Of a stretch of 64,000 nucleotides of DNA, positions 1 through 64,000 are shown one piece after another. The notes under the pieces are model-generated. The model saw only the letters and a program-made list of their open reading frames with translations, was not told the DNA's origin and searched no databases. Every line of letters begins with the position of its first letter. Positions within the stretch are counted from its first letter, which is position 1. A program made the position numbers and the translations under genes. The stretch is from Bacillota bacterium (GTDB lineage Bacteria; Bacillota; Clostridia; Acetivibrionales; DTU013). The stretch is taken from contig JAEWQC010000006.1 in NCBI GenBank assembly GCA_023399355.1, forward strand, positions 8,422 to 72,421, written 5' to 3'.

Positions 1-208
1 CTTCTTCCAATTCGTTTTCTATGCTCTCAAGCAAATCGTAGATACTTTGAAAATAAAAATAAAAGGTACTCCGGGTTACACCGGCATTCTCACAAACTTT
101 CCTGACCGTAATATTGGAGAGATTAGATTTTTTATATAACGTAATAAAGGCATCTTTAATCGCCGTACGGGTCTTGTCGGCTTTGCCGGTGATGATTTTA
201 TCTGCCAA
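1..208 (-). CDS. TetR/AcrR-family transcriptional regulator, N-terminal part (gene continues past the left edge)
   Basis: Not in the ORF track because it is open at the window edge. Reverse-strand translation from TTG (complement of 206-208) gives LADKIITGKADKTRTAIKDAFITLYKKSNLSNITVRKVCENAGVTRSTFYFYFQSIYDLLESIENELEE, a typical TetR N-terminal HTH. A GGAGG Shine-Dalgarno (complement of 217-221) lies 8 nt upstream. Confidence 0.7.
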   Translation of the reverse strand, partial: MADKIITGKADKTRTAIKDAFITLYKKSNLSNITVRKVCENAGVTRSTFYFYFQSIYDLLESIENELEE

Positions 209-411
209 GGCGTAAACCTCCGTTTGCAGTGCTGATATTTATTTTACACAATTCAATCCATAAATTTTCGTACAAAATGCAATGAATTGTTCTGTAAATT
301 CATCATTTACTTCAATATTATTATAATTGATAAAACAATATTTTTCACTTGTTTCAGTAATTATATTTAAATATGCAGGGATATCAAGAAAATCTGAAAG
401 GTGTGTCGTAC

Positions 412-660
412 ATGGAACTGAGAGAGAAAATCGTCGAAATGATAATAGGAAAGGCAGCGGCATTGCAGAAAGTGGATCCATCTACCTTGAATGAACAAAC
501 TGATTTAGCCAGGGATTTAAGTATGAAATCGGGAAATCTTGTTTTAATCATTGGTGCTATTGAAGATGAATATGACTGTAACATCGATTTTATGGCTTTC
601 CGAAAGAAAGCTACCATAGGTGCGGCTGCAGAATATGTCGCGGAACTGATTGAAGGTTGA
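412..660 (+). CDS. small acyl-carrier-protein-like protein
   Basis: ORF 373-660; the likely start is ATG 412 (MELREKIVEMI...). TDLARDLSMKSGNLVLIIGAIEDEYD aligns with the ACP DLGxDSLxxVELVxxLEEEF region. The Ser is kept, but the Asp before it is Lys. Confidence 0.5.
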   Translation: MELREKIVEMIIGKAAALQKVDPSTLNEQTDLARDLSMKSGNLVLIIGAIEDEYDCNIDFMAFRKKATIGAAAEYVAELIEG

Positions 661-694
661 TTGTTTTTTTACTAATGGGGATTGGAGAGAGGTT

Positions 695-2437
695 ATGTCT
701 AACTTAAAGAAAAAAATAAAAAAAGTAAAATATGGAGAGCAGGAACTGGAGGTAATCTATACCGAAATGATCCATCCTGCTACCGAGGATGAGCTGGCAG
801 AAATGGATCCGGATACACGTATGGATTACAAATTTCTTTCACCGTTCAATCAGCGGACTTATATTCCGGAGGAAGGCATTATCTGTGATCAGGATGTGGC
901 TGTTAAAATGCGCGACGGTATTACTATTTATGCGGACATTTACCGCCCGACAGGGGTAACGAATCTTCCGGTCATCATATCATGGAGTTTTTACGGAAAA
1001 CGCCCCTTTGACAGCCAGGACGACTGGAAGATCATGGGCGTTCCTCCACAAACGGTTTCCAACATGGCAAAATTTGAATCCGCCGATCCGGGCTATTGGT
1101 GCAGGCATGGATATGCGGTGGCCAACGTGGACCCGCGCGGTATCGGACATTCCGAAGGGGATTTTGCCCAGTTTGGTACTCAGGACGGAAAAGACGGATA
1201 TGATTTTATTGAATGGATTGCGGCTCAGCATTGGTGCAATGGCAGGGTGGGACTTTCGGGTAACAGCTGTGTTGCTATGACTCAATGGCGCATTGCCGCT
1301 CAAAAACCGCCGCACCTAAGCTGTATAGCGCCTTGGGAGGGAACAAGCGATCTATACCGTGAAAGCCTGTATGAAGGAGGGATCCCCGCAAAGGAATTCG
1401 TCCGTCTGGTTTTACGTGATGCCATAGGCACGAATTACATAGATAATACTGCTTTTAATGCGGATAAATACCCATACCTTGACAGCCCTTACTGGCAGGA
1501 TAAAATACCGGAGTTCAGTGAAATCCGCATTCCGGTTTATGCAACCGCCTGTTGGAATCATTTTCATCTGCGCGGTTCCATAAACGCCTTCAGGAAGATC
1601 CGTTCCTCAAAGAAGTGGCTCCGTTGCCACAGGGAATTTGAATGGCCCGATGCATACTGCAACAAGTATTTGACCGACCTGAACAAATTCTTTGACCGCT
1701 ATCTGAAACTTGAACGCAACGGCTGGGAACTGACGCCGAAGATCCGTATCGAGGTACAGGATGCCTTTGATTGCGATTATCAGACAGACCGACAGGAGAA
1801 TGAATTCCCCCTGAAGCGCACCCAATACCGGAAATTGTACCTGGATGCCGCAAATGGCGCCATGCATGCCAAACCGGTTGAAACAGAAAGCAAAATCAGC
1901 TATGACAGCGAAAAGGAAGAAGTTACCTTTGATTACCGGTTTGAGGAAGAAACCGAGATAACAGGATTTCTAAAACTGCGCATGTGGGTGGAAGCCGACG
2001 GATACGACGATATGGATCTTTTTATTAATGTACAAAAATTAAGCACCAAAGGGGACTGGCTGCCTGTGAACGTTCTGGGCGAACCGCATCCGGGCGCATG
2101 GGGTAAAATGCGTGTTTCCCGGCGAAAGCTGGATGAAAAGCTGTCAACGGACTACCAGCCGGTTCAGGCACATACCTGTGATGAAAAGCTGAAAAAAGGC
2201 GAGATCGTACCGGTGGATATAGAAATATGGCCGACCAGCCGTATCTGGCACAAAGGACAGCAGATTCGTGTACAGGTTGCAGGCCGTTATATCCGCGAAG
2301 ATTGGTTTGAGCCGCTTGTTTGGGATACTGACAATCATGGCAGGCATATTATCCATGCCGGCGGTAAATACGATTCCTTCCTGCAGATCCCGTTAATCGC
2401 GCCGAAATATGCAGACGGGGACTATATTTACCGGTAA
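695..2437 (+). CDS. CocE/NonD-family (S15 X-Pro dipeptidyl-peptidase-like) alpha/beta hydrolase
   Basis: ORF 650-2437; ATG 695 follows GGAGAGAGG. Motifs: PVIISWSFYGK, GYAVANVDPRGIGHSEGDF, nucleophile elbow GLSGNSCVAMTQW. The long C-terminal beta-sandwich half is typical of the family. Confidence 0.8.
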   Translation: MSNLKKKIKKVKYGEQELEVIYTEMIHPATEDELAEMDPDTRMDYKFLSPFNQRTYIPEEGIICDQDVAVKMRDGITIYADIYRPTGVTNLPVIISWSFYGKRPFDSQDDWKIMGVPPQTVSNMAKFESADPGYWCRHGYAVANVDPRGIGHSEGDFAQFGTQDGKDGYDFIEWIAAQHWCNGRVGLSGNSCVAMTQWRIAAQKPPHLSCIAPWEGTSDLYRESLYEGGIPAKEFVRLVLRDAIGTNYIDNTAFNADKYPYLDSPYWQDKIPEFSEIRIPVYATACWNHFHLRGSINAFRKIRSSKKWLRCHREFEWPDAYCNKYLTDLNKFFDRYLKLERNGWELTPKIRIEVQDAFDCDYQTDRQENEFPLKRTQYRKLYLDAANGAMHAKPVETESKISYDSEKEEVTFDYRFEEETEITGFLKLRMWVEADGYDDMDLFINVQKLSTKGDWLPVNVLGEPHPGAWGKMRVSRRKLDEKLSTDYQPVQAHTCDEKLKKGEIVPVDIEIWPTSRIWHKGQQIRVQVAGRYIREDWFEPLVWDTDNHGRHIIHAGGKYDSFLQIPLIAPKYADGDYIYR

Positions 2438-2476
2438 CCGGATCTGTAAAGCTTTTTATTGTGAGGAGCTAATACT

Positions 2477-3481
2477 ATGGAATATAACTTTATTGAAGAG
2501 CTGCAAAAAAAAGTACAGGCAAATCCCCCCAGTATCGTTTTTCCTGAATCTGAGGAAGAAAAGATCCTTCAGGTGGTTCGGATGGTAAAGGACCGTAATA
2601 TTGCGATTCCTGTCCTTCTGGGAAACAAAGAAGAAATATGCGCCCATGCTGCGCAGATGGGTATAAGCCTTGAGGGGATCGAATTTGTGAATCCTGCGGA
2701 CCCCGGAAGATTGGAACGCTATGCAAGGCTTTTCAGGGAGATGAATCCCGAATTCAGTGAAAAAATGATTGGACGCATGCTGCGAAGTCCTTTGAATTTT
2801 GCCGCCATGATGGTCAAATTTGACGATGCCGACACATTTATTGCCGGTCTCGCACATACTACGGGAGATGTTGTCCTGGCAAGCCAGACGATCATCGGGA
2901 TGATGGAAGGCATTAAAACCGTATCCAGCATAGGTATTCTTTCAGTGCCGGGATTTAAGGGCCCGCAGGGAAACCTGATGGTCATCGGCGATTGTGCCGT
3001 ATGCCCGAATCCTGATGCAAACGAGCTGGCGGATATTGCGATTGCTTCTGCGGACACTGTAAAGAACCTGCTGGAATGGGAGCCCCGTGTAGCGATGCTT
3101 TCTTTTTCAACAAAAGGCAGCGGTGAGCATGAGATCGTGCAGAAAGTGATCGATTCAGTGGGTATTGCAAGGCAGCGCTGCCCCGTTTTGAAAATCGACG
3201 GCGAATTCCAGCTGGATTCCGCCATTGTCCCTGAAGTGGCCGACAGGAAGGTAAAAATGGAAAGCGAGGTTGCAGGCAAGGCGAACATTCTGATATTCCC
3301 GGACCTGAATGCCGGGAATATCGGCGTCAAGCTGGTACAGAGATTCGCAGGCTGTTCTGCCTACGGTCCTCTGCTTCAGGGCTTCGCGAAGCCTGTAAGC
3401 GACATGTCCAGGGGGGCCCCGCTGGATGAAATGCTGGGCGGAATCACAATGCTGGCTGTCCGCGCAATGAAAAATAAATAG
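2477..3481 (+). CDS. phosphate acetyl/butyryl-transferase (Pta/Ptb family)
   Basis: 334 aa. Blocks IVFPESEEEKILQ, GDCAVCPNPDANELADIA, DGEFQLDSAIVPEVA and ILIFPDLNAGNIGVKLVQR match the PTA_PTB pattern. It sits directly upstream of a butyrate kinase. Confidence 0.85.
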   Translation: MEYNFIEELQKKVQANPPSIVFPESEEEKILQVVRMVKDRNIAIPVLLGNKEEICAHAAQMGISLEGIEFVNPADPGRLERYARLFREMNPEFSEKMIGRMLRSPLNFAAMMVKFDDADTFIAGLAHTTGDVVLASQTIIGMMEGIKTVSSIGILSVPGFKGPQGNLMVIGDCAVCPNPDANELADIAIASADTVKNLLEWEPRVAMLSFSTKGSGEHEIVQKVIDSVGIARQRCPVLKIDGEFQLDSAIVPEVADRKVKMESEVAGKANILIFPDLNAGNIGVKLVQRFAGCSAYGPLLQGFAKPVSDMSRGAPLDEMLGGITMLAVRAMKNK

Positions 3482-3496
3482 GGGGATGCTGGTACT

Positions 3497-4603
3497 ATGG
3501 AAAAGGTATATAAAATATTTGCAATAAACCCTGGCTCTACCTCCACTAAAATTGCCATGTTCGAAAATGACAGGGTTACGTTTTCCCAAAATGTTTCACA
3601 TGATGCGGAAAAGTTGAAGGAATTTGCAGATGTCAGCGACCAGCTGCCATACCGTAGGGAAACCATTCTGAAAATTCTGGGTGAAAACGGGATTTCACTG
3701 GAGGGCACCGATGCTTTTGCAGGACGAGGAGGAGGGCTGGTGGCGCTTACCGGCGGTACCTATCCGGTCAATGATATCCTGCTGCATCATGCCAAAGCAG
3801 GTTTTACCGTCAGGCACCCGGCAATGCTTGGCGCACAGCTGGCACATGATTTTGCCGCAGCATACGGAAGCCGGGCTTTTGTCGTCAATCCGCCCGACGT
3901 CGATGAATTTATCGATGTCGCCCGCGTCACCGGACTTGCCGGTATCTACAGGGAAAGCCGCATCCATGCGTTGAACCAGAAAGAGGTGGGAATCCGTTAT
4001 GCCGCCTCCATCGGAAAAAAGTACGGAGAAGTCAATCTGATCATCGTCCATATCGGCGGCGGAGTATCTGTTACTGCCCACCGGATGGGTTCTATGATTG
4101 ATTCTAATGATATCGTAAACGGAGATGGGCCGATGGCGCCAACGCGCTGCGGAGCGATGCCGGTGCGCGACATCGTGAAGATGTGCTTCAGCGGTAAATA
4201 TACCGAAAAGGATATGTATGACAAGGTCACCAAAGCGGGGGGGTTCGTAGATCATCTGGGAACTGCCGATTGCAGGGAGATCAATGCCCGCATTGAGGGT
4301 GGAGATAAACATGCCAAACTGGTTTATGATACATTTATCTATCAGATTTGCAAATATATAGGTTCCATGGCAGTCAGCCTTCATGGCCAAGTAAACGCAA
4401 TCATACTCACCGGAGGAATTGCCAGAGATAAATATCTAGTCGACGGAATCAGGGAGGCAGCGTGTTTTATTGCTCCAATCAAGGTAATGGCGGGAGAATT
4501 CGAAATGGAAGCGCTTGCGGCAGGGGCCATGCGGGTAATGAAAGGCGAAGAGGAACCGAAAAACTATACGGGTGAACCTGTATGGAGCGCGTTTGATTTC
4601 TAA
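3497..4603 (+). CDS. buk: butyrate kinase
   Basis: 368 aa. ASKHA-type motifs IFAINPGSTSTKIAMFE, IIVHIGGGVSVTAH and AIILTGGIARDKY. GGGGGAT RBS upstream; classic ptb-buk arrangement. Confidence 0.85.
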   Translation: MEKVYKIFAINPGSTSTKIAMFENDRVTFSQNVSHDAEKLKEFADVSDQLPYRRETILKILGENGISLEGTDAFAGRGGGLVALTGGTYPVNDILLHHAKAGFTVRHPAMLGAQLAHDFAAAYGSRAFVVNPPDVDEFIDVARVTGLAGIYRESRIHALNQKEVGIRYAASIGKKYGEVNLIIVHIGGGVSVTAHRMGSMIDSNDIVNGDGPMAPTRCGAMPVRDIVKMCFSGKYTEKDMYDKVTKAGGFVDHLGTADCREINARIEGGDKHAKLVYDTFIYQICKYIGSMAVSLHGQVNAIILTGGIARDKYLVDGIREAACFIAPIKVMAGEFEMEALAAGAMRVMKGEEEPKNYTGEPVWSAFDF

Positions 4604-4846
4604 ACCGGGAATAACCTTTTGCCGATTCATGAATTGGCTGAAATGGCAGCAGTACCTATTAGAGCTTGATTTCAAAAAGAAATAAGGTAAATTTTTCCGA
4701 GTATCTGATTAACAAAAGGGTGGAAACAACTGCATATGACTGCAATGTAAAACACGCAGAAAAGAATCTGGAGCGAGTGAGGCAAATAGCCAAAACAAAG
4801 AGTTTAATCGGCTAAAGATTAAAAAGTAAGGGGTGCGAAATTTTCT

Positions 4847-6952
4847 TTGAAAAAGATATCACTGACGATTGACAGTAAAATAATAGAAGCAGACGAGGGT
4901 ATGACTATATTGGAGGCTGCGCTTGCCGCTGATATGTATATCCCCCATCTTTGCCACCATCCGGATCTCCGCGATGTCGGCGAATGCAAAATGTGCGTGG
5001 TTGAAATTGAAAAGAAGGATGGCGTATTTACCTCCTGTACGACGCCTGTTGAAGATGGCATGGTAATACAGACCAGGACGAACAGGCTGAAGCAAATAAG
5101 AAACCTTTCGATGGAACTCATTCTTGCATCACATCCCTCGGAATGTACGGAATGTCCGAAATATCTTAAATGCGAGCTTCAGAATCTCATTCAGTACCTT
5201 GGAGTCAGCGACGCCAGATTGAGAAAACTTCAGAAAAACTATAGCATTGTAACGGAGAATCCATTATTCGTAAGGGATATGAAAAGATGCATCCTTTGCG
5301 GAAGATGCGTCAGAGCCTGCCAGGAATTAAGAGGCTGCAACGTGCTGCAATATAAGCGGGATAATGAGAAAACCTATATCGGGAGCGAACACGGCGGCCT
5401 TCTTGCGGATGACAATTGCCGTCTTTGTACAGCCTGTGTTGCCGTTTGCCCGACTGGTGCGCTCATGGATAAGACAGAGGTGCTTTCGAAGTTCCCGATT
5501 TTGGAAGAAAACCTTCTGCCATGTAAGGCCAGTTGCCCTGCCGGAACAGATGTGCCAAAGTATGTGCGCCTTATAAAGGAAGGAAAATACGCCGGGGCTT
5601 TGGCCGTTATCAGGCAGAAAGCCCCGTTCCCACTGACGCTGGGATATGTCTGTACCGCTTTCTGCGAGGGCAATTGCAGGCGTAATTATGTGAATGGTGC
5701 GGTATCGATCAGGGAACTGAAAAAGGTTGCGGCGCTGCATGACAACGGGTTGTGGAAAAAGAATTCAAAGATGGCGCCTTCGACAGGCAAAAGGGTGGCG
5801 GTGATCGGAGCCGGTCCGGCCGGACTGACGGCGGCATATTATCTGGCCAAGCAGGGCCATGAGGTAACCGTATATGAGAAGCTGCCCATTCCCGGGGGAA
5901 TGCTGAGTGTCGGCATACCCGAATACAGGCTTCCGCGCAGTGTTATTGAAGCTGAGATAGAAGAGATTCAAAATGCAGGAGTTAAGATCCTGACAAATAC
6001 AACAGTCGATTCAATAAACACATTGCTTCAGCAGGGGTACTCCGCCGTGCTGGTTGCGATCGGTACGCACAAAGGCGCCAGGCTTCCGATTGAAGGCAAG
6101 GATCTGGACTTTGTCATGGTAAATACGGATTTTCTGAGAGATGTCAGCCAACATAAGAAAGTTGCGGTCGGCGAAAGCGTTCTTGTCCTGGGCGGCGGAA
6201 ATGTTGCATTTGACTGCGCCCGAACGGCAAAGCGCCTTGGGGCGAAAAAGGTTATGCTTGCCTGCCTGGAAGACCGGAATAACATGACTGCGAGCGACGA
6301 TGAAATTGAAGAAGGAATAGAAGAAGAAATAGAAATATACAACTCGAAATCCTTCCTGCGGATTCTTTCCATGAATGGAAAACACGGGGTCGTATGCTCG
6401 GACGTGGAGTCCTTTTCCTTTGACGAAAGCAAAAGGCTGGTGGTTAAAACGGTGCCGGGTTCGGAAAGTACGATTTTTGCCGAAACGGTCATATTTGCCG
6501 CAGGCCAGTCCGTTGATGTTCCGGAAGGGTTCGACCTGCAGACCGGAAGGGGCGGGACATTTGTCGTAAACAGTTATATGACCAGCAAAGAAGGCGTTTT
6601 TGCCGCGGGGGATGATATCACAGGAACAACTTCCGTTGTCCAGGCTATTGCCGGGGGGAGAGGGGCTGCGTCTGCGATGGACAAGTATCTCGGAGGCACG
6701 GGAAATATAGATGAGGTGCTCGTTGATGTGAATGAACCGGATCAGTTTATCGGAGAAGCGGAGAGGTTTGCGTACGACGCAAGGGTAAAAGCCGACTGTA
6801 TTGCGGCAGAACAGAGGATGAAGAGTTTTGATGAATACAGGCTTCCTTTCGACGAATGCAAAGCGCATTGTGAAGCGGAACGCTGTATGCAGTGCGACCT
6901 CAGGCTGGATATGAAGAAGGTAAAATTCTGGGGAGATTACTCTATTAAATAA
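4847..6952 (+). CDS. multidomain Fe-S flavoprotein: 2Fe-2S + 4Fe-4S N-terminus fused to a GltD-like NAD(P)H oxidoreductase
   Basis: TTG start. The N-terminus is a NuoG/HydC-like 2Fe-2S region (LCHHPDL...CKMCVVEI). Cys clusters CPKYLKCE, CILCGRCVRAC and CRLCTACVAVCPTG follow. After those come CPAGTDVPKY and two Rossmann motifs (VAVIGAGPAGLTAAYYLA and VLVLGGGNVAFDCA), as in glutamate synthase small-subunit-like enzymes. Confidence 0.75.
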   Translation: MKKISLTIDSKIIEADEGMTILEAALAADMYIPHLCHHPDLRDVGECKMCVVEIEKKDGVFTSCTTPVEDGMVIQTRTNRLKQIRNLSMELILASHPSECTECPKYLKCELQNLIQYLGVSDARLRKLQKNYSIVTENPLFVRDMKRCILCGRCVRACQELRGCNVLQYKRDNEKTYIGSEHGGLLADDNCRLCTACVAVCPTGALMDKTEVLSKFPILEENLLPCKASCPAGTDVPKYVRLIKEGKYAGALAVIRQKAPFPLTLGYVCTAFCEGNCRRNYVNGAVSIRELKKVAALHDNGLWKKNSKMAPSTGKRVAVIGAGPAGLTAAYYLAKQGHEVTVYEKLPIPGGMLSVGIPEYRLPRSVIEAEIEEIQNAGVKILTNTTVDSINTLLQQGYSAVLVAIGTHKGARLPIEGKDLDFVMVNTDFLRDVSQHKKVAVGESVLVLGGGNVAFDCARTAKRLGAKKVMLACLEDRNNMTASDDEIEEGIEEEIEIYNSKSFLRILSMNGKHGVVCSDVESFSFDESKRLVVKTVPGSESTIFAETVIFAAGQSVDVPEGFDLQTGRGGTFVVNSYMTSKEGVFAAGDDITGTTSVVQAIAGGRGAASAMDKYLGGTGNIDEVLVDVNEPDQFIGEAERFAYDARVKADCIAAEQRMKSFDEYRLPFDECKAHCEAERCMQCDLRLDMKKVKFWGDYSIK

Positions 6953-6968
6953 AGCGGGGTGACTGACT

Positions 6969-7637
6969 ATGCAGTGTGATCGCACAAGCAAGGCGTTGAA
7001 CGATATAGATCTGGTATCTGCCAAAGCGGAAAATTGTTGCGTTGTTGACCGGGCAAGCACGCTGATGGGCCTGGTCAGGAAGGAAATCTGCGGCCATTGC
7101 GTCTATTGCCGAGAAGGGACTGCCCAGCTGCAGGCAATAATACTGGAGATATCAAACGGGAAGGGAAAGCCGGATGATCTTGATTTGATTCTTGAAATAT
7201 GCTCAACAATACGTGATATGGCAGATTGTGAGCTTTCAAAAACCGCCTGTGCGAATCTGGCCGAAGCCGTGGAGAACTTCCGGGATGAATGGGATGCGCA
7301 TATCAGGAGAAAAAAATGCCCGGCTGCCGTATGCAGGAGATTGGTGACCTATCATATATCTGGTGAGAAGTGCAACGGCTGCGGAGAATGCTTCGGCAAA
7401 TGTCCGGAAGGTGCTATAACCGGAGATAAGGATATGATCCATGTCATCAACCAGGATCAGTGCATGAACTGCGGGATCTGTTTCGATATTTGCAGTAAAT
7501 TGCAGAATGCTGTACTGAAAGCAGGTACGGTTAAGCCGCGGACTCCGGAAAAACCGATTCCGGTAGGCACGTGGCAGGACAAACCTGCAGGACTGGGAGG
7601 ACTTAATCGGGGGTTGGGTCTGAAAAAACAGAATTAG
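6969..7637 (+). CDS. NuoF-C-terminal-like 4Fe-4S protein with a 2x[4Fe-4S] ferredoxin domain
   Basis: 222 aa. CGHCVYCREGT resembles the NuoF/HydB N3-cluster motif. CNGCGECFGKCP and CMNCGICFDICS form a dicluster ferredoxin. Confidence 0.6.
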   Translation: MQCDRTSKALNDIDLVSAKAENCCVVDRASTLMGLVRKEICGHCVYCREGTAQLQAIILEISNGKGKPDDLDLILEICSTIRDMADCELSKTACANLAEAVENFRDEWDAHIRRKKCPAAVCRRLVTYHISGEKCNGCGECFGKCPEGAITGDKDMIHVINQDQCMNCGICFDICSKLQNAVLKAGTVKPRTPEKPIPVGTWQDKPAGLGGLNRGLGLKKQN

Positions 7638-7740
7638 GCAAAAATAAATCAAACTATTGTGCCGGAAAACGTCAATCACATTGTACGAGCGACCGGTATG
7701 TCAAATAATACAAAGAAACGAGGGGATAGTTCTGAAGAAC

Positions 7741-9192
7741 ATGGAATGTGATCTGGTTGTAATAGCGGCAGGCCCTGCAGGTCTGGCGGCGGCAGTTGCC
7801 GCGGCACAGAAGGAGGCAAGCGTAATTGTACTCGAAAAGTCCAATACAACCGGCGGAGCGGGAAATATGGGCATGGGCCCTTTCGGGGTCGGGACCAAGT
7901 ACCAGAAGGATCAGCTAATTAAAATTACAAAGGAAGAGGCCTTTGAAAAATTCATGAACTATACTCACTGGAGGTCGGACGGACGCCTGGTCAGAGAATA
8001 CATCTACAAATCCGCTGATACGATCCAATGGTTGGAAGACATGGGCGTGGAATTTGCAGGCGCATACAAGTATTTCCCGGAATCGGAGGCCACCTGGCAT
8101 ATTGTCAAGCCGGAAACGGGATGTTTCGGTCCGCGCGCCGCTTCAAGGATGTACAAGATTATGACGGAGCGGGCGGAAGAGCTTGGAGTGCAGTTCCTGT
8201 ATGAAACGCCGGCTGTAAAGATCCTGAAGGATGAAGGAAAGATAACGGGTGTCGTTGGCAGGGATAAAAACGGTGATGAAGTTCATATTCAATGCAACGC
8301 GGTAGTTGTGGCAACCGGCGGCTTCGGTGACAACCCGGAAATGGTCAAGCAGATGACGGGTTACGATTTGGGTAAGGATATGTTTTCCTTCAGAATTCCC
8401 GGCTTGGTCGGGGATGGAATCAGAATGGCCAGGGAGGTTGGGGCAGGCAAAACGGAAACGAATATCGAAATGGCTTACAGCTGTCCGAGTACAACAGGCT
8501 GTATCACGGTAACGACAGTGCATATGCAGCCGAACCTGCTGGTTAATCTCCAGGGAGAACGCTTTATGAACGAAGAAGTGATGGCAAATTCGACATTTAC
8601 AGCGAATGCGTTGGCCTTGCAGAAGGAGCGTTGCGGTATTTCCATAATTGACGACAGTATTAAAAAATATTATATGAAACATGAAATCGACAATGTCAGC
8701 CTGGTGTTTCAAGTGACCTCAGGAGAGAATTACGATGAAGAAATGGACAATGCGTTAAAGGCCGGAGACCCATATGTATTTGCAGCCGACTCCATTGAAG
8801 AACTGGCGGTGAAAACCGGTGTTGATCCCGAAACCCTTAAAAAGACCGTCGCGGAATATAATGAATACTGTAAGGGAAGAGACGAACTTTTCAATAAGAA
8901 CTACAGATATATGAAACCTCTTGTCGGACCGAGATTTTATGCTGTCAAGTTCTACCCGGGCGGCTATGGCACAGTGGGCGGTATAAAAATTAATTACAAG
9001 ACCGAAGTTGTAACAGATGACTTTGACGTCATACCCGGCCTTTACGCAGCCGGTACGGATGCCTGCACCATATATGGGGATTCCTATGTATTTATACTTC
9101 CCGGAAATACGATGGGCTTTGCAGTCAACAGCGGCAGGATGGCCGGCGAGCACGCCGTCGATTATTTGCTGAAGCTTTATAACGAGGTGTAA
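7741..9192 (+). CDS. FAD-dependent reductase (FAD_binding_2; fumarate reductase / flavocytochrome-c-like flavoprotein)
   Basis: ORF 7657-9192; ATG 7741 follows GAGGGGA. DLVVIAAGPAGLAAAVAAAQ is the dinucleotide fold; VVVATGGFG and GLYAAGTDA blocks follow. Confidence 0.75.
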   Translation: MECDLVVIAAGPAGLAAAVAAAQKEASVIVLEKSNTTGGAGNMGMGPFGVGTKYQKDQLIKITKEEAFEKFMNYTHWRSDGRLVREYIYKSADTIQWLEDMGVEFAGAYKYFPESEATWHIVKPETGCFGPRAASRMYKIMTERAEELGVQFLYETPAVKILKDEGKITGVVGRDKNGDEVHIQCNAVVVATGGFGDNPEMVKQMTGYDLGKDMFSFRIPGLVGDGIRMAREVGAGKTETNIEMAYSCPSTTGCITVTTVHMQPNLLVNLQGERFMNEEVMANSTFTANALALQKERCGISIIDDSIKKYYMKHEIDNVSLVFQVTSGENYDEEMDNALKAGDPYVFAADSIEELAVKTGVDPETLKKTVAEYNEYCKGRDELFNKNYRYMKPLVGPRFYAVKFYPGGYGTVGGIKINYKTEVVTDDFDVIPGLYAAGTDACTIYGDSYVFILPGNTMGFAVNSGRMAGEHAVDYLLKLYNEV

Positions 9193-9386
9193 GATATCCA
9201 CCACTTCTATAGTGGCGGGTACCGATTTAGTTTTCAGGCATTTTCTTTCGAATGATCGAAAGAAAACGGTGCGAATATATCTTCCACCTCGTTGAAACGC
9301 AGCAGCGGTAAGAAAAATTTTCTTTGAATAGATGCGTCATAATTCATGAATTGTTGAACCGAAAAATATTGCAGAGGAGAAAATGT

Positions 9387-10352
9387 ATGAGAGTTTTAGG
9401 AATATCCTTCGGAAGAAGGATGAAAAATTGCGAGATATTGGTAAAAGAAGCGTTGATGGAAGCGGAAAAGGCTGGTCACGAGGTAGCCCTCATACGTATG
9501 ATCGACTATGATGTCAAGCCTTGCATTGGCTGCGGCGGCTGCGGCAATTCCCTTGATAAGGGCGGGTCAGGCAGGTGTGTAATAAAGGACGATCTTCCGC
9601 TGATAGATGAAGAATTCCTGAAATCCGATGCAATCATCGTTGGTGCGCCGGTTTATGCATTGGGGCCGAGCGGTCAGCTGAAACAGATGGCTGATAGAAT
9701 GGGACCGTCCCATGACCTGGCATTTTTGACGATGGCGAATAAGCAAAGGATTGCCGAAGGAAAAACGGGCGACCAACTGCTGGATCCGAGAAATTTCAAG
9801 CAGAGGTACGCAGGACTTATCTCAGTCGGCGGAGCAGTGACGCATAACTGGGTTTCCTTTGGTCTGCCGACGATGCATATTCTCTGTTTCCCATCACAGA
9901 TCAAGGTCATTGACCAGATTGATGCCTATGGTATGGGTAGCAAGGGCAGCCCGCTTCTGGACGAGGATCTTATGGAGAGAACCAGAAGACTTGGCAGGAA
10001 TATTGTATCGGCAGTTGGCAAACCGCACGATGAAATAGGCTGGCTGGGGGACGATGACGGCGTTTGTCCCGTATGCCATTGCGACCTCGTTATGCTCAGC
10101 GGTACAACCAGAGTGGAATGTCCGGTATGCGGAAGCTATGGGCAGCTTTCCGTCGACGGAGACAAGGTGAAGGTTACCTTCAGCGAAGCGGAACAGAAGA
10201 GGTCCAGACTTTATCTGCCGGGTAAGATGGAGCATTATAACGAGATCAAGTCGTTCTCCGGTATTGCAGGTCCGAAAATCATGGCGGCAGGGGATGAACT
10301 GAAAAGGAAACTGAAGAAATATGAAGGTTACAGGGAACTGAAGCTGAAGTAA
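9387..10352 (+). CDS. flavodoxin-fold FMN reductase / iron-sulfur flavoprotein-like protein with C-terminal Cys4 ribbon
   Basis: ORF 9324-10352; ATG 9387 follows GAGGAGA. MRVLGISFGRR...CIGCGGC...AIIVGAPVYALGPSGQLKQMADRM matches the NADPH-dependent FMN reductase/Isf pattern. CPVCHC...CPVCGS lies in the C-terminal part. Confidence 0.6.
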   Translation: MRVLGISFGRRMKNCEILVKEALMEAEKAGHEVALIRMIDYDVKPCIGCGGCGNSLDKGGSGRCVIKDDLPLIDEEFLKSDAIIVGAPVYALGPSGQLKQMADRMGPSHDLAFLTMANKQRIAEGKTGDQLLDPRNFKQRYAGLISVGGAVTHNWVSFGLPTMHILCFPSQIKVIDQIDAYGMGSKGSPLLDEDLMERTRRLGRNIVSAVGKPHDEIGWLGDDDGVCPVCHCDLVMLSGTTRVECPVCGSYGQLSVDGDKVKVTFSEAEQKRSRLYLPGKMEHYNEIKSFSGIAGPKIMAAGDELKRKLKKYEGYRELKLK

Positions 10353-10514
10353 AGGAAATAAATGGGCATCATGGAAGTCTGCATGGAAGGAATACAGGAT
10401 GCCGTGAGTTATGGCTGTACAACAGCGGCAGAGATGGATTATCAATTTTTACGCAGACTTGCGGGTTGAAATAATAAAAATAAATGTAAACGAAACGAAG
10501 GGGAGAGGTATAGG

Positions 10515-11549
10515 ATGAAAACCAAAAGACTTGAATTTTTAAAACGTGATGTGAGCGGTATTATTTTAGGGACAATGCCGCTTTTTTCCGGAGATATGAA
10601 AGAGCATTTTTCACACCTTGACATGGCGAAAGAAGAAGGAATTAATTTTCTTGATACTGCCATCGGTTACGGCGGCGCGGAAATTTCCATCGGAAAATGG
10701 ATGAATGCCCGTAACAACCGCAAGGATATTGTCCTTATAACCAAGGGATGCCATCCAGGCCCGAATGGCAAACGTGTTAATGCAAAAGACCTCACGGAAG
10801 ATCTGAACAGATCGCTCGAAAGGCTTGAAACCAGCTATATCGACATATATCTGCTACACAGGGATGACCTTGATTTGCCGGTAGGTCCTATTGTTGAAGC
10901 TTTGAATGAACACTTTGCCGCCGGAAGGATAAAATCATTCGGTGGATCGAACTGGACGCACAAGCGGATCCAGGAAGCAAATGATTATGCAGAAGCTCAT
11001 GGATTGGAGCCTTTCAGAGCCAGCAGCCCAAGTTACAGCCTGGCCGAGCAGGCTGAAGAAGCCTGGGCTCCCGGTACAGTTACCATCAGCGGCTTGACGG
11101 AACAAACTGCCAGGGACTGGTATGCAGCTAATCAAATGCCTGTCCTGGCGTACTCCAGCCTGGCAAGAGGATTTTTTTCCGGTATGGTAACGCGTGAACG
11201 TTGGGAAGCTGAAAAGGATCATATTATGAGTCCTGGAATTTTGTTCTCCGGTAAGGCGACAAAAGACCAGCTGACCGGGCGCGGTGAAACCATTGACCCG
11301 ATCTGTGCCAAAGCTTACTGCGTCGAGAACAACTTTAAGCGTTTGGATCGAGCAGCAGAACTGGCTAAGGAAAAGGACTGTACCATTGCACAGATTGCTC
11401 TGGCCTTCATCATTAACAGTCCGATGAACGTATTCCCGATCTCGGGTGTTGCAAACCGTACAGAGCTTCAGTCATCCATTAATGCGGCTAATATCCTCCT
11501 GAATGAAAAAGAACATAGCTGGCTTGATTTGAAAACAGACAAAAGATAA
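10515..11549 (+). CDS. aldo/keto reductase
   Basis: 344 aa. Blocks GINFLDTAIGYGGAE, IDIYLLHRDD, SFGGSNW and PVLAYSSLARGFFSG. Confidence 0.85.
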   Translation: MKTKRLEFLKRDVSGIILGTMPLFSGDMKEHFSHLDMAKEEGINFLDTAIGYGGAEISIGKWMNARNNRKDIVLITKGCHPGPNGKRVNAKDLTEDLNRSLERLETSYIDIYLLHRDDLDLPVGPIVEALNEHFAAGRIKSFGGSNWTHKRIQEANDYAEAHGLEPFRASSPSYSLAEQAEEAWAPGTVTISGLTEQTARDWYAANQMPVLAYSSLARGFFSGMVTRERWEAEKDHIMSPGILFSGKATKDQLTGRGETIDPICAKAYCVENNFKRLDRAAELAKEKDCTIAQIALAFIINSPMNVFPISGVANRTELQSSINAANILLNEKEHSWLDLKTDKR

Positions 11550-11636
11550 CGGAACTAAAACATTGCATGGAAAATGAGTACGCAAAGGATGTTTTTGTTT
11601 TAGAAACATCCTTTGCGGTACGTGAAATAGGACTGC

Positions 11637-12077
11637 ATGGAAAGGAAGATGCGACAGATGGATTTTCAGGCATATAACGCAATATTGGTATGCAGTGATG
11701 AAATTAAAAATGTAACAGTCGGCGATATTACGATCGGCTATGAATTCAAAATCAAATATCCATCCTATAGAGGGGCTTTTCTCAGTTGTATTGAAAAACT
11801 GGAATTTGAGGAGGACGGTGAGAAAATTACCCCCAGGGATGTATATTTCTATCTGAATGGAAAACAGTTCCTGATAGATGAACTGCCGGAACTTTTCAAG
11901 GAATACTGGTTTGTCCGTGACAAGGCAACGATACGTGTAATGAAAGAAGGCGGCGTGAACAGGGGCGAACACAGCATCAGGGTATTTATGAAACATCGTG
12001 TCCCATATACGGGATATTTCGGACAATATCTCGTCCTGGACAGCGACGTTACACGGACGATCCTTGCACAAGGGTAG
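11637..12077 (+). CDS. small protein, candidate beta subunit of a C-glycoside deglycosidase (DUF6379-like); function uncertain
   Basis: ORF of 146 aa; the start may be ATG 11658, after AGGAAG. It ends 15 nt before the TIM-barrel gene, whose RBS (GAAGGAGG) overlaps the stop. The call rests mainly on the size and on the conserved small-subunit / TIM-barrel / Gfo-Idh-MocA arrangement. Confidence 0.45.
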   Translation: MERKMRQMDFQAYNAILVCSDEIKNVTVGDITIGYEFKIKYPSYRGAFLSCIEKLEFEEDGEKITPRDVYFYLNGKQFLIDELPELFKEYWFVRDKATIRVMKEGGVNRGEHSIRVFMKHRVPYTGYFGQYLVLDSDVTRTILAQG

Positions 12078-12092
12078 AAGGAGGCATGGAAC

Positions 12093-13055
12093 ATGGAAAA
12101 CGGTATTAAACTTGGTGTTTCGCTTTATAGTTTTTCCACTGAATATATTTCGGACAAACTGGATCTGGAGGGAGTACTTAAAAAGGCAAAAGATCTTGGC
12201 TTCGAAGGGATAGAAATCGTTGCAGCCCAGATGGTTCCCGGGTATCCTTATCCTTCCGGCGAGTGGCTTGAGTATTTTAAGAAGCTGCTGGCAAAATATG
12301 AACTGAAACCTGTATGCTGGAGCGCATATATTGATATGGGAATCCGTACTGACCGTGACTTGACGGAACATGAAATCATCCAATACACGGTGAATGATTT
12401 GCTTTATGCAAAAAAGGCAGGATTCCCGATGGTTCGTACACAGCATGCCATTTCACCGAAAATTTTCAAGGCAATGATTCCGTTCTGCAAGAAGCTCGGC
12501 ATGAAGCTGACCATTGAGATGCATCATCCGCATCATCCTGAGGTGCCTGTATGGAAAGATTACTTTGAGATAATGAAGGGAGAGGGCAAAGGGGTATTGG
12601 GGTTTGTACCGGATTTCAGCATCTTCCAGACAAGACCTCACCAGTTGTATATTAACCAGTCGGTTTCCTTCGGCTTCAGAAAGGACAAACTTGCCGGGAT
12701 CATTGAAAAGCATGACCGGAACGTTCCGCTGGAAGAAGTGCTGAAAGACGATTTTTCAGAAGTGGAACAGAGAATCACAGATGAAATATACCATAAATTC
12801 AGTGCTCCTGCCAATCTGAAACAATTGCAGGGTATCATCGACTGTGCATTTTATATACACGGGAAATTTTATTATCTGCCTGACGGCGAGCATGATCCGT
12901 GCATTCCATATGAAGAAATCCTGACAACGATACGGGATCTCGGATATAAGGGCTATATAGCCAGCGAATATGAAGGACACCATTTTGATGAGACGATAGA
13001 CTCTGCAGTGCAGCTGCAGAGGTATGTTGCGTTGAACAAAAGGATTCTTGGATAG
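12093..13055 (+). CDS. sugar phosphate isomerase/epimerase (xylose-isomerase-like TIM barrel)
   Basis: 320 aa. Blocks LGFEGIEIVAAQ, LTIEMHHPHHPE, GFVPDFSIF and YIASEYEGHH (metal-ligand-like H/E/D positions). Confidence 0.75.
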   Translation: MENGIKLGVSLYSFSTEYISDKLDLEGVLKKAKDLGFEGIEIVAAQMVPGYPYPSGEWLEYFKKLLAKYELKPVCWSAYIDMGIRTDRDLTEHEIIQYTVNDLLYAKKAGFPMVRTQHAISPKIFKAMIPFCKKLGMKLTIEMHHPHHPEVPVWKDYFEIMKGEGKGVLGFVPDFSIFQTRPHQLYINQSVSFGFRKDKLAGIIEKHDRNVPLEEVLKDDFSEVEQRITDEIYHKFSAPANLKQLQGIIDCAFYIHGKFYYLPDGEHDPCIPYEEILTTIRDLGYKGYIASEYEGHHFDETIDSAVQLQRYVALNKRILG

Positions 13056-13079
13056 TACAAATTTAGAAAGGATATCAGC

Positions 13080-14180
13080 ATGAAAAATGGAAAATTGCAA
13101 ATTGCGATTATAGGCTGCGGAGGTATTGCGAACAACAAGCATATGCCGGCGCTGAAACAACTGGCCGATTACGGCGTTATGACGGCATTCTGCGACATTG
13201 TTGAGGAGCGCGCCGCTAAAGCCGCCAAGGAATTTGGTACGGCGGATGCGAAGATTTATACCGATTATAAAAAGCTGTTGAACGACACATCCATTGACGT
13301 TGTCCATGTTTTGACGCCGAATGTTGCCCATTGCCCGGTAACGGTTGCCGCTTTTGAGGCCGGAAAGAACATCATGTGCGAAAAGCCTATGGCACATTGT
13401 TCTGCGGATGCCCGGAAGATGTTGGATGCGTGGAAGAAATCCGGAAAAAAATTCACGATAGGTTACCAGAACAGGTTCAGGAATGAAGTCCAGACTCTGC
13501 ATAAGGCTTGCGAGGCGGGAGAATTGGGAGACATTTATTTTGCAAAGGCTCACGCAATCCGCCGCCGTGCCGTCCCGACCTGGGGCGTATTCCCGAACAA
13601 GGCATTGCAGGGTGGGGGACCTTTGATTGATATCGGAACACATGCCTTGGATATTACGCTTTGGATGATGAATAACTACAGGCCGAAGTTGGTTGACGGA
13701 TCGGTATTCTTTAAAATGGCCGATAAGTTCGACGGAAATATGTTCGGACCGTGGAATCCCAAAACTTTCGAAGTGGAGGATTCCGCTTTTGGATTTATTA
13801 AAATGGAAAATGGAGCAACTATTTTCCTGGAAGCTTCATGGGCATTGAATGTACTGGATTCAAGGGAAGCCGCAACGACCCTGTGCGGTACGGAGGCTGG
13901 AGCTGAAATCAGGTCCGGTATGAGCTATAAAGACAATGAGCTTATTTTCAATAGGGCAAAGAATGGAAACCTTATGGAAGAAAGAATTTCTTCGGGTGGA
14001 AATATTGCGTACTTTGAAGGCGCAGGCAGTGAACCCGGTTACCTTGAAGCAAAACAATGGCTATTGTCCATAATAAATAATACGCAACCTTTGGTAAAAC
14101 CAGAGCAGGCCTTTACCATTACGCAGATTCTGGAAGCGATCTATACTTCAAATTCTACAGGAAAACCGGTCGTATTCTAA
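13080..14180 (+). CDS. Gfo/Idh/MocA-family NAD(P)-dependent oxidoreductase
   Basis: 366 aa. Rossmann KLQIAIIGCGGIANNKHMPAL, MCEKPMA (EKP motif) and LIDIGTHALD. Confidence 0.85.
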   Translation: MKNGKLQIAIIGCGGIANNKHMPALKQLADYGVMTAFCDIVEERAAKAAKEFGTADAKIYTDYKKLLNDTSIDVVHVLTPNVAHCPVTVAAFEAGKNIMCEKPMAHCSADARKMLDAWKKSGKKFTIGYQNRFRNEVQTLHKACEAGELGDIYFAKAHAIRRRAVPTWGVFPNKALQGGGPLIDIGTHALDITLWMMNNYRPKLVDGSVFFKMADKFDGNMFGPWNPKTFEVEDSAFGFIKMENGATIFLEASWALNVLDSREAATTLCGTEAGAEIRSGMSYKDNELIFNRAKNGNLMEERISSGGNIAYFEGAGSEPGYLEAKQWLLSIINNTQPLVKPEQAFTITQILEAIYTSNSTGKPVVF

Positions 14181-14290
14181 TAGCTTCTTCCCTGAGGGTC
14201 TATTGTGACTGGTTATCGGCAAAGCCCGACGGTAATTTATTCAGATTATGCACCCGTACAAAATTTAATGTGAAAGAATGGGAGACAGAT

Positions 14291-14923
14291 ATGAAAATGA
14301 CAACGGATGAAAAGCTTGAGCGGCTTTGGGATGCTCAGGAAATCGGTAAGGTTATGACCAGATATGCATTCCTTCATAACGCCCATGAGCATATGAGAAC
14401 AGTTGAGCTTTTTGCCCTTGACCGTGACGACGTGTGGATTGAATGCGGAGGTATGGGTATCTATAAAGGACCGGAGGGTATTAAAAAGTTCTTCTACACC
14501 TGGCATAAGTCCATGGAGGGCGATATGAAAGGCGCCTTTAACGAGCACCTGCTGACGACACCTCTGATCGAAGTGGCGAGGGATGGCAAAACGGCAAAAG
14601 CCGTTTGGATGTCGCCGGGCGCGGAGACAAGAAGAGTCAAACCCGAAAATGCGCTTGAGGCAATGTGGATTTGGGGTAAGTATGCCGTTGATTTCATTAA
14701 GGTGAATAACGCGTGGAAATTCTGGCATTTTACCATTACGCAGGATTTTATGTGCGATTATCATCATTCATGGGTCGAAGCCGAAACCTCGGCTGGTCAA
14801 AGGATCACACACAATGGGATGCCGTCGGCTGACGAACCTAATTCCTTCAAAGATGACGGATATATAAAAGATAAAATTGCTGCTTTATTTCCGGAATTGC
14901 CCGAGCCGTATGATACTTATTGA
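14291..14923 (+). CDS. SnoaL-like / NTF2-fold protein
   Basis: ORF 14270-14923; ATG 14291 follows GGGAGA. The size and the alternating hydrophobic pattern (LWDAQEIGKVMTRYAFLHN...WKFWHFTI) fit an NTF2-like cone fold. I recognise no catalytic motif. Confidence 0.5.
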   Translation: MKMTTDEKLERLWDAQEIGKVMTRYAFLHNAHEHMRTVELFALDRDDVWIECGGMGIYKGPEGIKKFFYTWHKSMEGDMKGAFNEHLLTTPLIEVARDGKTAKAVWMSPGAETRRVKPENALEAMWIWGKYAVDFIKVNNAWKFWHFTITQDFMCDYHHSWVEAETSAGQRITHNGMPSADEPNSFKDDGYIKDKIAALFPELPEPYDTY

Positions 14924-15017
14924 ATAAGAGATTTAAGCAGTACGGAAACAGACGATAGTTAGCATGAAACTTGCTAACTACAGCAATTAAAACAAAAATT
15001 TTTCAGGAGGCTTTATT

Positions 15018-15371
15018 ATGGTTAAACGGGAAGTAAAAGACTGCAAGCCTTATGAAGCGCCAAATCATTTTAACATGACAGCTATGAGGCTGCAAGGCAA
15101 AGATGAATCAGGTGCTGCGAAATTCTGGATGGGAATGTCACATTTTCTGCCGGGTGGAGGTGCGGAATACGATTATGAGAATTCACCGACAGAAAAGATA
15201 TATTTTGTTCTGGAAGGCGAAGTGGCAATCTATTCAAAAGATAAGAAGGACAAGTTTGTTCTGAAAAAGGGTGATTCCATATTTATTGGCCCGAATGAGG
15301 GCAGGTCGATGATGAATGAGACAAATATGCCTGCAACCACGCTTGTAATTATCAACTATCCCAATGCATAA
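15018..15371 (+). CDS. cupin-domain protein
   Basis: 117 aa; AGGAGG RBS. GMSHFLPGGGAEYDYE...IYFVLEGEVAI...GDSIFIGPNEG fits the two-motif cupin pattern. Confidence 0.7.
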   Translation: MVKREVKDCKPYEAPNHFNMTAMRLQGKDESGAAKFWMGMSHFLPGGGAEYDYENSPTEKIYFVLEGEVAIYSKDKKDKFVLKKGDSIFIGPNEGRSMMNETNMPATTLVIINYPNA

Positions 15372-15396
15372 ACGCACGAATAAGGAGGAAGGAAAC

Positions 15397-16191
15397 GTGA
15401 GTACGGAATTCGTAACGAAAGATTTTACCGAAACGATGTTCAATGTTAAAGGTAAAGTAGCGCTTGTAACCGGTGCAACCGGAAATCTCGGCAAGGCTGT
15501 TTCTCTGGGATATGGTCACCAGGGAGTAAAGGTTATGCTGACCGGACGTTCCGGGGAAAAATTGAAGGCGCTATGCGATGAAATGAAGGGAAAAGGTATG
15601 GACTGCGCCTATTCGACAGGCGATCCCGCGAAGGAAGAAGATGTGAAGCGTGTAGTAAACGATACTGTTGGCAAATACGGCGGCATCGATATTTTATTGA
15701 CCTCCGCCGGTATGAATAATCCCAAACCCATTCTGAAGCAGCCTTCAAGTGAATGGAAAGAAATAATGGATGCCAACGTACTGGGTACATGGCTCTTCTG
15801 TAAATACGCCGGAGAAGTCATGGCAAAGCAGGGCAGGGGCGGAAAGGTCATTCTGGTTTCGTCCACAAGAGGCAAACTGGGGATGAAGAACTATACAGCC
15901 TACAGCCCTTCCAAGGCGGCTATTGACCTGATGGCAAAATCGCTGGCCTGCGAATGGGGCGAATATGGCATCAATGTAAATGCAATAGGCCCGACGGTAT
16001 TTCGTTCGGAATTGACACAATGGATGTTTGATGACGATACGGCCCGTACCAGGTTCCTCACCCGCATACCGATCGGACGGCTCGGCGAGCCGGGGGATTT
16101 TGTAGGCGTCTGTACTTTCCTGGCATCCAGTGCGAGCGATTTTATCACTGGCACAACTATATACGTCGATGGTGGTTATCTGGCAGGATAA
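15397..16191 (+). CDS. short-chain dehydrogenase/reductase (SDR)
   Basis: ORF 15364-16191; GTG 15397 follows AGGAGGAAGG. TGATGNLGKA (TGxxxGxG-type), SAGMNNP, and VSSTRG...YSPSKAA (Ser...YxxxK). Confidence 0.85.
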   Translation: MSTEFVTKDFTETMFNVKGKVALVTGATGNLGKAVSLGYGHQGVKVMLTGRSGEKLKALCDEMKGKGMDCAYSTGDPAKEEDVKRVVNDTVGKYGGIDILLTSAGMNNPKPILKQPSSEWKEIMDANVLGTWLFCKYAGEVMAKQGRGGKVILVSSTRGKLGMKNYTAYSPSKAAIDLMAKSLACEWGEYGINVNAIGPTVFRSELTQWMFDDDTARTRFLTRIPIGRLGEPGDFVGVCTFLASSASDFITGTTIYVDGGYLAG

Positions 16192-16234
16192 TAAAGTAAA
16201 ACGGTAAGCATGCAGGACGCTAATCCTAAAAAAC

Positions 16235-16268
16235 CGGGGAAGTGAACAGGTGCTTCCCCGTATATTAA
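16235..16268 (+). terminator. possible intrinsic terminator after the SDR gene
   Basis: CGGGGAAG (16235-42) pairs perfectly with CTTCCCCG (16253-60) across a 10-nt loop. The tail TATATTAA is only weakly U-rich. Confidence 0.35.
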
Positions 16269-16278
16269 GGGGATAAAT

Positions 16279-18240
16279 ATGAGAAAATTGTTATGGAAGC
16301 CATCCGACCAGTATATCAAGGCGACAAATATATACTCCTTTATCAATCATGTAAATGAAAAATTCAACTTGAAAATGAATGACTATACATCTTTATATAA
16401 ATGGTCTGTTGATTTTCCTTCTGATTTCTGGGATACATTATGGCACTTCCTGGACATAAAATGTTCCATGCCCTATACGGCTGTTGTGGATGATATTAAG
16501 AAGTTCCCGGGTGCAAGCTGGTTTGTTGGCGCTAAACTCAATTATGCTGAAAATATACTGCGCTTTTCTGACAGCTTGGCTCCTGCAATTATATTCAGGG
16601 GAGAGGACCGGATCAGGGAGGAGTACAGCCATAAGGAACTGTATGAACAGGTGGTAAGGCTTGCCGACACATTAAGGAATGAAGGGATTAAACCAGGCGA
16701 TATGATTGCCGCGTATATGCCCAATATGCCTCAGACGATTATAGCTATGCTTGCCTGCTCAGCCATAGGCGCCGTCTGGTGCTCCTGTGCAACGGACATA
16801 GGACCGCAGGCTGCCATAGACAGGCTCGGACAAGTCAAACCAACTGTTTTGTTCACTGTGGACGGTTACTTCTATAAGGGTAAATGCTTTGACATTTTGC
16901 AAAATGCAAGCCAGGTTGCCAAGGGAATCGATTCTGTAAAAAAGGTTGTTGTTACTCATTACGCAGGTGATAAATCACAGGTAGGCACTATCCAGGGTGG
17001 AGTACTGTGGGAAAATTATATTTCAAATAATACACCGGAAAATTTCAAGTTTGAACAGCTTCCGTCGGAGCATCCTCTTGTCGTGATGTTTTCCTCGGGA
17101 ACGACCGGAAAGCCGAAATGCATGCTGCAGTCGGCTGCGGGTCTACTGCTCAACCAACTGAAAGAGCTTGTCTTGCAGAATGACCTGAAGCCCTCCGACC
17201 GCATGCTTTATATTACGTCCTGCAGTTGGATGATGTGGAACTGGCAGACGGCGGCTATAGGAACAGGCGCTTCCCTTGTCCTGTATGACGGGAATCCGTC
17301 CTACCCCGATACATCTGCAATATGGAAGATACTGCAAGAGGAAAAAGTCACCATTTTCGGACTTAGTGCAAGCTTTATCCTTGCACTTATGGCAGAGAAT
17401 TTTTCGCCGAAAAAGGCGGTTTCACTTCCTTGCTTAAGGGAAATTTCGCAAACGGGTTCTGCACTTTCCGATGACGGATTCGATTATATCTACAATGAGA
17501 TAAAGAAGGATTTGCATTTCAATTCGATTGCAGGAGGAACAGACATCAACGGATGCTTTTCTTCGGGCAATCCTATCAGCCCCGTATATTCCGGGGAGCT
17601 TCAGGGACCGGGGCTCGGCATGAAGATTAACTCCTTCAATGAAAAGGGCGAGCCAGTACGGGACGAACAGGGAGAACTTGTCTGTGAAATGCCTGCTCCG
17701 TCAATGCCTCTTCATTTTTGGAACGATCCGGAAAACAGCCGGTATATGGATGCTTACTTCAGAGTGTACCCAGGCATCTGGCATCATGGCGATTATGTAC
17801 TGATTCATTCAGATACGGGCGGAATAACTTATTACGGCAGATCGGATTCGGTCCTGAAGCCGTCCGGAGTCCGGATCGGGACAGCCGAAATTTACAACCA
17901 GGTAGAGAAGCTCCCCCAGATAAGAGAAAGCCTGGCGATAGGACAGAATTATAAGGGAGACCAGAGAATCCTTCTTTTTGTACAGACAATGGAGGGGGTT
18001 GAACTTGACGGGAATCTCAAGAAGGAGATTAAAAGAGTGTTAAGACAGAATGCCTCACCGCGTCACGTGCCTGCAGTCATTATGTCTGTACCGGATATTC
18101 CGAGAACCCTGAATATGAAGAAAGTGGAAAGTGCCGTGACAAATATCGTGAACGGCAGAAAGGTTACCAACAGGGATGCACTGGCTAATCCCGAATCGCT
18201 TGATTATTTTGAGCAAATATTGCCGCAGCTTAGTGAATGA
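16279..18240 (+). CDS. acetoacetate-CoA ligase (acetoacetyl-CoA synthetase)
   Basis: 653 aa. N-terminus LLWKPSDQYIKATNIYSFINHVNEKF...YKWSVDFPSDFW, MFSSGTTGKPKCM and YGRSDSVLKPSGVRIGTAEIY match the acetoacetyl-CoA synthetase subfamily of AMP-forming ligases. Confidence 0.85.
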   Translation: MRKLLWKPSDQYIKATNIYSFINHVNEKFNLKMNDYTSLYKWSVDFPSDFWDTLWHFLDIKCSMPYTAVVDDIKKFPGASWFVGAKLNYAENILRFSDSLAPAIIFRGEDRIREEYSHKELYEQVVRLADTLRNEGIKPGDMIAAYMPNMPQTIIAMLACSAIGAVWCSCATDIGPQAAIDRLGQVKPTVLFTVDGYFYKGKCFDILQNASQVAKGIDSVKKVVVTHYAGDKSQVGTIQGGVLWENYISNNTPENFKFEQLPSEHPLVVMFSSGTTGKPKCMLQSAAGLLLNQLKELVLQNDLKPSDRMLYITSCSWMMWNWQTAAIGTGASLVLYDGNPSYPDTSAIWKILQEEKVTIFGLSASFILALMAENFSPKKAVSLPCLREISQTGSALSDDGFDYIYNEIKKDLHFNSIAGGTDINGCFSSGNPISPVYSGELQGPGLGMKINSFNEKGEPVRDEQGELVCEMPAPSMPLHFWNDPENSRYMDAYFRVYPGIWHHGDYVLIHSDTGGITYYGRSDSVLKPSGVRIGTAEIYNQVEKLPQIRESLAIGQNYKGDQRILLFVQTMEGVELDGNLKKEIKRVLRQNASPRHVPAVIMSVPDIPRTLNMKKVESAVTNIVNGRKVTNRDALANPESLDYFEQILPQLSE

Positions 18241-18284
18241 CTCATAGTCAAAAGGGACTGCAGATAATGAAAGGGGGCTTCTGC

Positions 18285-19217
18285 ATGAAAGAAATCAGGA
18301 ATATAGCAATAATCGGCGGCGGCTTGATGGGGTGCGGCATTGCACAAACCTTTGCAGGCTGTGACAAACTGGAAGTCAGAATTTTTGACCAGTATATAAC
18401 CGGCGAAAAGGTGAGATCACGTATTAAATCTAATATAGATTTGCTGCTGAGCAAAGGGGTGTTCACCCTGGCTGAAGCCGATGCGCTGCTTGGCAGGATT
18501 GCTACATTTGACAATATGGCCGATGCGGTAAAGGATGCTGAATTTATCGTGGAGTGCATTCCAGAGAATATGACTAAAAAACAGGGCCTTTTTGCGGAGC
18601 TTGAGCCGCTTTGCAGCCCAACGACAATTTTTGCCACCAATACTTCGGTTATGAGCATAACGGAAATATCCGGAAAGGCAGCGAACAAAGCAAGGATCGT
18701 CGGAACTCACTTCTGGAATCCTCCGTATCTTATTCCGCTGGTTGAGATTGTAAAATCTGATTACACCTCGGATGAGGTTATGGACGCTACCATGAATTTA
18801 CTCAAACTGGCAGGCAAACACCCTATCCGTGTAAAAAAAGATGTTCCGGGTTTTGTGGCAAACAGGCTGCAGCATGCACTATGGCGCGAAGCCATCTCCA
18901 TTGTGGAAAAAGGAATTGCAGACGCAGCAACTGTAGATGAAGCTGTCAAAATGAGTTTCGGACTCAGACTGCCCGTCCTGGCTCCCCTGGAAAATGCGGA
19001 TCTGGTAGGAACTGATCTGACACTGTCCATTCACAGCTATTTGCTCAAACATCTGGAGAATTCAACAGAGCCTTCCCCTCTTCTTAAAGAGAAGGTTCAA
19101 AGCGGCGATCTGGGCTTCAAGACAGGGAAAGGCTTCCAGGAATGGTCACCGGATCAAATCGAGACATCCAGCAAAAATCTGACAGAATATTTAGTTAAAG
19201 CAATTTATGGCAAGTAA
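18285..19217 (+). CDS. 3-hydroxyacyl-CoA dehydrogenase-family NAD-dependent dehydrogenase
   Basis: ORF 18237-19217; ATG 18285 follows AAAGGGGG. IAIIGGGLMGCGIAQ, FATNTSVMSITE, HFWNPPYLIPLVEIV and FVANRLQHALWREA. Confidence 0.8.
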   Translation: MKEIRNIAIIGGGLMGCGIAQTFAGCDKLEVRIFDQYITGEKVRSRIKSNIDLLLSKGVFTLAEADALLGRIATFDNMADAVKDAEFIVECIPENMTKKQGLFAELEPLCSPTTIFATNTSVMSITEISGKAANKARIVGTHFWNPPYLIPLVEIVKSDYTSDEVMDATMNLLKLAGKHPIRVKKDVPGFVANRLQHALWREAISIVEKGIADAATVDEAVKMSFGLRLPVLAPLENADLVGTDLTLSIHSYLLKHLENSTEPSPLLKEKVQSGDLGFKTGKGFQEWSPDQIETSSKNLTEYLVKAIYGK

Positions 19218-19250
19218 TAATATAAAATATCAAATAAACCGGAGGTAAGT

Positions 19251-20195
19251 ATGATGGGTAAGAAAATTCTAGTTGATTTAAGTCATCCTTTTAGTGCGGA
19301 TATACCAGTGTGGCCGTATTTTGCAAAACCTAAAATAGACACCATGCACAATCTTGCAAAAAGTGGCGTTTTAACTCAGAAAATTGACGTTGTCATGCAC
19401 TGCGGCACACATGCGGATGCCCCGCGTCATGTTATGGAATATGAGTTTGATGGCAAACGTGCACGTTATACACATGAGCTTCCATTGGACGCTTATTATG
19501 GCGATGCGGTATGTTTGGATATCCGTGTTGAGGATTGGGGACTTATTAAACCGGCACATCTTGAAGATGCTTGCAAACGTGCAAATATCAAACCAGAAGA
19601 ACTCAAGGACATGGTTCTTTGCTTAAGAAGTGGAATGCATCTGAAATTTGATGATAGCAAGGATTACTATCATTATTCCTGCGGATGCGGCAGAGAAGCG
19701 GGAGAATGGTTTGCAAAGTACCATCCGAAATGCGTAGCGATGGATATGCAGGCCCTGGATCATCCTCTTCACACGACTATGGGCCAAAACGGGCCTCCGT
19801 CAATATCAATGGATCTCGCAGGCAAGTCGGGCAGACCGATTTCTGAAGAATATACCGAGAAATTCGGGATTGAAGCATATGCGGAATTCCACAAACCTAC
19901 CTTCATCAAAGTATTTGGAAAAGAAAGGTATATGCGGGCGTATGACAAACTGGAAGCAGCCGGTCAGCCCGGAACCTGGGAGCCGTGTCACAAGCTCATG
20001 ATGGGCAACGGCATTGTCGGTGTGGAAAACCTCGGAGGAGACCTTGACAAGGTCGTAGGAAAACGGTTCAAATTTATGGCATTCCCAATCCGCTGGTATC
20101 TTGGGGATGGTTCCATGGTCCGCTGTGTTGCTGAAATCGACGAAGACGATCTGAATCCTGTTCCCGATAGAACCTACAGATACGGCGGGTTCTAA
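19251..20195 (+). CDS. cyclase-family metal-dependent hydrolase (kynurenine-formamidase-like)
   Basis: 314 aa; GGAGG RBS. The signature HCGTHADAPRH (HxGTHxDxPxH) is present. Confidence 0.75.
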   Translation: MMGKKILVDLSHPFSADIPVWPYFAKPKIDTMHNLAKSGVLTQKIDVVMHCGTHADAPRHVMEYEFDGKRARYTHELPLDAYYGDAVCLDIRVEDWGLIKPAHLEDACKRANIKPEELKDMVLCLRSGMHLKFDDSKDYYHYSCGCGREAGEWFAKYHPKCVAMDMQALDHPLHTTMGQNGPPSISMDLAGKSGRPISEEYTEKFGIEAYAEFHKPTFIKVFGKERYMRAYDKLEAAGQPGTWEPCHKLMMGNGIVGVENLGGDLDKVVGKRFKFMAFPIRWYLGDGSMVRCVAEIDEDDLNPVPDRTYRYGGF

Positions 20196-20278
20196 ATAAG
20201 TTCGGGCTGCTTCTTCTGAAGTTTATTCAGGAAGTATGCGCAGACATGAATCAAAAATTTCAGGAAAGGAAGTAATCA

Positions 20279-21112
20279 GTGTTGGGAGAATTTGATAATA
20301 AAGTAATTTTGACTGTAGCCACAACAGGCGCCTGGCCGTCAAAGCAGGATAACCCCAATATACCCCTGCAGCCGCGTGAGATAGCGGACGAGATCTATGC
20401 TTGCTGGAAGGCGGGAGCTTCAGTCGCACATATACATGTGCGGGACGACAACAACAAATCGTCCATGAGCTTTGAAAAATTCAAGGAAACCGTAGAATAC
20501 ATCCGTGCGACTGACTGCGATATCGTTATCAACCTTACCACATCCGGTCAGCTTGGACTTGCGGATGAGGACAGGATGAAACACATTATTGCGTTGAAAC
20601 CGGAACTGGCTTCCTATGACTGCGGTTCAATGAACTGGCTGCACACATCCGTATTTGAGAACAGCCCGAAATTCCTGGAAAAGCTTGGCGTGGTGATGCA
20701 GGAGAATAACATCAAACCTGAAATCGAAATTTTTGACACCGGAATGATTTATAATGCGCTGTATTACCTTAAGAAAGGCATACTGAAGGCGCCGCTCCAC
20801 TTCCAGTTCGTATTGGGCGCCGCAGGCGGAATGGATGCCACGGTGGAAAATTTGGTTTTTCTGAAAGGATTGATCCCTGCCGGATCAACATGGGGAGCGC
20901 TCGGAATAGGAAAAGGACATCTGCCGGTCATGTATGCGGCACTTGCGCTCGGCGGACATTTAAGAGTTGGCATGGAGGACAATATTTATTACTCAAAAGG
21001 CGTTTTGGCAAAATCAAATGTTGAATTTGTCGAAAGAACAAAACGCATTGCGCGTGAATTGAACAAAGAAATTGCAACGCCTGACGAAGCAAGAAAAATA
21101 TTGGGCTTGTAA
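20279..21112 (+). CDS. beta-keto acid cleavage enzyme (BKACE / DUF849; 3-keto-5-aminohexanoate cleavage enzyme family)
   Basis: 277 aa; GTG start after [40 protein letters not shown] and the C-terminal [14 protein letters not shown] closely track the Kce sequence as I recall it. Confidence 0.85.
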
Positions 21113-21180
21113 CATATATTCATATTACGGTTGCTGGACTATTTGTGCCGCCGGCGACAGCGGCGGAATGGAGAATTTGT

Positions 21181-22365
21181 ATGGGAGAAGTTGTCATTAT
21201 CAGTGCGGCCAGGACTCCGGTGGGCAATTTTGGAGGGACTCTCGCGGGCCTTTCCGCGGTGGAATTGGGAAGAATTGCGGCGGAAGAGGCTATAAAAAGG
21301 GCGGGAATAGATAAGAAAATTATAGATGAAGTGATTATCGGGAATGTGCTGTCAGCCGGGTTGGGACAGAATCCTGCAAGGCAGGTTTCGGTCAATGCCG
21401 GATTGCCGCTGACGGCAAGTGCGTTTACAATAAACAAGGTTTGCGGATCGGGCTTAAGGGCGATCAGTCTGGCAGCGCAGATCATCAAAGCGGGCGATGC
21501 GGATGCGATACTTGCAGGCGGTATGGAAAGCATGAGCAATGCGCCGTATCTTTTGAACAAGGCAAGATTCGGCTACAGGATGGGAGATGGCACTCTTGTG
21601 GATTCCATGACCCAGGACGGACTCATGGATACATTTAATCATTATCATATGGGTATTACTGCGGAAAATATTGCTGAGAAGTGGAATATTACAAGGGCCG
21701 AGCAGGACGAATTTGCAGCTGCAAGCCAGCAGAAAGCTGAAAATGCCGTTAAGACAGGAAGATTCAATGATGAAATAGTGCCTGTGATGATTCCGCAGAA
21801 AAAAGGAGATCCGACCCTGTTTGACACGGATGAGTTCCCGAGATTCGGGACAACCTGCGAAATACTGTCCAGGCTCAGGCCGACCTTCAAAAAAGATGGA
21901 ACTGTTACTGCCGGAAATTCATCGGGCATTAATGACGGAGCTGCCATGATGATCGTAATGGATAGTGAAAAGGCTGCAAGGCTCGGACTTAAACCGATGG
22001 CAAAGATCGTTTCATACGACTCCGCCGGATTGGAGCCGGAAATCATGGGCTACGGGCCGGTGCCATCGTCAAGGAAGGCGCTTATAAAGGCCGGGCTTAG
22101 GGTTAAGGATCTTGATCTTGTTGAAGCCAATGAGGCTTTTGCAGCTCAAGCTCTTGCAGTTATGGCGGATCTGGAGCTTGATCCGCAGAAGGTTAATGTA
22201 AATGGCGGAGCCATAGCTCTTGGACATGCGGTCGGTGCATCCGGTGCACGGATTACAACTACGCTTTTGTATGAAATGCAAAAGCGCAAATCCAGATATG
22301 GTCTTGCAACCCTTTGCATAGGGGGAGGGCAGGGAACGGCATTGATCGTGGAAGGCTGCTGGTGA
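21181..22365 (+). CDS. acetyl-CoA C-acetyltransferase (thiolase II)
   Basis: ORF 21145-22365; start ATG 21181. [22 protein letters not shown] (active-site Cys), [24 protein letters not shown] and CIGGGQGTA. Confidence 0.9.
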
Positions 22366-22450
22366 ATCTGAAACAGTGCAGAATTTGAAAGGCGGCGTGC
22401 AACCCGGTTTGCCGAATAACCTCCGCCGCTCAACTTAATTTGGAGAAAAA

Positions 22451-23677
22451 ATGGTGAAGAATAATAAAAATGCGTGGCTGGTTTTATGGATGGCAACAGG
22501 TATCAATTTTGTCGGCGGCATGCTCTATATTTGGAGTGTAATCAGCAAAGGCCTGATCAATGAGCTGCGCTGGACAAGTAAACAGGCATCTTTGCCGTAT
22601 ACAATTGCAATCATCTCATTTGTTGTTTTCATGACCGTGTTCGGGAAAATTCAGGATAAATACGGTCCGAAACTCACGGCTATGTTTTCTGGAATATTTA
22701 TAGGCCTTGGACTTATTCTCTCCGGTTTTACTACAAATCCGGCCGTGATGGTACTGACCTTTGGTCTGATTACAGGCGCCGGTATAGGAATATCAAATAT
22801 TTCCACTACTCCTCCGGCCGTAAAATGGTTTCCGCCTGACAAAAAAGGTATGGTCACAGGTATTGTCGTTGCCGGAGTAGGCATTGCATCTGTTTTTTAT
22901 TCTCCTCTGGCTAATTACCTTATAAAAACCATCGGGATTTCAAAAACATTTATTTATATAGGAATTGGCGCCCTTGTACTGATTCTGACAGGGGCACGGT
23001 TCCTGACAAATCCACCCGGGGGGTATGAAGCAGGCGGTATTAACGGACAAAACCGTTTAGGGCAGGATTCATCAGGATTTGGAAGAGATCTGAATTGGAG
23101 AGGCATGTTAGGTCGCCCTGATTTTTATATGTTGTGGCTGATGCTGGCATTTTCTTCATCAGCAGGTCTTATGATTATAGGACATGCCGCAAACATTACA
23201 AAGATCCAGGTACACTGGGAAGGCGGATATATTCTGGTTATACTGCTTGCCATATTCAATGCAGGCGGAAGGCTGCTTGGCGGAATTATATCAGATCGGA
23301 TCGGACGGATTCCGTTGATGCGTGTAATATTTATCCTTCAGGCACTGAATATGTTGTTTTTCTCAAGGTATACTACTATCGTGCTGCTTGCGGGAGGAGT
23401 CGCACTGGCGGGATTTTGTTACGGCGCCACATTTTCCATATTTCCTGCCACTGTGCTTGACCTGTATGGAGTAAAAAATTTCGGCTCGAATTATGGGCTG
23501 ATAATGACAGCATGGGGTTGCGGCGGCGTAATAGGGCCGATGGTTGCGGCAGTATCCGTGGATTCCGCGAAGACATACAATATTGCATATTTGATAGCGT
23601 GCATACTTCTGCTTGCTGCATTTTCCATAACATTTCTAATGAAACATAAGAATGTCTCTAATAATGTGATTTTATGA
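22451..23677 (+). CDS. MFS transporter (oxalate/formate-antiporter-like subfamily)
   Basis: 408 aa with about 12 hydrophobic segments and a central hydrophilic loop (GGYEAGGINGQNRLGQDSSGFGRD). GGAGA RBS. Confidence 0.8.
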   Translation: MVKNNKNAWLVLWMATGINFVGGMLYIWSVISKGLINELRWTSKQASLPYTIAIISFVVFMTVFGKIQDKYGPKLTAMFSGIFIGLGLILSGFTTNPAVMVLTFGLITGAGIGISNISTTPPAVKWFPPDKKGMVTGIVVAGVGIASVFYSPLANYLIKTIGISKTFIYIGIGALVLILTGARFLTNPPGGYEAGGINGQNRLGQDSSGFGRDLNWRGMLGRPDFYMLWLMLAFSSSAGLMIIGHAANITKIQVHWEGGYILVILLAIFNAGGRLLGGIISDRIGRIPLMRVIFILQALNMLFFSRYTTIVLLAGGVALAGFCYGATFSIFPATVLDLYGVKNFGSNYGLIMTAWGCGGVIGPMVAAVSVDSAKTYNIAYLIACILLLAAFSITFLMKHKNVSNNVIL

Positions 23678-24124
23678 TCAGATCTATTTTTTCAGAAATA
23701 GGAACCGATGCATTATTTTTGATGTTCGCACTTTTGAATCTTGTTCTCGTGTTAACAGGAAAACGGCTTAACCGGATTATGATGCCACTGTTTATGTGTT
23801 TTATTGTCTGTATCAATTTTTTGATTTTATCATGATGAACAGGTGGCCCGAAGTTATCTTTGATCAAGTAAACAGTAATTTTTTTACCGGCTTCCTGCCT
23901 TATATTTTACTGGATATTGTCGCCCTTGTATACTTTCTGAAATCCCACAGGGTAAAAAGCACCTTTTTGGAATAGGATCGACTGCAGCCGCCAAAGGTCC
24001 GGCCAGTCGGTTGAGGCATCATTTTACGCCCGCAGCGTGTTGAGAGAAAATGCAACAATGACTTAGGTATTGTAAAAAAGTATTAATAGGAGTTGAAAAT
24101 AATTCATTTGTTTGATAAGCTAAA

Positions 24125-24215
24125 ATGGAAAGTAAAAAGGTAAACTTGTTGAAAGACAAGGGCACAAAGCTGCGAGCCTAAAGTGAAAGCCAGGGTAGTC
24201 GGGTTGCCACTGCAT
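24125..24215 (+). promoter_or_regulatory. candidate c-di-GMP-I (GEMM-I) riboswitch aptamer
   Basis: Five blocks occur in the same order as in the Vc2 aptamer as I recall it: GGTAAAC (24139-45); hairpin CTTGTT-GAAA-GACAAG (24145-60); GGCACAAAGC (24161-70); GCCTAAA (24176-82); GGGTAGTCGGGTTGCC (24193-208). ATG..AGT (24125-33) can pair with ACT..CAT (24209-15) as P1. Confidence 0.6.
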
Positions 24216-24235
24216 AAAACAGTAATAAAAGTCGT

Positions 24236-24258
24236 AGCTGTTACACCACGGCTTTTTT
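24236..24258 (+). terminator. short intrinsic terminator (riboswitch expression platform candidate)
   Basis: AGCTGT (24236-41) pairs with ACGGCT (24248-53), including one G-U pair, and runs into a T6 tract (24253-58) about 30 nt before the kinase GTG start. Confidence 0.4.
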
Positions 24259-24291
24259 CATTTGCATGGACAATCAGGAAAGGTTGATTCT

Positions 24292-27200
24292 GTGACTGAA
24301 AAAGTAAACAAGAAGCGTATATTACTGCTGTCCGGCATGGTTGCTGCAATTATTGCTTTTATATGCATATTCAGCTTCTCAAAAGCTGACATTAACCGGG
24401 TACACACTGAAACCGGGGTACTGGACCTGCAAAACCGTGAGCCGGAAGAAAGCAATGTTTTGAGCTTATCCGGCAAATGGGAGTTCTACTGGGAACGCTT
24501 TGTATCCCCCAGGGAACTCGCGTCTGACAGCTTGGCACCGGATTTGTACGCAGAGGTGCCAAAAGTCTGGAACAGCTACAAAATCAACGGCAAGGGTCTG
24601 CCGGGCTTCGGCTATGCCACTTACCGGCTCAAGGTCATAAATGCCCCGGCAGGTGAGCCGCTGTCCCTGAGGATTCCTACCTTTTCCACAGCTTATGCTT
24701 TGTATGTCAATGATCGCCTGCTTGCTTCCAATGGAAAGGTTGGTGCGGACAAGGAGCATTCTTCGCCCGGATACCAGCCTCGGGTGGCGGAGTTCACGCC
24801 GGAGGAATCCAGCTTCGAAATTATCGTTCATATCTCCAACTTCACCTATGCAAGGGGCGGGATGTGGTATGCTATCAATATGGGTACGCCGCAGCAAATC
24901 AGGGCAATGGATAAAGCCATTGCGGACAAGGACCTGTTTCTGTTCGGCGCCCTGTCTGTCATGGCCTTTTATTATCTTAGTATTTTTCTTCTGCGCCGCG
25001 AGGACAGGAGCAGCCTGTATTACGTATTCATGTGCCTCATCTTTGCCAGCCGGACAGTGATCTATGGGGATTTTCTGATTTACAGGCTGGTACCGTTTAT
25101 CAGCTTTGGATCGATCGTCGCCATAGACTACATCACCTTATGCTGGTTCCCCGTTTGCGCCGCTTTTATGTGCGGATCGCTGTTCCCGGAAGAAAGCGCG
25201 AAAAAGATTTTGAGAATATTCTTTATTTATGCCGTGTCCTTCACGCTGCTGTTCCTTCTGACTCCAATTTCATTTTACAGCGGGCTGGTCTACATCGTAC
25301 AGGTATTTTCAATTCTTATCGGAGCTTATGCCATTGCAGGCATAACCGCAGCCTTCCTGAAAGGCGGAAAGGACGCGCCGGTCGTATTACTGGGAGCGCT
25401 GACGGTCATTATTTGTGCTGTACACGATATGTTGTTCCAGAACAATATCCTGCTCAGCAATATAGGGGAACTGGTGCCTTTCGGATTATTCGTCCTTCTT
25501 CTTCTGCAATCCTTCGTTCTTGCAAGGCGCTCTGCGGAGGCATTCAGAAATGTCAGCGGGTTGTCTCAAAAGCTGCTTCGGCTGGATAAAATCAAGGATG
25601 AATTTCTTGCAAATACCTCCCATGAGCTTCGTACGCCTCTGAGCGGTATCCTTGGCATCTCGGAGGCCATGCTCAAGGGCAGTGACGGGGAGATGAGCAG
25701 CCTTCAAAAGAAGGATCTTGCCGTTATTGCCGGCAGCAGCCGCAGGCTGGCCAATCTGGTGAACGACATCCTTGATTACTCTAAAATGAAAAACGGGGAC
25801 ATTCTGCTAAATATTCGTTCCATACAGATAGAGGGCTTGATTTATACAGTCAGGAAAGTATTTCAACAATTGAGTCAATCAAAGGAATACGAAGTCATCT
25901 CCGATATTCCGCAAGACCTGCCCCCGGTGATGGCAGACGAAAACCGGGTAGTTCAGATCCTCTACAATCTTGTGGGAAATGCCGTGAAATTTACCGTCAG
26001 AGGTCGCATAGAAATATCGGCAAAGATAATGGGAAGTATGGTGGAAGTCTGTGTCAGCGATACGGGAGAAGGAATTCCGGAAGATAAGCTGGAAGACATC
26101 TTTAAACCCTTTGAACAGGTAGATACATCTCTTACACGCAGACATGGCGGCACCGGACTGGGTCTTCCCATCACAAAGAAACTTGTGGAATTGCAGGGAG
26201 GCAGCATCCGGGTCGAATCCCATCCGGGGTCTGGTTCCAGGTTCATCTTTACGCTGCCGTTGGCGGATGTATCTCCGGCAGCTTCAGATCAGGTCATGGA
26301 AGATAGCGGGTCGGATATGATGGTGCAGGAATTGGGCGTATCTCTTGAAGAAGCGCCTGGTACGACGAAAAAAGCGGAGGGGGGCGTTCGCGTTCTACTG
26401 GTGGATGATGACGCGGTTAATTTGCAGGCCGCCGCATCCACCCTCCGGTTGGGCGGCTATGGTGTCGTAACGGCTGGCAGCGGCAAAGCCGCCCTGGCAG
26501 AACTGGAGAAACATCGGGAGTATTCGATTGTCCTATTGGATGTAATGATGCCGGAAATGTCCGGCTATGAAGTGTGCAGGAAGCTCCGCGAAAACAGGTC
26601 TCTCTTCGATCTGCCCGTGTTGATTCTGACTGCCAAGGCTTCCACGGAGGATATTGTAATGGGCTTTGAAGCGGGAGCAAACGATTACCTGCCAAAGCCG
26701 TTTGAACCGGAGGAACTGCTGGCAAGGGTCAGGACCCTCACCGGGCTGAAGGCTTCCGTGGACAGGGCGATGGCTGCGGAGGTTGCTTTTATGCAGGCGC
26801 AGATCAAGCCCCACTTCCTGTTCAATACCCTCAACGCCATTTCATCCTTCTGCGACAGCGATACACAGCGGGCCCAGCAGCTCATCGACGATTTTTCCAA
26901 TTACCTGCGGCAATGTTTTGATTTCAAGAGCCTTGAAATGTGCGCACCGCTGGAAAGGGAACTTAGCCTGGTGAACTCTTATGTGGAGATAACAAAGGCA
27001 CGGTTTGGAGATAAACTTAGAGTGGAATTCGACATTGACAATAGGATAAAGACCCGGATTCCTGTGCTTTCCATACAGCCTCTGGTTGAAAACGCCATCA
27101 TTCACGGCCTCAGGAAAAAGGGCGGTAAAGGCACCGTCACCATAAGCGTGAAAAAGGTAGCGGAAGGTGTATTGGTCAAAGTGGAGGATGATGGTCAGGG

Positions 27201-27372
27201 TATCCCCGCCGACAGGCTTGAGGCAGTGTTCCTGTCTGAGGCGGAGCAAGGGATCGGACTTTGGAATATAGATACAAGGCTGAAAAAATTGTTCGGGAAA
27301 GGGCTTACCATAGAAAGTGTGCCGGGAAAAGGCACCAGGGTAGCCTATGTCATCCCGCCGGAGGTGGATTGA
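24292..27372 (+). CDS. hybrid sensor histidine kinase: 7TMR-DISM sensor + HisKA/HATPase + REC + second LytS/YehU-type His_kinase/HATPase
   Basis: ORF 24262-27372. The TTG at 24262 lies inside the terminator T-tract, so GTG 24292 after AGGAAAGG is preferred. Domains in order: extracytoplasmic WEFYWERF...YATYRLKV... domain; seven TM helices; FLANTSHELRTPLSGILG (H-box); NLVGNAVKFT...DTGEGI...GGTGLGL; receiver VLLVDDD...LLDVMMPEMSG...LTAK...KPF; then QIKPHFLFNTLNAISSF and PLVENAIIHGL...GIGLWNIDTRL (PF06580-type core). Confidence 0.85.
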   Translation: MTEKVNKKRILLLSGMVAAIIAFICIFSFSKADINRVHTETGVLDLQNREPEESNVLSLSGKWEFYWERFVSPRELASDSLAPDLYAEVPKVWNSYKINGKGLPGFGYATYRLKVINAPAGEPLSLRIPTFSTAYALYVNDRLLASNGKVGADKEHSSPGYQPRVAEFTPEESSFEIIVHISNFTYARGGMWYAINMGTPQQIRAMDKAIADKDLFLFGALSVMAFYYLSIFLLRREDRSSLYYVFMCLIFASRTVIYGDFLIYRLVPFISFGSIVAIDYITLCWFPVCAAFMCGSLFPEESAKKILRIFFIYAVSFTLLFLLTPISFYSGLVYIVQVFSILIGAYAIAGITAAFLKGGKDAPVVLLGALTVIICAVHDMLFQNNILLSNIGELVPFGLFVLLLLQSFVLARRSAEAFRNVSGLSQKLLRLDKIKDEFLANTSHELRTPLSGILGISEAMLKGSDGEMSSLQKKDLAVIAGSSRRLANLVNDILDYSKMKNGDILLNIRSIQIEGLIYTVRKVFQQLSQSKEYEVISDIPQDLPPVMADENRVVQILYNLVGNAVKFTVRGRIEISAKIMGSMVEVCVSDTGEGIPEDKLEDIFKPFEQVDTSLTRRHGGTGLGLPITKKLVELQGGSIRVESHPGSGSRFIFTLPLADVSPAASDQVMEDSGSDMMVQELGVSLEEAPGTTKKAEGGVRVLLVDDDAVNLQAAASTLRLGGYGVVTAGSGKAALAELEKHREYSIVLLDVMMPEMSGYEVCRKLRENRSLFDLPVLILTAKASTEDIVMGFEAGANDYLPKPFEPEELLARVRTLTGLKASVDRAMAAEVAFMQAQIKPHFLFNTLNAISSFCDSDTQRAQQLIDDFSNYLRQCFDFKSLEMCAPLERELSLVNSYVEITKARFGDKLRVEFDIDNRIKTRIPVLSIQPLVENAIIHGLRKKGGKGTVTISVKKVAEGVLVKVEDDGQGIPADRLEAVFLSEAEQGIGLWNIDTRLKKLFGKGLTIESVPGKGTRVAYVIPPEVD

Positions 27373-27373
27373 A

Positions 27374-28462
27374 ATGATCAGGGCGATTGTTGTGGATGAT
27401 GAACAGCCTTCCCTTGACAAGCTGGATAAGCTGCTGAAGGACAGCGGTCTTGCAGAGATTGAAGGAAAGTTTACCGAGCCGCTGGCTGCATTGGCGTTTT
27501 TGCAGGAAAACAAGGTGGATGCCGTATTCCTGGATATAGAAATGCCGGAGATAGACGGTATTGAGCTCTCAAACCATATTGCCGACCTGCAGGCGGAGAT
27601 TGCCGTTGTTTTTGTAACGGCTTATAATCAGTATGCGGTGGAGGCCTTCCGCCTGAATGCCCTTGATTACCTTATGAAACCGGTATCGGCTGACAGGCTT
27701 GGTGAAACCCTTTGCAGGATCATAAAAGAAAAAAGCATTCCTGTAAGTTCCGGAGAAATCCATGTCCGTTGCTTTGGCGGATTCAAAGTGGATATCGGAA
27801 TGAAAGATGTGAAGTTCCGCACCGAAAAAGCGGAAGAACTCCTGGCCTTTCTGATTGACAGGAAGGAGACTTTTGTCAGCCGGATCGAAATCATTGACAA
27901 CCTTTGGGAGAATTTTGACGGAGACAGGGCACTCATTCATTTCAACACCACACTTCATTATGTTAAAAAAGCATTGCTCCCACATGGAGTCCGCATATCC
28001 ATCCTGCATGAAAGAGGATGCTACAGACTTGATGCGGCAGGCCTATCCTGCGATTATCTGAAATTTTTGGAGTTTGCGGAAAAAAACAAAACTGCCGGAC
28101 AGGAAAACATCCTGAAATATGAAGAGGCGGCAGGCCTTTATACGGGAGAATACCTTTACGGTCTGGAATATGATTGGGCGCTGGCAGGAAGGCTGCTGCT
28201 GGAAGAAGAATTCATCCGTCTGCTGCTTGAAATGTCGAGGTATTACACAGAGACAGGCGACAATCAGAAAGCCGTTAAATGGCTGAAATCAGGCCTGCAG
28301 AAGCAGCCACTCCACAGAGAGCTGAATTACAGGCTGATCGAAGCCTTACTTCTGACCAATGAGCGTATGCTGGCTGTAAAGTATTATGAGATTTACAGGA
28401 ACGGCTTGAAAAAAAAGCTGAAAATAGAAGCGGATGATGAATTTAGGAAACTATTCCAATAG
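27374..28462 (+). CDS. response regulator: REC + OmpR/SARP-type winged helix + BTAD
   Basis: ORF 27347-28462. ATG 27374 follows GGAGGTGG and lies 1 nt after the kinase stop. IRAIVVDDEQ...FLDIEMPEIDG...TAYNQYAVEAFRLNALDYLMKP is a LytR-style receiver. VRCFGGFKV...AEELLAFLI is a SARP-like DNA-binding domain. The TPR-like BTAD tail is YTGEYL...WALAGRLLLEEEFIRLLLEM. Confidence 0.8.
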   Translation: MIRAIVVDDEQPSLDKLDKLLKDSGLAEIEGKFTEPLAALAFLQENKVDAVFLDIEMPEIDGIELSNHIADLQAEIAVVFVTAYNQYAVEAFRLNALDYLMKPVSADRLGETLCRIIKEKSIPVSSGEIHVRCFGGFKVDIGMKDVKFRTEKAEELLAFLIDRKETFVSRIEIIDNLWENFDGDRALIHFNTTLHYVKKALLPHGVRISILHERGCYRLDAAGLSCDYLKFLEFAEKNKTAGQENILKYEEAAGLYTGEYLYGLEYDWALAGRLLLEEEFIRLLLEMSRYYTETGDNQKAVKWLKSGLQKQPLHRELNYRLIEALLLTNERMLAVKYYEIYRNGLKKKLKIEADDEFRKLFQ

Positions 28463-28525
28463 TGCTGCACTATCTCCTTACAGGACTACAAAATAAATTT
28501 TAATATATCTCAGATTTTTTTTACG

Positions 28526-28660
28526 CATTGTGCCCGGCAGAAGTTGTTTGTTGAAACAGGGGTCGCCGGCGGAAATGGCGGAAAGCTGTCTCCGGCAGGT
28601 ACGGCGACCAGAGCGGAAATGGTACAGATACTGTATAACCTGTTGGTAAAGCGCGGGTAA
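28526..28660 (+). pseudogene. orphan 3' remnant of an SLH-domain gene
   Basis: The frame ending at TAA 28658-60 reads ...GVAGGNGGKLSPAGTATRAEMVQILYNLLVKRG*, the typical end of an S-layer-homology domain. Compare ...LLNPLGGSTRAEAAVMLYRLF at the end of the giant ORF. No start codon or upstream domain is present. Confidence 0.35.
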
Positions 28661-28859
28661 TAACGAGCTGCGTTTCAACGAGGCGGGAGATATGCCTGTC
28701 GCCTGCAAACCAAATCGGTACCCACCGCCTATAAAAGTGGGGGACATGTTGAGCCTCGTTATAAGTTATTTTTATGTTGACATAAATTCTATAAATAGAA
28801 ACAAAATTCGGCAAATTTTTTACAATCTTCATTTCTCCCAGAAAAATGAAATTATGCTT

Positions 28860-28884
28860 AGAACCCTTGTATAACAGGGGTTCT
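28860..28884 (+). other. strong stem-loop between the two-component operon and the giant ORF
   Basis: AGAACCCTTG (28860-69) pairs with CAGGGGTTCT (28875-84): 10 bp including one G-U pair, with a 5-nt loop. No U-tract follows, so a terminator role is uncertain. Confidence 0.4.
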
Positions 28885-28904
28885 GTCTTACGTGCCCTAA
28901 AAAT

Positions 28905-28939
28905 CGGTTAAGTCCCGGTTCAGTGGGATTTTATATAAT
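28905..28939 (+). promoter_or_regulatory. 11-bp-phased direct repeat (CGGTTAAGT / CGGTTCAGT) abutting a TATAAT -10 box; candidate activator-dependent promoter of the giant ORF
   Basis: CGGTTAAGT lies at 28905-13 and CGGTTCAGT at 28916-24, a period of 11 nt. TATAAT lies at 28934-39, 9 nt after the second repeat. There is no recognisable -35 hexamer. The site is 100 nt upstream of ATG 29039. Confidence 0.4.
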
Positions 28940-29038
28940 AAAGTCGAACAGGTAACTTTTATCGTCACATATAAGAAAATCATAACAATTGTAATTGATA
29001 GGAAACTCAATATTTATTGATATGGGAGTGACTTTTTT

Positions 29039-32000
29039 ATGAAAAAGAGAATCAACCGATTTATTGCCGTCCTGTTATCATTTTTAGTACTTTTCGCATA
29101 TTTCCCCGCTTTCATTGTCGTCCATGCCGCCGAGCCTCTATTGACGGTTTCGGAGTGCAACGAATACAAGAAACTGATCAGCAGCAGCCTTGATTATACA
29201 ATAGCGATCTCGTCCGACAAGAGAGTAGTTTACTGGGGGTCTCCAACCAGCCCTGCAAGGAATGTGCCGACTGATCTTGAAAATGTCAGGATGGTGGCTG
29301 CCGGATACAGATTTGCTTTGGCTTTGAAGGATGACGGCAAGGTTGTGGCCTGGGGCGACAACGAATTCAATCAGTGTCAGGGAAACGGTCTCACTGATGT
29401 GAAATACATCACAGCCGGTAATTCCTTTGCTCTGGCGTTGAAAAATGACGGTACGGTTGTGGCCTGGGGCGCAAATGAAGGCGGTCAATGCGATGTGCCA
29501 GCCGGTCTCAGTGATGTTGTTGCCATCGAAGCGGGCAGTAACCATGCGCTTGCATTAAAAAGCGACGGCACCGTCATTGCCTGGGGAGCCAACTATACCG
29601 ATTGGAAACAGTGTGATATTCCCATCGACAAAATAGATCCGGCCAATACGGCACTGCCGAAGATTGTCGCACTTGATGCGCCATGGGGACACAATCTGGC
29701 GGTCCGGGAGGATGGATCGGTTGTTGCATGGGGAAATAATGAAAAATTACAGGCGACTGTTCCAGCCGGAATTACAAATGCCGTGGCTGCATCAGGTTCG
29801 CTTTGGTGCTCAATGGTACTCATGGCGGACGGTACGGTAAAGGAATGGGGCAAAACCTACAGCGCCATGGGCATATCGGAACCGTCGGGACTACCCTTTG
29901 TAAAAGCTGTTTCCTCCCAGCAGGATATGTCATTTGCATTGGTTGAAAATGACAGCGGTTATTATAAGGTCATCCCATGGGACGGTAGTGGGAAAAAAGA
30001 GGAGATAAACCTGTCCGTAGGACCTAAAATCGTTTCCTGCGCCTTGCCGGCAGGAGGGGATAAGGATGGGGACAATTCCTATATTGATGTGAGCTTCAAT
30101 CGTGGGATATACGGGGATGCGACCGGGACAAGCGCCGTTTCCGCCTCGGCATTTGTACTGGAGTATCGGAAAAACGAGGGGTCGGCAAATAGTGTCACCA
30201 TTACTTCCGCGACGCGAACGGATGGAACGGAACTTCAGGGCGGAGAAACAACTGTACGGTTCCATCTGGCTGTAAATGGAACACCGAGCGGACAGGAAAC
30301 GATCGAAATCAAGCCGGCATATGATTCAGGCAATGTACCGGTTTACGACGGTAACGGTACCATGATTGAGCCTTCGCAGACCACTGGTGCGACATTCCTG
30401 AATACAACAATGCTTCGTTTCGTATCATCAACGATTGATGATGCCAATACATATATAGATGTGGTTTTCAATAAGGGGATTTACGGGGATGTTCAGGGAA
30501 AAACCGGGGTTTCGGTCAGCGATTTCAAATTCTCCTTCTACCGGAACGACGGTTCCGCGACCGGAGCAACGCTGGTGTCCCTGACCGATAAGGATTTCGT
30601 ATCAACCACGCCCGGAGCGGAGACGGTAAGGTTCAATTTTTCAATCGACGGTACGGTAAACGGGAAAGAGACGATTGAAATCAAGCCGGCCGATGGAAAC
30701 TCCGTATTTACCTCCTCCGGTGAAGCGATGCAAGCCAGCCGCACCACCGGACGCATCCCATTGTCACCGCCGGCGCCGGAGATTGTCGGGATGGAGCTTG
30801 CAAATGACAACAGCCACCTTGATATCACCTTTAACACAGGAGTGTATGGAGACAGGGATAATATCACTAAAGCCGGCTTTAACCCCGTTACCTCCGGAGC
30901 AATCATTTGCCATCTCCAGTCTTTTGGAGGGGGAGCGACGAACGTCAGTATCAGCAGCTTTACCAGGCTTGACGGAATAACGCCGCTGATCGGAGGGGAG
31001 ACTGCTGTCCGGCTGAACCTGAGTTTCACCGGCAGCCCTACGGGAGTAGAATATTTCGGCATATGGGTGGAGCACCTGTATAATTCCAAAGGTGTGTTTT
31101 TGGGATCGGAGAATTCGACGATGATCAAGTTGAAGGCGTTATCGCCAGCGATCGGACTTTGTTCCGCCGCGCCGGATAACGAATATATTGACGTAAACTT
31201 CAACATGGGAGTATACGGCGGGGTGCAAGGATTCGACGAAAAAGGCAGGCCGACGGGTGTAGATAAGGATGATTTCAAGCTCGAATATGTAAAAGGCAGC
31301 GGAACCACTGAGAATGTGACTATTCGGGCCATCGGCGCAAATACGGGTTCAGACCCTGCAAATCCCGCTGTATTGAAAGGAGGAGAGAAAACGGTCCGGG
31401 TCTTTCTTTCTCTTACAAATCCGGCAACCGGCGGGGCGGGGGCGGAGACTGTCAAAATCTCTCCGAAGAATGATGAATCCATTTACAGTGAGGATAAACA
31501 ACCTGTACCTTCCAGCAGTTCGACCGGAAATGTCAATCTCCATGCTTCGTTCCCCGTGATTGAATCCTATAAGCTAGCAGCGGACAACAGCCATATTGAT
31601 GTCGACTTCAATCTGGGCGTTTATGGGGACAGTGCGCATACTCTCCCTGTTTCCGCACCCAACTTCAGCGTGAATTTCTATACCTATTCCTATAACGGCG
31701 GACGTGCAACTGTCGCAACCATCGGAGCAATAACAAGACAGGACGGATCGCCGCTTGAAGCCGGTGACAAAAATCTGAGGCTGCGGCTCAATATCACGGG
31801 AAAACCCAGCGGCGCTGAAACGATTGCGATCTACCCTTCCTCAGCCAACCAGATCTATAATTCCATGGGCAAGTCCATTCTTTCCGGTTCCAGCCAAAGG
31901 GTGCCGGACACCTTCCTGAATCCTGTTCCGGAAATTCTTACAGGGACTCTGGCTGCGAATCTGAGTTATATGGACGTTACGTTCAGCTGCGGTGTTTATG

Positions 32001-35000
32001 GGGATGCGGCTCATACTGCGGCAGTGGATGCAGATGACTTCAAAATCGTATTCAACAAAAATACCGGAGGCTCTGCAACCGGCGTAACAATTGATTCAGT
32101 AAAGAAAACGGATACGGAGGACAAGGACGATGCTGCTTCCGAGCTGACAGGAGGAGAGACGGCGTTTCGTTTTTTCCTATCGATTGACGGCAGCCAGAAT
32201 GGGCAGGAAACGATCCGGATCATGCCTGCCGACGGCAACTCCGTATACTCCGGCGCCGGCAACCCTATGGCGCAGGAACAGTCAACTCCGTCCAGAAACC
32301 TGACCGTTGGACCTCCCGAGATTACCAGCGCAAAGCTTGCGCGGGATAACAGCTATATCGATATCAATTTTAGTTCAAGCGTATATGGTGACAGTATTCA
32401 CAGTACAGGTCTAAATGAGGAGGATTTCAGCCTGTCCGTCGAAAGCAACAACGGGGATGTAAACAGAGCGCATATTTCTTCTGTAAGGCAGATCGACGGA
32501 ACGACCCCGCCCTCAGGCGGCGAAAAAGCTCTGAGACTGTATCTTGTTACCCAGAAAGTCGTTACAGATGAAAAAACAAATGAGACGATGCTTGTGGCGA
32601 CGTCGGCAAGCGGGACAGAGAAAATTGAAGTGAAGCCGGCCGGCGGGAGCTCAATCTATTCCTTCTCCGGGACGGCAATGGATGCCGCGCAGACAACAGG
32701 TAAAATCAGCCTTGCCGAAATTCCCAGGATTGTCTCCGGCGTGATGGCGGCGGATTACAGCTATGTCGACGTGACCTTCAGCAAGGGAGTGTATGGCGGA
32801 AGCAACGGCAGGACACCCCTTTCGGCAGGCAGCTTCCTGCTGTATTTCGAGCGGAATGGAGGCATCGCAACGAATGTCTCCATCAAAGCCGTGCGCAAGG
32901 CATCCGGTACGTCGCTCTCAAGCGCGCCGGCACTCACGGGCGGGGAGACGACTGTCCGCGTATTCCTCAGCGTACTCGGAGCCGCCGACGGCAAAGAGTG
33001 GATCAAAATCCTGCCGGCTGGTGCCAGGGCGATCTATGACTCGTCCGGCCGCGCGATGTCGGATGATAAATCGACAGGAATGCTTTACCTGAAGGGCAGT
33101 ACGCTTCAAATCGTATCGTCTTTCATTGCTGAGGATAACAGCTACGTTGATGTCAATTTCAATGTCGGTGTGTACGGAGCTGCCGACGGCGATTCTCCGG
33201 TCACTCTGAATTGTTTCGGGATTGCCGCCACCGACGGCAGAATCGCTTCAGTTACCAAAACGGACGGGGAAGCATTGACGGGTGGCGAGACGACCCTGAG
33301 GTTCCACTTGAACTTCCCGTATGTGCAGTATCCGGGAGCCGCTTTTGCAATTGTTCCGGCTTCTTCATCGGGGGGACCGAAGGTATATAACGCAAACGGG
33401 GCCGAAATGCCGCTGAACCAGCAGACCGGCATGATCCCGCTGAACAATGTGGCGTTGGATTCCAGCGAATTGTCCCAAAACAATGCGTATATCGACTTAA
33501 AATTCGATATGGGCGTTTATGGAAACAATGCGCAAAATACGCCCATCGGCCCGGAGGATCTGGCGCTGGAATTCAGACAGAACGGAGGTACGGCGACAGG
33601 CGCAGCGATAAGCTCCATCCGTCCGGCGGACAATGCCGTCGAGGCGGATGCAGGTACGCTCAAAGGCGGTGAGGCAACCGTAAGGGTATTCCTGAAGGTG
33701 AGCGGAAATCCGGATGGTAAGGAAACGGTAAGCCTTTCGACTGTTCCGGGAAGCGTCATCGGATCGCATATTCTCGCGGGAGTATTGACGACGGGCGCAA
33801 TATCCATGTACTCCGGCGCTTTCAAGGCCGTTTCCGCTGCCATGGGCGACGATAACGCCTATGTTGACATGACCTTCAGCCAGGGGATATACGGGGATGC
33901 CGCAGGCAGGACTCCCGTGGACGCAAACGATTTTGCGGCAAGCTTCTCCGGAGGACCGGGATCCCTGACCGGCGTGAGTATTGCAGCCGTCGGGAAACCG
34001 GACGGTGAAAAACCGGGAACGGCTTCCATGCTGACAGGCGGAGAAAAGACGGTCCGTATTTTCCTTTCCGTGTCGGGAACCTTAAGCGGATCGGAAAGCC
34101 TTAAAATAGAACCGAAAACAACGTCATCCATCTATCCGCTGCATGGTGCGGCCTTGTCCGGAGAGAACTCTTCAGCCACTGTACAGATGATTTCCAACAA
34201 GCCGGAAATTCTCTCATCGGTGATGGCAGCCGGCAGCAAATATGTAGATGTCATATTCAATATAGGCGTATATGGGACCGCCTCTTCAGGACCGGTGACC
34301 AGGGACAGCTTCGATTGCGCTTTCAACGCCAATGCGGGAAATGGCGGGAACGGCAAAATCACCGTATCCGTAAACTCCGTCAGGAAGCCTGACAGCGGGA
34401 GCGAAGCATTTGCTTCCGCTCTGACGGGCGGGGAAAAAACGCTCCGCTTTTTCCTCAAAATCAACAAGGCTCCCGGTTCGACGGCAACGGATTCCATCAT
34501 ACCCACCGGCCTGGAGACGATTGTCATCACCCCTGCGCAAACCATATATTCCAGTACAGGGCAGCAATTGAGCACGTCCGCGTCCACCGGCCCGGTCGGC
34601 CTCCTTGCCCCGGAGCCGGAATTCGGGGATTGCTCCGCGTCGCAGCAGAGCGGTACCGATAAGAAGCTCCAGTATATTGATGTCAAATTTACCACCGACG
34701 TTTTTGGGGCCGCCGACGGTTCCACCCCTGTCGATCCGTCCGATTTTGAATTGCTGTTCGCCAGGAACTCCGGAAATGCGGAGAGGGCGGAGATCCTGTC
34801 CGTCTGCAGGCCTGATCCGGCCGAGCCTGCAAAGGACTCGGAGCTGACGGGAGGAACCTCCGCCATCAGGTTCTATCTGAAGACCTATTTTGGAAATGGC
34901 GCTAACGCAGTCGAAGCTTCGACTTCGGGTGTGGAGACTGTGGTTATCAAGCCAAAAGACAATTCCATTTTCAACAGATCAGGACAGGCAATGGCTGTGA

Positions 35001-38000
35001 CAAAAGCAACAGATGCGCTGAAGCTTGCGAATATGTTTCCAAGGGTCGTTTCGGCAAGAGTGGGACCCGGGAACGGTTATGTCGACGTTACCTTCAGCAC
35101 CGGTATTTACGGTAATTCCGGGAGTACCGGCAAGGCGGCTTATTATTCCAATTTCCAGGCCGTGTTCACCAGAAACGGAGGTGCGGCGACAAACGCAAAC
35201 ATCAACTGGGCTGCGAAACCCGACAACTCCGACAGGCTGCTGGCAACGACGCTGGTCGGGGGCGAGGAGACGATCCGGTTCTTCCTTACGGTAACCAATG
35301 TGCCAAGCGGAGTCGAGATGGTAGAGATCGTACCTGCCAGTCCCCAATTGAGGGACGCAGACGGGCTGACGCTGAAAGCAGCGCAGTCAACCGGCAGGCT
35401 CAGGCTTGTCACCCCGTACCCTCCCCAGTGGTCATTGTCCGGTTCAAGCGAAGAAGCCCCGGGATGGATGTCGGACTATAGAATCAGTACGGGAAATGCG
35501 CATACGCTTGTCGTAAAAAACGACGGTACCGTCGCGGCATTCGGGGAGAACTCCCAGGGACAGGCAAATGTGCCGGGAACTTTGTCCGGCGTGGACTCTG
35601 TGGCTGCCGGGGATACATTTTCGGCAGCTCTGAAAAAGAATGGAACACTTGTCGGGTGGGGTGCGCTCAAGATACCGGCTGGAATGACAAACGTAAAAAT
35701 GATTGCAGCCGGCGGCAGCACGTTGTTCGCACTCAGGGCCGATAGCAGCGGGGAGTACATATCATTGGTCGGGGACGATTACTATAAGTATGACGATGAC
35801 AACGACAGGAATTATTATGTTGAGAAACTGAAGCTAATGGACAAGGATGTGCCGGTCAAGGCAATATCAGCAGGCAGCGACGAGCATCTGCTAGTGCTCA
35901 GGAACGACGGCACGGTTGAAGCCTACGATTATAATGACCGGTTGACTTCCGACTATTATGGGCAGTGCAGCATACCTGAAGGCCTGAAGGAGGTCAGAGC
36001 CGTTTCCGCCGGATTCGGCTTCTCCCTGGCGCTGAAGAAGGACGGCACCGTCGCGGGATGGGGAAATGTCAGGCTGCCGACGGGTGGACTCGTCAATGTT
36101 TCCGCGATATCCTCCTCTCTGAGGGGGTACTGCGTGCTCAAGACGGACGGTACCGCAGAGGTTTATGATATCAACGGCGTCAAGCTTATAAATAGCGGTA
36201 CGGCTGTCCTTAGCGGCATAATCGGGGTCAGCGCGGGAGCGGATACCTATCTTTTTGTCAGCAGGGACGGCACTGTGGATGGCCTGCGGGATACGGGAGT
36301 ATTCGGGTATATGGAGGATATCGATACTCCGGCGGACTTAAACATTTATAAGCATGTGCTGAATGGGACGATCTCCGGTAACGCATTCGTAACTCTCGAA
36401 CTAAGGGATTCAACCGCGGTAAATGCCGCAAAACTTGGCATGTATGGCGGCAACGGCTTGAGAGGCATCACCGCGGCGGATCTGAAGGTGGAAATTGTAA
36501 AGGGCAGTCAAAGCCTGCTGGGGATAACGATCACGGATGTGAAAAAAGGATCGAGCATATATGAGGATGCCGCCGCCGGCGATACGGCTGTCAGAGTTAT
36601 GCTCAGGGTAGCGGGAGTGCCCGACGGTACCGAGAGATTCGTCATCAAGCCCACTACGAGCTTCTCTGTGGCGGATGCTTCCGGCAATTCCATTTTCGCC
36701 TCACAGCCGTCAAATGTGATCGCGCTGGACAGGGGCTCCGAATACGAGCTGTATTCCAGGAGGATAGACGCAGGCTGGAGCCATACCGTTGCGATGAAGG
36801 ATACGGGATACGTCTTCAACTGGGGGGACAACACCTATGGACAGGCTCCCGCAATGCTGAACCGGGACAATGCGGTGCAGGTTTCCGCCGGATATCATCA
36901 CACGGTGGTTCTGCTCCATGACGGAACAGTGAAGGAATGGGGCGAGAATTATTACGGTCAGCTGGATATGCCCGGTAACGTTAAAAATATCATGCAAATA
37001 TCGGCCGGCGGATACCATACGCTGGCGTTGAAGTCGGACGGCACCGTTCTTGCATGGGGGGATGATTTCTATAAACAATGCACGGTACCTCTGGGTCTGT
37101 TCAATGTGATTGCCGTTTCCGCGGGCGGGCATCATTCCCTCGCCCTGAAGTCCGACGGCACGGTGGCCGCCTGGGGGGACGACAGCTTCAGGCAGTGCAG
37201 CGGCATGCCTTCCGGACTGAAGGAGGTGGTCGCGGTTTCGGCGGGCGACAACTTCTCCCTTGCATTGAAGCGGGACGGGACAGTCGTCGCCTGGGGGAAT
37301 AACGATAAAGGCCAATGTACGGTACCTTCTGGTCTGGCAAACATAAAAGCGGTCTCTGCCGGCTACAGGCATGCGCTCGCTCTGAAGTCGGACGGTACGG
37401 TGGTCGCCTGGGGGGACAACAGCAAAGGTCAATGCACGGTACCTTCAGACCTGACAGGTGTATTTGCTGTTTCTGCAGGGGCATATCACAATGCCGCCAT
37501 TAAAAGCGACGGCAAAATTATAGCCTGGGGCGACAACAGCGCCGGACAGGCCGCTGTTCCCGAAAGCGGACTGCCGCCGAAGGTCGTGTCGGCTGTAATG
37601 GCTGAGGACAACAGTTATATAGATCTGCAGTTCAATGCAGGCGTATACGGATCTCCTGATGGAACGGGCCCGCTGAAGACCGGTAATTTCAAAGTGGTAT
37701 TTGACGGAAAATCCGCTGGCGGCGCTACGGGAGTTTCCATCTCATCCGTCAGAAAAAACGACAATCCGCTGGAGAGCAAAGCTTCCGCTCTTACCGGAGG
37801 TGAAAATACCGTCCGTGTATTCCTCACATTCTCCGGCGTGATAAAAGGCGTCGAAACGGTCCAGCTGACGCAGGATAGTGCAAAACCGATCTATGACATG
37901 TACAAGGTGCCAATACAGAATGCAAACCTGACACCGGTATTTACGCTCAAGTTACAGAAAACCGGAAATGACATTATGGTCGACAATATCAGTTCCGGCG

Positions 38001-41000
38001 TGGGGACAAAATATGAAGTCGTGGCTATTGACAGCACAGACGGCAAATCGGCGCCCGTCTACGATTATGTTCCGTCAAACAATTGTTACAGCATATCCTG
38101 GGAGCATGAACTTAAAACGGCGGGTGCTACAAAAAATGCGGACGGGTTTTATGAAAGCAATAATACAATGCTCATTGCCGGTTTCTACAGTAAAGAGAAA
38201 AACCATGCCAACCAGGATATAACACAGGTGACATTCAACAGCAAGCCTATGAAATTCCTGAAGACAGCAGCCATCGGCGACATGAAGCTTGATCTGTACT
38301 ACATGCTCGGCAAGGATTTTCCGACTAATCCCGGCAAGTATAAGGTTACTGCGTATTACAGGGGTTCAAACAATTTACTTTACGGGAAAGCGGTATCCCT
38401 GACAAATGTTGCCCAGATGGCGCCTGAGAATGCCGCGTCCACTCTGGATGACGGAACGTACTGGAATATGAGTACGGCCCTGGAAACCAAAACAGATCAT
38501 GCAATGCAGGTCGATTTTACCGCAACGCCAAACAACAATGAAGTGGCAATGAAGACAACGAACCGGGACAAGGCCGGCGCCTATGTGACAAATTGCAACG
38601 ATTCCGTCTATTATAAAGACTGGGCGACAATATCCGCATCCGTACGGAGCGCCGAATATCCCAAAGAAGACATATCCTATGAATTAACTCCGACATATGA
38701 CACTCTGCCCGAGCTGCCTGCCGGAAACAAAATCGCTTTTGTCCAGGACGCCGGCAGTTCAGGGAATGCGGCAGCAGGACGCCAATTTACCTTCACGTCC
38801 GGTGACGATGGCGCAACTGTCACAATACTCAGCTCGCCGGATGGAAATAGCTGGACCACCTCGACATGCTCGCTGCCCGCTATTACCTATCAAGGTTTTA
38901 CCTATACCTATTTTGGCAAAACGGAGATTACGGACTGGGCTGCATATCAGGATACCGCATCCGGCACGACCAGGTATGTAGCTATTGGAAATGCAAATGT
39001 CGGCCGATACAAACAGGACGGCTCAGCCGAATATGAAACGGAAGAGTATACGGATGAAGGCGGGCACCCGCAAACACACAGATGGACCTATGAGACAAGT
39101 ATCAAGGTCTACCTTATGTCTTCGGACGGCGAGCATTGGACATCGGGTTATTACCCGGACTTTGTATTCGGGAATTATGAGAATGTAAAAAACGGATCTT
39201 TGTATACAAAATTCAAAGAGATCGTGTGCAACAACAATGGATTGTTTGTTGCATACGACAATGCAAATGTCTATTATATGATCTACTCCGATACGGAATG
39301 GACATTGGGGAAATCCTTTGAGAAGGACAGCCAGGGGAAGGTTGTAAACACGCAGTACAATTACCTGACGGGGCTGTTTACCAGGAATAATATCCTTGTG
39401 CTGACCGGCAGGGGACTGGATGATGAAAACCTGAATATTTACTGGTCAACGGGGGGCAGGGATTGGAAGCAGGCTGCCGTCACGTACAGGGATCCAAAGT
39501 TCTACGAGTACGACAAAACAGCCAGGAAGACGATCTGGACATACAGCAGGTCATTTACCGGAATGACTTATGCGCATGATACGTTCGCCGCCTCCAATGA
39601 ATATACCATCGCGGCGTCGCAGGACGGGAAAAACTGGAGCGTGTACAAATCGGACAAACAGGGTTCCGATCTTGTGGCGTTCCATGACACCTTCTTCCGG
39701 ACGGTATATTACCATACGGCTTCGGGAAATGCATGCTGGCTGCTGAGCTCCGACGACCTTCTGGACTGGCAGGTGGAAGACAAGGACTTCCTGCTGAGCG
39801 AGTTCACTCCGGAGGGAGCCAAGAAAACACTTACCGCAAATACCGTTCGCAATGGGTTCGAAGCCATGACGCTGGAGTTGGCGGCACCGGAAGACGGGGA
39901 TGTCAAAGTGCCTGTGAACAGTGTCCTGACCATAAGCTATACTGATGAATTGAAGCAGGGCGCAGATTTTAAAAGAATCTCACTGACAACCGCGGCCGGG
40001 ATCAATGTACCTGCCGGTCTCCTGCTTGACGGCGAAAACGGGACCATGAGCATTCTGCCCAAAGATGATCTTTCGCCAATCACGAAGTATATATTGACTA
40101 TACCTGAAGGTGCTTTGATAAACACGACCAGTATGAAGGCAAACAAACTGCTGAGGATTGCATTCACAACGGGCACCTCCACACTCCCGGAGATAACCGG
40201 TGATAATCTCGGATCGGCTGAGAATCCCTTCGATGTCGATTCGCCGCTGAACCTTTGTTATTCGCGGGATATTGCCGTAAATTTACAGACATTGTTCGAT
40301 AAGATAACGGTTGCTCCAAAAAACAATCTGTCAAATAAAGTTCAACTGGACAGGAGGATTGAGGGAACAAAGCTGATTCTGACACCGGCTGTGCCTCTGC
40401 AATATACTACTGCATATATGATCACAATACCGGACGGGGCCGTTAAAGATTTGTTCGGCATTGAGGCGGGTGGGAAAAGCATAGAGTTTATGACCGGAGC
40501 GGACAGCAAATTACCTGTGGTTGAAAGAACCGATCCGGTTGACTTGGGCGAACGGATTGCGACTGCTAATCCGATCTGTGCATATTTCAGCGAAGCGGTT
40601 ACGAAGGGAGCCGGTTTCGGCGGGATTACACTCCGGGATATCCGGTCCGATACTGCAACTGAAGCAGAGGTTACTCTTAAGGATGAAATTGTAAATGGGA
40701 CCACAAGAACCGCACTGATCATCCAGCCTGCAGCCGAACTGGCCCTCCACCACACCTACCGCGTAACGATTCCGTCCGATGCGGTCAGGGATGCGTCAAA
40801 CAATACGTTGGCTTCCGAATACTCCTTTGAGTTTACGGAGGAGATCAGAAAATCTTATCCTGTGCTTGTCGGATCGTCTCCCTCGAACAATGCCACCGAG
40901 GTGGACTTCATGGGCGATATCGTACTCACCTATGATCGCCCGATTAAAATGACGGATTCCTTCAGCCTGCCGGGATTTGTCTCCATCAAAAGCCAGGATG

Positions 41001-44000
41001 CAAACCATAGCGGAGTGGTCCTGTTCACCGCCAGGGTCGAAGGTAGTAAACTGATCATCACACCCAACCGGACGCCGAAGGATACACCCTATGATGCGTT
41101 GCTCTACGGCTGGCCTTATGAATTGCGCTATACCGGAGAATGTATCAGCGATTTATATGGGAATAAAGATATCACTGACATCCATTCGATTCTGTTTACC
41201 ATTGAAAGCCAGAAAATTGAATCAAGGTATCCGGCTGCGGACGGTTCGGACATTCCGCTCAATGCGGGCATCAGGGTGATGTTTGGCTCCAGGTTCGACA
41301 ATGCTGTCAAGGGAGCAAATTTTGCGGATATCAGGGTGAGCAGGATGGATGTGAGCGGAGGAAAGACAACCTATACGGACATCGCCTCCCATGCGGTTCT
41401 AAGCGGAAACAGCCTTTACATCTCCCCGGAAGAAGATATGAGCCCCCTGAAGACATATGCCGTCGAGATTCCAAGAGGCGCAGTCAAAGGTTCCGGAACA
41501 GGTGTGAACAATTATGATGCGTTCAGCTTCACCACAGGCACCGATTCCTCCAATACCGGCAGCATCGAGGGACCTGATGCGCTCAGAACCGGAAACGGAC
41601 TTTTGGAGGGGGCAGCGGCAAATTTCAAATCCGTGGGCTATCCTGAGGGCACCGGCTTCGTCTGGGATTTCGGAGACGATGCAACCGCATCGGGCGCAGC
41701 TGTATCTCATATGTTCACAACACGCGGCGAATATAACGTGATGCTGGTTTATACAAATTCAGCAGGCGAGCCGCGTACTATACGCAAAGCTGTCAGCGTA
41801 CTCAAACGACCTGATCTCTCATCTGTACAGCTTGATGCCACACCTTCGGCTCCTGTTGCGGTTCCGGCCGGGAGCAGCGCCGAATGGGTGGTTTCGCTCA
41901 GGAGCGGAGGACAGCCCCTCGGAAAGGCGCCGATCCTTGTCAGCAGGGTCTATCCGGTTACGGAAAACAGGCCGCCGGAGGTCCTGACGACGATCGAAAC
42001 CGACTCCAATGGGTATGCGAGCTACACCGGCACGCTTCCTGAAGGAGTATCGGAGTACTATGTGAAATTTACGTATGAAAACAGTTACAATGGCGTGACA
42101 GTGAAAAAAGAAATCAGAAGGATCATGAAGAGTGCGGTAGGAAAGGTTGAGGTATCCGGATACGTCATCAACGACAGGAATGTTGTCCAGTCAGGTGCTG
42201 CCGTGAAGATTGGAACCACCTCTGTCAGGACGGACAACACCGGATATTACAAGATAACCGGACTGGACGTCGGTACATATACCATGCTCGTCAGTGCGAA
42301 CATGCATTATGACAGTGTAACGGAAATATCGCTTGCTCAAAAGAGCCTGGTCAAAAACATTACGCTCACAAAACGGTCGCCCACCGGCAATCCGTCAGTC
42401 AGTACCATATACATAAACAATGCCGCTCCGGCATACGGACAGAATTTTTACTTCCTGCAGGGGATTGACGCGCCGATAGCGGTACACGCACTCATCGACT
42501 GGAATGGTCATGATCCGGGGTACGTTGAATTCAACCTGAACGGCACGGTCACCAGGAGTACAAACTTTGAGTTTTCGTTGAATGCAAAGAATCTCAAACA
42601 GGGCGATCAGCTCCTGATTGCCTGTGTGACTGCCGATGGCGTCCGGTCGGCTGCTTCCAACGCCCGCATCAATATCATCGAATCGCTTCCGAGAGAGTTT
42701 CCCGTCGATTTGAAACCGACATTTGTCGGGAATAAATATGTCATCGACCAGTATATTCCCCTGACAGGCATCAGTACTCCCTATATCGACAATATCCCGC
42801 TGCTCTCGGGAGGACCGATTTCCTTCCTGTCGCAGCCGGCCCGCGTAACCGGGTTTATGGGCCTGGACGGCACATTCACCGCTGTCGTCGGGAAAGGGGT
42901 CGATGCCAAAGCCATCAGTTATGCGGCGCAGAACAATATGCTGCAGAAATATCTGGCGAGGCAAAACGCATCGACCCAGGCGGAAATAGATGAGATCAAC
43001 GGCAGAAGGTCAAGCTCCCAGTTTGGCAGCTTCGAGTTCAGCGCGAACCTGGACGCCAACTTTAACTGGAACTATATCCCGGATTTAGGCAGGTGGCAAT
43101 ATCTCACGGGAGATATTGCCCTGAATGTGGATACCGAACTGTACGGCAAGAGATCATGGGGCATCAAGGGGATCCCGGTGAGCGCTTTCCTTGCCGGACA
43201 ATTCACACTTGAGATGGATGCGTCCCTGAAGTCGACGGGATCGATAGGAAACTACACCAGCGGATACCTTGACTTCTCCAAAATCGAGATCGAGATTTCC
43301 GGCGGATTGGATGCGTTTATTGCAAGCGCGGGCATCTACTTCGCAGGAGGCGGAAAGGTCAGGATCGATTTCCCGTCGGCGGATGTCAAACATTACATCT
43401 ACGTCAAGGGCTACGCGAAGCTGAAAGCGCTGCTCTGGAGCGTAAATTACCCATTCCTGGAGTACGGCTGGGGCGATGACTATGCCACCGGCAGCAAGGT
43501 TTCCTCCTTGATGTACGATAAAGCCGCCGGTCTTTATGATGTGAAGGAAAATGAGCTTCAGGAAATGAGCAGGGATTACATCAATGGCCAATCGGGATGG
43601 GAGCCATACGGGACGGAGATTACAGGGTCGGTGCCGGTGTCAGACGACTCAGCTTCAATGCCGGGCAGCAGAGCTTCGGCATCAGCAAATGCAGCTTCAG
43701 ATTCATACAGCACAGCTTCGGTACCGGACAATGCTGTTTCAATGCGAAGCAGCGCAGTTACGGCATTAAGCGGAACAGCCACAGCGACAAGCAATACTGC
43801 CCAAATGCAAAGCAGTCCAGCTTCGGCATCAAACAGCACGACAAAGACGACGCTGCGAAGCAATACCTACCCGTATACCGATCAGAAGCTTGTACCGTAT
43901 GACGGCGGTGCGCTGATGGTGCTACTTGAAGATGATCCGGGCAGAACCTCCCTCAACAGGACAAGAGCGTCTTATTCCATCTACAACGGCAGCACATGGA

Positions 44001-47000
44001 CAGCTCCGCTGCCGATAGAACCGGATGATGAGACGGCGGACTTCAAACCTGTGGCGGCTGCCACAACCAACTGTGTCCTGGCGGCATGGGAAAACCTGAA
44101 GGATGTTATGCCAGGGGACGCCAAGCTTGGAGATGCGCTTAAAAGTGAAGAGATCCGCGCCGGCTTTTATGATTCGGCGACGGGAAAATGGAACAGCCCC
44201 TACGACCTGACATCGGACAGCTACCTTGACCATTCGCCCCAAATAGCTGCGGGCGGTGGCAGCGGCATTCTGACCTGGGTCAAGAGCAAATCGGACAATT
44301 ACGATTCCGCCCTGAGCAATGCCTATTCGGCTAAAGATGAGATCATGTTCTCGAAATGGGACGGGAGCAGCTTCAGCAAACCGGACGTCATTGCTTCGCC
44401 CGACGGGATCGTCATTGATTCCTCCATTGCATATGATGGGACTAACGGAGCGTTCGCATGTACGCTGGACGGAGATAACGACCTTAGTACCACCGATGAC
44501 CGCGAGATTTATATCATGACGTACGACGGAACAAAGTGGAGCCCGCTCAGCCGGATGACAGATAATACCGTCAGGGACTCTTCACCCCAGGTTTGCATCG
44601 ATAAAAACGGGAAAGCTTTCCTTGCCTGGAGCGAAGACAAAAAGCTCATGTACGCGGCGGATGCGGGTTCGGATCAGCCTCAGCTCAAAACGGCTCTTGA
44701 GGATACGATCGTCACCGAGCCTCTCACAATGACCCTGAAAAGTGACGGCAGTATTGCTCTGATCTGCCCCGGCAAGTCGTCTGAAGGCGGACAGGAACTG
44801 TATATGATGACATATGACTTTGAATATGATGCCTGGAGTAACGAAATAGAGCTTACGTCGGATCAGGCAAACAACTACTCGCCCAGTTCGGTATTTATCG
44901 GCAATCAGCTTGTGACCGTCTACAACAGGGCGCAGGTGGTTGAGGAAACCAATCCTGCGGATGGGCAAACCTACCCGGCAGCGAGCGACTGTGCCGATCT
45001 TGTGATGTCCTCCGTAACACTCAGTCACGATCTGTCAGTTACATCTGCTGCAATTACGATGTCGGATAATAATCCGTATCCCGGAAGTGTCATTACCATC
45101 GGTGCAACGATAGAGAACAAGGGAATGTTCGCCGAACCGGGAGTTGAGGTTTCATTCTACTACGGAGATCCCGGCAAGGGCGGAACACTGATAAAAACGG
45201 TGACCGTTCCCGGCCCCGTCGTTCCGGGTGACGCGGCATATGCCTCGACCGAATGGGAAGTGCCTTCCGGCGGGACGGAAACCGAACTGTATGTTGTGGC
45301 GAATTATAAGGATAAATCAACCACGGACGGGAACCCAACGGACAATACCGCGGTCAGAAAGATCGTGAGTCCCGATCTCGAGATATCGGCGCTGAAATGT
45401 ACACCGGCAGGAGAAGGAAAATACGCTATTTCGGCAACAGTAACCAATATCGGCCGTTCGGATGTCGCAAATGCAACCGTCTCATTCAACCGCGGCGACC
45501 AGGCAGGCAGCCTGCAGGCTGTCGGAACGGCAGACACCGGAGCGCTGGGCAAGGGCGAGGCAAAGGATGTATTATACCTGTGGCCGGCGGACCCAGGCGT
45601 GTGGATAACGGAAGAAAACAGCTCCAATCCCGGCAAAGTGGATATTTTTGCTTCGGTTGAGGCAACGGGCGGTACGGCTGAGACGGAGCTTTCGAATAAT
45701 CTGTCGACGACAACTCTTGTAAGGAAAAGCCTGAACATACTGGCAACCGATCCGTCCAACTACGGAAAAAACGTCGGTATTGACAAGACTGTCAATATGA
45801 CCTTTGACAGTACAATCAAGAAAGGCGGCGCTTTTGAGAACATTACGCTGGCAGGTCCGGATAATATACCGGCAGCTGTCACAAAAACCATAAGCGAGGA
45901 TACGTTAACCATCAAACCGAATTCACCGCTTAAGTACGGCAGTACCTATACGCTCAGAATTCCAGCTTCTGCGGTCATTATTGCGGAGAGCGGCATATCC
46001 GGCAGCGAGTGTACAATCACTTTCAGCACGGAAACGAACCCCCAAGGCCCGGGTAATCCTGACAACCCGGGCAATCCAGGCGGGAATCCGGGCAATCCGG
46101 CTTCCGGCAACCCAGGTACGAACTCGGATAAGGATAACGGAACCAACACCGCCATCGTATCCGGGGCTTATAAAGGAACGGTTGAAGTGAAGACGGATGC
46201 CGGAAAGGGACAGGCGACAGCCATCCTTGAGGAGGCATTCCTTCGGCAATCAAAGGATTCTCTCTCCATACGGCTGCCCAAAATTGAAAAAGCCGTATCC
46301 TATGGTTTGCAGCTGCCATCGTCCGCCTTATTTGCGAAACCGGGAGACCGTAAGATTAAAATGATATGTGAAAACGGCTCTATCACGCTTCCATCCAATA
46401 TGCTTACGAAGGATCAAGCCGGGAGTCATGAGACTGTGTCTGTCACTATGACAAAAGTTAATGCCGGGAATCTGCCGGGCGAAGTTCAAAAGCTGGTTGG
46501 AAATAAGCCTGTTATTGAGCTGAAGCTGAAGGCTGACGATAAAATGATGGAATGGAGCAATCCCGATGCGCCTGTTACGGTGTCCATTCCATACAAGCCG
46601 ACTGCGGCGGAGCTGTCGGATCCCGATAAGATCGTGATCTGGTACATTGACGGTTCAGGCAGCCTTACTCCGGTTTTTGCCAGCTTTTATGACCCGGAGA
46701 CGGGAATGGTGACATTCAGGACAACCCACTTCAGCTATTATGCAGTAGCGTATGTAAAAAAGAGCTTTACGGACCTGAAAGGTTATTCCTGGGCAAAAGC
46801 TCCCATAGAGGCGCTGGCTGCCAGAGGAATCCTGAACGGCATGCCTAAAACCATGTATTATCCGGGAAAGAATATCACAAGAGCGGATTTCCTGTATATG
46901 CTCGTAAGAACGTTGGGGCTGAGCACCGGGTTCAAATCCAATTTCTCCGATGTAGACAAAAATGCATACTACTGGAACGAACTTGGTACCGCAAGACAGC

Positions 47001-47305
47001 TCGGCATTTCTCTCGGAAGCGGGAACAATCAATTCCGTCCGAATGACAAAATATCAAGACAGGACATGATGGTGCTGACCGTCCGTGCAATTGAGAAGCT
47101 CGGAGAAATGAAAACGCAAGGCGCATCGGATAATCTGGCTCAGTTCAGCGATAAAAAACTCCTTTCGGCATATGCAATCGACAGTGCGGAGTATGCAGTA
47201 AATGCAGGAATGATCAAAGGAAACAAAGGCCTTTTGAATCCGTTGGGAGGCTCGACCAGGGCTGAAGCGGCCGTCATGCTTTATCGATTGTTCAAATCAA
47301 GGTAA
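29039..47305 (+). CDS. giant (6,088 aa) SLH-anchored multidomain cell-surface protein
   Basis: A single uninterrupted 18,267-nt ORF with a GGGAG RBS. The N-terminal signal peptide is MKKRINRFIAVLLSFLVLFAYFPAFIVVHA/AEP. The internal RCC1, Ig-like, Asp-box, PKD and CARDB regions are listed below as separate features. Three C-terminal SLH domains follow. Confidence 0.9.
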   Translation: MKKRINRFIAVLLSFLVLFAYFPAFIVVHAAEPLLTVSECNEYKKLISSSLDYTIAISSDKRVVYWGSPTSPARNVPTDLENVRMVAAGYRFALALKDDGKVVAWGDNEFNQCQGNGLTDVKYITAGNSFALALKNDGTVVAWGANEGGQCDVPAGLSDVVAIEAGSNHALALKSDGTVIAWGANYTDWKQCDIPIDKIDPANTALPKIVALDAPWGHNLAVREDGSVVAWGNNEKLQATVPAGITNAVAASGSLWCSMVLMADGTVKEWGKTYSAMGISEPSGLPFVKAVSSQQDMSFALVENDSGYYKVIPWDGSGKKEEINLSVGPKIVSCALPAGGDKDGDNSYIDVSFNRGIYGDATGTSAVSASAFVLEYRKNEGSANSVTITSATRTDGTELQGGETTVRFHLAVNGTPSGQETIEIKPAYDSGNVPVYDGNGTMIEPSQTTGATFLNTTMLRFVSSTIDDANTYIDVVFNKGIYGDVQGKTGVSVSDFKFSFYRNDGSATGATLVSLTDKDFVSTTPGAETVRFNFSIDGTVNGKETIEIKPADGNSVFTSSGEAMQASRTTGRIPLSPPAPEIVGMELANDNSHLDITFNTGVYGDRDNITKAGFNPVTSGAIICHLQSFGGGATNVSISSFTRLDGITPLIGGETAVRLNLSFTGSPTGVEYFGIWVEHLYNSKGVFLGSENSTMIKLKALSPAIGLCSAAPDNEYIDVNFNMGVYGGVQGFDEKGRPTGVDKDDFKLEYVKGSGTTENVTIRAIGANTGSDPANPAVLKGGEKTVRVFLSLTNPATGGAGAETVKISPKNDESIYSEDKQPVPSSSSTGNVNLHASFPVIESYKLAADNSHIDVDFNLGVYGDSAHTLPVSAPNFSVNFYTYSYNGGRATVATIGAITRQDGSPLEAGDKNLRLRLNITGKPSGAETIAIYPSSANQIYNSMGKSILSGSSQRVPDTFLNPVPEILTGTLAANLSYMDVTFSCGVYGDAAHTAAVDADDFKIVFNKNTGGSATGVTIDSVKKTDTEDKDDAASELTGGETAFRFFLSIDGSQNGQETIRIMPADGNSVYSGAGNPMAQEQSTPSRNLTVGPPEITSAKLARDNSYIDINFSSSVYGDSIHSTGLNEEDFSLSVESNNGDVNRAHISSVRQIDGTTPPSGGEKALRLYLVTQKVVTDEKTNETMLVATSASGTEKIEVKPAGGSSIYSFSGTAMDAAQTTGKISLAEIPRIVSGVMAADYSYVDVTFSKGVYGGSNGRTPLSAGSFLLYFERNGGIATNVSIKAVRKASGTSLSSAPALTGGETTVRVFLSVLGAADGKEWIKILPAGARAIYDSSGRAMSDDKSTGMLYLKGSTLQIVSSFIAEDNSYVDVNFNVGVYGAADGDSPVTLNCFGIAATDGRIASVTKTDGEALTGGETTLRFHLNFPYVQYPGAAFAIVPASSSGGPKVYNANGAEMPLNQQTGMIPLNNVALDSSELSQNNAYIDLKFDMGVYGNNAQNTPIGPEDLALEFRQNGGTATGAAISSIRPADNAVEADAGTLKGGEATVRVFLKVSGNPDGKETVSLSTVPGSVIGSHILAGVLTTGAISMYSGAFKAVSAAMGDDNAYVDMTFSQGIYGDAAGRTPVDANDFAASFSGGPGSLTGVSIAAVGKPDGEKPGTASMLTGGEKTVRIFLSVSGTLSGSESLKIEPKTTSSIYPLHGAALSGENSSATVQMISNKPEILSSVMAAGSKYVDVIFNIGVYGTASSGPVTRDSFDCAFNANAGNGGNGKITVSVNSVRKPDSGSEAFASALTGGEKTLRFFLKINKAPGSTATDSIIPTGLETIVITPAQTIYSSTGQQLSTSASTGPVGLLAPEPEFGDCSASQQSGTDKKLQYIDVKFTTDVFGAADGSTPVDPSDFELLFARNSGNAERAEILSVCRPDPAEPAKDSELTGGTSAIRFYLKTYFGNGANAVEASTSGVETVVIKPKDNSIFNRSGQAMAVTKATDALKLANMFPRVVSARVGPGNGYVDVTFSTGIYGNSGSTGKAAYYSNFQAVFTRNGGAATNANINWAAKPDNSDRLLATTLVGGEETIRFFLTVTNVPSGVEMVEIVPASPQLRDADGLTLKAAQSTGRLRLVTPYPPQWSLSGSSEEAPGWMSDYRISTGNAHTLVVKNDGTVAAFGENSQGQANVPGTLSGVDSVAAGDTFSAALKKNGTLVGWGALKIPAGMTNVKMIAAGGSTLFALRADSSGEYISLVGDDYYKYDDDNDRNYYVEKLKLMDKDVPVKAISAGSDEHLLVLRNDGTVEAYDYNDRLTSDYYGQCSIPEGLKEVRAVSAGFGFSLALKKDGTVAGWGNVRLPTGGLVNVSAISSSLRGYCVLKTDGTAEVYDINGVKLINSGTAVLSGIIGVSAGADTYLFVSRDGTVDGLRDTGVFGYMEDIDTPADLNIYKHVLNGTISGNAFVTLELRDSTAVNAAKLGMYGGNGLRGITAADLKVEIVKGSQSLLGITITDVKKGSSIYEDAAAGDTAVRVMLRVAGVPDGTERFVIKPTTSFSVADASGNSIFASQPSNVIALDRGSEYELYSRRIDAGWSHTVAMKDTGYVFNWGDNTYGQAPAMLNRDNAVQVSAGYHHTVVLLHDGTVKEWGENYYGQLDMPGNVKNIMQISAGGYHTLALKSDGTVLAWGDDFYKQCTVPLGLFNVIAVSAGGHHSLALKSDGTVAAWGDDSFRQCSGMPSGLKEVVAVSAGDNFSLALKRDGTVVAWGNNDKGQCTVPSGLANIKAVSAGYRHALALKSDGTVVAWGDNSKGQCTVPSDLTGVFAVSAGAYHNAAIKSDGKIIAWGDNSAGQAAVPESGLPPKVVSAVMAEDNSYIDLQFNAGVYGSPDGTGPLKTGNFKVVFDGKSAGGATGVSISSVRKNDNPLESKASALTGGENTVRVFLTFSGVIKGVETVQLTQDSAKPIYDMYKVPIQNANLTPVFTLKLQKTGNDIMVDNISSGVGTKYEVVAIDSTDGKSAPVYDYVPSNNCYSISWEHELKTAGATKNADGFYESNNTMLIAGFYSKEKNHANQDITQVTFNSKPMKFLKTAAIGDMKLDLYYMLGKDFPTNPGKYKVTAYYRGSNNLLYGKAVSLTNVAQMAPENAASTLDDGTYWNMSTALETKTDHAMQVDFTATPNNNEVAMKTTNRDKAGAYVTNCNDSVYYKDWATISASVRSAEYPKEDISYELTPTYDTLPELPAGNKIAFVQDAGSSGNAAAGRQFTFTSGDDGATVTILSSPDGNSWTTSTCSLPAITYQGFTYTYFGKTEITDWAAYQDTASGTTRYVAIGNANVGRYKQDGSAEYETEEYTDEGGHPQTHRWTYETSIKVYLMSSDGEHWTSGYYPDFVFGNYENVKNGSLYTKFKEIVCNNNGLFVAYDNANVYYMIYSDTEWTLGKSFEKDSQGKVVNTQYNYLTGLFTRNNILVLTGRGLDDENLNIYWSTGGRDWKQAAVTYRDPKFYEYDKTARKTIWTYSRSFTGMTYAHDTFAASNEYTIAASQDGKNWSVYKSDKQGSDLVAFHDTFFRTVYYHTASGNACWLLSSDDLLDWQVEDKDFLLSEFTPEGAKKTLTANTVRNGFEAMTLELAAPEDGDVKVPVNSVLTISYTDELKQGADFKRISLTTAAGINVPAGLLLDGENGTMSILPKDDLSPITKYILTIPEGALINTTSMKANKLLRIAFTTGTSTLPEITGDNLGSAENPFDVDSPLNLCYSRDIAVNLQTLFDKITVAPKNNLSNKVQLDRRIEGTKLILTPAVPLQYTTAYMITIPDGAVKDLFGIEAGGKSIEFMTGADSKLPVVERTDPVDLGERIATANPICAYFSEAVTKGAGFGGITLRDIRSDTATEAEVTLKDEIVNGTTRTALIIQPAAELALHHTYRVTIPSDAVRDASNNTLASEYSFEFTEEIRKSYPVLVGSSPSNNATEVDFMGDIVLTYDRPIKMTDSFSLPGFVSIKSQDANHSGVVLFTARVEGSKLIITPNRTPKDTPYDALLYGWPYELRYTGECISDLYGNKDITDIHSILFTIESQKIESRYPAADGSDIPLNAGIRVMFGSRFDNAVKGANFADIRVSRMDVSGGKTTYTDIASHAVLSGNSLYISPEEDMSPLKTYAVEIPRGAVKGSGTGVNNYDAFSFTTGTDSSNTGSIEGPDALRTGNGLLEGAAANFKSVGYPEGTGFVWDFGDDATASGAAVSHMFTTRGEYNVMLVYTNSAGEPRTIRKAVSVLKRPDLSSVQLDATPSAPVAVPAGSSAEWVVSLRSGGQPLGKAPILVSRVYPVTENRPPEVLTTIETDSNGYASYTGTLPEGVSEYYVKFTYENSYNGVTVKKEIRRIMKSAVGKVEVSGYVINDRNVVQSGAAVKIGTTSVRTDNTGYYKITGLDVGTYTMLVSANMHYDSVTEISLAQKSLVKNITLTKRSPTGNPSVSTIYINNAAPAYGQNFYFLQGIDAPIAVHALIDWNGHDPGYVEFNLNGTVTRSTNFEFSLNAKNLKQGDQLLIACVTADGVRSAASNARINIIESLPREFPVDLKPTFVGNKYVIDQYIPLTGISTPYIDNIPLLSGGPISFLSQPARVTGFMGLDGTFTAVVGKGVDAKAISYAAQNNMLQKYLARQNASTQAEIDEINGRRSSSQFGSFEFSANLDANFNWNYIPDLGRWQYLTGDIALNVDTELYGKRSWGIKGIPVSAFLAGQFTLEMDASLKSTGSIGNYTSGYLDFSKIEIEISGGLDAFIASAGIYFAGGGKVRIDFPSADVKHYIYVKGYAKLKALLWSVNYPFLEYGWGDDYATGSKVSSLMYDKAAGLYDVKENELQEMSRDYINGQSGWEPYGTEITGSVPVSDDSASMPGSRASASANAASDSYSTASVPDNAVSMRSSAVTALSGTATATSNTAQMQSSPASASNSTTKTTLRSNTYPYTDQKLVPYDGGALMVLLEDDPGRTSLNRTRASYSIYNGSTWTAPLPIEPDDETADFKPVAAATTNCVLAAWENLKDVMPGDAKLGDALKSEEIRAGFYDSATGKWNSPYDLTSDSYLDHSPQIAAGGGSGILTWVKSKSDNYDSALSNAYSAKDEIMFSKWDGSSFSKPDVIASPDGIVIDSSIAYDGTNGAFACTLDGDNDLSTTDDREIYIMTYDGTKWSPLSRMTDNTVRDSSPQVCIDKNGKAFLAWSEDKKLMYAADAGSDQPQLKTALEDTIVTEPLTMTLKSDGSIALICPGKSSEGGQELYMMTYDFEYDAWSNEIELTSDQANNYSPSSVFIGNQLVTVYNRAQVVEETNPADGQTYPAASDCADLVMSSVTLSHDLSVTSAAITMSDNNPYPGSVITIGATIENKGMFAEPGVEVSFYYGDPGKGGTLIKTVTVPGPVVPGDAAYASTEWEVPSGGTETELYVVANYKDKSTTDGNPTDNTAVRKIVSPDLEISALKCTPAGEGKYAISATVTNIGRSDVANATVSFNRGDQAGSLQAVGTADTGALGKGEAKDVLYLWPADPGVWITEENSSNPGKVDIFASVEATGGTAETELSNNLSTTTLVRKSLNILATDPSNYGKNVGIDKTVNMTFDSTIKKGGAFENITLAGPDNIPAAVTKTISEDTLTIKPNSPLKYGSTYTLRIPASAVIIAESGISGSECTITFSTETNPQGPGNPDNPGNPGGNPGNPASGNPGTNSDKDNGTNTAIVSGAYKGTVEVKTDAGKGQATAILEEAFLRQSKDSLSIRLPKIEKAVSYGLQLPSSALFAKPGDRKIKMICENGSITLPSNMLTKDQAGSHETVSVTMTKVNAGNLPGEVQKLVGNKPVIELKLKADDKMMEWSNPDAPVTVSIPYKPTAAELSDPDKIVIWYIDGSGSLTPVFASFYDPETGMVTFRTTHFSYYAVAYVKKSFTDLKGYSWAKAPIEALAARGILNGMPKTMYYPGKNITRADFLYMLVRTLGLSTGFKSNFSDVDKNAYYWNELGTARQLGISLGSGNNQFRPNDKISRQDMMVLTVRAIEKLGEMKTQGASDNLAQFSDKKLLSAYAIDSAEYAVNAGMIKGNKGLLNPLGGSTRAEAAVMLYRLFKSR
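29192..29993 (+). repeat. RCC1-repeat beta-propeller cluster 1 (inside the giant ORF)
   Basis: About seven blades of the form ..AAGxxFALALKxDGxVVAWGxNxxGQCxVPxGL.., for example VAAGYRFALALKDDGKVVAWGDNEFNQC and ITAGNSFALALKNDGTVVAWGANEGGQCDVPAGL. Confidence 0.75.
30020..35410 (+). repeat. 14 tandem copies of an unassigned ~115-135-aa repeat domain (inside the giant ORF)
   Basis: Each unit contains three conserved blocks: (D/N)NxY(I/V)D(V/I/L)xF(N/S)xG(V/I)YG; then L(T/K)GGExx(V/I/L)R(V/F)xL; then GxE(T/S)(I/V)x(I/V)xP; and ends ...TTGxxxL. The anchors read in order: DNSYIDVSF, ANTYIDVVF, DNSHLDITF, DNEYIDVNF, DNSHIDVDF, NLSYMDVTF, DNSYIDINF, DYSYVDVTF, DNSYVDVNF, NNAYIDLKF, DNAYVDMTF, GSKYVDVIF, KLQYIDVKF, GNGYVDVTF. 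Confidence 0.8.
35477..36287 (+). repeat. RCC1-like propeller cluster 2 (more degenerate)
   Basis: ISTGNAHTLVVKNDGTVAAFGENSQGQANVPG, VAAGDTFSAALKKNGTLVGWG, VSAGFGFSLALKKDGTVAGWG and similar blades. Confidence 0.6.
36752..37562 (+). repeat. RCC1-repeat propeller cluster 3 (best conserved; blades also similar at the DNA level)
   Basis: Seven blades, for example VSAGGHHSLALKSDGTVAAWGDDSFRQC, VSAGDNFSLALKRDGTVVAWGNNDKGQCTVPSGL and VSAGYRHALALKSDGTVVAWGDNSKGQCTVPSDL. The nucleotide strings around 37129-37200, 37250-37320 and 37369-37440 are visibly alike. Confidence 0.8.
38831..39778 (+). repeat. Asp-box (BNR, SxDxGxxW) repeat region, probable beta-propeller
   Basis: Five Asp-box-like motifs: SSPDGNSW (38831), SSDGEHW (39119), STGGRDW (39446), SQDGKNW (39617) and SSDDLLDW (39746). 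They are spaced about 40-110 codons apart. Confidence 0.6.
39871..41550 (+). repeat. five tandem SbsA/Big_5-like Ig domains
   Basis: Units of about 110 aa with the pattern P.dg..vpvns.l.i.f......g..f..i.l......v.....l.g..l.i.P...L...T.Y.v.IP.GAv.d..gn......f.F.T. Examples are ...YILTIPEGAL..., ...YMITIPDGAVKD..., ...YRVTIPSDAVRD... and ...YAVEIPRGAVKG.... Confidence 0.6.
41560..41805 (+). other. PKD domain
   Basis: FVWDFGDDATASGAAVSHMFTTRGEYNVMLVYTNSAGE (WDFGDG-type PKD signature). Confidence 0.7.
42139..42375 (+). other. carboxypeptidase-regulatory-like (CarboxypepD_reg) beta-sandwich domain
   Basis: VEVSGYVINDRNVVQSGAAVKIGTTSVRTDNTGYYKITGLDVGTYTMLVSANMHY. Confidence 0.6.
45028..45730 (+). 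repeat. two CARDB-like domains
   Basis: DLSVTSAAITMSDNNPYPGSVITIGATIENKGMFAEPGVEVSFYYGDP...AYASTEWEVP and DLEISALKCTPAGEGKYAISATVTNIGRSDVANATVSFNRGD.... Confidence 0.6.
46766..47302 (+). repeat. three S-layer homology (SLH) domains (cell-wall anchor)
   Basis: FTDLKGYSWAKAPIEALAARGILNGM...ITRADFLYMLVRTL; FSDVDKNAYYWNELGTARQLGISLGSGNNQFRPNDKISRQDMMVLTVRA; FSDKKLLSAYAIDSAEYAVNAGMIKGNKGLLNPLGGSTRAEAAVMLYRLF. Confidence 0.85.
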
Positions 47306-47344
47306 TGCGTCAGCCTGCAACCTGACGGGAAATTGGGAAAGCCG

Positions 47345-47382
47345 TGAGGCCGCTGAAACATAGCGGCTTCAGGGCTTTGTTG
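47345..47382 (+). terminator. probable intrinsic terminator of the giant ORF
   Basis: TGAGGCCGCT (47345-54) pairs with AGCGGCTTCA (47362-71): 10 bp with one G-U pair and a 7-nt loop. The tail is GGGCTTTGTTG. It starts 40 nt after the stop codon. Confidence 0.45.
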
Positions 47383-47430
47383 TAACATAAATAAACCCCC
47401 GGCTCTGCCGGGGGAGACAAAGAGCTTTAG

Positions 47431-47766
47431 CTTCAAATAGATAAAAAAAACCTCCAATGTAAGAATTACCACATAGTATTTGCAGCGAAGTATCGCAGGC
47501 AAGTGATATTTGGGAAGATAAAGCAAGACATAGGAAAAATGCTAAGGGAGCTGTGCGAAAGAAAAGGAATAGAGATAATAGAAGCGGAGTGTTACAAAGA
47601 CCATGTACATATGCTCGTATGGATACCACCCAAATACAGCGTATCAGAGATTGTGGGTTATCTAAAAGGAAAAAGCTCACTGATGATATTTGATCGGTTC
47701 GCCAATTTAAAGTACAAATATGGCAACCGACATTTCTGGTGTAAGGGAAAAATATTAAGTATGTAA
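47431..47766 (+). mobile_element. tnpA: decayed IS200/IS605-family tnpA (Y1/HUH transposase) remnant
   Basis: The frame open from 47431 reads ..NLQCKNYHIVFAAKYRRQVIFGKIKQDIGKMLRELCERKGIEIIEAECYKDHVHMLVWIPPKYSVSEIVGYLKGKSSLMIFDRFANLKYKYGNRHFWCKGKILSM*. The HUH motif (HVHMLV) is present. No start codon exists for the first ~10 residues, and the C-terminal helix that carries the catalytic Tyr is missing. A GC-rich hairpin CCCCCGGC-tct-GCCGGGGG lies at 47396-47414, just upstream. Confidence 0.75.
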
Positions 47767-48355
47767 TACTTCAATGTGCTGCAATGCAGGGCATTTATAT
47801 CATAAATATGGAAGAGACGACAAATATGTTTTTTATCTTGAAACTCATTTGGAAAAGGGAAGTGAAACATATGTAGCGCTGATAAATTATTATAAGGAGC
47901 ATGATAATTTTGACGGGGCATGCCGAGTGGCAGAACAGGCGCTGGAAAAATGCAAAGATGATCTGACGGAGGCTTTTATATATCTCCTTGTTGATGCGGA
48001 AAAGAGAGAAGATAAAGACAAGTGCAAAAAAATTGTATAGCAGTGCGAAGAGAAGGCGATTGGCAGATATTAACCGAATAGATCAAGTGTTAAGTGATTT
48101 TAATTCAGGTAGTTATACTTGAAAAAAGATATTGTATGGGACTTGGCTTCAAATGACGAATTGATTTTATGACAAATTGAGAAGTATATATTTGACAGAA
48201 TTACACTTATAACTCTTTACACAGGTGAATATTTCAGATAGAATAAATGCGAACAAATGTTTGGCACAGAGAAAAAAATGAAACAATCACAAATTGTGAC
48301 CGTTAGGTATTTGGATATAGATCATCAATAAATCAAAGCGGAGGAAATAAACCTT

Positions 48356-48707
48356 ATGGCAAAGAAAAAGAATAACGAAATCACCATCCGTTCCAGTGCA
48401 GCAGAATACTTGACATACGTTGCAGCGACAGGAGATGATCCTCAAAGCTTTGAAATGCACTATAAGGACGAAAACATCTGGCTTACGCAGAAAATGCTAG
48501 CAACACTATACAATGTAGAGGTTCATACTATAAACGAGCATATTTCTAAGATTTATACGGATAGTGAACTTGTACAGGAAGCAACTATTCGGAATAATTG
48601 CTAAAGCTCATGCTGAAAGTGAGTTTGAGAAGTATCGCATTATCCAGGACAGGCTGTTTCAATCTGACTTTGATAAATTAATTGAGGGCATAAGGAATGA
48701 AGAATAA
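48356..48707 (+). pseudogene. RhuM-family gene remnant (N- and C-terminal pieces joined by deletion and frameshift)
   Basis: 48356-48604 encodes ...FEMHYKDENIWLTQKMLATLYNVEVHTINEHISKIYTDSELVQEATIRNNC*, which resembles a RhuM N-terminus. From 48600, in the +1 frame, the sequence continues AKAHAESEFEKYRIIQDRLFQSDFDKLIEGIRNEE*, the typical RhuM C-terminus. The central bulk of the protein is absent. Confidence 0.55.
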
Positions 48708-48724
48708 CATTTAAAGGCGTGGCA

Positions 48725-48817
48725 GCGGCAAAGTAAAGTACCGAGAAAACGGCAAGTAAAGTGAGGAAATCCGGCAATGAAATGTCAGAGATTTCGGCAA
48801 TGGAAGTGAGGATTTAG
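48725..48817. repeat. four degenerate ~23-bp tandem direct repeats (CGGCAA-N-GNAAGTGAGGAAAT-like)
   Basis: GCGGCAAAGTAAAGTACCGAGAAAA / CGGCAAGTAAAGTGAGGAAATC / CGGCAATGAAATGTCAGAGATTT / CGGCAATGGAAGTGAGGATTTAG, read directly from 48725-48817. Confidence 0.5.
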
Positions 48818-49067
48818 CCGAAACAGAACCCAATTGGTGATAGGATTTTTGTATCTTACCTCAAAAGGGGGACAAATGATTGGGGGATTTCGAAATGTAT
48901 TCAAAGATTCAGCAAGAAAAGGAACAGGGCTTTTCCCGAGAAACAGCAGCACGTCATCTGCCCTGTCTCCAATCGTCCCTTGTCTCCCCTGGCTCCAGAA
49001 AATAGGAGAATAATGAAAATTGTCGAAACATGTCGAGTTATAAGATATATGGCATATAAGTAAACCA

Positions 49068-49096
49068 TTGACATTTGACTTGGCGAAGATTATAAT
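49068..49096 (+). promoter_or_regulatory. perfect sigma-A/sigma-70 consensus promoter (TTGACA-17 nt-TATAAT)
   Basis: TTGACA at 49068-73, a 17-nt spacer TTTGACTTGGCGAAGAT, and TATAAT at 49091-96. It points toward loaP, whose ATG is at 49600. Confidence 0.55.
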
Positions 49097-49325
49097 ATAA
49101 ATCATCACATATTTTCCAATAATATGATGGTTTATGCACAAAAATGAAAGAAAAGTCTAGTAATCGTTTAAAAGCCAGATTAAGTGGAAACTCTCATAAA
49201 GAAGCTAAAAGAGCAGGATAGATGATGTTTCGATATATTGGTGGATTGATGAGAACATATAGCAATTATTGTGTATCTCATTTTTTGAAGGAAAGAAATT
49301 ACTCAAAAAAATTGTTATATAGTAA

Positions 49326-49506
49326 AAGTACTTATCGGCGGTTAATCTCTGGCGGGTCACGTTAATCGCTGATAAGTATTATATGATAAAAAATCGATTC
49401 AACCTACTATTTAGAATATGTCAGATGACGAAGATTTGTCGTTGGCTGATTTCAAGTACTTATTGGAAGTTGGGTGGCGGGTCGCTTGATGGAAGATAAG
49501 GATTAT
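49326..49506 (+). promoter_or_regulatory. duplicated ~55-nt hairpin element in the loaP leader
   Basis: Copy 1 (49326-49385) is AAGTACTTATCGGCGGTTAATCTCTGGCGGGTCACGTTAATCGCTGATAAGTATTAT. Its arms AGTACTTATCGGCG and CGCTGATAAGTATT form 14 bp including two G-U pairs. Copy 2 (49454-49506) is AAGTACTTATTGGAAGTTGGGTGGCGGGTCGCTTGATGGAAGATAAGGATTAT. Both copies share the apical TGGCGGGTC(A/G)C. Confidence 0.45.
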
Positions 49507-49599
49507 ACAGAGGTTAACCGCTAGTGTGCCAATTGGAAAAGTATGGCAGATAAAAGGGCGGAGCTGTATCTTGGCAGCATAGGCAGTGGAGGGGAACCA

Positions 49600-50148
49600 A
49601 TGTCTTTCTGGTATATATTTTGGGTCTTGACGGGTCATGAGAGAAAAATTGAAAACAGGATACAGAGTCAGTTGTGTAATGAGGACATCGTACCTTTTAT
49701 TCCCATGAGGGAAGTACTTTTTAAAAGAGCCGGTAAGGTGAAGAAAGAACTTAATATTGCGTTTCCGGGATACTTGTTTATCGAATCAGATTTGGAAAGC
49801 GTAGAGTTTTTACAACGCACACATCATTTTGTGAGAATATCAAAGGACATCATCGGGATCTTAAAATACAGTAATTCAAATGAGATTGCTGTCAGAGAAG
49901 AAGAGCGTGCAGCATTCTTGAGCTTATGTAATGTTAATCATTGTGTTGAGTCCTCAATGGGCTTTATTGAAGGAGATAAGTTTTACATTGAAAGCGGTCC
50001 TTTGGTTGGTATGGAAAACATTATAAAGGAGATTAACAGAAAAAAGATGGAAGCTTCTTTTGATATGGAGTTTCTGGGCGGAACAAGGCGGTTCACCGTA
50101 GGGCTTGAGTTATTGAGAAAAATAGAAATGGACAGTTCGATAATATAG
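49600..50148 (+). CDS. loaP: LoaP-type NusG paralog (processive antiterminator associated with polyketide clusters)
   Basis: ORF 49543-50148; ATG 49600 lies 5 nt after GGAGGGG. The NGN-like N-terminus is FWYIFWVLTGHERKIENRI...AFPGYLFIES. The KOW-like C-terminus is GDKFYIESGPLVGMENIIKEINRKK. The 182-aa protein lies directly upstream of an NRPS/PKS cluster. Confidence 0.7.
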   Translation: MSFWYIFWVLTGHERKIENRIQSQLCNEDIVPFIPMREVLFKRAGKVKKELNIAFPGYLFIESDLESVEFLQRTHHFVRISKDIIGILKYSNSNEIAVREEERAAFLSLCNVNHCVESSMGFIEGDKFYIESGPLVGMENIIKEINRKKMEASFDMEFLGGTRRFTVGLELLRKIEMDSSII

Positions 50149-50441
50149 ATAGGTGCTTGATGTGGAGAGTGTGCAATTTGGTGATTTCACAGTATATATT
50201 ATCAAAAATTAATGCAAATACAATTCTATGTCAATGTGAAATTCAAAATTTTAAATCTATCACACGAAAAACTTTGGATATATCGTGTGCAGCACCTATC
50301 AATCTACACACAAATTTACCATTAATGGTTGGCTTGAGTCATTCGCTGAGGGAAAAAGATATCAATTTTTTAATTTTACACTAAAGTAGCGATGTAAGAG
50401 TAATAATGGAGTTGTCGCGGGATGGCAGCACTGTGTAAAAG

Positions 50442-52010
50442 GTGAGTGAGAATATTATGAAAAACACATATGAGATCATTAATAACACGGAATATCCATA
50501 TGATCATTCAAAAACAGTGATTGACTATTTTGATCAGCAAGCTATGGAACATCCGGAAAATAAAGCTTTATATTTTTTGAAGGATTATATGACATATGGT
50601 GCCTTCCGGCAAAAAGTAAATCAACTTGCTAATTATTTGATCAGCTTGAATTTAAAGAATGCAGTTATTGGTGTTTTAATGGACAAATCATTTGATATGA
50701 TGATCGCCATATACGGTATACTGAAATCAGGTAACATATATATGCCGATTTCTCAGGATTATCCGGATCAAAGAATTTTATTTGTCTTAGAGGACAGTAA
50801 TGCTGCCATCGTTATCGTAAACAAAGATTCCTGCATACAATTAAGTAACATAAAATCGAACGTAAATTATTTAGATATTGAATATGAAAAGATCCAGGTT
50901 CAAAGCAATGAATGCAAAGCTCGTTGCCTTCCAAATGATTTGGCATATATTATTTATACATCAGGTACTACCGGCAATCCAAAAGGTGTTATGGTAGCCC
51001 ATCATTCTTTAATGAATCGCTTAAATTGGATGCAGCATACATACCGATTAACTGAAAATGATGTATTATTGCAAAAAACGTCGATATCGTTTGATGTTTC
51101 TTTATGGGAATTATTTTGGTGGCCTATGGCAGGAGCAAGTTTGTGTCTGCTTGCAAAAGGGCTTGAAAAATTTCCAATGGCATTAACTGAAATAATAGAA
51201 AAGTTTTCAATCTCAGTCATTCATTTTTGCCCTTCTTTGCTTAATTCGTTTTTAAATTATGTTATTGAAAACAAGAAAGAAGAATCAGTTAAATCGATAA
51301 GGCAAGTTATTTGCAGTGGCGAAGAATTACTCAAGTCGCATGTGGAGAAATTCAAGACAAGCTTGTATTTCAATAATAATACGCAGCTTGCAAATTTATA
51401 TGGGCCGACTGAGGCGACTATCGATGTCACTTTTTATAACTGCGATTTTACATTTATTCCGAACAAAATACCTATTGGCAAGCCCATCCATAATACTAGG
51501 GTTTATGTCATCGGGGACAATGATAAATTGATGCCCATTGGTGAAGAAGGTGAATTGTGTCTTTCGGGAGTTTGCCTGGCAAAAGGATACATAAATAATA
51601 AGGAATTAACTGAAAAACAATTTGTCTTATCTGGCATTGTAAAAGATACGTATTATAAAACGGGTGATTTGGTTAAGCTATTGCCTGATATGAATTTGGT
51701 ATTTCTTGGAAGAATAGATGAACAAGTAAAAATCAGGGGTTACAGGATTGAACTTGGAGAAATAGAAACTATTTTGGGAAAATACAATGGAATTCATGAA
51801 TGTTGTGTCATTCACAAAAAGGTTGATGATCTTAATTATTTAGTGGCATTTATAGTGGCAGATGAAAAATTGGACGAGAAAAGTTTGAGAGAATATGTAC
51901 ATCAATTTTTACCATACTATTGTGTTCCTAATAAGTATATTTATGTTGATAAACTGCCTGTGAATATGAGTGGAAAAGCTGATAAAAAGGCATTGCTCTC
52001 TATGATATAA
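50442..52010 (+). CDS. stand-alone adenylation enzyme (NRPS A domain; hand-derived specificity code resembles Ser)
   Basis: Core motifs: YTSGTTGNPKGV (A3), FDVSLWE (A4), NLYGPTEAT (A5), YKTGDL (A7), GRIDEQVKIRGYRIELGEIE (A8), NMSGKADKK (A10). The start may be ATG 50457. No C or T domain is present. Confidence 0.85.
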   Translation: MSENIMKNTYEIINNTEYPYDHSKTVIDYFDQQAMEHPENKALYFLKDYMTYGAFRQKVNQLANYLISLNLKNAVIGVLMDKSFDMMIAIYGILKSGNIYMPISQDYPDQRILFVLEDSNAAIVIVNKDSCIQLSNIKSNVNYLDIEYEKIQVQSNECKARCLPNDLAYIIYTSGTTGNPKGVMVAHHSLMNRLNWMQHTYRLTENDVLLQKTSISFDVSLWELFWWPMAGASLCLLAKGLEKFPMALTEIIEKFSISVIHFCPSLLNSFLNYVIENKKEESVKSIRQVICSGEELLKSHVEKFKTSLYFNNNTQLANLYGPTEATIDVTFYNCDFTFIPNKIPIGKPIHNTRVYVIGDNDKLMPIGEEGELCLSGVCLAKGYINNKELTEKQFVLSGIVKDTYYKTGDLVKLLPDMNLVFLGRIDEQVKIRGYRIELGEIETILGKYNGIHECCVIHKKVDDLNYLVAFIVADEKLDEKSLREYVHQFLPYYCVPNKYIYVDKLPVNMSGKADKKALLSMI

Positions 52011-52037
52011 ACAGACTAATAAGTGCGGGGATGTTTC

Positions 52038-52985
52038 ATGAATATTTCTCTTGTTTACCCGGGAGTCGGGTCGCAATATACCGGCATGGGTAAAGCGCAT
52101 TATGATCGGTTTAATATAGTCCGGGATACTTTTGATGAAGTGAGTGAGATTGCTAAAACCAATATAGCTACTATTTGTTTTGATAATGCTCGGAAAGAAG
52201 ACTTAAATATTCTTGCAAATGCCCAAATATGCATATTCACATTAAGTATTGCTTATCATAGATTATTGAATTTATATTTATCGATATCTCCCCGTTTTTG
52301 TTGCGGTTATAGTCTTGGAGAATATTCTGCTTTGTGCAGCTCAGGCGCGCTCAGTTTACATGACGCAGTAAAGCTAATAGAGTTGCGCTCAAAAATATTA
52401 CAGAAGATAACAGATTTAAAAATTGGAAGTATGCTCTGGATCGTTGAACTAGATGTAAATATGACGGAACAAATTTGTAAAGACTTGCGTGATGACGGAT
52501 ATTACATATATGTTTCAGGATACAATTCGCAAAAACAAACTGCCGTTTCAGGAGATAATACCTCAATAAAAAAAGCGATAGAGTTATTTGAGGAATTTGG
52601 TGCGTTGGTTATTCCTTTGGATTTATCGGGTCCATATCACTGTTCATTAATGCATGAAGCATTTGAATATATGAAAGACGTAACAGAAAAATATACATTT
52701 AAAAAATTATCGGATCCGGTCATAGCCAATTGGAATGCGTGTTTATATAAGGATGGACAATACTCTCAATACCTGATGAATCAATTGGTTCACCCCATAT
52801 ATTGGATGCAGACCATACAGAAGATATACAGCAGCAATCCGGATTTAATAATTGAGGTGGGACCTAAAGAAGTATTAACATATATTTCAAAAAAGAACTA
52901 TGCAGACGTGCATGCTTTATCAATAGATAAAATAGAAAATTTTGAGAGAATATGTGATCTTTGTGAAAATAATTGTATGCATTAA
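52038..52985 (+). CDS. discrete acyltransferase (FabD-like malonyl-CoA:ACP transacylase; trans-AT candidate)
   Basis: ORF 52023-52985; start ATG 52038. LVYPGVGSQYTGMG, active-site GYSLGEYSAL (GxSxG), and SGPYHCSLM. Confidence 0.8.
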   Translation: MNISLVYPGVGSQYTGMGKAHYDRFNIVRDTFDEVSEIAKTNIATICFDNARKEDLNILANAQICIFTLSIAYHRLLNLYLSISPRFCCGYSLGEYSALCSSGALSLHDAVKLIELRSKILQKITDLKIGSMLWIVELDVNMTEQICKDLRDDGYYIYVSGYNSQKQTAVSGDNTSIKKAIELFEEFGALVIPLDLSGPYHCSLMHEAFEYMKDVTEKYTFKKLSDPVIANWNACLYKDGQYSQYLMNQLVHPIYWMQTIQKIYSSNPDLIIEVGPKEVLTYISKKNYADVHALSIDKIENFERICDLCENNCMH

Positions 52986-53703
52986 GGGAATTGCTGTTTC
53001 TAAAATTAGTAAAAATGATAGTGATGATGAGTACAAAGTAGGCACAAAAGATATGTATGCTTTGAAAACAGCATTGGCATTAAAAGAAAGATATCCTTTA
53101 GTTATAGAAGTTATTTGTATGGCTCCTCACTCTTTATGTGATATTTTAAAAAGTCTATATATTTATGATATAAATAAGATTTATTTAGCAGCGGATAGCT
53201 TGTTTGCCGGCGCTGATACGTTTGCCACATCATTTGTCCTGCATAAGATGATAGAGAAAATAGGAATGGCAGATATCATATTATGCGGCAAGTCCAGTGA
53301 TGACAGCGGAACGGCGCAAATTGGTCCAAGTTTAGCTGAACGATTGAAATATGAGCTTATCAACAATATATCATCAATTGAAATCGATGGACATCATATT
53401 AAATGCGAAAGTAGTTCGGAAAAAATAAAATATATGATTGAAACAGAGCAATCAATAGTTGGCACAATTGATTGCCCACCTATTGATAGCACATACCCAT
53501 CGTTGAGAAATATTCTCGGACAAAAGAAAGATGTTACTATATTTAGTGCAAATGATTTAGGAATATCAATAAATCAGATACAATCAAAGACAAAAGTAGT
53601 AAAGTTATTTTCTTATGAAAAATCTGAAATCGGTGAGTTCATTACAGGAGATATTTCTGATATGGCAATAAAGTTTATTGATATTATTAAGTTATACAAT
53701 TAA
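52963..53703 (+). CDS. etfB: electron transfer flavoprotein beta subunit (EtfB-like)
   Basis: ORF 52942-53703; GTG 52963 gives VKIIVCIKGIA.... DMYALKTALALKE, GADTFATSFVLHKMI and DDSGTAQIGPSLAERL match the EtfB pattern. It overlaps the AT stop by 23 nt. Confidence 0.75.
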   Translation: MKIIVCIKGIAVSKISKNDSDDEYKVGTKDMYALKTALALKERYPLVIEVICMAPHSLCDILKSLYIYDINKIYLAADSLFAGADTFATSFVLHKMIEKIGMADIILCGKSSDDSGTAQIGPSLAERLKYELINNISSIEIDGHHIKCESSSEKIKYMIETEQSIVGTIDCPPIDSTYPSLRNILGQKKDVTIFSANDLGISINQIQSKTKVVKLFSYEKSEIGEFITGDISDMAIKFIDIIKLYN

Positions 53704-53708
53704 CCGTT

Positions 53709-54692
53709 ATGCAGCAAGAAGTAAGCATGTCATTTAAGAATGCAAGGGTTTGGGTATTTGGAGAACATGCCGATGGTGTGTTGTCCGGCATTTCACATCA
53801 GCTTTTAGGCATTGCATGCAAGCTTGCAAAAAAAATAGAATCAAAAATTATTATTGTATTGGTTGAATCAAATGAGACAATACATCGAGAGTGTATAGGT
53901 TATGGAGCAGACTATGTTATCAATGTATCTTCATATACCAATATTGATATTTTAGTTGACCTTGCTGACAAAATGCGGTTGATTGAAGAACCGGATATAG
54001 TTATATGCGGATCTACTGAATGGGGGATAAATCTTGCTCCAAGATTAGCTGTAAAATTAGGTGCAGGTTTGACGGCACATTGTGTCAACCTTGAGATATG
54101 CAGTGAAACTGGTCGTTTATTACAGACGCGGCCTACATCCTTTAATAATTTATTTGCGACAATTATCTCCACAAGTAAAATACAAATGGCGACTATAAAA
54201 CCAAATCTGTTTTCTCCCAGTATTATTGATCAAAATAAAAAAGGACAGGTTATAGAATATCAGTCTTCGGAGTTTAAAAATGGTTACACTCTGCAAAAAA
54301 TTATCCAATGTATTGAAGAGAATGCTGCGGATACTAACAGAATCATAATAGGAGTTGGAAATGGTATAGTAGATTATCAGGCATTTAAACTGGTTGAGTC
54401 TTTCGCCAATCTTATTCATGCGCCTATCTATGGATCACGGGAAGCTGTTGCTAAAGGATTGGTCGGGTTTGATCGACAGATTGGCATTACTGGTAAAACA
54501 ATTAATCCGAAATTATATATTGCAATAGGGATATCCGGCTCGCATAACCATTTGCTCGGGATTTCAAAAACTACGAAAATTGTTGCTATAAACACAGACA
54601 TTGGATCAGAAATGATAAAAGCAGCCAATTATAAAATTATATCGGATGCAAAGGATTTTCTTAAATTGATCCTTCAAAAAATTGTCGTTTAA
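53709..54692 (+). CDS. etfA: electron transfer flavoprotein alpha subunit (EtfA-like)
   Basis: 327 aa; the start may be ATG 53727. VWVFGEH..., and the C-terminal FAD region PKLYIAIGISGSHNHLLGISKTTKIVAINTDIGSEMIKAANYKIISD. Confidence 0.75.
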   Translation: MQQEVSMSFKNARVWVFGEHADGVLSGISHQLLGIACKLAKKIESKIIIVLVESNETIHRECIGYGADYVINVSSYTNIDILVDLADKMRLIEEPDIVICGSTEWGINLAPRLAVKLGAGLTAHCVNLEICSETGRLLQTRPTSFNNLFATIISTSKIQMATIKPNLFSPSIIDQNKKGQVIEYQSSEFKNGYTLQKIIQCIEENAADTNRIIIGVGNGIVDYQAFKLVESFANLIHAPIYGSREAVAKGLVGFDRQIGITGKTINPKLYIAIGISGSHNHLLGISKTTKIVAINTDIGSEMIKAANYKIISDAKDFLKLILQKIVV

Positions 54693-54718
54693 ATATAATA
54701 AAACAATACGAATAAAGA

Positions 54719-55573
54719 GTGATGAATAACATGGAATATAGTATTATCGAGATAGTACTGCGTTTTAATGGGAAATATTCACCAGGATATCAATATACTC
54801 CTGCTGAAAAAAACTCTTTACCGGTAATTTTACTTTGTCATGGAAATTATCAGGAAGGAAAGGATTCGAGAATTATACTGTCTATAGCAGAAAATTTAAC
54901 TAAAAAGGGTTTTATTGTAGTGACATTTGATAACCTTTGTTATAATAAAGCATGGAAACCCGATGATGGTGAAATTCACAGTTCTGAAGAAATTGATATG
55001 CGATGGGCGGCATTTGCTGCTATTACATATATCCGAAATAATTACATTGAAAAGAAAATAATTGTTATCGGACATTCTATGGGGGCTTCAATTGCGCTAT
55101 CAGTCAGTGCTTTGAGTGATTATATCAATGAAACTATTGCAATATCTCCAACAAGAATATCCGCATTTATTTTTGATGATAATGAATTAAATGATTTTTG
55201 GATGCAAAATAAAGACATTATTGAAACAAAAATTGATAAAAACGTTACGCGTTCAATTCGTTTAGATATGATGGCGGAAAATTACATCCCCTTTTTAAAT
55301 AAAAAGAGAACTCTATTTATCTGTGGATATAAAGAACGATATTATAATTATAAAAAATGGATTAAATCCCTGGCAGAGTCAATAGGAGAAAGTTGTGAAT
55401 CAATAATCATTCCCAATGCAGATCATTATTTTGGAATAACTCCCGGCAATGAAAATCAGGAAGTTTTTAACAATTTTATGAATAGTATATTTACATGGAT
55501 AAATAAAAAATACGGAGAGATTAATATAAACCTGGTGAATGAACAAAAGACTGTGAATGAAACTTTGAAATGA
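54719..55573 (+). CDS. alpha/beta-fold hydrolase
   Basis: 284 aa. LLCHGNY..., nucleophile elbow IGHSMGASIAL, and a late NADHYF (His). Confidence 0.7.
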   Translation: MMNNMEYSIIEIVLRFNGKYSPGYQYTPAEKNSLPVILLCHGNYQEGKDSRIILSIAENLTKKGFIVVTFDNLCYNKAWKPDDGEIHSSEEIDMRWAAFAAITYIRNNYIEKKIIVIGHSMGASIALSVSALSDYINETIAISPTRISAFIFDDNELNDFWMQNKDIIETKIDKNVTRSIRLDMMAENYIPFLNKKRTLFICGYKERYYNYKKWIKSLAESIGESCESIIIPNADHYFGITPGNENQEVFNNFMNSIFTWINKKYGEININLVNEQKTVNETLK

Positions 55574-55649
55574 TATAAAACGATACAATGTCTGCAGCGG
55601 GATTTATTGCTATGTGCAAAGACTCTCTTGAGCTTCGGAGAATTATGTT

Positions 55650-56264
55650 ATGAATTGTTTTATATGCATATCCGGACTTGATGGCTCGGGTAAAACGACA
55701 CAATGCAAACTATTGTGTGAGTATCTATTGCAAGAAGATCCGATATATTATATTTTTGGAAACATAGAAGATAACAAGTACGTAAATAGAGCAACGATAA
55801 ACTACTTGAAAAAAACGAATTTGTTTTTAAACAATACGCAGAAACATCTTATCAAGTCGGCATTTCACATGTATTTTGACATTGAGCAGCTTACTCATAA
55901 TAAGTTCTATCATGACAGAATCGTAATTATGGACAGATATGTGGAAACGATATATGCACATGCCCAATTATATGGTTTAGAGCCGGAAATTATTAGTGAT
56001 ATCTTTAAAGATATATATATCAGACCTGATTTTTATTTATTTCTGGATCTTGACCCCGAAATATGTTACAAAAGGGTATTACAGAGAGGGAAAGCGGTCA
56101 GTACACATGAAGAATTATTCAATTTGATTGAACTGCATGAATTATATAAAAGTACAGTTAAGGAATTAGGTATAAAACTAATTGATGCGGACAGAACTCC
56201 TTCTGAAATACATCAAAGCATTGTTTCACATCTAAAGTTAAATAACACTGGAGAACTACGATAA
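55650..56264 (+). CDS. thymidylate-kinase-like P-loop (d)NMP kinase family protein
   Basis: 204 aa. ISGLDGSGKTTQCKLL (P-loop as in dTMP kinase), MDRYVETIYAHAQ (DRY-type motif) and a lid-like QRGKAVSTHE. Confidence 0.6.
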   Translation: MNCFICISGLDGSGKTTQCKLLCEYLLQEDPIYYIFGNIEDNKYVNRATINYLKKTNLFLNNTQKHLIKSAFHMYFDIEQLTHNKFYHDRIVIMDRYVETIYAHAQLYGLEPEIISDIFKDIYIRPDFYLFLDLDPEICYKRVLQRGKAVSTHEELFNLIELHELYKSTVKELGIKLIDADRTPSEIHQSIVSHLKLNNTGELR

Positions 56265-56376
56265 TACGGTGCTGTATCTGGTCAAACCGAATGCTATTTT
56301 CCGCCGTGCAAACTGCCCACTCGTTTTATCATTGTATAGAAATCAATGAAAATATACCATAATTTGGAGGGTAACT

Positions 56377-56613
56377 ATGTTGGAGAAAAGGATTCTGGAA
56401 ACAATAAAAGATAATCTTGAAATTAAAGTCGACCGCGATTTGGTGCCTGAAGACAATATTGAAGACTTGGGCATTGATTCCATAACCTTCATGGATGTTA
56501 TTGTCGGCTTGGAAGATGAATTCAACATTGAAATAGATGACGATAGACTTTTCTTTCCAAAAGGGAAAAAGCTGGAGTATATTATTAAAATGATAATGGA
56601 TACCATGGCTTAG
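56377..56613 (+). CDS. discrete acyl/peptidyl carrier protein 1
   Basis: 78 aa; GGAGGG RBS. LGIDSITFMDVIVGLEDEF (DSI phosphopantetheine site). Confidence 0.8.
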   Translation: MLEKRILETIKDNLEIKVDRDLVPEDNIEDLGIDSITFMDVIVGLEDEFNIEIDDDRLFFPKGKKLEYIIKMIMDTMA

Positions 56614-56805
56614 GCCATAGTATTGTTAGATGGCCGGCTATTATTGCCAGTACATTCTCTGCAAATACTATTTTATGGAGATGATTCTTATGAAAACCAA
56701 CTAAAAAGGGTCTGCTCGTCATAGTTTCGACTGAAGATGTGAGATACTGTGAAAACATGAATAAATCAGAGAAATTCCAAGGCTATTTAAGGAGGTAAAT
56801 AATTC

Positions 56806-57828
56806 ATGATGAAATATAGATTGGATGAGAGTAAGTTAAGGTATCAGAATTCAGAAACAATTGATAGATTTAAATATATGTTGCAACGGCTGGAACCCGA
56901 AATACTTGAATTCCTGAAGACCATACCATATGCCCTAATTAATGGTGAGGCACTGTCAGTCATGGCATACGGGGATATCGGTTATCGTACATCCATGGAT
57001 TACGATTTTTTAGTTTCGATCAAGCATTCTAAAGAGATTAAAAGTGCTTTCTTTGAGCACGGCTATGTTGAGTTTTTATATGATAAAAACGGAAACGCAA
57101 GAAAGCCAACCCGCAAAGAACAGATCATGCTTATCAATGCAAATCGCTTAACCGCATTTGAAAAGTTAACAGAGGATGGGATAAAACTTTCTTTTGATTT
57201 TAATACCGGCATTTTTTGGAGTGAATATAGAGGAAAACAAATTGATATTGAAGAGTTTGTGTCAGATGCTGAAGAAGTTCAGATCCATGGCGTCAAATTG
57301 AAAATGTTAACTGACATAAAGTGCTTTATTCAAACTTGTTTGCATCACTACATATTGATGAATTCACCTTTTCATTTGTTTGAGCCTAGAAAACTTGTGA
57401 TGACTGAATGTTGGTTTCAAGACATTTATTATCTTTATAAATCTCAGATCCATAAAAAAACGCATATGTTAGAGACTTTTATAAATGAATATGAGCTTCA
57501 AGATGAATTCTTTTATGTGCTGTATTATACCAGTGTTGTTTTCCAGGACAACGAGCTGTATAATTTTGCACAAATATTCAGAACCGAATCGGGTATGGAA
57601 AAGTTGAATCAATTTGGCCTCAGCGACAGTGAAAGAAAAACCTGGCCAATTTCATTTGAAGAAAGAATGAATCATCCCCAACTATTTAAGGTACTCAAAC
57701 CATTAATGAACGATAGAGAACTTGAAAAAATCATAAAGAATTCAACAAGGACAACTTATCGTATGGAGATGTCGACTGATTACACTTATGATCCCTACTT
57801 TTATGAAAAATCGCGGAAAGTGAAATGA
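56806..57828 (+). CDS. nucleotidyltransferase-family protein (NTP_transf_5-like)
   Basis: 340 aa; AGGAGG RBS. LINGEALSVMAYGDIGYRTSMDYDFLVSIKHSKEIKSAFFEHGY fits the G..L......R...D.D.LV pattern of the uncharacterised nucleotidyltransferase family. Confidence 0.5.
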   Translation: MMKYRLDESKLRYQNSETIDRFKYMLQRLEPEILEFLKTIPYALINGEALSVMAYGDIGYRTSMDYDFLVSIKHSKEIKSAFFEHGYVEFLYDKNGNARKPTRKEQIMLINANRLTAFEKLTEDGIKLSFDFNTGIFWSEYRGKQIDIEEFVSDAEEVQIHGVKLKMLTDIKCFIQTCLHHYILMNSPFHLFEPRKLVMTECWFQDIYYLYKSQIHKKTHMLETFINEYELQDEFFYVLYYTSVVFQDNELYNFAQIFRTESGMEKLNQFGLSDSERKTWPISFEERMNHPQLFKVLKPLMNDRELEKIIKNSTRTTYRMEMSTDYTYDPYFYEKSRKVK

Positions 57829-57950
57829 ATACTATAATTTCCGTTGAAGAAATTGATATTTTATAGTCTTTTAGAGGCGGGCAGGTTTTCCTGAAATGAG
57901 ATAAATGGCGGTCGGCACAAAAAATTACAATATATTAAAGGGGATGTATT

Positions 57951-58217
57951 ATGATTAATCAAAACAACAGTAAAATAAAAAGTATACTAAAAAACTACAT
58001 AATGGAAGATATTTTGTTAGGAGACCGGAGTTTTGAGATCAACGATGATACTGCATTGATTAATGATAACATCATTGATTCTATCAATCTGATGAAATTG
58101 ATTTCCTTTATAGAGAAGAAGATGAATATTACCTATAGCCACGACGATTATTCTGTTGATAATTTTAACACCATTAATGACATCGTTGAATTAATAAATA
58201 AAAAATGTGAGGAGTAA
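57951..58217 (+). CDS. discrete carrier protein 2
   Basis: 88 aa. NIIDSINLMKLISFIEKKM (DS site). Confidence 0.75.
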   Translation: MINQNNSKIKSILKNYIMEDILLGDRSFEINDDTALINDNIIDSINLMKLISFIEKKMNITYSHDDYSVDNFNTINDIVELINKKCEE

Positions 58218-58222
58218 CGGTC

Positions 58223-58483
58223 ATGGAAAGAAAAGTTATAGGAGATACCATACTTTGTCTTATTAAAGAAGAACTGGAAATCAGCACCAGCCAAAAGGTT
58301 GAATTAACATCGAAATTATTAAGCATAGGAATAGACTCGATAGCAATGATGACATTGTTAGTCTTTATCGAAGAAAAGTTTAATTTTGCGGTAGATGAAG
58401 ATGTGCTGATTTCCAATCGTTTTGTAACAGTAAACGAAATTGTTGATTATGTTGAAGAAAAAACCAATAAGAACATTGCATGA
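58223..58483 (+). CDS. discrete carrier protein 3
   Basis: 86 aa; starts 5 nt after carrier protein 2. LSIGIDSIAMMTLLVFIEEKF. Confidence 0.75.
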   Translation: MERKVIGDTILCLIKEELEISTSQKVELTSKLLSIGIDSIAMMTLLVFIEEKFNFAVDEDVLISNRFVTVNEIVDYVEEKTNKNIA

Positions 58484-58531
58484 ACTAGGATGAAAGAATG
58501 ATATCGGTATCACACATATAGGAGAAATAAC

Positions 58532-59647
58532 GTGGACTTTAGTTTTGACAATGAATCTGTTGAATTGGCTGAACATACAAAGCAATTCATTATAAATGAA
58601 ATCAATCCTATACTGATAAATTGCAAAACATCTTTCTCTCCAAAAGCATGGAATGCGTGTTGTGACTTTGGATTGACGGGCATTACTTTTGATGCTTCAT
58701 ATGGAGGATTAGGAGTTGGCCCTGTCACAGCAGTGCTTTTGGTGGAGACATTGGGAAGACATTGTAATGACAATGGGTTCGTATTTGCATTAACAAATCA
58801 TGTTTTTGCTGCGGGAATCAGTATATATCTTTTTGGAAGACCGTCAATAAAGAGAAAATACATGGAAGGATTAATCAGTGGACAAGCAATAGGCGCTTAT
58901 GCAATTACCGAAGAAGTATCAGGATCAGACGCATTCAATATGAAAACAACGTATAGAAAAGTTGGAAGCGAATACATACTAAACGGATTCAAAACTTTTA
59001 TAACAAACGGTCCGATTGCTTCTACATTCATTGTATTCGCAAAATCTGAAGACGAAAATAAAATATCTGCATTTATTCTTGATAAAAATAATGACAAACT
59101 TAACGTCGGCATGCCTTTGAAAAAATTAGGCCTTGCATGTGCACCAATGTCTGAGATAAAAATGAAAGACTATAATATAGGTGAAGACCATATATTAGGG
59201 AAAGAAGGAGACGGAAAGTTAATATTCAACCATGTGATCCAATGGGAAAGATGTTATAACATGGCAGCTTGTTTGGGAATAATGAAAAAGAACCTTGAGG
59301 TATCCATTAGAAGGGTACTTGATAAAAAACTTGGTAAACATCAAAGCATAAGCAACAAGATCGCAGATATGAAAATAGCGATAGAACTCAGTGAATTATC
59401 TTTATATAAAAGTGCATGGTTATTAGAGAATAAAAAGTCATGCTATCTTGAATCTGCTATAGCCAAATATTACACAAGTCAAAACTACATACAAGCATGT
59501 TTGGATTTGCTTAATATTCACGGGGCGTATGGATATATTGAAGAAACAAAAATAGGTTCTGAAATAAATGACGCACTTGCATCCAGCATTTATTCCGGTA
59601 CAAATGATATATTAAAAAACATCATAGCCAGATATTGTAATATATAA
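58532..59647 (+). CDS. acyl-CoA (acyl-carrier-protein) dehydrogenase-family flavoenzyme
   Basis: 371 aa; GTG start after AGGAGA. GAYAITEEVSGSDAF, FITNGPIAS, and a C-terminal YGYIEE...DALASSIYSGTNDILKNIIAR. This is the typical ACAD three-domain layout. Confidence 0.85.
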   Translation: MDFSFDNESVELAEHTKQFIINEINPILINCKTSFSPKAWNACCDFGLTGITFDASYGGLGVGPVTAVLLVETLGRHCNDNGFVFALTNHVFAAGISIYLFGRPSIKRKYMEGLISGQAIGAYAITEEVSGSDAFNMKTTYRKVGSEYILNGFKTFITNGPIASTFIVFAKSEDENKISAFILDKNNDKLNVGMPLKKLGLACAPMSEIKMKDYNIGEDHILGKEGDGKLIFNHVIQWERCYNMAACLGIMKKNLEVSIRRVLDKKLGKHQSISNKIADMKIAIELSELSLYKSAWLLENKKSCYLESAIAKYYTSQNYIQACLDLLNIHGAYGYIEETKIGSEINDALASSIYSGTNDILKNIIARYCNI

Positions 59648-59660
59648 AAGAAGGGTATTT

Positions 59661-62600
59661 ATGATTTGTTACTATGATATGTCAGAACAGCAAAAACAAT
59701 TATATGTAGCACAAAATATAGCAGGAAACAACAATTTATATACGCTCTCTTTTACGATGACCTTTGAAGGTAACCTGGATTGCCCTTGTTTATATAAATC
59801 AATACAAAAAGTATTTGATTATAATGAAATATTAAAAAGCCGGATTGTAGACTGCGGAGATGTCGCCAAACTAACAATTGATTGCGGTGATGTAAAAATT
59901 GAATATGTTGAAAATTCTTCTGCAGATATCAATGATTATATCGCATCGGAAAATATCGACTTAAAATCAGATGCACTATATAAAATCAAACTAATAAAAA
60001 TAATGAATGATCTGCATATACTTTATTTTTCATTCCATCATATTATAATAGACGGAGACTCAATAAAACTTTTCTGCGACTCACTTAGAAAGACTTATAA
60101 TGAAGAATTAAATACAGTAAAGCAAGCAGTTAAAAACCCTCAGTTAAGTCAAAATAAAAGCTTAAGTTATTTCGATTATATATTCTACCAAGATATTTTT
60201 AGAAAAAGCAGCTTTTACCGTCAACAAAAAGAATATTTTCAAGATCAATTCAAAGATCAATATAATTTCCTTGACTTTCCGGGTATACAGGCTGAAATAC
60301 ACAATTTATATGATTCGGACTCTGAAAGTCTTTTATTTGATTTCAATACTTTTGTTGAGATGCAAAAGTATGCATTGGCAAATAAGATTCAGATAAATTC
60401 TCTATTTTTATCTGGATTAGCATTGCTGTTAAGCAGTTATTGCGACACTGACGATATTGCAATTGGTTGTATTTCAAATGGAAGAGAGAACAATATCTTA
60501 TTTAAAAATATTATTGGTTTCTTCTCCAATATAATGGCACTGCGGTTAAAGCTTGAGCCTGAAATGAATTTCAAAGACTTTATATCATATGTGAATGAAA
60601 AGATAAAAGAAGGCTTAATAAATCAGGACTATTCTTATGGTGAAATAGTGCGGGACATGAACGCATACGGAAACAGGAGCAATAAATCACTAATTCAAGT
60701 TATTTTTAACATGCAGAAATCCTATGACATAAAAAATCAATGGGACAGTATTCATAAAGTTAGTTTTAAACTTAATGAAAAAGATAAGATTAACTATGAC
60801 CTGATAATAGATATAAAATATAGTAACGAAGAAGTTATTATTAAAATAGAGTATTCGAACAAAATATTTTCAAGTTCATTAATAAAAAGGCTTGTCAAGA
60901 ATTATCAATATGTCCTGGAAAACATTTTAAAGAATCTTAATTGCCCTCTTGTTGGTGTGCCATGTGTCAATACCAGTGAACAAGAGCTTGTTTTAAAGAG
61001 CTTTAATAATACGTTTGAAGTAATAAAATATAAAAATATTTTTGATATATTCTTTGAATCTATGAATAACAATCTCGATAAGCTGGCCATTATAGATGAG
61101 GATATGCAATTTACCTATGGTGAAATAAAAAAATACATAAACAGCTTTGTTTCTGTTTTATTAAAGAATAAGACAGAAAAAGAAATTATCGCTTTATTAT
61201 TGGACCGCTCTTCTTTATATGTTATCAGCTTATTAAGTGTTTTAAGTGTCAATGCAGCCTTTGTACCCATTGATCCAAGCATACCGGAAGAAAATAAAAT
61301 AAGCATTTTGAAGGACTGCTCTGTTAAAAGGATCATCACTTCAAAATCTTATAAAGATATGGCGGAAAATTTAAAAAATGAAATAAAAGAAACCTTAATT
61401 GTATATGCGGATGATATAGATGTTCATGAAGTCGATTACAAAATGCCCATAATCGCACCTCGCGATTTAGCGTATGTAATATTCACATCCGGTACTACAG
61501 GCACCCCAAAAGGGGCGATGATAAATCATGAGAACCTTGTAAATCTTTTTTTGCTATTTAAGAAGTTTTTTAATATCAGCAATGAAAACAGAATCATACA
61601 ATTTGCCAATATCTCATTTGATGCTTCAATATGGGAAATATTTATGGCGTTATACCATGGGGCTACACTTTATATTCCTCCCAAAACCGTTATTTTAGAC
61701 ACACATGATTTTTGCAAGTATATCGACACATATCAAATCGATACAATGACTCTGCCCCCGGTATATGCAAGACAATTAGAAAATTATAAATTGAAATCAA
61801 TAAAAAAATTAATTGTAGCCGGATCTGTTTCTTTTCATGAAGATTATATTCAATGGAAAGATAAAGTTAATTTTTATAACGCTTATGGATTGACAGAAAC
61901 TACCATATGCGTAACTGTCTATAATGGAAATGATGGAACTTGTAAAAGTTATAAAAACGAGCTCTCGGTTGGCAAACCTGCTCCTAACACTAAATTATTC
62001 ATTTTGGATAAATGGAATAGAATCACGCCAATGGGAGTTACGGGGGAATTATATGTTTCAGGTAAATGTTTAAGCAATGGATATATTAACAATGAGTTTT
62101 TAACTGAAGAAAAGTTTCTTTCGAATAAATATTCTGATAACAGTAAAATGTACAGAACCGGCGATCTGGCTCTGTGGTTAGAAGATGGAAGCATTATCAT
62201 TACAGGCAGAAATGATGAACAAATAAAAATAAAAGGTATACGAATTGAATTGCCGGCTATCGAGAGTGTCTATTTAAGACATGAGAAAATTAATCAGTTT
62301 GCGGTTGTAGCATCAAAAAGAAACAACGATTACATGATAAAAGCATTCTATACTGCAGAGGACAAACTAGATGAAGAAGATTTGAGAAATTATGGGAATC
62401 AAAAATTACCCGGATATATGATCCCTCACCAGTTTATAAGATTAGAAAAGCTACCGATTTCCAATAGCGGAAAGATAGATAAAAAACATCTTCTAAGTGT
62501 AGATACAACTCAAAAACATCTTGATGGAAAAAACGTTGGCAACAAAATATGCGAATCGGTAACAGATAAGATTTATACCATTGTATCAGGCTTGACAGAA

Positions 62601-62783
62601 CACGACATTGATTTTGATGATAATTTTTTTGAAATGGGACTGGATTCATATTTGTTGATGTTTCTTAGAAATGAAATACTGGAAATTTTCAATGTTGATA
62701 TTCGAATCGTAGAATTATTTAAATACACAACAATAAATTCTCTAGGTGAATATTTGGCAAATCTTTTACAGATAACCGTCTGA
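59661..62783 (+). CDS. NRPS module C-A-T (A-domain code identical to GrsA Phe)
   Basis: 1040 aa. C domain HHIIIDGDS. A domain FTSGTTGTPKGA, FDASIWE, NAYGLTETT, YRTGDL, GRNDEQIKIKGIRIELPAIE and SNSGKIDKK. T domain FFEMGLDSYLLM. Confidence 0.9.
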   Translation: MICYYDMSEQQKQLYVAQNIAGNNNLYTLSFTMTFEGNLDCPCLYKSIQKVFDYNEILKSRIVDCGDVAKLTIDCGDVKIEYVENSSADINDYIASENIDLKSDALYKIKLIKIMNDLHILYFSFHHIIIDGDSIKLFCDSLRKTYNEELNTVKQAVKNPQLSQNKSLSYFDYIFYQDIFRKSSFYRQQKEYFQDQFKDQYNFLDFPGIQAEIHNLYDSDSESLLFDFNTFVEMQKYALANKIQINSLFLSGLALLLSSYCDTDDIAIGCISNGRENNILFKNIIGFFSNIMALRLKLEPEMNFKDFISYVNEKIKEGLINQDYSYGEIVRDMNAYGNRSNKSLIQVIFNMQKSYDIKNQWDSIHKVSFKLNEKDKINYDLIIDIKYSNEEVIIKIEYSNKIFSSSLIKRLVKNYQYVLENILKNLNCPLVGVPCVNTSEQELVLKSFNNTFEVIKYKNIFDIFFESMNNNLDKLAIIDEDMQFTYGEIKKYINSFVSVLLKNKTEKEIIALLLDRSSLYVISLLSVLSVNAAFVPIDPSIPEENKISILKDCSVKRIITSKSYKDMAENLKNEIKETLIVYADDIDVHEVDYKMPIIAPRDLAYVIFTSGTTGTPKGAMINHENLVNLFLLFKKFFNISNENRIIQFANISFDASIWEIFMALYHGATLYIPPKTVILDTHDFCKYIDTYQIDTMTLPPVYARQLENYKLKSIKKLIVAGSVSFHEDYIQWKDKVNFYNAYGLTETTICVTVYNGNDGTCKSYKNELSVGKPAPNTKLFILDKWNRITPMGVTGELYVSGKCLSNGYINNEFLTEEKFLSNKYSDNSKMYRTGDLALWLEDGSIIITGRNDEQIKIKGIRIELPAIESVYLRHEKINQFAVVASKRNNDYMIKAFYTAEDKLDEEDLRNYGNQKLPGYMIPHQFIRLEKLPISNSGKIDKKHLLSVDTTQKHLDGKNVGNKICESVTDKIYTIVSGLTEHDIDFDDNFFEMGLDSYLLMFLRNEILEIFNVDIRIVELFKYTTINSLGEYLANLLQITV

Positions 62784-62802
62784 CGGATATAAGGAGTATA
62801 AT

Positions 62803-64000
62803 ATGTACTCATATAAAGATACAGATATTGCGGTAATAGGATTGGCCGGCAGATTTCCAGGTGCGGCAGATATAGGTGAGTATTGGACTAATTTAAAAAA
62901 TGGCGTTGAATCCATATGCTTTTTTTCAGACGAAGAATTACTTGAAAATGGGATCTCTAAGGATTTATTACATAATGAAAATTATGTGAAAGCAAAAGGT
63001 TATTTGGAAAATACAGATTATTTTGATTCTCAATTCTTTCGTTATTCATTAAAAGAAGCCGGTTTAATGAATCCTCAGACAAGACTCTTTCATGAATATG
63101 TATACGCAGCACTTGAAGATGCGGGATATTCAAAAAATAATCAGGATAACAAAATCGGTTTATTTGCCGGAGCCTCTTGTGATGATACATGGAGAAAACA
63201 TTTAGGCCTTCAGGATAACGGGAATACAGCGTCTCAATTTAATAGTGAACTGCTGGTAAATAAAGATTTCATGTGCTCAAGCGTGGCATATAGGTTAGGA
63301 CTAAAGGGACCATGTTACATAATTAATACAGCCTGCTCAACATCCTTGACTGCTGTTCATATAGCTTGTCAATCAATTTTAAACAATGAGTGTGAAATGG
63401 CGGTCGCGGGAGGCGTATCCATAACTTTTCCACAAAAGAACGGATATATTTTTGAAGAAGGAATGCTAAACTCTCCGGATGGGCATTGTTGCTCATTTGA
63501 TAAAGATTCTAAAGGAACAATAGCAGGAAATGGTGTTGGAGTAATCGTAATCAAAAAATTAAGCAAAGCAATAGAAGATAAGGACACCATATACGCAATC
63601 ATTAAGGCTTCGGCAGTAAATAATGACGGGAACAATAAGCTTAATTTTACAGCGCCTAGCTTTTTGGGTATAGAGTCTGTAGTTAGGGAAGCATATAAAA
63701 AAGCAGAGATAGATCTCAAAAACGTTAAATATATTGAAATGCATGGTACCGGCACTCCTTTGGGCGATGCGGTTGAGATAGCAGCTTTAAAATCTGTTTT
63801 TGACGGAAAAGGCATCAATGAGTGCATCATTGGTTCAGTAAAAGCAAATATAGGTCATTTAGATGCTGCAGCAGGGATTGCCGGCTTTATAAAAACTGTT
63901 TTGGTGCTTTATTATAAGCAAATACCACCGGCAATTAACTTTAACTCACCCAATGATGAACTGATTGCAGAAAATGGGATATTTTCCGTAAATACCAGCT
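62803..64000 (+). CDS. polyketide synthase, N-terminal ketosynthase domain (runs off the right edge)
   Basis: Not in the ORF track because it has no stop in the window. ATG 62803 follows AAGGAG. My translation reads MYSYKDTDIAVIGLAGRFPGA...INTACSTSLTAVHIACQS...EMHGTGTPLGD...KANIGHLDAAAG, so the Cys-His-His triad is intact. Confidence 0.9.
   Translation, partial: MYSYKDTDIAVIGLAGRFPGAADIGEYWTNLKNGVESICFFSDEELLENGISKDLLHNENYVKAKGYLENTDYFDSQFFRYSLKEAGLMNPQTRLFHEYVYAALEDAGYSKNNQDNKIGLFAGASCDDTWRKHLGLQDNGNTASQFNSELLVNKDFMCSSVAYRLGLKGPCYIINTACSTSLTAVHIACQSILNNECEMAVAGGVSITFPQKNGYIFEEGMLNSPDGHCCSFDKDSKGTIAGNGVGVIVIKKLSKAIEDKDTIYAIIKASAVNNDGNNKLNFTAPSFLGIESVVREAYKKAEIDLKNVKYIEMHGTGTPLGDAVEIAALKSVFDGKGINECIIGSVKANIGHLDAAAGIAGFIKTVLVLYYKQIPPAINFNSPNDELIAENGIFSVNTS

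Follow-up and report, generated by a model that had tools for sequence, protein, structure and literature searches.

Six co-directional genes in a 64,000-nucleotide stretch of a Bacillota genome (the window) encode relatives of enzymes that act on beta-hydroxy and beta-keto acids, and they raise the question of what compound this block breaks down. The original prediction placed a BKACE enzyme at the centre of the block and left the substrate open, with a carnitine-like or amino-hydroxy acid as one possibility. Here, we find that the substrate can be identified: an adjacent homologue of phloroglucinol reductase (PGR), together with published residue signatures, points to the phloroglucinol chain. 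We put the probability at roughly 88% that positions 15018-23677 are an operon for anaerobic phloroglucinol degradation, in which PGR, dihydrophloroglucinol cyclohydrolase (DPGC), TfD, triacetate acetoacetate-lyase (TAL), acetoacetate-CoA ligase (AACS) and thiolase would yield 3 acetyl-CoA per ring. Phloroglucinol (1,3,5-trihydroxybenzene) is a ring fragment freed from flavonoids and tannins. The pathway itself was already published in 2023; what departs from it here is an acetoacetate-CoA ligase instead of a CoA-transferase, and a rare type of major facilitator superfamily (MFS) transporter.

Gene content and boundaries of the predicted operon

The six open reading frames (16279-18240, 18237-19217, 19251-20195, 20279-21112, 21145-22365 and 22451-23677) all lie on the + strand, as originally described, and the families assigned to them hold against Pfam and NCBIfam models. 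The left boundary at 16279 had to be moved: the functional unit is predicted to be one catabolic operon spanning 15018-23677, with two overlooked genes at its 5' side, a cupin beginning at 15018 and a short-chain reductase (SDR) at 15397. Intergenic spacers are 32-87 nt, and a Shine-Dalgarno sequence precedes most genes. Three genes probably start inside their longest open reading frames: the SDR at GTG 15397 (preceded by AGGAGG, 264 aa; longest frame from 15364), TfD at ATG 18285 (preceded by AAAGGGGG, 310 aa; longest frame from 18237) and the thiolase at ATG 21181 (preceded by GGAG, 394 aa; longest frame from 21145). The predicted features are:

15018..15371, + strand: small single-domain cupin, 117 aa, first operon gene (Pfam Cupin_2)
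15397..16191, + strand: phloroglucinol reductase (PGR), NADPH-dependent SDR (match to PDB 5g4k/5g4l)
16235..16261, + strand: 8-bp GC-rich hairpin with no T-tract after it (read from the sequence)
16279..18240, + strand: acetoacetate-CoA ligase, AMP-forming (TIGR01217, NF002937)
18285..19217, + strand: (S)-3-hydroxy-5-oxohexanoate dehydrogenase (TfD), free-acid enzyme of the 3HCDH family (Pfam 3HCDH_N and 3HCDH, residues)
19251..20195, + strand: dihydrophloroglucinol cyclohydrolase (DPGC), Mn-dependent cyclase-family C-C hydrolase (Pfam Cyclase PF04199, residues)
20279..21112, + strand: triacetate acetoacetate-lyase (TAL), a BKACE (PF05853, residues)
21181..22365, + strand: acetyl-CoA C-acetyltransferase, thiolase II (Thiolase_N/C, TIGR01930)
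22451..23677, + strand: MFS transporter of SfMCT / oxalate-formate-antiporter type, final gene of the block (MFS_1, NF049980)

The hairpin lies within the 87 nt separating the reductase gene from the ligase gene and marks the 5' edge of the ligase insertion. Neither a regulator nor a promoter could be identified for the operon; a -24/-12 promoter is absent here, as is a sigma-54 activator, which is present in 20 of the 57 related DPGC loci, each 15 kb or longer, that form our comparison set.

A predicted route from phloroglucinol to acetoacetate

In Clostridium scatologenes, phloroglucinol is converted to dihydrophloroglucinol, then to (S)-3-hydroxy-5-oxohexanoate and then to 3,5-dioxohexanoate (triacetate), and the cluster responsible (CSCA_1081-1091) holds a cupin, PGR, a cyclase-family DPGC, a 3HCDH-family TfD and a BKACE-family TAL, together with a thiolase, acetoacetate activation by CtfAB, a major facilitator transporter and a regulator (Zhou et al., mBio 2023, PMC10470551). 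The window operon resembles that cluster in its four core enzyme families with matching diagnostic residues, in the small cupin preceding the reductase, in containing a thiolase and a major-facilitator transporter, and in having phosphotransacylase and kinase genes close by (2477-4603 of the window). It differs in using an AMP-forming ligase where C. scatologenes has an acetyl/butyryl-CoA:acetoacetate CoA-transferase, in its gene order of PGR-(ligase)-TfD-DPGC-TAL, in showing no regulator gene within the block, and in its SfMCT-like transporter, a type rare in phloroglucinol clusters. On the strength of sequence homology, diagnostic residues and shared synteny with this characterised cluster, we assign, as predicted functions, the four steps up to acetoacetate release and the final thiolase step. 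The diagnostic residues named in PMC10470551 for DPGC, TfD and TAL are all present, and are conserved in cluster-linked homologues as well. Tryptic peptides of CsDPGC, CsTAL, CsTfD, CsPGR and the cupin from its supplement, compared by eye, are identical to the window proteins at about two thirds to four fifths of positions.

The SDR is predicted to be a phloroglucinol reductase because its only close solved relative is 5g4k/5g4l, an entry titled 'Phloroglucinol reductase from Clostridium sp.': a phmmer search of the PDB gave E 1e-82 (280 bits) for this enzyme and 4e-45 for the next SDR, and structure comparison gave a Z score of 37.5 with 48% identity over 261 residues, the remaining SDRs reaching at most 33%. 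With NADPH, the enzyme would reduce phloroglucinol to dihydrophloroglucinol. The cyclase-family protein, originally taken for an amide, lactam or ester hydrolase, instead appears to be a C-C (retro-Claisen) ring opener: it carries the metal motif HxGTHxDxPxH and a Trp/Tyr pair, Trp21 and Tyr23, that would take the CsDPGC numbers Trp20 and Tyr22 were translation to begin at the second Met. These W/Y/H/H/D/H positions are invariant in all 81 of 81 DPGC homologues, and the protein is 77-83% identical to those of Acidaminobacter hydrogenoformans, Sporomusa malonica, Anaerobium acetethylicum and Fusibacter sp. 3D3, four species that share the UniRef50 cluster of CsDPGC (PMC10470551). We propose that it catalyses the Mn-dependent hydrolytic opening of the dihydrophloroglucinol ring to (S)-3-hydroxy-5-oxohexanoate.

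In principle the same chemistry could serve another substrate: a phloroglucinol bearing methyl or acyl groups, the aglycone released by a neighbouring C-glycoside deglycosidase, or some related cyclic 1,3-dione. The downstream acids would then be substituted too. Such a reading gains from a reductase just 48% identical to the solved enzyme, from the two PGR sequence types among related loci (38-46% and 53-78% identity), and from the C-glycoside deglycosidase genes that lie directly upstream of the operon and are again found next to the cluster in further genomes; neither phloretin hydrolase nor chalcone isomerase was matched in this genome, in searches whose controls gave no match either. We nevertheless consider a substituted substrate quite unlikely: the substrate-pocket residues named in PMC10470551 are all identical to those of the characterised enzymes, DPGC keeps 72-87% identity and an invariant pocket in many phyla, pointing to a single shared substrate, and unsubstituted C4 products suit the ligase and thiolase.

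Taking phloroglucinol as the substrate, TfD would next oxidise free (S)-3-hydroxy-5-oxohexanoate to 3,5-dioxohexanoate. Aligned to C. butyricum Hbd (4kug/4kue), it retains Hbd Ser137, His158 and Asn209, while Lys56 is replaced by Val75 and Asn221 by Arg244; loss of the CoA-binding Lys and Asn with retention of Ser/His/Asn is the pattern reported for CsTfD (PMC10470551), and about 63 of 66 cluster-linked TfD homologues keep the S/H/N/R combination. The earlier proposal that this dehydrogenase oxidises a beta-hydroxy acid holds in this reading. TAL, the sole BKACE in the genome (PF05853, 363 bits), would then transfer an acetoacetyl group, converting 3,5-dioxohexanoate and acetyl-CoA to acetoacetate and acetoacetyl-CoA; the predicted cleavage of a beta-keto acid with acetyl-CoA also stands. 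Its best solved match is the lysine-pathway enzyme Kce (E 2e-67), with which it shares a TIM-barrel fold, Zn ligands, catalytic Arg and Asp, and acetyl-CoA-dependent retro-Claisen/Claisen chemistry; His51, His53, Arg229, Glu233 and Asp234 are all retained. Alignment to Kce (2y7d) places Trp19 at the position of Kce Glu14, where CsTAL has Trp16 (PMC10470551), and Trp occupies this position in 38 of 38 close cluster-linked BKACEs. Homologues with 84-88% identity to TAL are located in cupin-SDR-3HCDH-cyclase-BKACE clusters. NF053538, a model named for the TAL reaction, gives 219 against a cut-off of 430, a cut-off also missed by the BKACEs of two other phloroglucinol clusters.

These data bear directly on the original suggestion of a carnitine-like or amino-hydroxy acid, in which an amide, lactam or ester would be opened by the cyclase-family protein, and on a Kce-like role in lysine fermentation. 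Among NCBIfam models, the one for lysine Kce indeed scores highest against the BKACE, the dehydrogenase weakly matches carnitine dehydrogenase models, and kynurenine formamidase and isatin hydrolase are examples of amidases within the cyclase family. However, the Kce score of 328 bits falls under the cut-off of 382, the Glu14 that binds the 5-amino group is Trp here, and the carnitine dehydrogenase models score 150 against 592 and 136 against 414 bits. No lysine aminomutase, 3,5-diaminohexanoate dehydrogenase or carnitine gene appears among family matches across 2.5-23.7 kb, and the neighbouring reductase is a phloroglucinol reductase homologue. We regard an amino-acid or carnitine substrate as highly improbable.

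Conservation of the cluster and its accessory genes

Among the 57 loci, drawn from 80 retrieved that did not include the C. scatologenes locus, PGR occurs in 53, TfD in 50, BKACE in 50 and the cupin in 49, and these loci span Bacillota, Bacteroidales, Thermoleophilia, Desulfobacterota and others. Since the four core genes and the cupin occur together in 49-53 of 57 independent loci, their grouping is not chance. The cupin is a conserved partner of the pathway: its homologues (45-78% identity) mostly lie immediately 5' of the reductase, with Y12, H17, E59, K60, Y62, E68, E94, R96, N100 and N103 invariant. Canonical His metal ligands are absent from it, and its model resembles no more than small cupins in general (1vj2 closest, Z 15.4, 23% identity). 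The C. scatologenes counterpart, CSCA_1081, is in the proteomics supplement and goes undiscussed in the paper's text (PMC10470551).

The closest Bacillota relatives, MAG OH_PBrB_156 (L003/L086), an Oscillospiraceae MAG (L012) and Wukongibacter sp. M2B1 (L080), share the order cupin-PGR-TfD-DPGC-(thiolase)-TAL, with DPGC 84-86% and TAL 81-87% identical to the window proteins. Unlike the window, all three have CtfA/CtfB immediately 5' of the cupin and no ligase, and L080 additionally has a sigma-54 activator, phloretin hydrolase and ene-reductase. L003 and L012 also contain interleaved genes for a C-glycoside deglycosidase, an aldo-keto reductase and SnoaL, and flavonoid genes beside the cluster in named relatives comprise phloretin hydrolase, ene-reductase and chalcone isomerase. 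The window's transporter, which may import the substrate as originally proposed, passes the SfMCT model (NF049980, 405 bits; cut-off 320), a type found in 2 of 57 loci; the copy in L012 is 55% identical and is the first operon gene. In 11 of 57 loci there is a more divergent MFS, for which SfMCT is again the top NCBIfam model (82 bits). A Collinsella strain reportedly uses an aldolase-dependent route, in which PGR and DPGC are followed by a 3-hydroxy-5-oxohexanoate aldolase; these first two steps are common to the window, which has the TfD/TAL branch instead.

Predicted acetoacetate activation by a ligase

The remaining step departs from that of C. scatologenes and the Bacillota relatives. The ligase scores above the cut-off of each acetoacetate-CoA ligase model (795 bits against 521 for the TIGR01217 equivalog, 861 against 639 for NF002937), and its gene is inserted between PGR and TfD. 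No such ligase was found in the 57 related loci, 23 of which have CtfAB, and among 149 genomes of the order just one encodes it. Its own genome gave no match to the PF01144 CoA-transferase family, an absence that is apparent rather than proven because the MAG is 96% complete, in 363 contigs, with 6.6% contamination. From its family and the missing CtfAB, we infer that the ligase activates the acetoacetate released by TAL in place of the CoA-transferase of its relatives, forming acetoacetyl-CoA at the cost of ATP to AMP. The thiolase (TIGR01930, 492 bits, cut-off 241), which belongs to the published cluster (PMC10470551) and has homologues in 20 of 57 loci, would then split both acetoacetyl-CoA, giving two acetyl-CoA from each. 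The original prediction gave this same order of ligase and thiolase reactions.

Could the ligase act on triacetate or 3-hydroxy-5-oxohexanoate instead, opening a CoA-dependent branch in which the thiolase cleaves triacetyl-CoA? A CoA-ester/triacetyl-CoA route was reportedly once proposed for Pelobacter acidigallici by Brune and Schink in 1992, the gene's position places it within the upper part of the pathway, and the thiolase of the block would, in this reading, carry out that cleavage. Yet the wide margin by which both models are passed argues for acetoacetate, as do the nearest homologues (79-84% identity), stand-alone Clostridia ligases in unrelated contexts with no phloroglucinol genes nearby. 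In addition, TAL depends on the free acid and is intact, with its diagnostic residues; we judge this branch unlikely. With acetoacetate as the ligase substrate, the net yield would be 3 acetyl-CoA per ring, and activation by the ligase would leave the cell about one ATP per ring worse off than activation by a transferase.

A probable phloroglucinol degradation block in an uncultured Bacillota genome

The six co-directional genes at 16279-23677 had been predicted to form a BKACE-centred catabolic module of unknown substrate. All six open reading frames stand exactly where they were placed, on the + strand, and Pfam and NCBIfam searches each confirm their families. The original prediction overlooked two genes directly upstream, encoding a small cupin and an SDR, and the SDR matches phloroglucinol reductase. 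The extended block, with the roles assigned here, reads as follows.

Genes of the block (coordinates, strand, product)
15018-15371, +, cupin of 117 aa, directly upstream of the six-gene block
15397-16191, +, SDR, phloroglucinol reductase (PGR), 25 nt after the cupin
16279-18240, +, acetoacetate-CoA ligase (TIGR01217, 795 bits against a cut-off of 521; NF002937, 861 against 639)
18285-19217, +, 3HCDH-family dehydrogenase, (S)-3-hydroxy-5-oxohexanoate dehydrogenase (TfD)
19251-20195, +, PF04199 'cyclase' protein, dihydrophloroglucinol cyclohydrolase (DPGC)
20279-21112, +, BKACE (PF05853, 363 bits), triacetate acetoacetate-lyase (TAL)
21181-22365, +, thiolase (thiolase family match in Pfam/NCBIfam)
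22451-23677, +, MFS transporter (SfMCT model NF049980, 405 bits against 320, residues 8-386)

Intergenic spacers are 32-87 nt long, most of them with a Shine-Dalgarno sequence, and translation probably starts later than the longest open reading frame in TfD (18285), the thiolase (21181) and the upstream SDR (15397).

Compared with solved structures, the SDR matches 5g4k and 5g4l at E 1e-82, and the next SDR at 4e-45. A structure search with its AlphaFold model (pLDDT 87.5) returns the same two entries at Z 37.5 and 48% identity, with all other SDRs at most 33% identical, and gives their title as 'Phloroglucinol reductase from Clostridium sp.'. This match leads to the route by which Clostridium scatologenes degrades phloroglucinol anaerobically (Zhou et al., mBio 2023, PMC10470551), in which phloroglucinol is reduced by PGR, the dihydrophloroglucinol ring is converted to (S)-3-hydroxy-5-oxohexanoate by the Mn-dependent, cyclase-family DPGC, this free acid is converted to triacetate (3,5-dioxohexanoate) by the 3HCDH-family TfD, and triacetate plus acetyl-CoA yields acetoacetate plus acetoacetyl-CoA through the BKACE TAL; a thiolase and a CoA-transferase complete the route to acetyl-CoA. 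This known pathway accounts well for the block, which is a genuine feature and not a new kind of system. As a new member it departs modestly from its relatives: a ligase replaces the transferase, and the transporter is of a rare type.

Two other BKACE contexts, both raised in the original prediction, do not fit. The BKACE scores below the lysine-fermentation Kce model (NF052387, 328 bits against a cut-off of 382), carries Trp at the position of Kce Glu14, and has neighbor genes that all belong to other families. The dehydrogenase falls far under both L-carnitine dehydrogenase cut-offs (NF005716, 150 against 592; NF005471, 136 against 414), and dehydrocarnitine cleavage is rejected with it.

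Diagnostic residues and conservation across loci

All the diagnostic residues that Zhou et al. give for each enzyme are present in the window proteins. In DPGC, Trp21 and Tyr23 become Trp20 and Tyr22, as in C. scatologenes DPGC (CsDPGC), when counted from the second Met, and the HxGTHxDxPxH metal motif is present; the Trp/Tyr pair and the metal site are invariant in 81 of 81 homologues. The true substrate might instead be a substituted phloroglucinol or another cyclic dione, a reading we disfavor since the pocket residues are invariant. TfD, aligned to the dehydrogenase Hbd of C. butyricum, has Val75 in place of the CoA-binding Lys56 and Arg244 in place of Asn221, and retains the catalytic Ser137, His158 and Asn209; its residue numbers are one off those of the C. 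scatologenes enzyme if M17 is the start, and the Ser, His, Asn and Arg are conserved in about 63 of 66 homologues. In TAL, aligned to Kce (2y7d), Trp19 replaces the amine-binding Glu14 (C. scatologenes TAL has Trp16), with the zinc and catalytic set (His51, His53, Glu233, Arg229 and Asp234) intact.

Cluster-linked BKACEs fall into two types, neither of which has Glu at the Kce Glu14 position. Trp occupies this position in all 38 copies of the close type (at least 55% identity to the window TAL), and Val, Ile or Met in all 25 of the distant type (35-53% identity). The distant type accompanies DPGC in loci L023, L027-L029, L033-L034 and other loci of Thermoleophilia and Desulfobacterota. The window TAL, the only BKACE in its genome, scores 219 bits against the equivalog model for its reaction (NF053538, 3,5-dioxohexanoate:acetyl-CoA acetone transferase, cut-off 430), and BKACEs from two other phloroglucinol clusters reach 226 and 153 bits. 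The three proteins comprise Trp-type enzymes from the window and from Wukongibacter sp. M2B1 (L080) and a distant-type copy from L029. Since BKACEs of three phloroglucinol clusters fail it, NF053538 does not cover the TAL subfamily.

The published supplement (PMC10470551) gives locus tags and tryptic peptides for CSCA_1081 (cupin), 1082 (PGR), 1083 (DPGC), 1088 (TAL) and 1091 (TfD). Compared by eye with the window proteins, these peptides are identical at roughly two thirds to four fifths of positions, a comparison that carries little weight. The UniRef50 cluster of CsDPGC provides a firmer link: the same paper lists among its members Acidaminobacter hydrogenoformans, Sporomusa malonica, Anaerobium acetethylicum and Fusibacter sp. 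3D3, and the DPGCs of these four species (loci L010, L011, L013 and L038) are 77-83% identical to that of the window.

Alignment of DPGC homologues confirmed at least 553 loci among species-representative genomes. Of these, the 79 best were taken with 10-kb flanks and searched by tblastn with the window proteins; the C. scatologenes locus lies outside the closest 80. Presence was counted in those 57 of the 79 that span 15 kb or more.

Homologues of window genes in 57 DPGC loci
PGR, 53
TfD, 50
BKACE, 50
Cupin, 49
Thiolase, 20
Window-type MFS transporter, 2
Acetoacetate-CoA ligase, 0

Companion genes of the kind to be expected occur in named relatives. Wukongibacter sp. M2B1 encodes a phloretin hydrolase, an ene-reductase, a sigma-54 activator and CtfAB, followed by cupin, PGR, TfD, DPGC, TAL and MFS transporter. 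A BKACE cluster bearing an Acetoanaerobium noterae name (P0257, 84% identical to TAL) has the same five-gene core on a metagenomic contig, where it adjoins a chalcone isomerase and a phosphotransacylase. With the profiles PF18089 (phloretin hydrolase) and PF18232 (chalcone isomerase), the window's own genome gave no match, but neither did the controls, so these negatives carry no information. The NetSyn preprint on BKACE contains no mention of a phloroglucinol-cluster context.

Public labels for these proteins read differently. Homologues of DPGC are widely called 'kynurenine formamidase' or 'cyclase family protein', those of TAL are called '3-keto-5-aminohexanoate cleavage protein', Acetoanaerobium-named proteins included, and '3-hydroxyacyl-CoA dehydrogenase' is still in use for proteins of the pathway. 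The contig with one such Acetoanaerobium-named protein carries the full phloroglucinol core.

An acetoacetate-CoA ligase within the block

The ligase gene separates PGR from TfD, two genes that adjoin each other in related loci. Its model matches are full-length (residues 2-647) and above curated cut-offs. No ligase lies within 10 kb in any of the 57 loci, and 23 of them, including nearly all Bacillota loci, encode CtfA and CtfB. CoA-transferase profile PF01144 has no match in the window genome, a 5.75-Mb metagenome-assembled genome in 363 contigs (96% complete, 6.6% contamination). In our reading, acetoacetate activation has here been taken over by a non-orthologous enzyme, the ligase. It could alternatively act on C6 acids, a reading disfavored by its strong acetoacetate-CoA ligase signature.

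Among 149 genomes of the order, only the window genome has a ligase at E 1e-100 or better and only four have DPGC, which neither of two same-genus genomes encodes; this sparse distribution marks the cluster as accessory, and we infer an independent recruitment of the ligase. The closest ligase relatives (79-84% identical), from metagenomic contigs, Haloimpatiens sp. and C. chromiireducens, stand alone in unrelated neighborhoods. Its GC3 is not distinct from that of neighboring genes. The spacer between PGR and the ligase (16192-16278, 87 nt) contains an 8-bp GC-rich hairpin at 16235-16261 with no T-tract, and that between the ligase and TfD (18241-18284, 44 nt) contains a strong ribosome-binding site for TfD. 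In its longest form the TfD reading frame overlaps the ligase stop by 4 nt, from a start that is probably not the true one. Misassembly was considered as the source of the insertion and rejected: both junctions lie between genes and contain ribosome-binding sites, the ligase gene agrees with its neighbors in strand and GC3, and an assembly error would have required two precise breakpoints.

With acetoacetate activated by the ligase, the route would still yield three acetyl-CoA per ring. The ligase would convert ATP to AMP at the step for which the transferase route uses up one acetyl-CoA thioester, and fermentative yield would thus be about one ATP lower.

Transporter, surroundings and cupin

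By its match to the SfMCT model, the MFS transporter is assigned to the SfMCT/oxalate-formate-antiporter group, an assignment of family membership only. In an Oscillospiraceae genome (L012), the first gene of the operon encodes a 55% identical copy. In 11 of the 57 loci, TAL is followed by a more distant MFS protein, which among NCBIfam models again scores best against SfMCT (82 bits), and the C. scatologenes cluster also has a major facilitator transporter (PMC10470551). Transporters are thus recurrent and not universal members of these clusters. Import of phloroglucinol is the simplest reading; alternatively, the protein may move a monocarboxylate such as acetoacetate.

Upstream of the block, a SnoaL gene is followed by a 10-bp hairpin (14955-14981) and the cupin is preceded by a strong ribosome-binding site; downstream, the MFS gene is followed by a 416-nt gap and a c-di-GMP riboswitch. 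A sigma-54 promoter scan found no site near the operon, and sites no more often than by chance; neither a sigma-54 promoter nor a sigma-54 activator is present here, whereas 20 of the 57 related loci encode the activator.

Genes at 10515-14923 encode an aldo-keto reductase, a C-glycoside deglycosidase beta subunit (PF19906, 11637-12077) with a TIM-barrel partner, a Gfo/Idh/MocA oxidoreductase and the SnoaL-like protein. Several of these are interleaved with phloroglucinol clusters in the Bacillota genome OH_PBrB_156 (L003/L086), in L012 and in L041, and the window genome has three CGDB copies, which suggests that C-glycosylated polyphenols feed the pathway. The cluster, the C-glycoside deglycosidase and phosphotransacylase/kinase genes form a larger island of about 0.4-23.7 kb. 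At 373-10352 lie an S15/CocE-type hydrolase, a phosphotransacylase, a butyrate-kinase-like gene, an Fe-S/flavin reductase set and an FMN reductase, with homologues beside phloroglucinol clusters in L008, L012, L022, L051 and L052.

The cupin lacks the usual His metal ligands and accompanies the pathway across lineages from Clostridia to Thermoleophilia, in the same 49 of 57 large loci. Its neighbor is PGR in most Bacillota-type loci and DPGC/TAL in Thermoleophilia, and it thus has no defined partner. CSCA_1081 appears in the proteomics supplement and is never discussed in the paper (PMC10470551). Among NCBIfam models the cupin comes closest to NF050094 (77 bits, below the cut-off of 175), whose name is 'beta-D-galactosidase' and points to M. 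tuberculosis, where the paper on the Rv1717 beta-galactosidase does not mention gene neighbors (PMC7873859); a fold search returned generic small cupins only, with no functional lead. We tentatively raise a further, rather doubtful proposal: that the cupin is a fifth, catalytic component of the pathway, perhaps a keto-enol tautomerase or an isomerase with phloroglucinol, dihydrophloroglucinol or triacetate as its substrate. As a lesser, second part of it, the ligase, thiolase and SfMCT-like transporter may constitute a recruited, ATP-driven acetoacetate module. Such a module may replace CoA transfer in an organism without family-I CoA-transferases.

A pathway of 'unknown substrate' thus gains a specific, testable annotation, and this uncultured Bacillota-type anaerobe can probably ferment the phloroglucinol ring of flavonoids and tannins. 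For the wider family, the NCBIfam model for the TAL reaction misses the BKACEs tested from three phloroglucinol clusters, and public annotations of DPGC, TAL and TfD homologues still carry the names of other enzymes. The exchange of transferase for ligase indicates that the acetoacetate step is modular, and would alter the ATP yield expected from this fermentation.

Follow-up and report, generated by a model that had tools for sequence, protein, structure and literature searches.

A predicted class I c-di-GMP riboswitch in the leader of a hybrid kinase/SARP-like regulator operon next to a giant surface-protein gene

Results

Gene content of the locus and of related loci

On the forward strand of the window, by which we mean the whole 64-kb stretch of DNA that was analysed, lies a gene for a hybrid sensor kinase of 1026 aa (24292-27372), which starts with GTG and is preceded by the ribosome-binding site AGGAAAGG at 24276-83. 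According to Pfam, its domains follow one another in the order 7TMR-DISM_7TM, HisKA, HATPase_c, REC, His_kinase (PF06580) and HATPase_c, so that the protein has two kinase cores. This architecture is unusual. The next gene (27347-28462, +) encodes a response regulator of 371 aa with a SARP-like output, in which Pfam identifies a REC domain, a weak OmpR-type winged helix and a BTAD domain; BTAD is matched with an E-value of 2.2e-11, and Trans_reg_C with an E-value of 0.0035 that is below the Pfam cut-off. The C-terminal 242 aa of the regulator match the SARP chain 8hvr_I of Streptomyces AfsR (E 7.9e-4, query residues 34-232). A spacer of 576 nt separates the regulator gene from a gene (29039-47305, +) for a secreted surface protein of 6088 aa, which has a signal-peptide-like N-terminus, RCC1 propeller repeats, Big_5, PKD, CARDB and CarboxypepD_reg domains, and SLH domains at its C-terminus (Pfam). 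A preliminary description of this DNA had placed a candidate riboswitch ahead of a two-component operon that adjoins an 18-kb adhesin gene. The gene calls hold, and the domain content is indeed that of a surface protein; the label "adhesin" reads a function from those domains.

The kinase of Candidatus Formimonas warabiya, the closest named genome, is 72% identical to that of the window. A genome scan with the kinase yielded three orthologues with identities of 60-72%, and a metagenome scan with the kinase protein gave distant kinases only, none of them more than 35% identical across its full length. In a search of the protein database with the kinase, 2365 proteins scored at E <= 1e-100, and among the matches listed, which are the best 120 of 2365, the same kinase architecture recurs in more than 100 protein clusters, two of which are close (87% identity). 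At the loci L081/L082 and L083 the same kinase, the same regulator and a 6030-6035-aa RCC1/SLH gene occupy the same position, and the upstream neighbour genes differ from those of the window. These are the only close orthologous loci, and at each of them the same riboswitch leader is located about 70 nt before the kinase gene. The riboswitch was also sought in 11 more distant loci (L001-L004, L084-L086 and L167-L170), whose kinases are 60-75% identical (33% for L004), and no Rfam match was obtained there.

A class I c-di-GMP aptamer upstream of the kinase gene

Only one Rfam match above the gathering score was found in the 64-kb window, namely RF01051 (c-di-GMP-I) at 24129-24211 on the + strand. 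The match scores 69.3 bits against a gathering score of 35 and has an E-value of 1.6e-11 (cmscan, Rfam 15), the E-value referring to the whole 64-kb window, both strands and 4227 families. It covers model positions 1-87 of 87; repeating cmscan on the sub-region gave the same RF01051 result, and RF01051 is the best clan member for the window. This search was the check that the preliminary description had named for its c-di-GMP-I candidate, which it had recognized from a series of short sequence blocks. All of these lie at the positions quoted for them: GGTAAAC at 24139-45, CTTGTT-GAAA-GACAAG at 24145-60, GGCACAAAGC at 24161-70, GCCTAAA at 24176-82 and GGGTAGTCGGGTTGCC at 24193-208. The aptamer is located in the 5' leader, on the same strand as the kinase gene and 81 nt upstream of its GTG codon, and a hairpin followed by six uridines lies in between.

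When the consensus structure is mapped onto the + strand of the window, P1a is formed by 24145-50 and 24155-60 with the GAAA loop at 24151-54, two closing pairs by 24140-41 and 24164-65, and P1b by 24168-78 and 24194-205, with a short distal stem of 24183-84 and 24189-90. All consensus pairs (20/20) are standard, that is, G-C, A-U or G-U. Across the three distinct leaders that were compared (the window, L081, which equals L082 in this region, and L083), 95.6% of the helix cells are paired, versus 30-52% when the partners are slid. Of the tetraloop/receptor contact, the GAAA loop and the CCUAAA half of the receptor (24177-82) are present; the opposite strand of the receptor reads CAGGG in the window, CAAGG in the orthologues and uAuGa in the Rfam consensus. 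The pairing of ATG..AGT with ACT..CAT, proposed earlier as P1, is weak and is not kept in the orthologues. In the RF01051 alignment, the residues of Vc2 that contact the ligand, G20, A47 and C92 (model positions 11, 38 and 83), correspond to G24139, A24166 and C24207 of the window; their equivalents in Bc1 are G11, A38 and C81, for which the same role has been described (PMC11218506).

The folding energy of the 179-nt leader does not stand out from that of shuffled sequences (z = -0.26, no extra stability), and the support for a riboswitch therefore comes from the covariance-model match. The covariation check covered the three distinct leaders, which contain no compensatory double changes, and every shuffle reached the observed score. 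The RNA fits the c-di-GMP-I family in its covariance-model match, its helices, its ligand-contact residues and its place in a leader, and we regard it as nearly certain that 24129-24211 is a member of this family. That its ligand is c-di-GMP we infer with high confidence.

The scores of the orthologues bear on whether the aptamer might instead sense another cyclic dinucleotide, as the cGAMP-sensing GEMM-Ib RNAs do, or represent a variant class for a ligand as yet unknown. L081/L082 and L083 score best with RF03167 (c-di-GMP-I-GGC), reaching 62-63 bits where the gathering score is 59; the window, however, scores best with RF01051. Moreover, the advantage of RF03167 stems from columns in P1 and the loops, not from the binding site. 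According to the Rfam consensus lines, from which we took the features of the variant, RF03167 has a G (GACGCGAAgC) at the position where RF01051 has an A (GACGCAAAgC), and all three sequences have the A (GGCACAAAGC). Members of GEMM-Ib that are selective for cGAMP carry an A at the equivalent of G20, and this residue is a G here. A different ligand is thus very improbable. RF03167 membership, together with the cGAMP-sensing reading, was rejected on the nucleotides of the binding site, at which all three sequences are canonical; neither the window nor L081 or L083 has a G in place of the A47 equivalent (consensus GACGCGAA).

A candidate promoter and the conservation of the leader

The three loci with the riboswitch become similar at about 24038; the similarity runs through a candidate promoter site and peaks in the aptamer core. 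The first part of it is a block on the + strand at 24038-24092 (GTTGAGAGAAAATGCAAC...), which is 68-70% identical to L081 and L083, versus about 35% further upstream, where the neighbour genes differ. It is followed by a sigma-70-like promoter candidate (24093-24121, +) consisting of the -35 hexamer TTGAAA (24093-98), a 17-nt spacer and the -10 hexamer TAAGCT (24116-21), with an extended -10 TG at 24113-14. The two hexamers had been pointed out before as promoter-like, and both of them, as well as the TG, are invariant in L081 and L083, the whole promoter site being 86-90% identical; TAAGCT, on the other hand, matches TATAAT at only 3/6 positions, and the site is below the threshold of the promoter consensus scan. 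The predicted transcription start, near 24128-24129, coincides with the 5' end of the aptamer match.

In the orthologues the aptamer core retains an identity of 95.7%, as compared to 75-77% at the four-fold sites of the adjacent kinase gene. In numbers, its 70 nt contain 3 differences, and the identity at four-fold sites would predict about 17. The differences within the core sit in P1a (U.G to C-G, U-A to U.G, and one mismatch in L083) or at an unpaired position. Within the leader, conservation is lowest between 24259 and the start codon, where the identity is 61-64%.

A terminator-like hairpin and a predicted antiterminator

Downstream of the aptamer, on the + strand, lies a hairpin that resembles an intrinsic terminator (24229-24258). 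Its stem (24229-38 / 24245-54) runs into six uridines at 24253-58, in agreement with the preliminary description, which had noted a hairpin leading into T6 ahead of the kinase start at 24292. The upper stem has two mismatches in the window, and the hairpin energy is -6.5 kcal/mol in the window, -10.1 kcal/mol in L081 and -13.7 kcal/mol in L083. In the three leaders 90% of the stem cells pair; the changes are one-sided, an A.C becomes G-U in L083, and pairing is kept or improved (n=3).

The weakness of the hairpin in the window would be in line with an aptamer whose main effect is on translation or RNA stability, with the hairpin and U6 serving only as a partial pause site or attenuator. The same reading gains from the short distance of 33 nt between the U-run and the GTG codon, and from full-length folds that pair the U-run region with distant segments. 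Against it, the ribosome-binding site AGGAAAGG lies in the loop of a separate local hairpin, no conserved complement to it was seen in the aptamer of the three leaders, and the leader is conserved least between 24259 and the start codon. The hairpin and U6 are conserved and are stronger in the orthologues, which leaves a mainly translational or stability effect improbable.

Folding points to a predicted antiterminator, AT1 (24168-24239, +), in which AGCUGCGA (24168-75) pairs with UCGUAGCU (24232-39) over 8 bp. AT1 combines the 5' strand of P1b with the 5' strand of the terminator and excludes the aptamer as well as the terminator. When transcripts of the window, L081 and L083 that end in the terminator loop are folded, AT1 is the structure of minimum free energy in each case, with a lead of 8.0, 9.5 and 4.8 kcal/mol over the ligand-free aptamer. 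All cells (24/24) can pair across these leaders; a single U-A pair changes to U-G, and compensatory double changes are absent. The AT1 duplex has an energy of -12.7 kcal/mol, against -8.1 +/- 2.1 kcal/mol for shuffles, of which 2.7% are as good; among natural 16-mers taken from the kinase gene, 18.5% reach this energy. The significance of the complementarity is thus marginal; it is modestly unusual. A second possible pairing, of 24202-11 with 24230-39, occurs in the full-length minimum-free-energy fold and would follow the same logic. In the case of L083, the full-length minimum-free-energy fold already holds the terminator without ligand.

Because ligand binding would lock P1b and thereby free the terminator strand, this arrangement implies an OFF switch, and on the basis of the modelled folds we consider OFF polarity by termination to be rather likely. 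The prediction agrees with the repression recorded for class I riboswitches elsewhere: the class I loci measured in Clostridioides difficile are all repressed by c-di-GMP (PMC6200980), and Bc1 of Bacillus thuringiensis represses as well, Bc2 being said to behave differently (PMC11218506).

The opposite polarity is what the switching helices of the preliminary description would imply. It had proposed short, mutually exclusive pairings (CACTG with CAGT, and ACAG with CTGT) as a relay; through such a relay, for example, or through tertiary effects, the same aptamer with the same ligand would prevent the terminator from forming, and high c-di-GMP would turn on the kinase/regulator pair and hence the giant surface protein. 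Biologically, this ON switch is attractive, as c-di-GMP is usually expected to promote adhesion and surface attachment. The terminator of the window is weak, which also favours it, and ON examples of class I are known, Bc2 of B. thuringiensis being one that differs from the repressing Bc1 (PMC11218506). The relay helices, however, are not conserved: CAGT at 24220-23 is TATT in L081 and CATT in L083, so this part of the earlier proposal has to be given up. In addition, the linker is AU-rich, and the sole substantial conserved complement to the terminator strand lies within P1b, which yields OFF logic. Consequently, we hold an ON switch to be unlikely, and the conserved alternative pairing speaks for the OFF switch.

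A repeat box shared with orthologous loci precedes the giant gene

The spacer between the regulator gene and the giant gene contains a putative promoter (28907-28939, +; in GTTAAGTCCCGGTTCAGTGG) with two heptamers, GTTAAGT (28907-13) and GTTCAGT (28918-24), repeated with an 11-nt period. We refer to the repeat as the RR-box; the motif is defined as GTTAAGT-N4-GTT(A/C)AGTGG, 7 nt, TATAAT. The TATAAT at 28934-39 is located 7 nt past the box (28907-26), or 9 nt past the second heptamer, and the box occupies the place of the -35 element. Just upstream of it lies a 10-bp hairpin, AGAACCCTTG-TATAA-CAGGGGTTCT (28860-28884, +), which has no clear U-run, is kept in L081 and L083, and may end the kinase/regulator transcript.

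Allowing up to two mismatches, the box at 28907-26 is the only match in the window. When 170 loci were scanned, an exact RR-box was present at all of the orthologous loci (13/13) and at none of the unrelated kinase loci (0/157), always on the + strand and always just upstream of either the kinase gene or the gene that follows the regulator. When up to one mismatch is allowed, two boxes, one before the kinase gene and one before the post-regulator gene, occur at L001, L003, L084-86, L167, L168 and L169. The window, L081 and L083 have a single box, before the giant gene only. L002 has the downstream box only, and neither a riboswitch nor a box before its kinase gene; the swap of riboswitch for box is thus not a strict either/or. 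At L170, where the regulator gene is truncated, the upstream box is the only one. The genes behind the RR-box encode large SLH-domain proteins at most loci, a REC-GGDEF diguanylate cyclase in F. warabiya and a radical-SAM protein at L003.

SARPs bind direct repeats of heptamers at 11-bp spacing beside a -10 element. Since the RR-box, which is specific to this two-component family, lies before the giant gene, the regulator can be linked to this gene, and we infer that it binds the box; activation of the giant gene by the regulator via the RR-box is, in our view, probable. The preliminary description had suggested a layered circuit, in which the riboswitch would control a kinase/regulator pair placed in front of a surface-protein gene. 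As judged from the DNA alone, this circuit is supported by the RR-box, independently of the leader. The block at 24038-24092 might be what is left of the proximal repeat in an ancestral RR-box promoter.

Discussion

Taken as a whole, the observations would be explained best as follows. A constitutive sigma-A-type promoter (24093-24121) would transcribe the aptamer as the leader of the kinase/regulator operon. Without ligand, the 5' strand of the terminator (24232-39) would invade P1b and pair with 24168-75, generating the antiterminator, and the polymerase would read through into the kinase gene. With c-di-GMP, P1b would be locked, the hairpin (24229-54) with its U6 would form, and transcription would stop, so that the switch is OFF at high c-di-GMP. 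The products of the operon would be the dual-core hybrid kinase and the REC-SARP regulator, which probably activates the adjacent SLH-anchored giant gene via the RR-box. The place of the riboswitch leader would be the one that, in most relatives, an autoregulatory RR-box promoter takes ahead of the kinase gene; in this small clade a second messenger appears to have taken over the control once exerted by the system's own regulator. The sequence data establish the family membership, the gene content, the conservation and the distribution of the box, and the ligand, the OFF polarity, the transcription start and the binding of the regulator to the box are predictions from them. We think that this explanation in its entirety, i.e. 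a functional class I riboswitch, the OFF mechanism, activation via the RR-box and replacement of the leader, is somewhat favoured.

The usual expectation is that c-di-GMP promotes adhesion, and an OFF switch that controls the activator of a surface protein goes against it.

Comparison with known systems helps to delimit what the locus adds. With the c-di-GMP-I riboswitches (Vc2; Cdi-1-3 of C. difficile, at flgB; and Bc1) it shares the two-helix aptamer with the GAAA tetraloop of P1a and the CCUAAA of P1b, the GGNAAAC, CAAAGC and UGCC blocks, the G, A and C ligand contacts, and the location in a 5' leader followed by an intrinsic terminator; repression by the ligand is predicted here, as for Cdi-1-3 and Bc1. 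The genes downstream, however, encode a hybrid kinase and a SARP-like regulator and are not flagellar, chemotaxis, adhesin or protease genes. Furthermore, P1 is very short in the window, and the 3' half of its tetraloop receptor is CAGGG where the Rfam consensus has UAUGa. The kind of RNA switch is already known, and the locus leaves our knowledge of the riboswitch class unchanged.

The closest precedent is the cmrRST operon of C. difficile, with genes for two response regulators and a kinase under the class II c-di-GMP riboswitch Cdi-2-2. Both systems consist of a c-di-GMP riboswitch leading a response-regulator/histidine-kinase operon, and in both the second messenger acts via a signalling system. 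The presence of the riboswitch is patchy in both; Cdi-2-2 is missing from about one third of C. difficile genomes, even though the gene is conserved. The two differ in several respects. The aptamer of cmrRST belongs to class II, has an unrelated fold and forms an ON switch, which is accompanied by an invertible phase-variation element, whereas that of the window is class I with a predicted OFF polarity; and the regulator of the window is of the REC-SARP type, with a candidate target promoter that can be named, while cmrRST has OmpR-type regulators. Because of this precedent, the layered circuit is not a new principle.

Like the SARPs AfsR, ActII-ORF4 and DnrI, the regulator of the window has an output composed of a winged helix and BTAD, and its candidate site resembles the SARP boxes in being a heptamer repeat with an 11-nt period that takes the place of the -35 element, 7-9 nt from a good -10 element. 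In contrast to those SARPs, the regulator carries this module behind an N-terminal receiver domain and has a dual-core hybrid kinase as its partner, in an anaerobe of the Bacillota, and its candidate targets would be large SLH-domain surface proteins rather than antibiotic biosynthesis clusters. What is new, then, is the combination of a class I aptamer, a dual-core kinase with a REC-SARP regulator, an identifiable target box and an apparent replacement of the promoter.

If the proposed mechanism holds, the locus would contain a compact circuit that runs from a second messenger through a riboswitch, a kinase with a SARP-like regulator and a promoter box to an S-layer-anchored protein of 6088 aa. 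The relatives that carry an autoregulatory promoter at the place of the riboswitch would provide a natural comparison for regulatory rewiring by leader replacement. For the large, uncharacterised family of dual-core hybrid kinases, the locus offers a candidate DNA site and candidate targets.

More tentatively, the riboswitch and its own constitutive promoter might have displaced the autoregulatory RR-box promoter of a conserved dual-kinase/REC-SARP system in one small Formimonas-related clade of the Bacillota, by which control of the giant protein would have been rewired from positive autoregulation to repression by c-di-GMP; we see this as a possibility that falls short of being the likelier one. 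Given that the gene behind the RR-box of this system in Ca. Formimonas warabiya is that of a REC-GGDEF diguanylate cyclase, the family may sit in a c-di-GMP feedback loop whose wiring depends on the lineage. If this is true, the two-component system would feed into c-di-GMP in one lineage, and c-di-GMP would shut the two-component system down in the other.

Gene context of the riboswitch module

The genes for a beta-keto acid cleavage enzyme (BKACE), a thiolase and an MFS transporter that lie 5' of the leader (window 19251-23677) have no relation to the riboswitch module. Moreover, the genes at this position are different in L081 and L083, two of the closely related orthologous loci that share the riboswitch leader. 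Because the 5' neighbours are both unrelated to the module and not the same in L081 and L083, the module, from its promoter through the giant surface-protein gene, appears to move as one unit.

About 40 nt 5' of the -35 element, all three riboswitch-bearing leaders have kept the block GTTGAGAGAAAATGCAAC (window 24038-24057), which is similar to the proximal repeat (GGTTGAGTGG) of the RR-box, the heptamer direct-repeat promoter element, of relatives. The block may be the leftover of the displaced promoter, or it may be the site of another factor.

The hybrid kinase encoded at 24292-27372 carries two complete kinase cores in a single chain. A 7TMR-DISM membrane domain is followed by HisKA/HATPase, a REC domain and then a LytS/YesM-type His_kinase domain (PF06580) with a second HATPase. 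Among the best 120 of 2365 proteins scored at E <= 1e-100 (P0001-P0120), the same architecture is present in more than 100 database clusters, whose functional naming does not go past the generic label 'ChiS'.

The spacer between the regulator gene and the giant gene contains an insertion of about 300 nt (window 28465-28770) that is not present in L081 or L083. Within it, at about 28567-28662, a reading frame for an SLH domain (...LSPAGTATRAEMVQILYNLLVKRG*) survives as its 3' end, apparently what is left of a former surface-protein gene. Further downstream, the giant gene has a predicted 5' UTR of about 95 nt (28940-29038) that is near-invariant across the window, L081 and L083 and more conserved than four-fold codon sites; it contains the short inverted repeats CAATTGTAATTG and TCAATATTTATTGA, and no Rfam match to it was found.

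The 2.2-kb stretch 3' of the giant gene (47306-49542) contains no ORFs of at least 120 aa. It is followed by a biosynthetic-looking cluster (49543-62783) that starts with a NusG paralogue (49543-50148) and includes an AMP-binding enzyme, an acyltransferase, ETF alpha and beta, a hydrolase, an acyl-CoA dehydrogenase and an NRPS C-A-T module, an arrangement reminiscent of LoaP-type antitermination.

A possible second link to c-di-GMP

In the Ca. Formimonas warabiya locus (L001 10276-11464), the RR-box 3' of the regulator gene stands before a REC-GGDEF diguanylate cyclase gene, not a surface-protein gene. Thus, in this locus, the two-component family is linked to c-di-GMP in the other direction.

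Follow-up and report, generated by a model that had tools for sequence, protein, structure and literature searches.

A 6,088-residue SLH-anchored surface protein in a Bacillota genome and its predicted control by a c-di-GMP riboswitch-linked two-component system

The window analyzed here, a 64,000-nt stretch of Bacillota DNA in which all features described below lie on the + strand, contains at 29039..47305 one ORF of 18.3 kb that starts with ATG and continues for 6,088 codons (6,088 aa) with 0 internal stops. A frame of this length could not have stayed open by chance, and it is a genuine, intact gene for an acidic surface fiber protein of ~644 kDa (mature form, 6,058 aa, 643.5 kDa, pI 4.86). 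As the sequence-only reading of this DNA had described, the frame is unbroken from a signal peptide to three SLH domains. The Sec signal peptide (aa 1-30; 29039..29128), read from the translation as MKKRINRFIAVLLSFLVLFAYFPAFIVVHA|AEP, has a basic n-region (KKR), a hydrophobic core and a VHA|A site, with cleavage after VHA. The three tandem SLH domains, the cell-wall anchor, occupy the C-terminus (aa 5909-6088; 46763..47302; Pfam PF00395, 96.5 bits in 3 stretches); the protein ends in ...MLYRLFKSR inside an SLH domain, and LPXTG is absent from its last 100 residues. SLH trimers are described as binding wall polymers (PMC6081394), and the N-terminal Sec signal together with the SLH triad supports a secreted, SLH-anchored multidomain surface protein. 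No csaB was found in the annotated part of the window. A terminator-like hairpin (47345..47371; 11-bp stem, 6 G-C pairs) follows 40 nt past the stop codon. Four collinear orthologs were identified, namely, L085 (86% identity over the first 3,240 aa), P0001/P0151 (69%), P0006 (39%) and L084 (39%), and the signal peptide is kept in L085, P0151, P0006 and L084.

Three separate clusters of RCC1 repeats, proposed earlier from the translation, were recovered by profile searches. Propeller a lies at the distal tip (aa ~45-320; 29171..29998; WD40_RLD 198 bits, RCC1_2 139 bits), the irregular propeller b at aa ~2140-2435 (35456..36343; RCC1_2 97 bits; WD40_RLD 80 bits, below the Pfam cut-off of 150 bits for this family), and propeller c at aa ~2575-2845 (36761..37573; RCC1_2 250 bits, WD40_RLD 208 bits). 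Clusters a and c combine RCC1 repeats with a whole-domain match above the Pfam cut-off, in line with RCC1-like beta-propellers of seven blades. Propeller c is also the best conserved module of the giant protein, with 63% identity to its counterpart in P0006.

Self-BLAST and alignment revealed exactly 16 copies of an unnamed repeat of ~125 aa, the number given by the sequence-only reading. Fourteen stand in tandem and form a stalk (aa 325-2130; 30011..35428), while copy 15 (aa 2436-2570; 36344..36748) and copy 16 (aa 2843-2975; 37565..37963) are set apart from it. Pairwise identity among the copies is 24-46%, and AlphaFold modeled the repeat as an Ig-like beta-sandwich of 6-7 strands (pLDDT 94.4). 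It has no relative in Pfam, NCBIfam or PDB, where sequence and profile searches returned chance-level matches only; an exhaustive search of representative sequences, on the other side, found it in 1,084 representative proteins (clusters). That the repeat might be a diverged Big_5 domain was considered and rejected, as profile-profile comparison with the six Big_5 copies of the same protein gave a probability of 0.2%.

More than half of the 6,088 residues match no curated domain family. About 1,450 residues in four modules, termed E, F, H and I, are without assignment, E and H making up about 690 of them. Module E (37964..38788), predicted to be all-beta, and module H (42374..43624; 417 aa) are the two stretches that the sequence-only reading had left unassigned, and they remained without a match in Pfam, NCBIfam, PHROGs, and PDB sequence or profile searches. 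E, H and I were modeled with AlphaFold as one chimera, with two full-length orthologs as the alignment; the model had a mean pLDDT of 37 and was usable only for part of I, being unreliable for E (block-mean pLDDT 19-61) and below 40 for H. Module H is strongly conserved, with 43% identity to P0006 versus 34-39% for E, F and the Big_5 run. Both the E-F and the H-I modules were found only in the four orthologs of the giant protein.

Modules F and I look like propellers. Module F (aa 3251-3605; 38789..39853), previously called an Asp-box propeller, carries six SxDGxxW motifs that are conserved in the four orthologs (six here, seven in the distant ones), which leaves it a candidate of this type. 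The motifs are one residue shorter than the canonical S-x-D-x-G-x-T-W, of which an instance, SQDGGVTW, occurs in P0006; aa 3250-3610 had no BNR, BNR_2 or Sortilin Pfam match at E <= 1 and no PDB profile match. Module I (43856..45028), a second tryptophan-repeat region already recognized from the letters, proved real. Its blades follow the pattern '..W(S/T)xP..LT.D...D.SP' with a period of ~60 aa, its identity to P0006 is 50%, and part of it (aa ~5107-5267) models as 4-stranded blades at block-mean pLDDT values mostly of 58-85.

The remaining domains are of familiar types, and the Big_5, PKD and CARDB domains all score above their Pfam gathering cut-offs. Five Big_5 Ig-like domains follow module F (aa 3615-4168; 39881..41542; Pfam, 164 bits in 5 stretches), as had been described, but the total is six, with an extra copy at aa 5562-5665. 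The segment at 41576..42367 comprises a PKD domain (PKD_4, 40.3 bits), an Ig-like stretch of ~110 aa without assignment and a CarboxypepD_reg-like domain, the last with an E value of 2e-7 but, at 31.6 bits, just under the Pfam cut-off of 32.3. A Ser/Ala/Thr-rich low-complexity linker (43625..43855), read from the translation and poorly conserved (33-38%), separates H from I. Beyond module I lie the two predicted CARDB domains (48.4 bits in 2 stretches) with the sixth Big_5 (45029..46033), and then a Pro/Gly/Asn-rich linker and a pre-SLH module J of ~200 aa (46034..46753), both read from the translation. Module J occurs together with SLH domains in P0002, P0012 and P0085; PDB sequence and profile searches with J, and likewise with F and I, gave chance-level matches only.

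Upstream of the giant gene lies an operon for a sensor kinase and a response regulator. Its leader contains a c-di-GMP-I riboswitch aptamer (24129..24211; Rfam RF01051, 69.3 bits against a cut-off of 35 bits) matched over its full length (model positions 1-87), and 15 nt past the aptamer begins a terminator hairpin with a U-run, the expression platform (24227..24262; terminator scan; dG -7.8, z -2.5). In L085 an aptamer at the equivalent position fits best the c-di-GMP-I-GGC variant of the same clan (61.9 bits), and the counterpart hairpin has different stem bases (dG -13.7, z -5.7). The fold of the whole leader, at a z of -0.28, was uninformative as to ON/OFF logic. The hybrid sensor kinase (24262..27372; Pfam), 87% identical to that of L085, is composed of a 7TMR-DISM 7TM region, HisKA-HATPase, a receiver and a second LytS-type His_kinase-HATPase module, and a kinase of this layout adjoins the regulator also in L085, L086, L088, L089 and L091. 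The response regulator (27347..28462; Pfam) joins a receiver (Response_reg, 84.7 bits), a weak OmpR-type winged helix in its middle segment (Trans_reg_C, 19.6 bits against a cut-off of 26.2, E 9.5e-4) and a BTAD domain (PF03704, 44.7 bits, cut-off 22.1), i.e., it is of the SARP type. Several close relatives carry a precomputed PF00486 match, and JGI annotates relatives as 'SARP family response regulator'. The best match among GTDB representatives, from a Bacillota MAG, is 59% identical, and relatives lie in Peptococcaceae, Desulfotomaculaceae and Desulfosporosinus. Between the operon and the giant gene, within the ~300 nt of spacer for which L085 has no counterpart, sits an SLH-domain remnant that corresponds to the C-terminal end of the domain (28553..28660; translation ...LSPAGTATRAEMVQILYNLLVKRG*), which is not part of the mechanism proposed below.

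The riboswitch adjoins the kinase/regulator operon and not the giant gene itself, which appears, from its promoter sequence, to be switched on by the sensor system under riboswitch control. A motif scan placed a predicted regulator-dependent promoter, GTTAAGT-CCCG-GTTCAGT followed after 9 nt by TATAAT, at 28907..28939, i.e., 100 nt upstream of the giant gene. SARP binding sites consist of directly repeated heptamers that are set 4 nt apart, at a period of 11 bp, and overlap the -35 region (PMC10972967), and the motif in the window has exactly this published geometry. The same promoter architecture was found downstream of regulator relatives in L085, L086/L087, L088, L091 and L002; L089 has a degenerate motif and L004 a variant heptamer, both behind regulator relatives, and in L084 the motif lies upstream of the giant-gene ortholog, the 682 nt of upstream DNA available there holding no kinase/regulator gene. 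The spacing between heptamers and -10 box is equal in at least eight loci. Across the seven other loci in which the motif lies downstream of a REC-SARP regulator the cargo differs, with large secreted or SLH proteins in four of the seven; it includes the RCC1 giant (here and in L085), a Glug/YDG/SLH protein (L086) and an NHL/fn3 protein (L091). L085, the closest relative, repeats the full series from riboswitch through kinase, regulator and motif to giant gene. Six of the eight other motif loci (L002, L004, L086/L087, L088, L089 and L091) have no riboswitch on the kinase operon; that of L091 sits elsewhere, ahead of a receiver-only gene. The position behind a riboswitch-linked two-component system, which had been pointed out from the sequence, therefore amounts to more than adjacency, as the layout recurs in L085 and the heptamer promoter tracks the regulator family.

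Taken together, these features are best explained, in our judgment with moderate confidence, by an SLH-anchored adhesin or aggregation fiber that is switched on by a riboswitch-controlled SARP-type two-component system. The architecture and the regulation indicate that the giant protein is probably an adhesin. It would be exported by the Sec pathway and held non-covalently on the cell wall by the C-terminal SLH triad, and because this anchor is C-terminal, the N-terminus would point outward. From the wall, the predicted order is the three SLH domains, module J, the Pro/Gly/Asn linker, Big_5, two CARDB domains and the propeller-like module I; then the Ser/Ala linker, module H, CarboxypepD_reg, the Ig-like segment, PKD, the five Big_5 domains, propeller F and module E; and, outermost, repeat 16, RCC1 c, repeat 15, RCC1 b, the 14-repeat stalk and RCC1 a at the tip. 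The beta-sandwich domains would serve as spacers, by which up to five propeller binding faces could be presented far from the wall. The gene would have its own promoter, in which two heptamer direct repeats of 11-bp period, 9 nt before TATAAT, take the place of a -35 box and form the predicted site of the SARP-type response regulator (receiver-wHTH-BTAD) encoded next to the gene. This regulator would be phosphorylated by the neighboring 7TMR-DISM hybrid kinase. Since the operon for both lies behind the aptamer and terminator, c-di-GMP would determine how much sensor and regulator is made and the signal of the kinase how active they are, so that the outcome may be a two-input gate on fiber production.

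A different role, which we regard as unlikely, is that of a surface-displayed enzyme, in which F, I or H, singly or together, would have glycoside hydrolase, lyase or peptidase activity and the remainder would tether and extend the catalytic part, for polymer degradation or wall remodeling. The propeller fold is common to many glycosidases, so that a catalytic role for F or I is conceivable, and E or H may likewise conceal an enzyme. Conservation among the unassigned modules is highest in H and I, as it would be around an active site. Sensors of the 7TMR-DISM type are, moreover, often linked to carbohydrate sensing. Foldseek searches with the partly confident module I returned only beta-propellers among the top matches, including GH130, GH43, GH33 sialidases and polysaccharide lyases; the TM-scores of these matches, however, were low (0.25-0.44), the model had a mean pLDDT of 37, and non-enzymatic lectin propellers were among the matches. 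The sequence shows no sialidase-type RIP motif. Consistent with the earlier statement that catalytic motifs were lacking, searches of Pfam, NCBIfam and PHROGs turned up no catalytic family, nor did searches of PDB by sequence or profile.

Alternatively, the protein could be a structural coat or spacer, i.e., a long S-layer-associated fiber that builds a protective layer or sheath without a specific ligand and whose propellers only self-associate. Spacer-type beta-sandwich domains make up most of the mass, the number of stalk repeats differs between orthologs (16 versus about 6) as if length were selected, and SLH anchoring is presented in the S-layer literature as typical of S-layer and S-layer-associated proteins (PMC6081394). 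A constitutive structural coat would, however, not be expected to have a signal-dependent activator promoter, the cargo proteins of the regulatory cassette in other genomes are of quite different kinds, and the spacer domains are less conserved than RCC1 c, H and I. On this balance we consider a mere coat improbable, and the adhesin or aggregation fiber remains the reading that we prefer.

The regulatory half of that reading would fall if the two-component system were a neighbor by coincidence, the giant gene having an ordinary promoter and the heptamer repeat another role or none. Some loci fit such independence. No kinase/regulator, motif or riboswitch was found in the 10 kb upstream of the P0006 ortholog, which indicates that the wiring varies within the protein family, and L003 has a kinase/regulator pair (55-64% identity) with neither giant gene nor motif downstream. 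Against this stands the specificity of the motif. It matched once in the 64-kb window versus 0.00 expected in shuffles, and in at least eight independent loci every instance lies either immediately behind a regulator relative or ahead of a giant-gene ortholog. When 1.47 Mb of loci were scanned with relaxed criteria, just two further matches appeared, in unrelated loci. Coincidence is thus a quite improbable account of the arrangement.

Finally, the earlier concern that a gene of this kind may be mis-assembled or split in annotation, or in its extreme form that the gene is an artefact or decaying pseudogene with collapsed, expanded or chimerically joined repeats, can for practical purposes be set aside: short-read assemblies of giant repeat-rich genes are error-prone, an independent short-read assembly (a Logan contig, 100% identical over 26861-34793 and thus over the first 5.7 kb of the ORF) breaks at 34793 within the repeat region, and the SLH end in the P0006 contig is called as a separate 137-aa gene, but the frame is unbroken across all codons, the internal DNA repeats are short (each <=124 nt) and at 60-79% identity too diverged for collapse to be likely, and the proteins from four other assemblies (4,798-6,030 aa) are collinear, their modules all arranged in an identical order.

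A broader reading goes beyond this locus, and we offer it tentatively. The riboswitch, the dual-kinase 7TMR-DISM sensor, the receiver-SARP regulator and the heptamer promoter may form a portable cassette in Peptococcaceae- and Desulfotomaculum-like Bacillota for interchangeable, mostly very large surface proteins, and in this lineage the cassette would be coupled to c-di-GMP and work as a two-input gate; H-I would represent a novel functional head, for binding or catalysis, without a relative in current domain and structure libraries, and the 125-aa repeat a new widespread extracellular family. The locus gives a ready definition of at least one such extracellular domain family, since the repeat folds confidently and is spread over more than 1,000 clusters of proteins, and it marks the conserved modules H and I as worth solving structurally. 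For uncultured Gram-positive anaerobes, it also provides a compact model of the decision to build a very costly surface fiber, in which the DNA site predicted for the regulator can be read from the sequence and is kept from genome to genome. SARP activators have been described in connection with actinomycete antibiotic clusters; should the proposed chain hold, it would extend SARP-type regulators to the two-component control of surface architecture in Bacillota.

The giant protein itself is of a familiar kind, and the regulatory cassette is the more novel part. Paenibacillus RCC1/SLH proteins (e.g., WP_135552795.1) likewise have a Sec signal peptide, a terminal SLH triad, Ig-like runs and RCC1 propellers, and a Paenibacillus cymbidii protein has the unnamed repeat, RCC1, module J and SLH in common with the giant. 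Compared with such SLH-anchored Bacillota surface proteins the giant is 2-3 times larger and has the E-F and H-I modules in addition; the likeness is one of architecture only, the relatives being uncharacterized. In the giant RTX adhesins of Gram-negative bacteria (such as MpIBP, LapA and SiiE) a very long tandem Ig-like extender presents ligand-binding modules far from the cell, and LapA is under c-di-GMP control. The giant differs from these in that Pfam searches over the whole protein gave no HemolysinCabind or related match for RTX repeats or a T1SS signal and no outer-membrane retention module, and its polarity is reversed because the SLH anchor is at the C-terminus. Unlike in the LapA type, c-di-GMP would act here through a riboswitch on a two-component operon rather than through proteolytic release.

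For the regulatory part, the closest parallel is Clostridioides difficile, in which the c-di-GMP riboswitch Cdi-2-2 controls the cmrRST operon of response regulators and a kinase (PMC6837544), and in which a c-di-GMP riboswitch in the 5' leader is described as controlling the type IV pilus locus (PMC6200980). In contrast to cmrRST, the aptamer in the window is of class I (class II in C. difficile), the regulator is of the SARP type, and the target, an SLH-anchored giant rather than a pilus locus, can be identified through a conserved promoter motif. The SARPs (Streptomyces antibiotic regulatory proteins) ActII-ORF4, DnrI, AfsR and PimR combine an OmpR-type DNA-binding domain with BTAD; the regulator in the window has BTAD and, ahead of it, a putative winged helix that scores below the cut-off. 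The latter is set apart by an N-terminal receiver, which makes it a two-component response regulator, by its host, a Bacillota anaerobe, by its heptamer, GTTAAGT, and by its cargo, which consists mostly of large surface proteins instead of antibiotic clusters.

As the sequence-only reading had stated, the giant gene (window 29039-47305, + strand) is one uninterrupted ORF. It begins with ATG and runs for 6,088 codons, and a frame open over this length is not due to chance. As read from the translation, the protein starts with a Sec-type signal peptide of textbook form (MKKRINRFIAVLLSFLVLFAYFPAFIVVHA, followed by AEP), leaving a mature product of 6,058 residues (643.5 kDa, pI 4.86). Nearly every domain named in that reading was recovered by Pfam, including three RCC1 clusters (aa ~45-320, ~2140-2435, and ~2575-2845), one PKD domain, two CARDB domains, three C-terminal SLH domains, and a CarboxypepD_reg-like domain (E = 2e-7, 0.7 bits below the curated cut-off). 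The five Big_5 copies it had counted were found at aa 3615-4168; a sixth, at aa 5562-5665, had been missed. Collinear orthologues with the same module order throughout came from four other assemblies: L085 (6,030 aa; 86% identity over the 3,240 residues compared), P0001/P0151 (6,013 and 6,029 aa; 69%), P0006 (4,798 aa; 39%), and the L084 ORF (4,904 aa; 39%). Stalk repeat number varies, with 16 in the window protein versus about 6 in P0006.

The earlier count of 16 repeat copies proved exact; the repeat is ~125 aa long, with 14 copies in tandem (aa 325-2130) and one after each of the second and third RCC1 clusters. Pairwise identity among the copies was 24-46%, with the consensus P.IVS...A.DNSYIDV.FN.GVYG...G..PV...DF...F..N.G.AT.V.I.SV.K.DG........LTGGE.TVR.FL.V.G...G.ET..I.PA....IY. 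AlphaFold, given an alignment of only the 16 paralogous copies, modeled a 6-7-strand beta-sandwich (mean pLDDT 94.4). Foldseek comparison of this model with the PDB gave nothing at E < 0.3; generic Ig-like domains superposed best (TM <= 0.54), and the repeat had no matches in Pfam, NCBIfam, PHROGs, or PDB sequence searches. A diverged Big_5 domain was also considered and rejected (probability of 0.2% in profile-profile comparison with the six Big_5 copies). When 1.84 billion representative proteins were searched exhaustively with its profile, 1,084 carriers were identified at E <= 0.001, 713 of them at E <= 1e-10, including proteins from Paenibacillus, Desulfotomaculum, and a Solirubrobacterales MAG. 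The best 150 had a median length of 1,346 aa, with SLH domains in 14 and RCC1 in 5; partner domains in other family members were Big_12, Big_5, LamG, or DUF1554. We read the repeat as a widespread extracellular spacer domain, still without a name.

For module F (aa 3251-3605), an Asp-box propeller had been proposed. Six SxDGxxW motifs are kept there in all orthologues, and the distant orthologues P0006 and L084 have seven, the canonical SQDGGVTW among them. Pfam gave no BNR profile match for the module, for which an Asp-box-like propeller is a plausible candidate fold. In the alignment of aa 3225-3290, a ~40-residue segment with SFSDDGETW is found in P0006 and L084 and is deleted from the giant protein, and this propeller appears to have lost one blade in the lineage of the window, L085, and P0001. 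The second tryptophan-repeat region reported earlier is real, with periodic blades of ~60 aa in module I (aa 4940-5330). The AlphaFold model that includes it, built on an alignment of three sequences, was poor (mean pLDDT 37); only aa ~5107-5267, where four-stranded blades were seen, reached block-mean pLDDT values of mostly 58-85. The top Foldseek matches of this model bear on a rival reading, in which a tethered enzyme is hidden in F, H, or I: they took in GH130, GH43, and GH33 sialidases as well as PLL lectins, all of them beta-propellers, at TM 0.25-0.44. A propeller is the likely fold class of module I as modeled.

Modules E (aa 2976-3250) and H (aa 4446-4862), the two stretches that could not be assigned at first reading, stayed without matches in Pfam, NCBIfam, PHROGs, and PDB searches, and AlphaFold gave no reliable fold for either. 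Compared with P0006, RCC1 cluster c was the best conserved module (63% identity), and H (43%) and I (50%) exceeded the 34-39% of E, F, and the Big_5 run; RCC1 cluster c, H, and I are the likeliest functional modules. A purely structural coat, a second rival, has to be set against this uneven conservation and beside the long run of spacer domains. The H-I pair was found on two contigs only in a JGI metagenome scan, both carrying giant orthologues. Overall, the sequence predicts a secreted protein anchored by its C-terminal SLH domains with the N-terminus outward, comprising a 14-domain stalk, an RCC1 propeller at the tip, and four more propeller-type modules along the fibre, and we infer that it would serve as an adhesin or aggregation fibre.

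Upstream of the giant gene, a c-di-GMP-I aptamer (24129-24211; 69.3 bits, cut-off 35) with a terminator hairpin and U-run directly 3' of it precedes a hybrid sensor kinase (24262-27372, +; 1,036 aa) and then a regulator (27347-28462, +; 371 aa). The kinase contains a 7TMR-DISM 7TM domain, HisKA-HATPase, a receiver, and a second, LytS-type His_kinase-HATPase; its residues 1-233 have no Pfam domain. Two kinase modules per chain behind a 7TMR-DISM membrane domain were also present in L085, L086, L088, L089, and L091, and this appears to be an unusual internal-relay architecture. In the regulator, a receiver is followed by a weakly scoring OmpR-type winged helix and then BTAD; relatives of this protein are labeled ‘SARP family response regulator’ in JGI. 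In L085, a near-identical aptamer sequence (6779-6861) was best fitted by the c-di-GMP-I-GGC variant model (61.9 bits, cut-off 59). The kinase operons of L002, L003, L086, L088, L089, and L091 had no c-di-GMP riboswitch, and the 10 kb upstream of P0006 held no kinase/regulator, promoter motif, or riboswitch, so the c-di-GMP input has probably been added in this lineage to a kinase/regulator/promoter module that occurs more widely. Control of a signal-transduction operon by a c-di-GMP riboswitch has a precedent in cmrRST of C. difficile (PMC6837544).

Loci of regulator relatives were repeatedly tied to c-di-GMP. A receiver-GGDEF diguanylate cyclase gene comes next after the regulator in L089 (8927-9898), a c-di-GMP-I-GGC riboswitch lies upstream of a BNR/Sortilin propeller protein in L090 (11428-11517), and a c-di-GMP-I riboswitch lies upstream of a receiver-only gene in L091 (2016-2106).

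The gap between regulator and giant gene is 577 nt. About 100 nt 5' of the giant ATG it carries GTTAAGT-CCCG-GTTCAGT, 9 nt, and TATAAT (28907-28939, +). No other site in the window matches, and shuffled sequence gave an expectation of 0.00. Published SARP binding sites are recognized by heptameric direct repeats that have 4-nt spacers and overlap the -35 region (PMC10972967); since the motif has this geometry, we infer direct activation of the giant gene by the regulator next to it. In L085 (regulator identity 87%), GTTAAGT-CATG-GTTCAGT-N9-TATAAT likewise precedes the giant orthologue, as does GTTAAGT-CGTG-GTTAAGT-N9-TATAAT in L084. Elsewhere the gene that follows encodes a 2,524-aa Glug/YDG/MBG_2/SLH protein in L086/L087 (70%; GTTAAGT-GGCG-GTTAAGT-N9-TAGAAT), a 472-aa protein in L088 (74%; GTTAAGC-CGTG-GTTAAGC-N9-TATAAT), a 2,148-aa NHL/fn3 protein in L091 from Peptococcaceae BICA1-7 (65%; GTTAAGT-GGTG-GTTAAGT-N9-TAGAAT), and another secreted protein in L002 (59%; GTTCAGT-TGTG-GTTCAGA-N9-TATAAT). 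The motif was degenerate before the receiver-GGDEF gene of L089 (69%), and in L004 (33%) TGTCAGA-N4-TGTCAGA-N9-TATTAT preceded a receiver-only ORF and then a 1,630-aa secreted protein. Across 1.47 Mb of fetched loci, a relaxed pattern gave only two further matches, both in unrelated loci. Coincidental adjacency of the giant gene to the two-component system, a third rival, has the cassette-free P0006 locus on its side and, on the other, L085, which keeps the complete order of riboswitch, kinase, regulator, motif, and giant gene.

Over the final ~270 nt of the spacer, with the ~95-nt 5' UTR included, the window and L085 are about 85% identical. The 5' UTR itself (28940-29038 versus L085 11301-11396) is about 85-90% identical, with a long A/T-rich stretch and the ribosome-binding site shared; it matched no Rfam family, and a further post-transcriptional element there is possible. 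At 28553-28660, the spacer encodes an SLH-domain tail ending in a stop (LSPAGTATRAEMVQILYNLLVKRG), left over from a different SLH protein gene; this remnant sits in ~300 nt missing from the L085 spacer.

In the regulatory chain that we propose, c-di-GMP would set the level of kinase and regulator by transcription attenuation and transcription of the giant gene would depend on the phosphorylated SARP-type regulator, so that fibre production would need both inputs. The earlier worry that the giant gene is an assembly artefact is essentially excluded, since its internal DNA repeats (60-79% identity, longest 124 nt) are too diverged for assembly collapse, Logan SRR13358366, assembled separately from short reads, matches window 26861-34793 at 100% identity, and the four collinear orthologues agree.

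Right 3' of the giant gene, GC content falls abruptly from about 0.50 to 0.33 (47400-64000). This region contains an IS200/IS605-type transposase fragment (about 47440-47750), a 1.7-kb stretch lacking long ORFs, a promoter of perfect form (TTGACA-17-TATAAT, 49068-49096), a NusG paralogue (49543-50148), and a biosynthetic cluster of AMP-binding enzyme, acyltransferase, ETF beta/alpha, hydrolase, acyl-CoA dehydrogenase, and an NRPS C-A-T module (59661-62783). The region has the look of an NRPS/PKS island gained by horizontal transfer, and it may carry a LoaP-like antiterminator. Directly after the P0006 gene, too, comes a PKS megasynthase (AT, AMP-binding, PP-binding, and KS domains; L082 25562-34397). 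On the other side, 5' of the riboswitch (15364-23677), are an SDR, an acetyl-CoA-synthetase-like enzyme, 3-hydroxyacyl-CoA dehydrogenase, a cyclase, a beta-keto-acid cleavage enzyme, a thiolase, and an MFS transporter; this set is similar to a module for fermenting lysine or beta-keto acids and fits an anaerobic Bacillota host.

The locus overturns no expectation; what it provides is a clearly defined regulatory chain open to direct testing, plus several protein modules that are still uncharted. Its more novel part lies in the regulatory cassette, along with the unnamed domain family and the H-I pair. Although Pfam detected no RTX or T1SS signal across the whole protein and the last 100 residues of the translation contain no LPXTG, the giant protein has its design logic in common with RTX or LPXTG giant adhesins, and it belongs with the SLH-anchored, S-layer-associated giant proteins.

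Follow-up and report, generated by a model that had tools for sequence, protein, structure and literature searches.

A probable LoaP antitermination cassette with a duplicated leader hairpin at the edge of an NRPS-type gene cluster in an Acetivibrionales bacterium

Overview of the locus

We analyzed a 64-kb stretch of DNA, hereafter the window, from a Bacillota bacterium (Acetivibrionales; DTU013; assembly GCA_023399355.1, contig JAEWQC010000006.1), concentrating on positions 49068-50441 and their flanks. This region is probably a self-contained cassette for LoaP processive antitermination, situated at the 5' edge of an NRPS-type gene cluster; the system is a known one, with a variant arrangement in this locus. 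Most likely, LoaP would bind the nascent leader hairpin or hairpins and render RNA polymerase resistant to termination, within its own gene as well as beyond it. To our knowledge, LoaP is the only NusG-like factor recruited by RNA. Until now, the recognized determinant has been a small hairpin of UNCG type from two Bacillus operons, and LoaP of B. velezensis reportedly acts with such a leader hairpin in dfn and mln (Goodson 2017; Elghondakly 2021, 2024; Jermain 2025).

The features are listed below. R1 denotes a covariance model built from the orthologous hairpins of 19 other loci, with copy 1 left out, and R2 denotes a model of the leader 3' module.

49068-49096, forward strand: sigma-A/sigma-70 consensus promoter TTGACA-17-TATAAT
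49097-49135, forward strand: stem-loop AAAUCAUCACAUAU...AUAUGAUGGUUU at the 5' terminus of the transcript (−9.4 kcal/mol, z −3.0)
49188-49288, forward strand: probable decayed third repeat, copy 0 (R1 13.3 bits, E 0.38; R2 10.1 bits, E 1.3)
49326-49392, forward strand: leader hairpin copy 1, an uninterrupted helix of 17-20 bp with loop UGGCGGGU and flanks AAUCUC...CACGUU (R1 51.1 bits; z −6.8)
49454-49516, forward strand: leader hairpin copy 2, at the orthologous position (R1 74.6 bits; covariation)
49501-49574, forward strand: leader 3' module with GGAUUAUACAG, CUAGUGUG (49521-28), P3 (49525-30/49545-50) and box AAAAGGGCGGAGCUGU (49552-67) (R2 76.7 bits)
49588-49594, forward strand: loaP Shine-Dalgarno sequence GGAGGGG, read directly from the sequence and aligning with GGGGGAG of homologues
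49600-50148, forward strand: loaP, a 182-aa NusG paralog with an NGN domain and a KOW-like beta-barrel (NCBIfam, Pfam, PDB and AlphaFold2 matches)
50163-50200, forward strand: conserved element GGAGAGUGUGCAAUUUGGUGAUUUCACAGUAU after loaP (motif shared with eight loci named below)
50285-50311, forward strand: hairpin GUGUGCAG...CUACACAC, common to the gap after loaP in locus L011
50442-62783, forward strand: co-directional NRPS-type cluster (Pfam matches)

The NusG paralog belongs to the LoaP subfamily

The initial annotation had assigned the NusG paralog to the LoaP subfamily and described NGN and KOW features, and both statements were confirmed. The NCBIfam model antiterm_LoaP (NF033641) scores 149.9 bits against a cut-off of 125 and covers residues 4-174 of 182, whereas the models for UpxY (51.9, cut-off 100), NusG (45.2, cut-off 135.7) and RfaH (33.1, cut-off 124, and 28.6, cut-off 144.5) score far under their thresholds. 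Judged by these profiles, the protein is LoaP and not a housekeeping NusG, RfaH or UpxY. Homologues share the initial residues MS.WY at the loaP start. Pfam recognizes the NusG/NGN domain (E 4.5e-13) and returns no KOW match in the 182-aa chain; the AlphaFold2 model (pLDDT 82) contains five C-terminal strands within residues 119-171.

Among solved structures, the LoaP-RNA crystal structure 8f5g, from T. pseudethanolicus, ranks first both by sequence (E 4.6e-18) and by fold, with a TM score of 0.73-0.79 across both domains, compared with 0.48 or less for NusG and RfaH chains. The two LoaP proteins are only 24-26% identical, and the RNA-contact residues, which were taken from the mutants named in PMC12691694, are partly conserved: F41-K42 of the window protein align with E40-R41 of the T. 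pseudethanolicus and B. velezensis proteins. At these aligned positions we found no protein-RNA covariation, as all clade members carry F-(K/R) with any hairpin type.

RfaH with its ops element and UpxY likewise pair a specialized NusG paralog with a recruitment signal encoded in the leader, and UpxY is the first gene of its operon, as is loaP in the window. Those factors are recruited through non-template DNA, whereas the signal in the window is a covarying RNA structure. The conserved leader sequence C(U/G)UAG(U/C)GUG has some likeness to ops GGCGGTAGnnTG, with 8 of the 10 specified bases agreeing in locus L016 and 7 of 10 in the window. CGCUAGUGUG resembles RfaH ops.

A consensus promoter and an NRPS-type cluster flank the leader and loaP

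A perfect TTGACA-17-TATAAT promoter about 500 nt before the NusG paralog had been noted earlier. Indeed, all 12 positions match the consensus, and the match is the sole perfect one within the 64-kb window (0.01 expected from shuffles). The distance from its end to the loaP ATG is 504 nt, and locus L006 has an equally perfect promoter at the same position. L006 also keeps the sequence of the 5'-terminal stem-loop directly 3' of the promoter, and we infer that this stem-loop may act as a 5' stabilizer of the transcript.

The genes downstream of loaP had been taken for a long polyketide operon, which their domain content contradicts. Their Pfam matches comprise AMP-binding, acyltransferase, ETF beta and alpha, alpha/beta hydrolase, thymidylate-kinase-like, NTP_transf_5 and acyl-CoA dehydrogenase domains, together with a C-A-T NRPS module, and the cluster is NRPS-type. 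At roughly 48 kb, the GC content drops from about 50% to about 33%; the cluster is low in GC, horizontally acquired and peptide-antibiotic-like. LoaP homologues likewise precede various biosynthetic clusters, and the 50442-62783 cluster is presumed to be the target of antitermination.

A structured leader element is conserved directly upstream of loaP

The leader contains an element of about 120 nt (49454-49574) that begins with the copy 2 hairpin and comprises the covarying helices P1, P2 and P3 and the box AAGGGCGAAGCUGU. It lies directly 5' of loaP in every retrieved locus whose LoaP is at least 40% identical and whose 5' flank is intact. Besides the window, it occurs once per locus next to loaP in 18 other loci (LoaP identity 40-83%), and it is absent from 60 or more loci carrying more distant paralogs. 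The distance from the hairpin to the ATG is constant in twelve aligned leaders (139-149 nt). L016 has a second complete element, which heads another operon before an ABC-exporter-like gene 4 kb from loaP. Transposases flank the cassettes in several loci.

In copy 2, P1 (49459-64/49495-500) is followed by a GGAA/GGAA internal loop (49465-68/49491-94), a G.U-rich P2 (49469-76/49483-90) and the loop GCGGGU (49477-82). The G.U content of P2 means that pairing is possible only in forward-strand RNA. Thermodynamically the hairpin is unremarkable (z −1.8), and its pairing is documented by covariation: 11-13 pairs are changed on both sides against 6-7 in shuffles (11 vs 6.4±1.2; 0 of 500 shuffles), and slid controls collapse. 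For P3, pairing reaches 95%; 21 cells show changes on both sides, compared with 6.7±2.2 in shuffles (0 of 500), and GC-to-AU swaps, in either direction, occur in 8 of 18 sequences. The box is near-invariant over 18 loci. R2 finds the 3' module in the window at E 2e-17 as its only significant match.

Rfam 15 gave no match for 49000-50500 at gathering thresholds, and permissive settings returned only chance-level E values above 3. An exact-pattern scan of metagenomes for the hairpin recovered only 2 loci, which reflects either rarity of the motif or an overly strict pattern. Taken together, the fixed position and covariation single out the leader hairpins as the strongest candidates for a LoaP recruitment site, the role for which they had already been put forward.

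The element is collinear with the Bacillus dfn leader

The B. velezensis dfn leader hairpin has been experimentally defined as binding LoaP (PMC12691694). As in the window, the dfn and mln systems combine a LoaP-family NusG paralog with a secondary-metabolite cluster on the same strand. The dfn template, which is machine-read and differs from the oligo table at several bases, is collinear with our element through AAGCAC, P1, P2, GGAUUAUA, UAGUG, a hairpin at the P3 position and an AAGGG.GAAG box. In this alignment P1 reads CCUAUU/AAUAGG against CUUAUU/GAUAAG, and the leader box aligns with dfn AAGGGAGAAGUGGUG, just before the mapped dfn pause. The 10-nt dfn deletion CACCTATTAA corresponds to loss of the P1 5' strand, which would account for its having abolished antitermination. 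The dfn hairpin oligo GGCCAAUCGCGUCUUCGGCACGUUGCC contains AAUCGC-N8-CACGUU, matched at 12 of 12 positions by L014 and at 11 of 12 by copy 1 (AAUCUC-N8-CACGUU); in copy 2 only the 3' strand is recognizable (CGCUUGA), the 5' strand forming G.U pairs.

Judged by sequence alone, the similarity is weak: a profile HMM (hmmsearch) gave 6.5 bits on the dfn leader, equalled by 13 of 3000 shuffles, and nhmmer found no match there, including with its filters off. Local pairwise alignment with the dfn leader reached z 3.2-3.4 for L013 and L014, whereas no other family member that we aligned attained z 2.

The arrangement in the window differs from dfn/mln in several respects. The dfn/mln loop is UNCG, whereas the loops in the window are G-rich, GCGGGU in copy 2 and UGGC within the copy 1 loop, with no UNCG. 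The leader precedes loaP itself, where in dfn/mln it separates loaP from the target operon; its hairpin occurs as a tandem pair, the hairpins are followed by no strong leader terminator, and the target cluster is NRPS-type. The second element of L016, uncoupled from loaP, parallels the dfn and mln leaders.

The hairpin is duplicated, and the two copies are not equivalent

Two paralogous elements had been proposed at 49326-85 and 49454-506. R1 detects copy 2 at E 3e-19 and copy 1 at E 3e-12, and on both strands of the 64 kb finds nothing else better than E 0.38. As copy 1 was left out of the model and no other good match exists, the duplication is real. The apical sequence said to be exposed by both copies is present, TGGCGGGTCAC at 49350-60 and TGGCGGGTCGC at 49475-85, yet this 11-mer is at chance level on its own (2 seen vs 1.4 expected with one mismatch allowed). 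Similarly, the copy 1 hairpin is real, with a folding energy of −25.8 kcal/mol that none of 200 shuffles equals, but its stem, described as 14 bp, has 17 RNA pairs, two of them G.U, between arms 49329-45 and 49362-78.

The full conserved element is present in copy 2 alone; copy 1 represents another hairpin variant, and the modules downstream of it have decayed. Copy 1 is best matched pairwise by the L013 variant (79%, score 81; copy 2 scores 52.5). The stretch assigned to copy 0 is missing in L006; it ends in a terminator-like hairpin (49248-49281; −9.9 kcal/mol, z −2.0) and U6 (49282-49287), and its weak R1 and R2 matches are only suggestive of a decayed repeat unit. Additionally, we noticed a possible long-range pairing of 49338-51 with 49508-21 (14 bp including one G.U). 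This pairing might follow from a similarity of the latter segment to the 3' arm of the long-hairpin variant.

Alternative explanations

It is possible, if somewhat unlikely, that only copy 2 is functional and that copy 1, like copy 0, was left behind by tandem duplication or loaP-cassette recombination. Copy 1 would then be at most a generic stable hairpin (acting, for instance, in pausing, RNase III cleavage or stabilization) and not a second LoaP site. Several observations point this way: the window alone among 21 strong R1 hits has two in one leader; R2 fails to detect the 3' modules in the downstream part of unit 1, which have therefore decayed; copy 1 is a near-perfect duplex of about 20 bp that no longer contains the conserved GGAA/GGAA internal loop; its counterpart in L006 is a degenerate hairpin of 16 bits; and, as mentioned above, transposases flank the cassettes of several loci. 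Against this, copy 1 retains the dfn-like AAUC.C...CACGUU stem, shares the G-rich loop of copy 2, is recovered by R1 with high significance and resembles the sole hairpin of L013 and L014, so LoaP binding by copy 1 would be expected.

We consider it quite unlikely that the leader is instead a LoaP-independent cis-regulator of loaP, LoaP acting elsewhere. A small-molecule riboswitch is one form it might take; another is a translational switch with alternative pairings among the AAGGG box, the Shine-Dalgarno sequence and a downstream pyrimidine stretch. The constant location directly before the loaP RBS would suit it, as would the near-invariant single-stranded box and conserved internal loop, which resemble ligand- or protein-binding surfaces, and the lack of a matching Rfam family. 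However, the element is collinear with the leader of dfn, in which the hairpin is a LoaP-binding one, and in L016 it precedes a gene other than loaP; we found no expression platform or terminator, and RNAalifold does not support pairing of the box with the anti-Shine-Dalgarno segment. Less probable still, the inverted repeats could be DNA operators through which a dimeric repressor or activator controls the strong promoter. As DNA, both copy 1 and segment 49508-21, which contains GGTTAACC, are indeed nearly palindromic. However, the promoter is 230-420 nt upstream of the sites, the pairing of P2 and P1 is heavily G.U and strand-specific, which would be senseless for duplex DNA, and covariation preserves pairing rather than sequence. 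An antitermination cassette acting through leader RNA is our preferred reading.

Proposed mechanism and implications

In B. velezensis, LoaP antagonizes NusA-stimulated intrinsic termination and pausing (PMC12691694). For the window, the sequence analysis establishes the LoaP assignment, the promoter, the repeat, and that the leader RNA is conserved and covaries. From the analogy with dfn we infer RNA binding, NusA antagonism, an autoregulatory loop and the choice of overridden sites, and we propose the following scheme. The sigma-A promoter would drive a leader of about 500 nt, whose final 150 nt or so (49454-49599) would be the conserved LoaP leader RNA, ordered as hairpin (P1, purine internal loop, P2, G-rich loop), CUAGUGUG, P3, AAGGGCGAAGCUGU box and loaP RBS. 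A partial duplication upstream would add copy 1, a very stable and more dfn-like hairpin. The NGN and KOW domains of LoaP would bind the nascent hairpin or hairpins, and LoaP would enter the elongation complex, possibly helped by a pause near the P3/box module. It would then antagonize NusA-stimulated intrinsic termination and pausing, so that polymerase could read through loaP and more than 13 kb of biosynthetic genes. Basal read-through would yield LoaP and, in turn, more full-length transcription; such positive autoregulation is expected from the position of the recruitment RNA, which precedes loaP itself.

The window and about 20 relatives point to a leader architecture larger than the small UNCG hairpin, with non-UNCG loops, an extra covarying helix and a box beside the dfn pause position, and this architecture offers mutations for tests of LoaP loading. 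We speculate, tentatively, that an element of about 150 nt is an undescribed structured "LoaP leader" RNA family extending from Bacillus dfn to uncultured Clostridia, of which the published small hairpin is only the tip. If so, the family would comprise P1, a purine internal loop, P2, a G-rich or UNCG loop, an ops-like UAGYGUG, P3 and the AAGGGCGAAGCUGU box; P1 would account for the lethal effect of the dfn 10-nt deletion, and P3 and the box would serve as a pause and loading signal. Tandem copies upstream of loaP, being two different hairpin types, would make a cooperative positive-feedback switch serving silent biosynthetic clusters. The order promoter, leader, loaP could be a practical signature of LoaP-controlled, probably silent clusters in uncultured Clostridia, and heterologous expression could make use of the cassette as a portable read-through module.

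The gap between loaP and the cluster

The initial annotation had also described complementary segments in the gap after loaP and offered them as recruitment site or terminators. The complementarities exist (50261-67/50283-89 and 50148-57/50291-300), but the 306-nt gap folds at shuffle level (z −0.61; 50255-50315 stem z −1.2), and for both stems a partner is missing in the most similar gaps, those of L011 and L004. Neither role holds up, since the stems are not above chance, not conserved and not terminator-like.

An intrinsic terminator in this gap was rejected, as no GC-rich hairpin with a U-tract was detected in 50149-50441, and none of canonical type was found between the leader hairpins and the cluster. 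Apart from 49248-87, which belongs to the leader, and 56608-46, a poor candidate, an energy-based scan of intergenic gaps over 49097-64000 returned nothing canonical.

Two other features of the gap are shared between loci. The motif GUAGAGAGURUGAAAUU.GGCG.UUC(A/G)CAGUUUA follows the loaP stop codon in L003-L007, L011, L016 and L089; its copy in the window folds weakly (z +0.6), R2 does not detect it as a paralog of the leader 3' module, and our guess is a weak NusA-type terminator or pause. Further downstream, L011 has GUGUGUAG...CUACACAC at the place matching the 50285-50311 hairpin, within a homologous stretch that continues to about 50420, and this conserved pairing competes with the 50261-67/50283-89 stem.

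The NusG-like protein is a LoaP with a consensus promoter

The promoter and the NusG-like ORF were located as follows:
49068-49096, + strand: promoter TTGACA-N17-TATAAT, 12/12 match
49600 (ATG) to 50146-50148 (stop), + strand: loaP, NusG-like ORF of 182 aa, with GGAGGGG at 49588-49594 ahead of the ATG

The ATG at 49600 was preferred as the start; MS.WY at the equivalent residues opens all 175-aa homologues. The product matched the NCBIfam LoaP model over its full length with 149.9 bits (cut-off 125), whereas the UpxY, NusG and RfaH models gave 52, 45 and 33 bits, far under their cut-offs. An NGN domain was found with Pfam, and the closest solved structure by sequence was 8f5g, the T. pseudethanolicus LoaP-RNA complex (E 4.6e-18). 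The whole-chain TM of an AlphaFold2 model (pLDDT 82) was 0.73-0.79 to 8f5g and at most 0.48 to NusG or RfaH; its superposition on 8f5g also shows a KOW-type barrel in the predicted fold. The protein is a LoaP, as the initial annotation had proposed. Unlike the Bacillus and Thermoanaerobacter LoaPs, which have E40/R41, the present clade has F41/K42 throughout at the aligned residues. The annotated promoter was likewise confirmed as the sole perfect one in the 64-kb window (shuffle mean 0.01). Further, the perfect promoter, a 5' stem-loop and a degenerate hairpin-1 are common to this leader and that of L006, one of the loci fetched around LoaP homologues.

A conserved structured element precedes loaP

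For comparison, we used DNA around LoaP homologues, drawn from public assemblies. The leader element was present in every fetched locus that had an intact 5' flank and a LoaP of 40% identity or more, and in twelve aligned leaders its hairpin started 139-149 nt from the ATG. The consensus order is AAGCACUUAU, P2 with its loop, GAUGGAAGAUAAGGAUCAUACAGUGAUUA..CGCUAGUGU, hairpin P3, GACGAAAGGGCGAAGCUGU and the SD, and helices P1, P2 and P3 were all predicted by RNAalifold. Across P1, the internal loop and P2, 11 of 18 pairs showed compensatory changes, against 6.4±1.2 in shuffles (0/500), and the signal collapsed when the partners were slid by 1-3 columns. P3, the helix of the 3' module (49525-49530/49545-49550), was 95% paired, with GC<->AU exchanges in 8 of 18 sequences. 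We found no Rfam family for this extended architecture and, as far as we searched the LoaP literature, no description of it.

Folding of the window's own conserved hairpin, copy 2, is modest (-11.6 kcal/mol, z -1.8). In its P2 (49469-49490), the 5' strand can be derived from the Watson-Crick complement of the 3' strand by replacing each A with G and each C with U, so that five of the eight pairs in the window subtype are G.U wobbles and the structure is confined to + strand RNA. Such a wobble-rich helix is unusual, and it is maintained across the subtype; the 3' strand remains dfn-like (CGCUUGA vs CACGUUGA).

The conserved C(U/G)UAG(U/C)GUG between hairpin and P3 (49521-49528) resembles the RfaH ops element GGCGGTAGnnTG and, on this likeness, is a candidate pause or non-template-strand signal. 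At 4900-4912 of locus L016, CGGTAGCGTG equals ops positions 3-12. A second element on the same MAG contig, at 610-740, is complete (hairpin, GGUAGCGUG and box, the near-invariant sequence before the SD); it lies 4 kb upstream of loaP and precedes an ABC-exporter-like ORF beginning at 745. This arrangement, which parallels the two LoaP-controlled leaders of Bacillus, independently supports a target site acting in cis.

The hairpin is duplicated, but the copies differ

The motif TGGCGGGTC(A/G)C was located at 49350-49360 and 49475-49485. We built a covariance model (R1) from 19 orthologous hairpins, leaving out copy 1, and scanned the whole window with filters off:
49454-49516: copy 2, 74.6 bits, E 3e-19
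49326-49392: copy 1, 51.1 bits, E 3e-12
49188-49268: third, weak match, 13.3 bits, E 0.38

Beyond the two copies, nothing in the window scored better than E 0.38. Across 87 sources, R1 matched once per LoaP-clade locus and gave no hit at loci whose paralogs are more distant.

Copy 1 is a strong hairpin (arms 49329-49345/49362-49378; -25.8 kcal/mol, z -6.8). It is closer to the variant of L013/L014 (79% identity, alignment score 81) than to copy 2 (score 52.5), a likeness based on the uninterrupted helix and loop flanks. A second model, R2, of the leader 3' module, hit the window only at 49501-49574 (76.7 bits), which indicates that the downstream modules of the copy 1 repeat unit have decayed. 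The annotated duplication is thus genuine, but copy 1 is not a simple copy of copy 2; it may be either a second binding site or a relic.

We also noticed that 49338-49351 (GCGGUUAAUCUCUG) can pair with 49508-49521 (CAGAGGUUAACCGC) over 14 bp, with one G.U, joining the copy 1 5' arm to the segment after copy 2. Such a pairing would come at the expense of the copy 1 hairpin. The complementarity may be explained simply by a common origin of the segment and a hairpin 3' arm.

The leader is collinear with the dfn leader of B. velezensis

B. velezensis LoaP requires a small UNCG-type hairpin in the leaders of the dfn and mln operons, works by antagonising NusA, and is assisted by a pause between hairpin and terminator (PMC12691694). 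The dfn hairpin oligo is GGCCAAUCGCGUCUUCGGCACGUUGCC, and the leader template is also in the supplement (PMC12691694). In MAFFT and profile HMM alignments with this template, which was machine-read and disagrees with the oligo table at several bases, the dfn leader was collinear with the present family. The matched blocks are AAGCAC, P1 (CCUAUU/AAUAGG), P2, GGAUUAUA, UAGUG, a hairpin at the P3 position and AAGGGAGAAGUGGUG, the last immediately preceding the bracketed pause site in dfn. All six P1 pairs are kept in the dfn row, one by a double change. The dfn AAUCGC-N8-CACGUU is identical in L014 and agrees at 11 of 12 positions in copy 1. A 10-nt deletion, CACCTATTAA, abolishes antitermination in the dfn leader, for which the authors gave no explanation (PMC12691694); in our alignment, it takes out the P1 5' strand.

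By sequence alone, the profile match to dfn was weak (6.5 bits, equalled by 13 of 3000 dinucleotide shuffles). In local pairwise comparison with the dfn leader, L013/L014 reached z of 3.2-3.4, and all other members tested stayed under 2; when the hairpin region was aligned globally, z was about 5-7 with mononucleotide shuffles. The UNCG loop is absent from the window hairpins, which have a G-rich loop.

Taken together, this is probably a LoaP cassette with a recruitment RNA ahead of loaP. From that position, the RNA would let LoaP act on its own transcript, and also on the cluster downstream. The kind of system is known; its arrangement here is a variant. Candidates for the pause or termination sites overridden by LoaP are 49248-49287, 50163-50200 and 56608-56646.

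The gap after loaP is mosaic

The initial annotation had also named complementary stretches in the gap between loaP and the first biosynthetic gene among its candidates for the recruitment site and terminators. The complementarities exist, but three results speak against them: shuffled sequence folds as well as the gap does (z -0.6; z -1.2 for the 50261-50289 stem), L011 and L004 lack the partners in their homologous gaps, and neither R1, R2 nor terminator prediction found a site in the gap.

Two shared features were found here:
50163-50200, + strand: conserved motif right after the loaP stop, common to L003-7, L011, L016 and L089
50285-50311, + strand: hairpin GUGUGCAG...CUACACAC, common to L011, in a stretch homologous to about 50420

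The post-stop motif (GUAGAGAGURUGAAAUU.GGCG.UUC(A/G)CAGUUUA) has the potential to fold into a short A/U-rich hairpin that has a G-rich loop and is followed by a U-rich tail. Given its sparse covariation, the motif may represent either a weak NusA-type terminator or pause or a second protein site.

In L011, the homologous stretch reaches the beginning of another gene, so the gap is mosaic and the cassette seems to have been fused to different clusters; it adjoins transposases in several loci. A 7-codon mini-ORF, ATGGCAGCACTGTGTAAAAGGTGA (50405-50428), has its own GGAG and matches the start of a full-length gene in L011. It looks like a leftover of gene replacement at the cassette/cluster junction.

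The downstream cluster is NRPS-type

The same-strand downstream products are an adenylation enzyme, an acyltransferase, ETF beta and alpha, a hydrolase, a thymidylate-kinase-like protein, an NTP_transf_5 protein, an acyl-CoA dehydrogenase and a C-A-T NRPS module. The presumed target is an NRPS-type island, not a polyketide operon. Two in-cluster gaps lack an ORF of at least 150 aa (56265-56805, 541 nt; 57829-58531, 703 nt), and together hold one poor terminator-like hairpin (56608-56646).

GC falls abruptly near 48 kb (~47300-49000), from about 50% to about 33%, and the region includes a fragment of an IS200-type Y1 transposase (47503-47766). These features mark the border of a horizontally acquired island starting with the loaP cassette. 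Directly upstream of the low-GC island, a single 6088-aa ORF (29039-47305, + strand) encodes a giant cell-surface protein with N-terminal and internal RCC1-like repeats, many repeated Ig-like modules and a C-terminal SLH-like region. Elsewhere in the window, a c-di-GMP-I riboswitch (24129-24211, + strand; Rfam RF01051, 69.3 bits, E 1.6e-11) lies directly upstream of a 1036-aa ORF (24262-27372).
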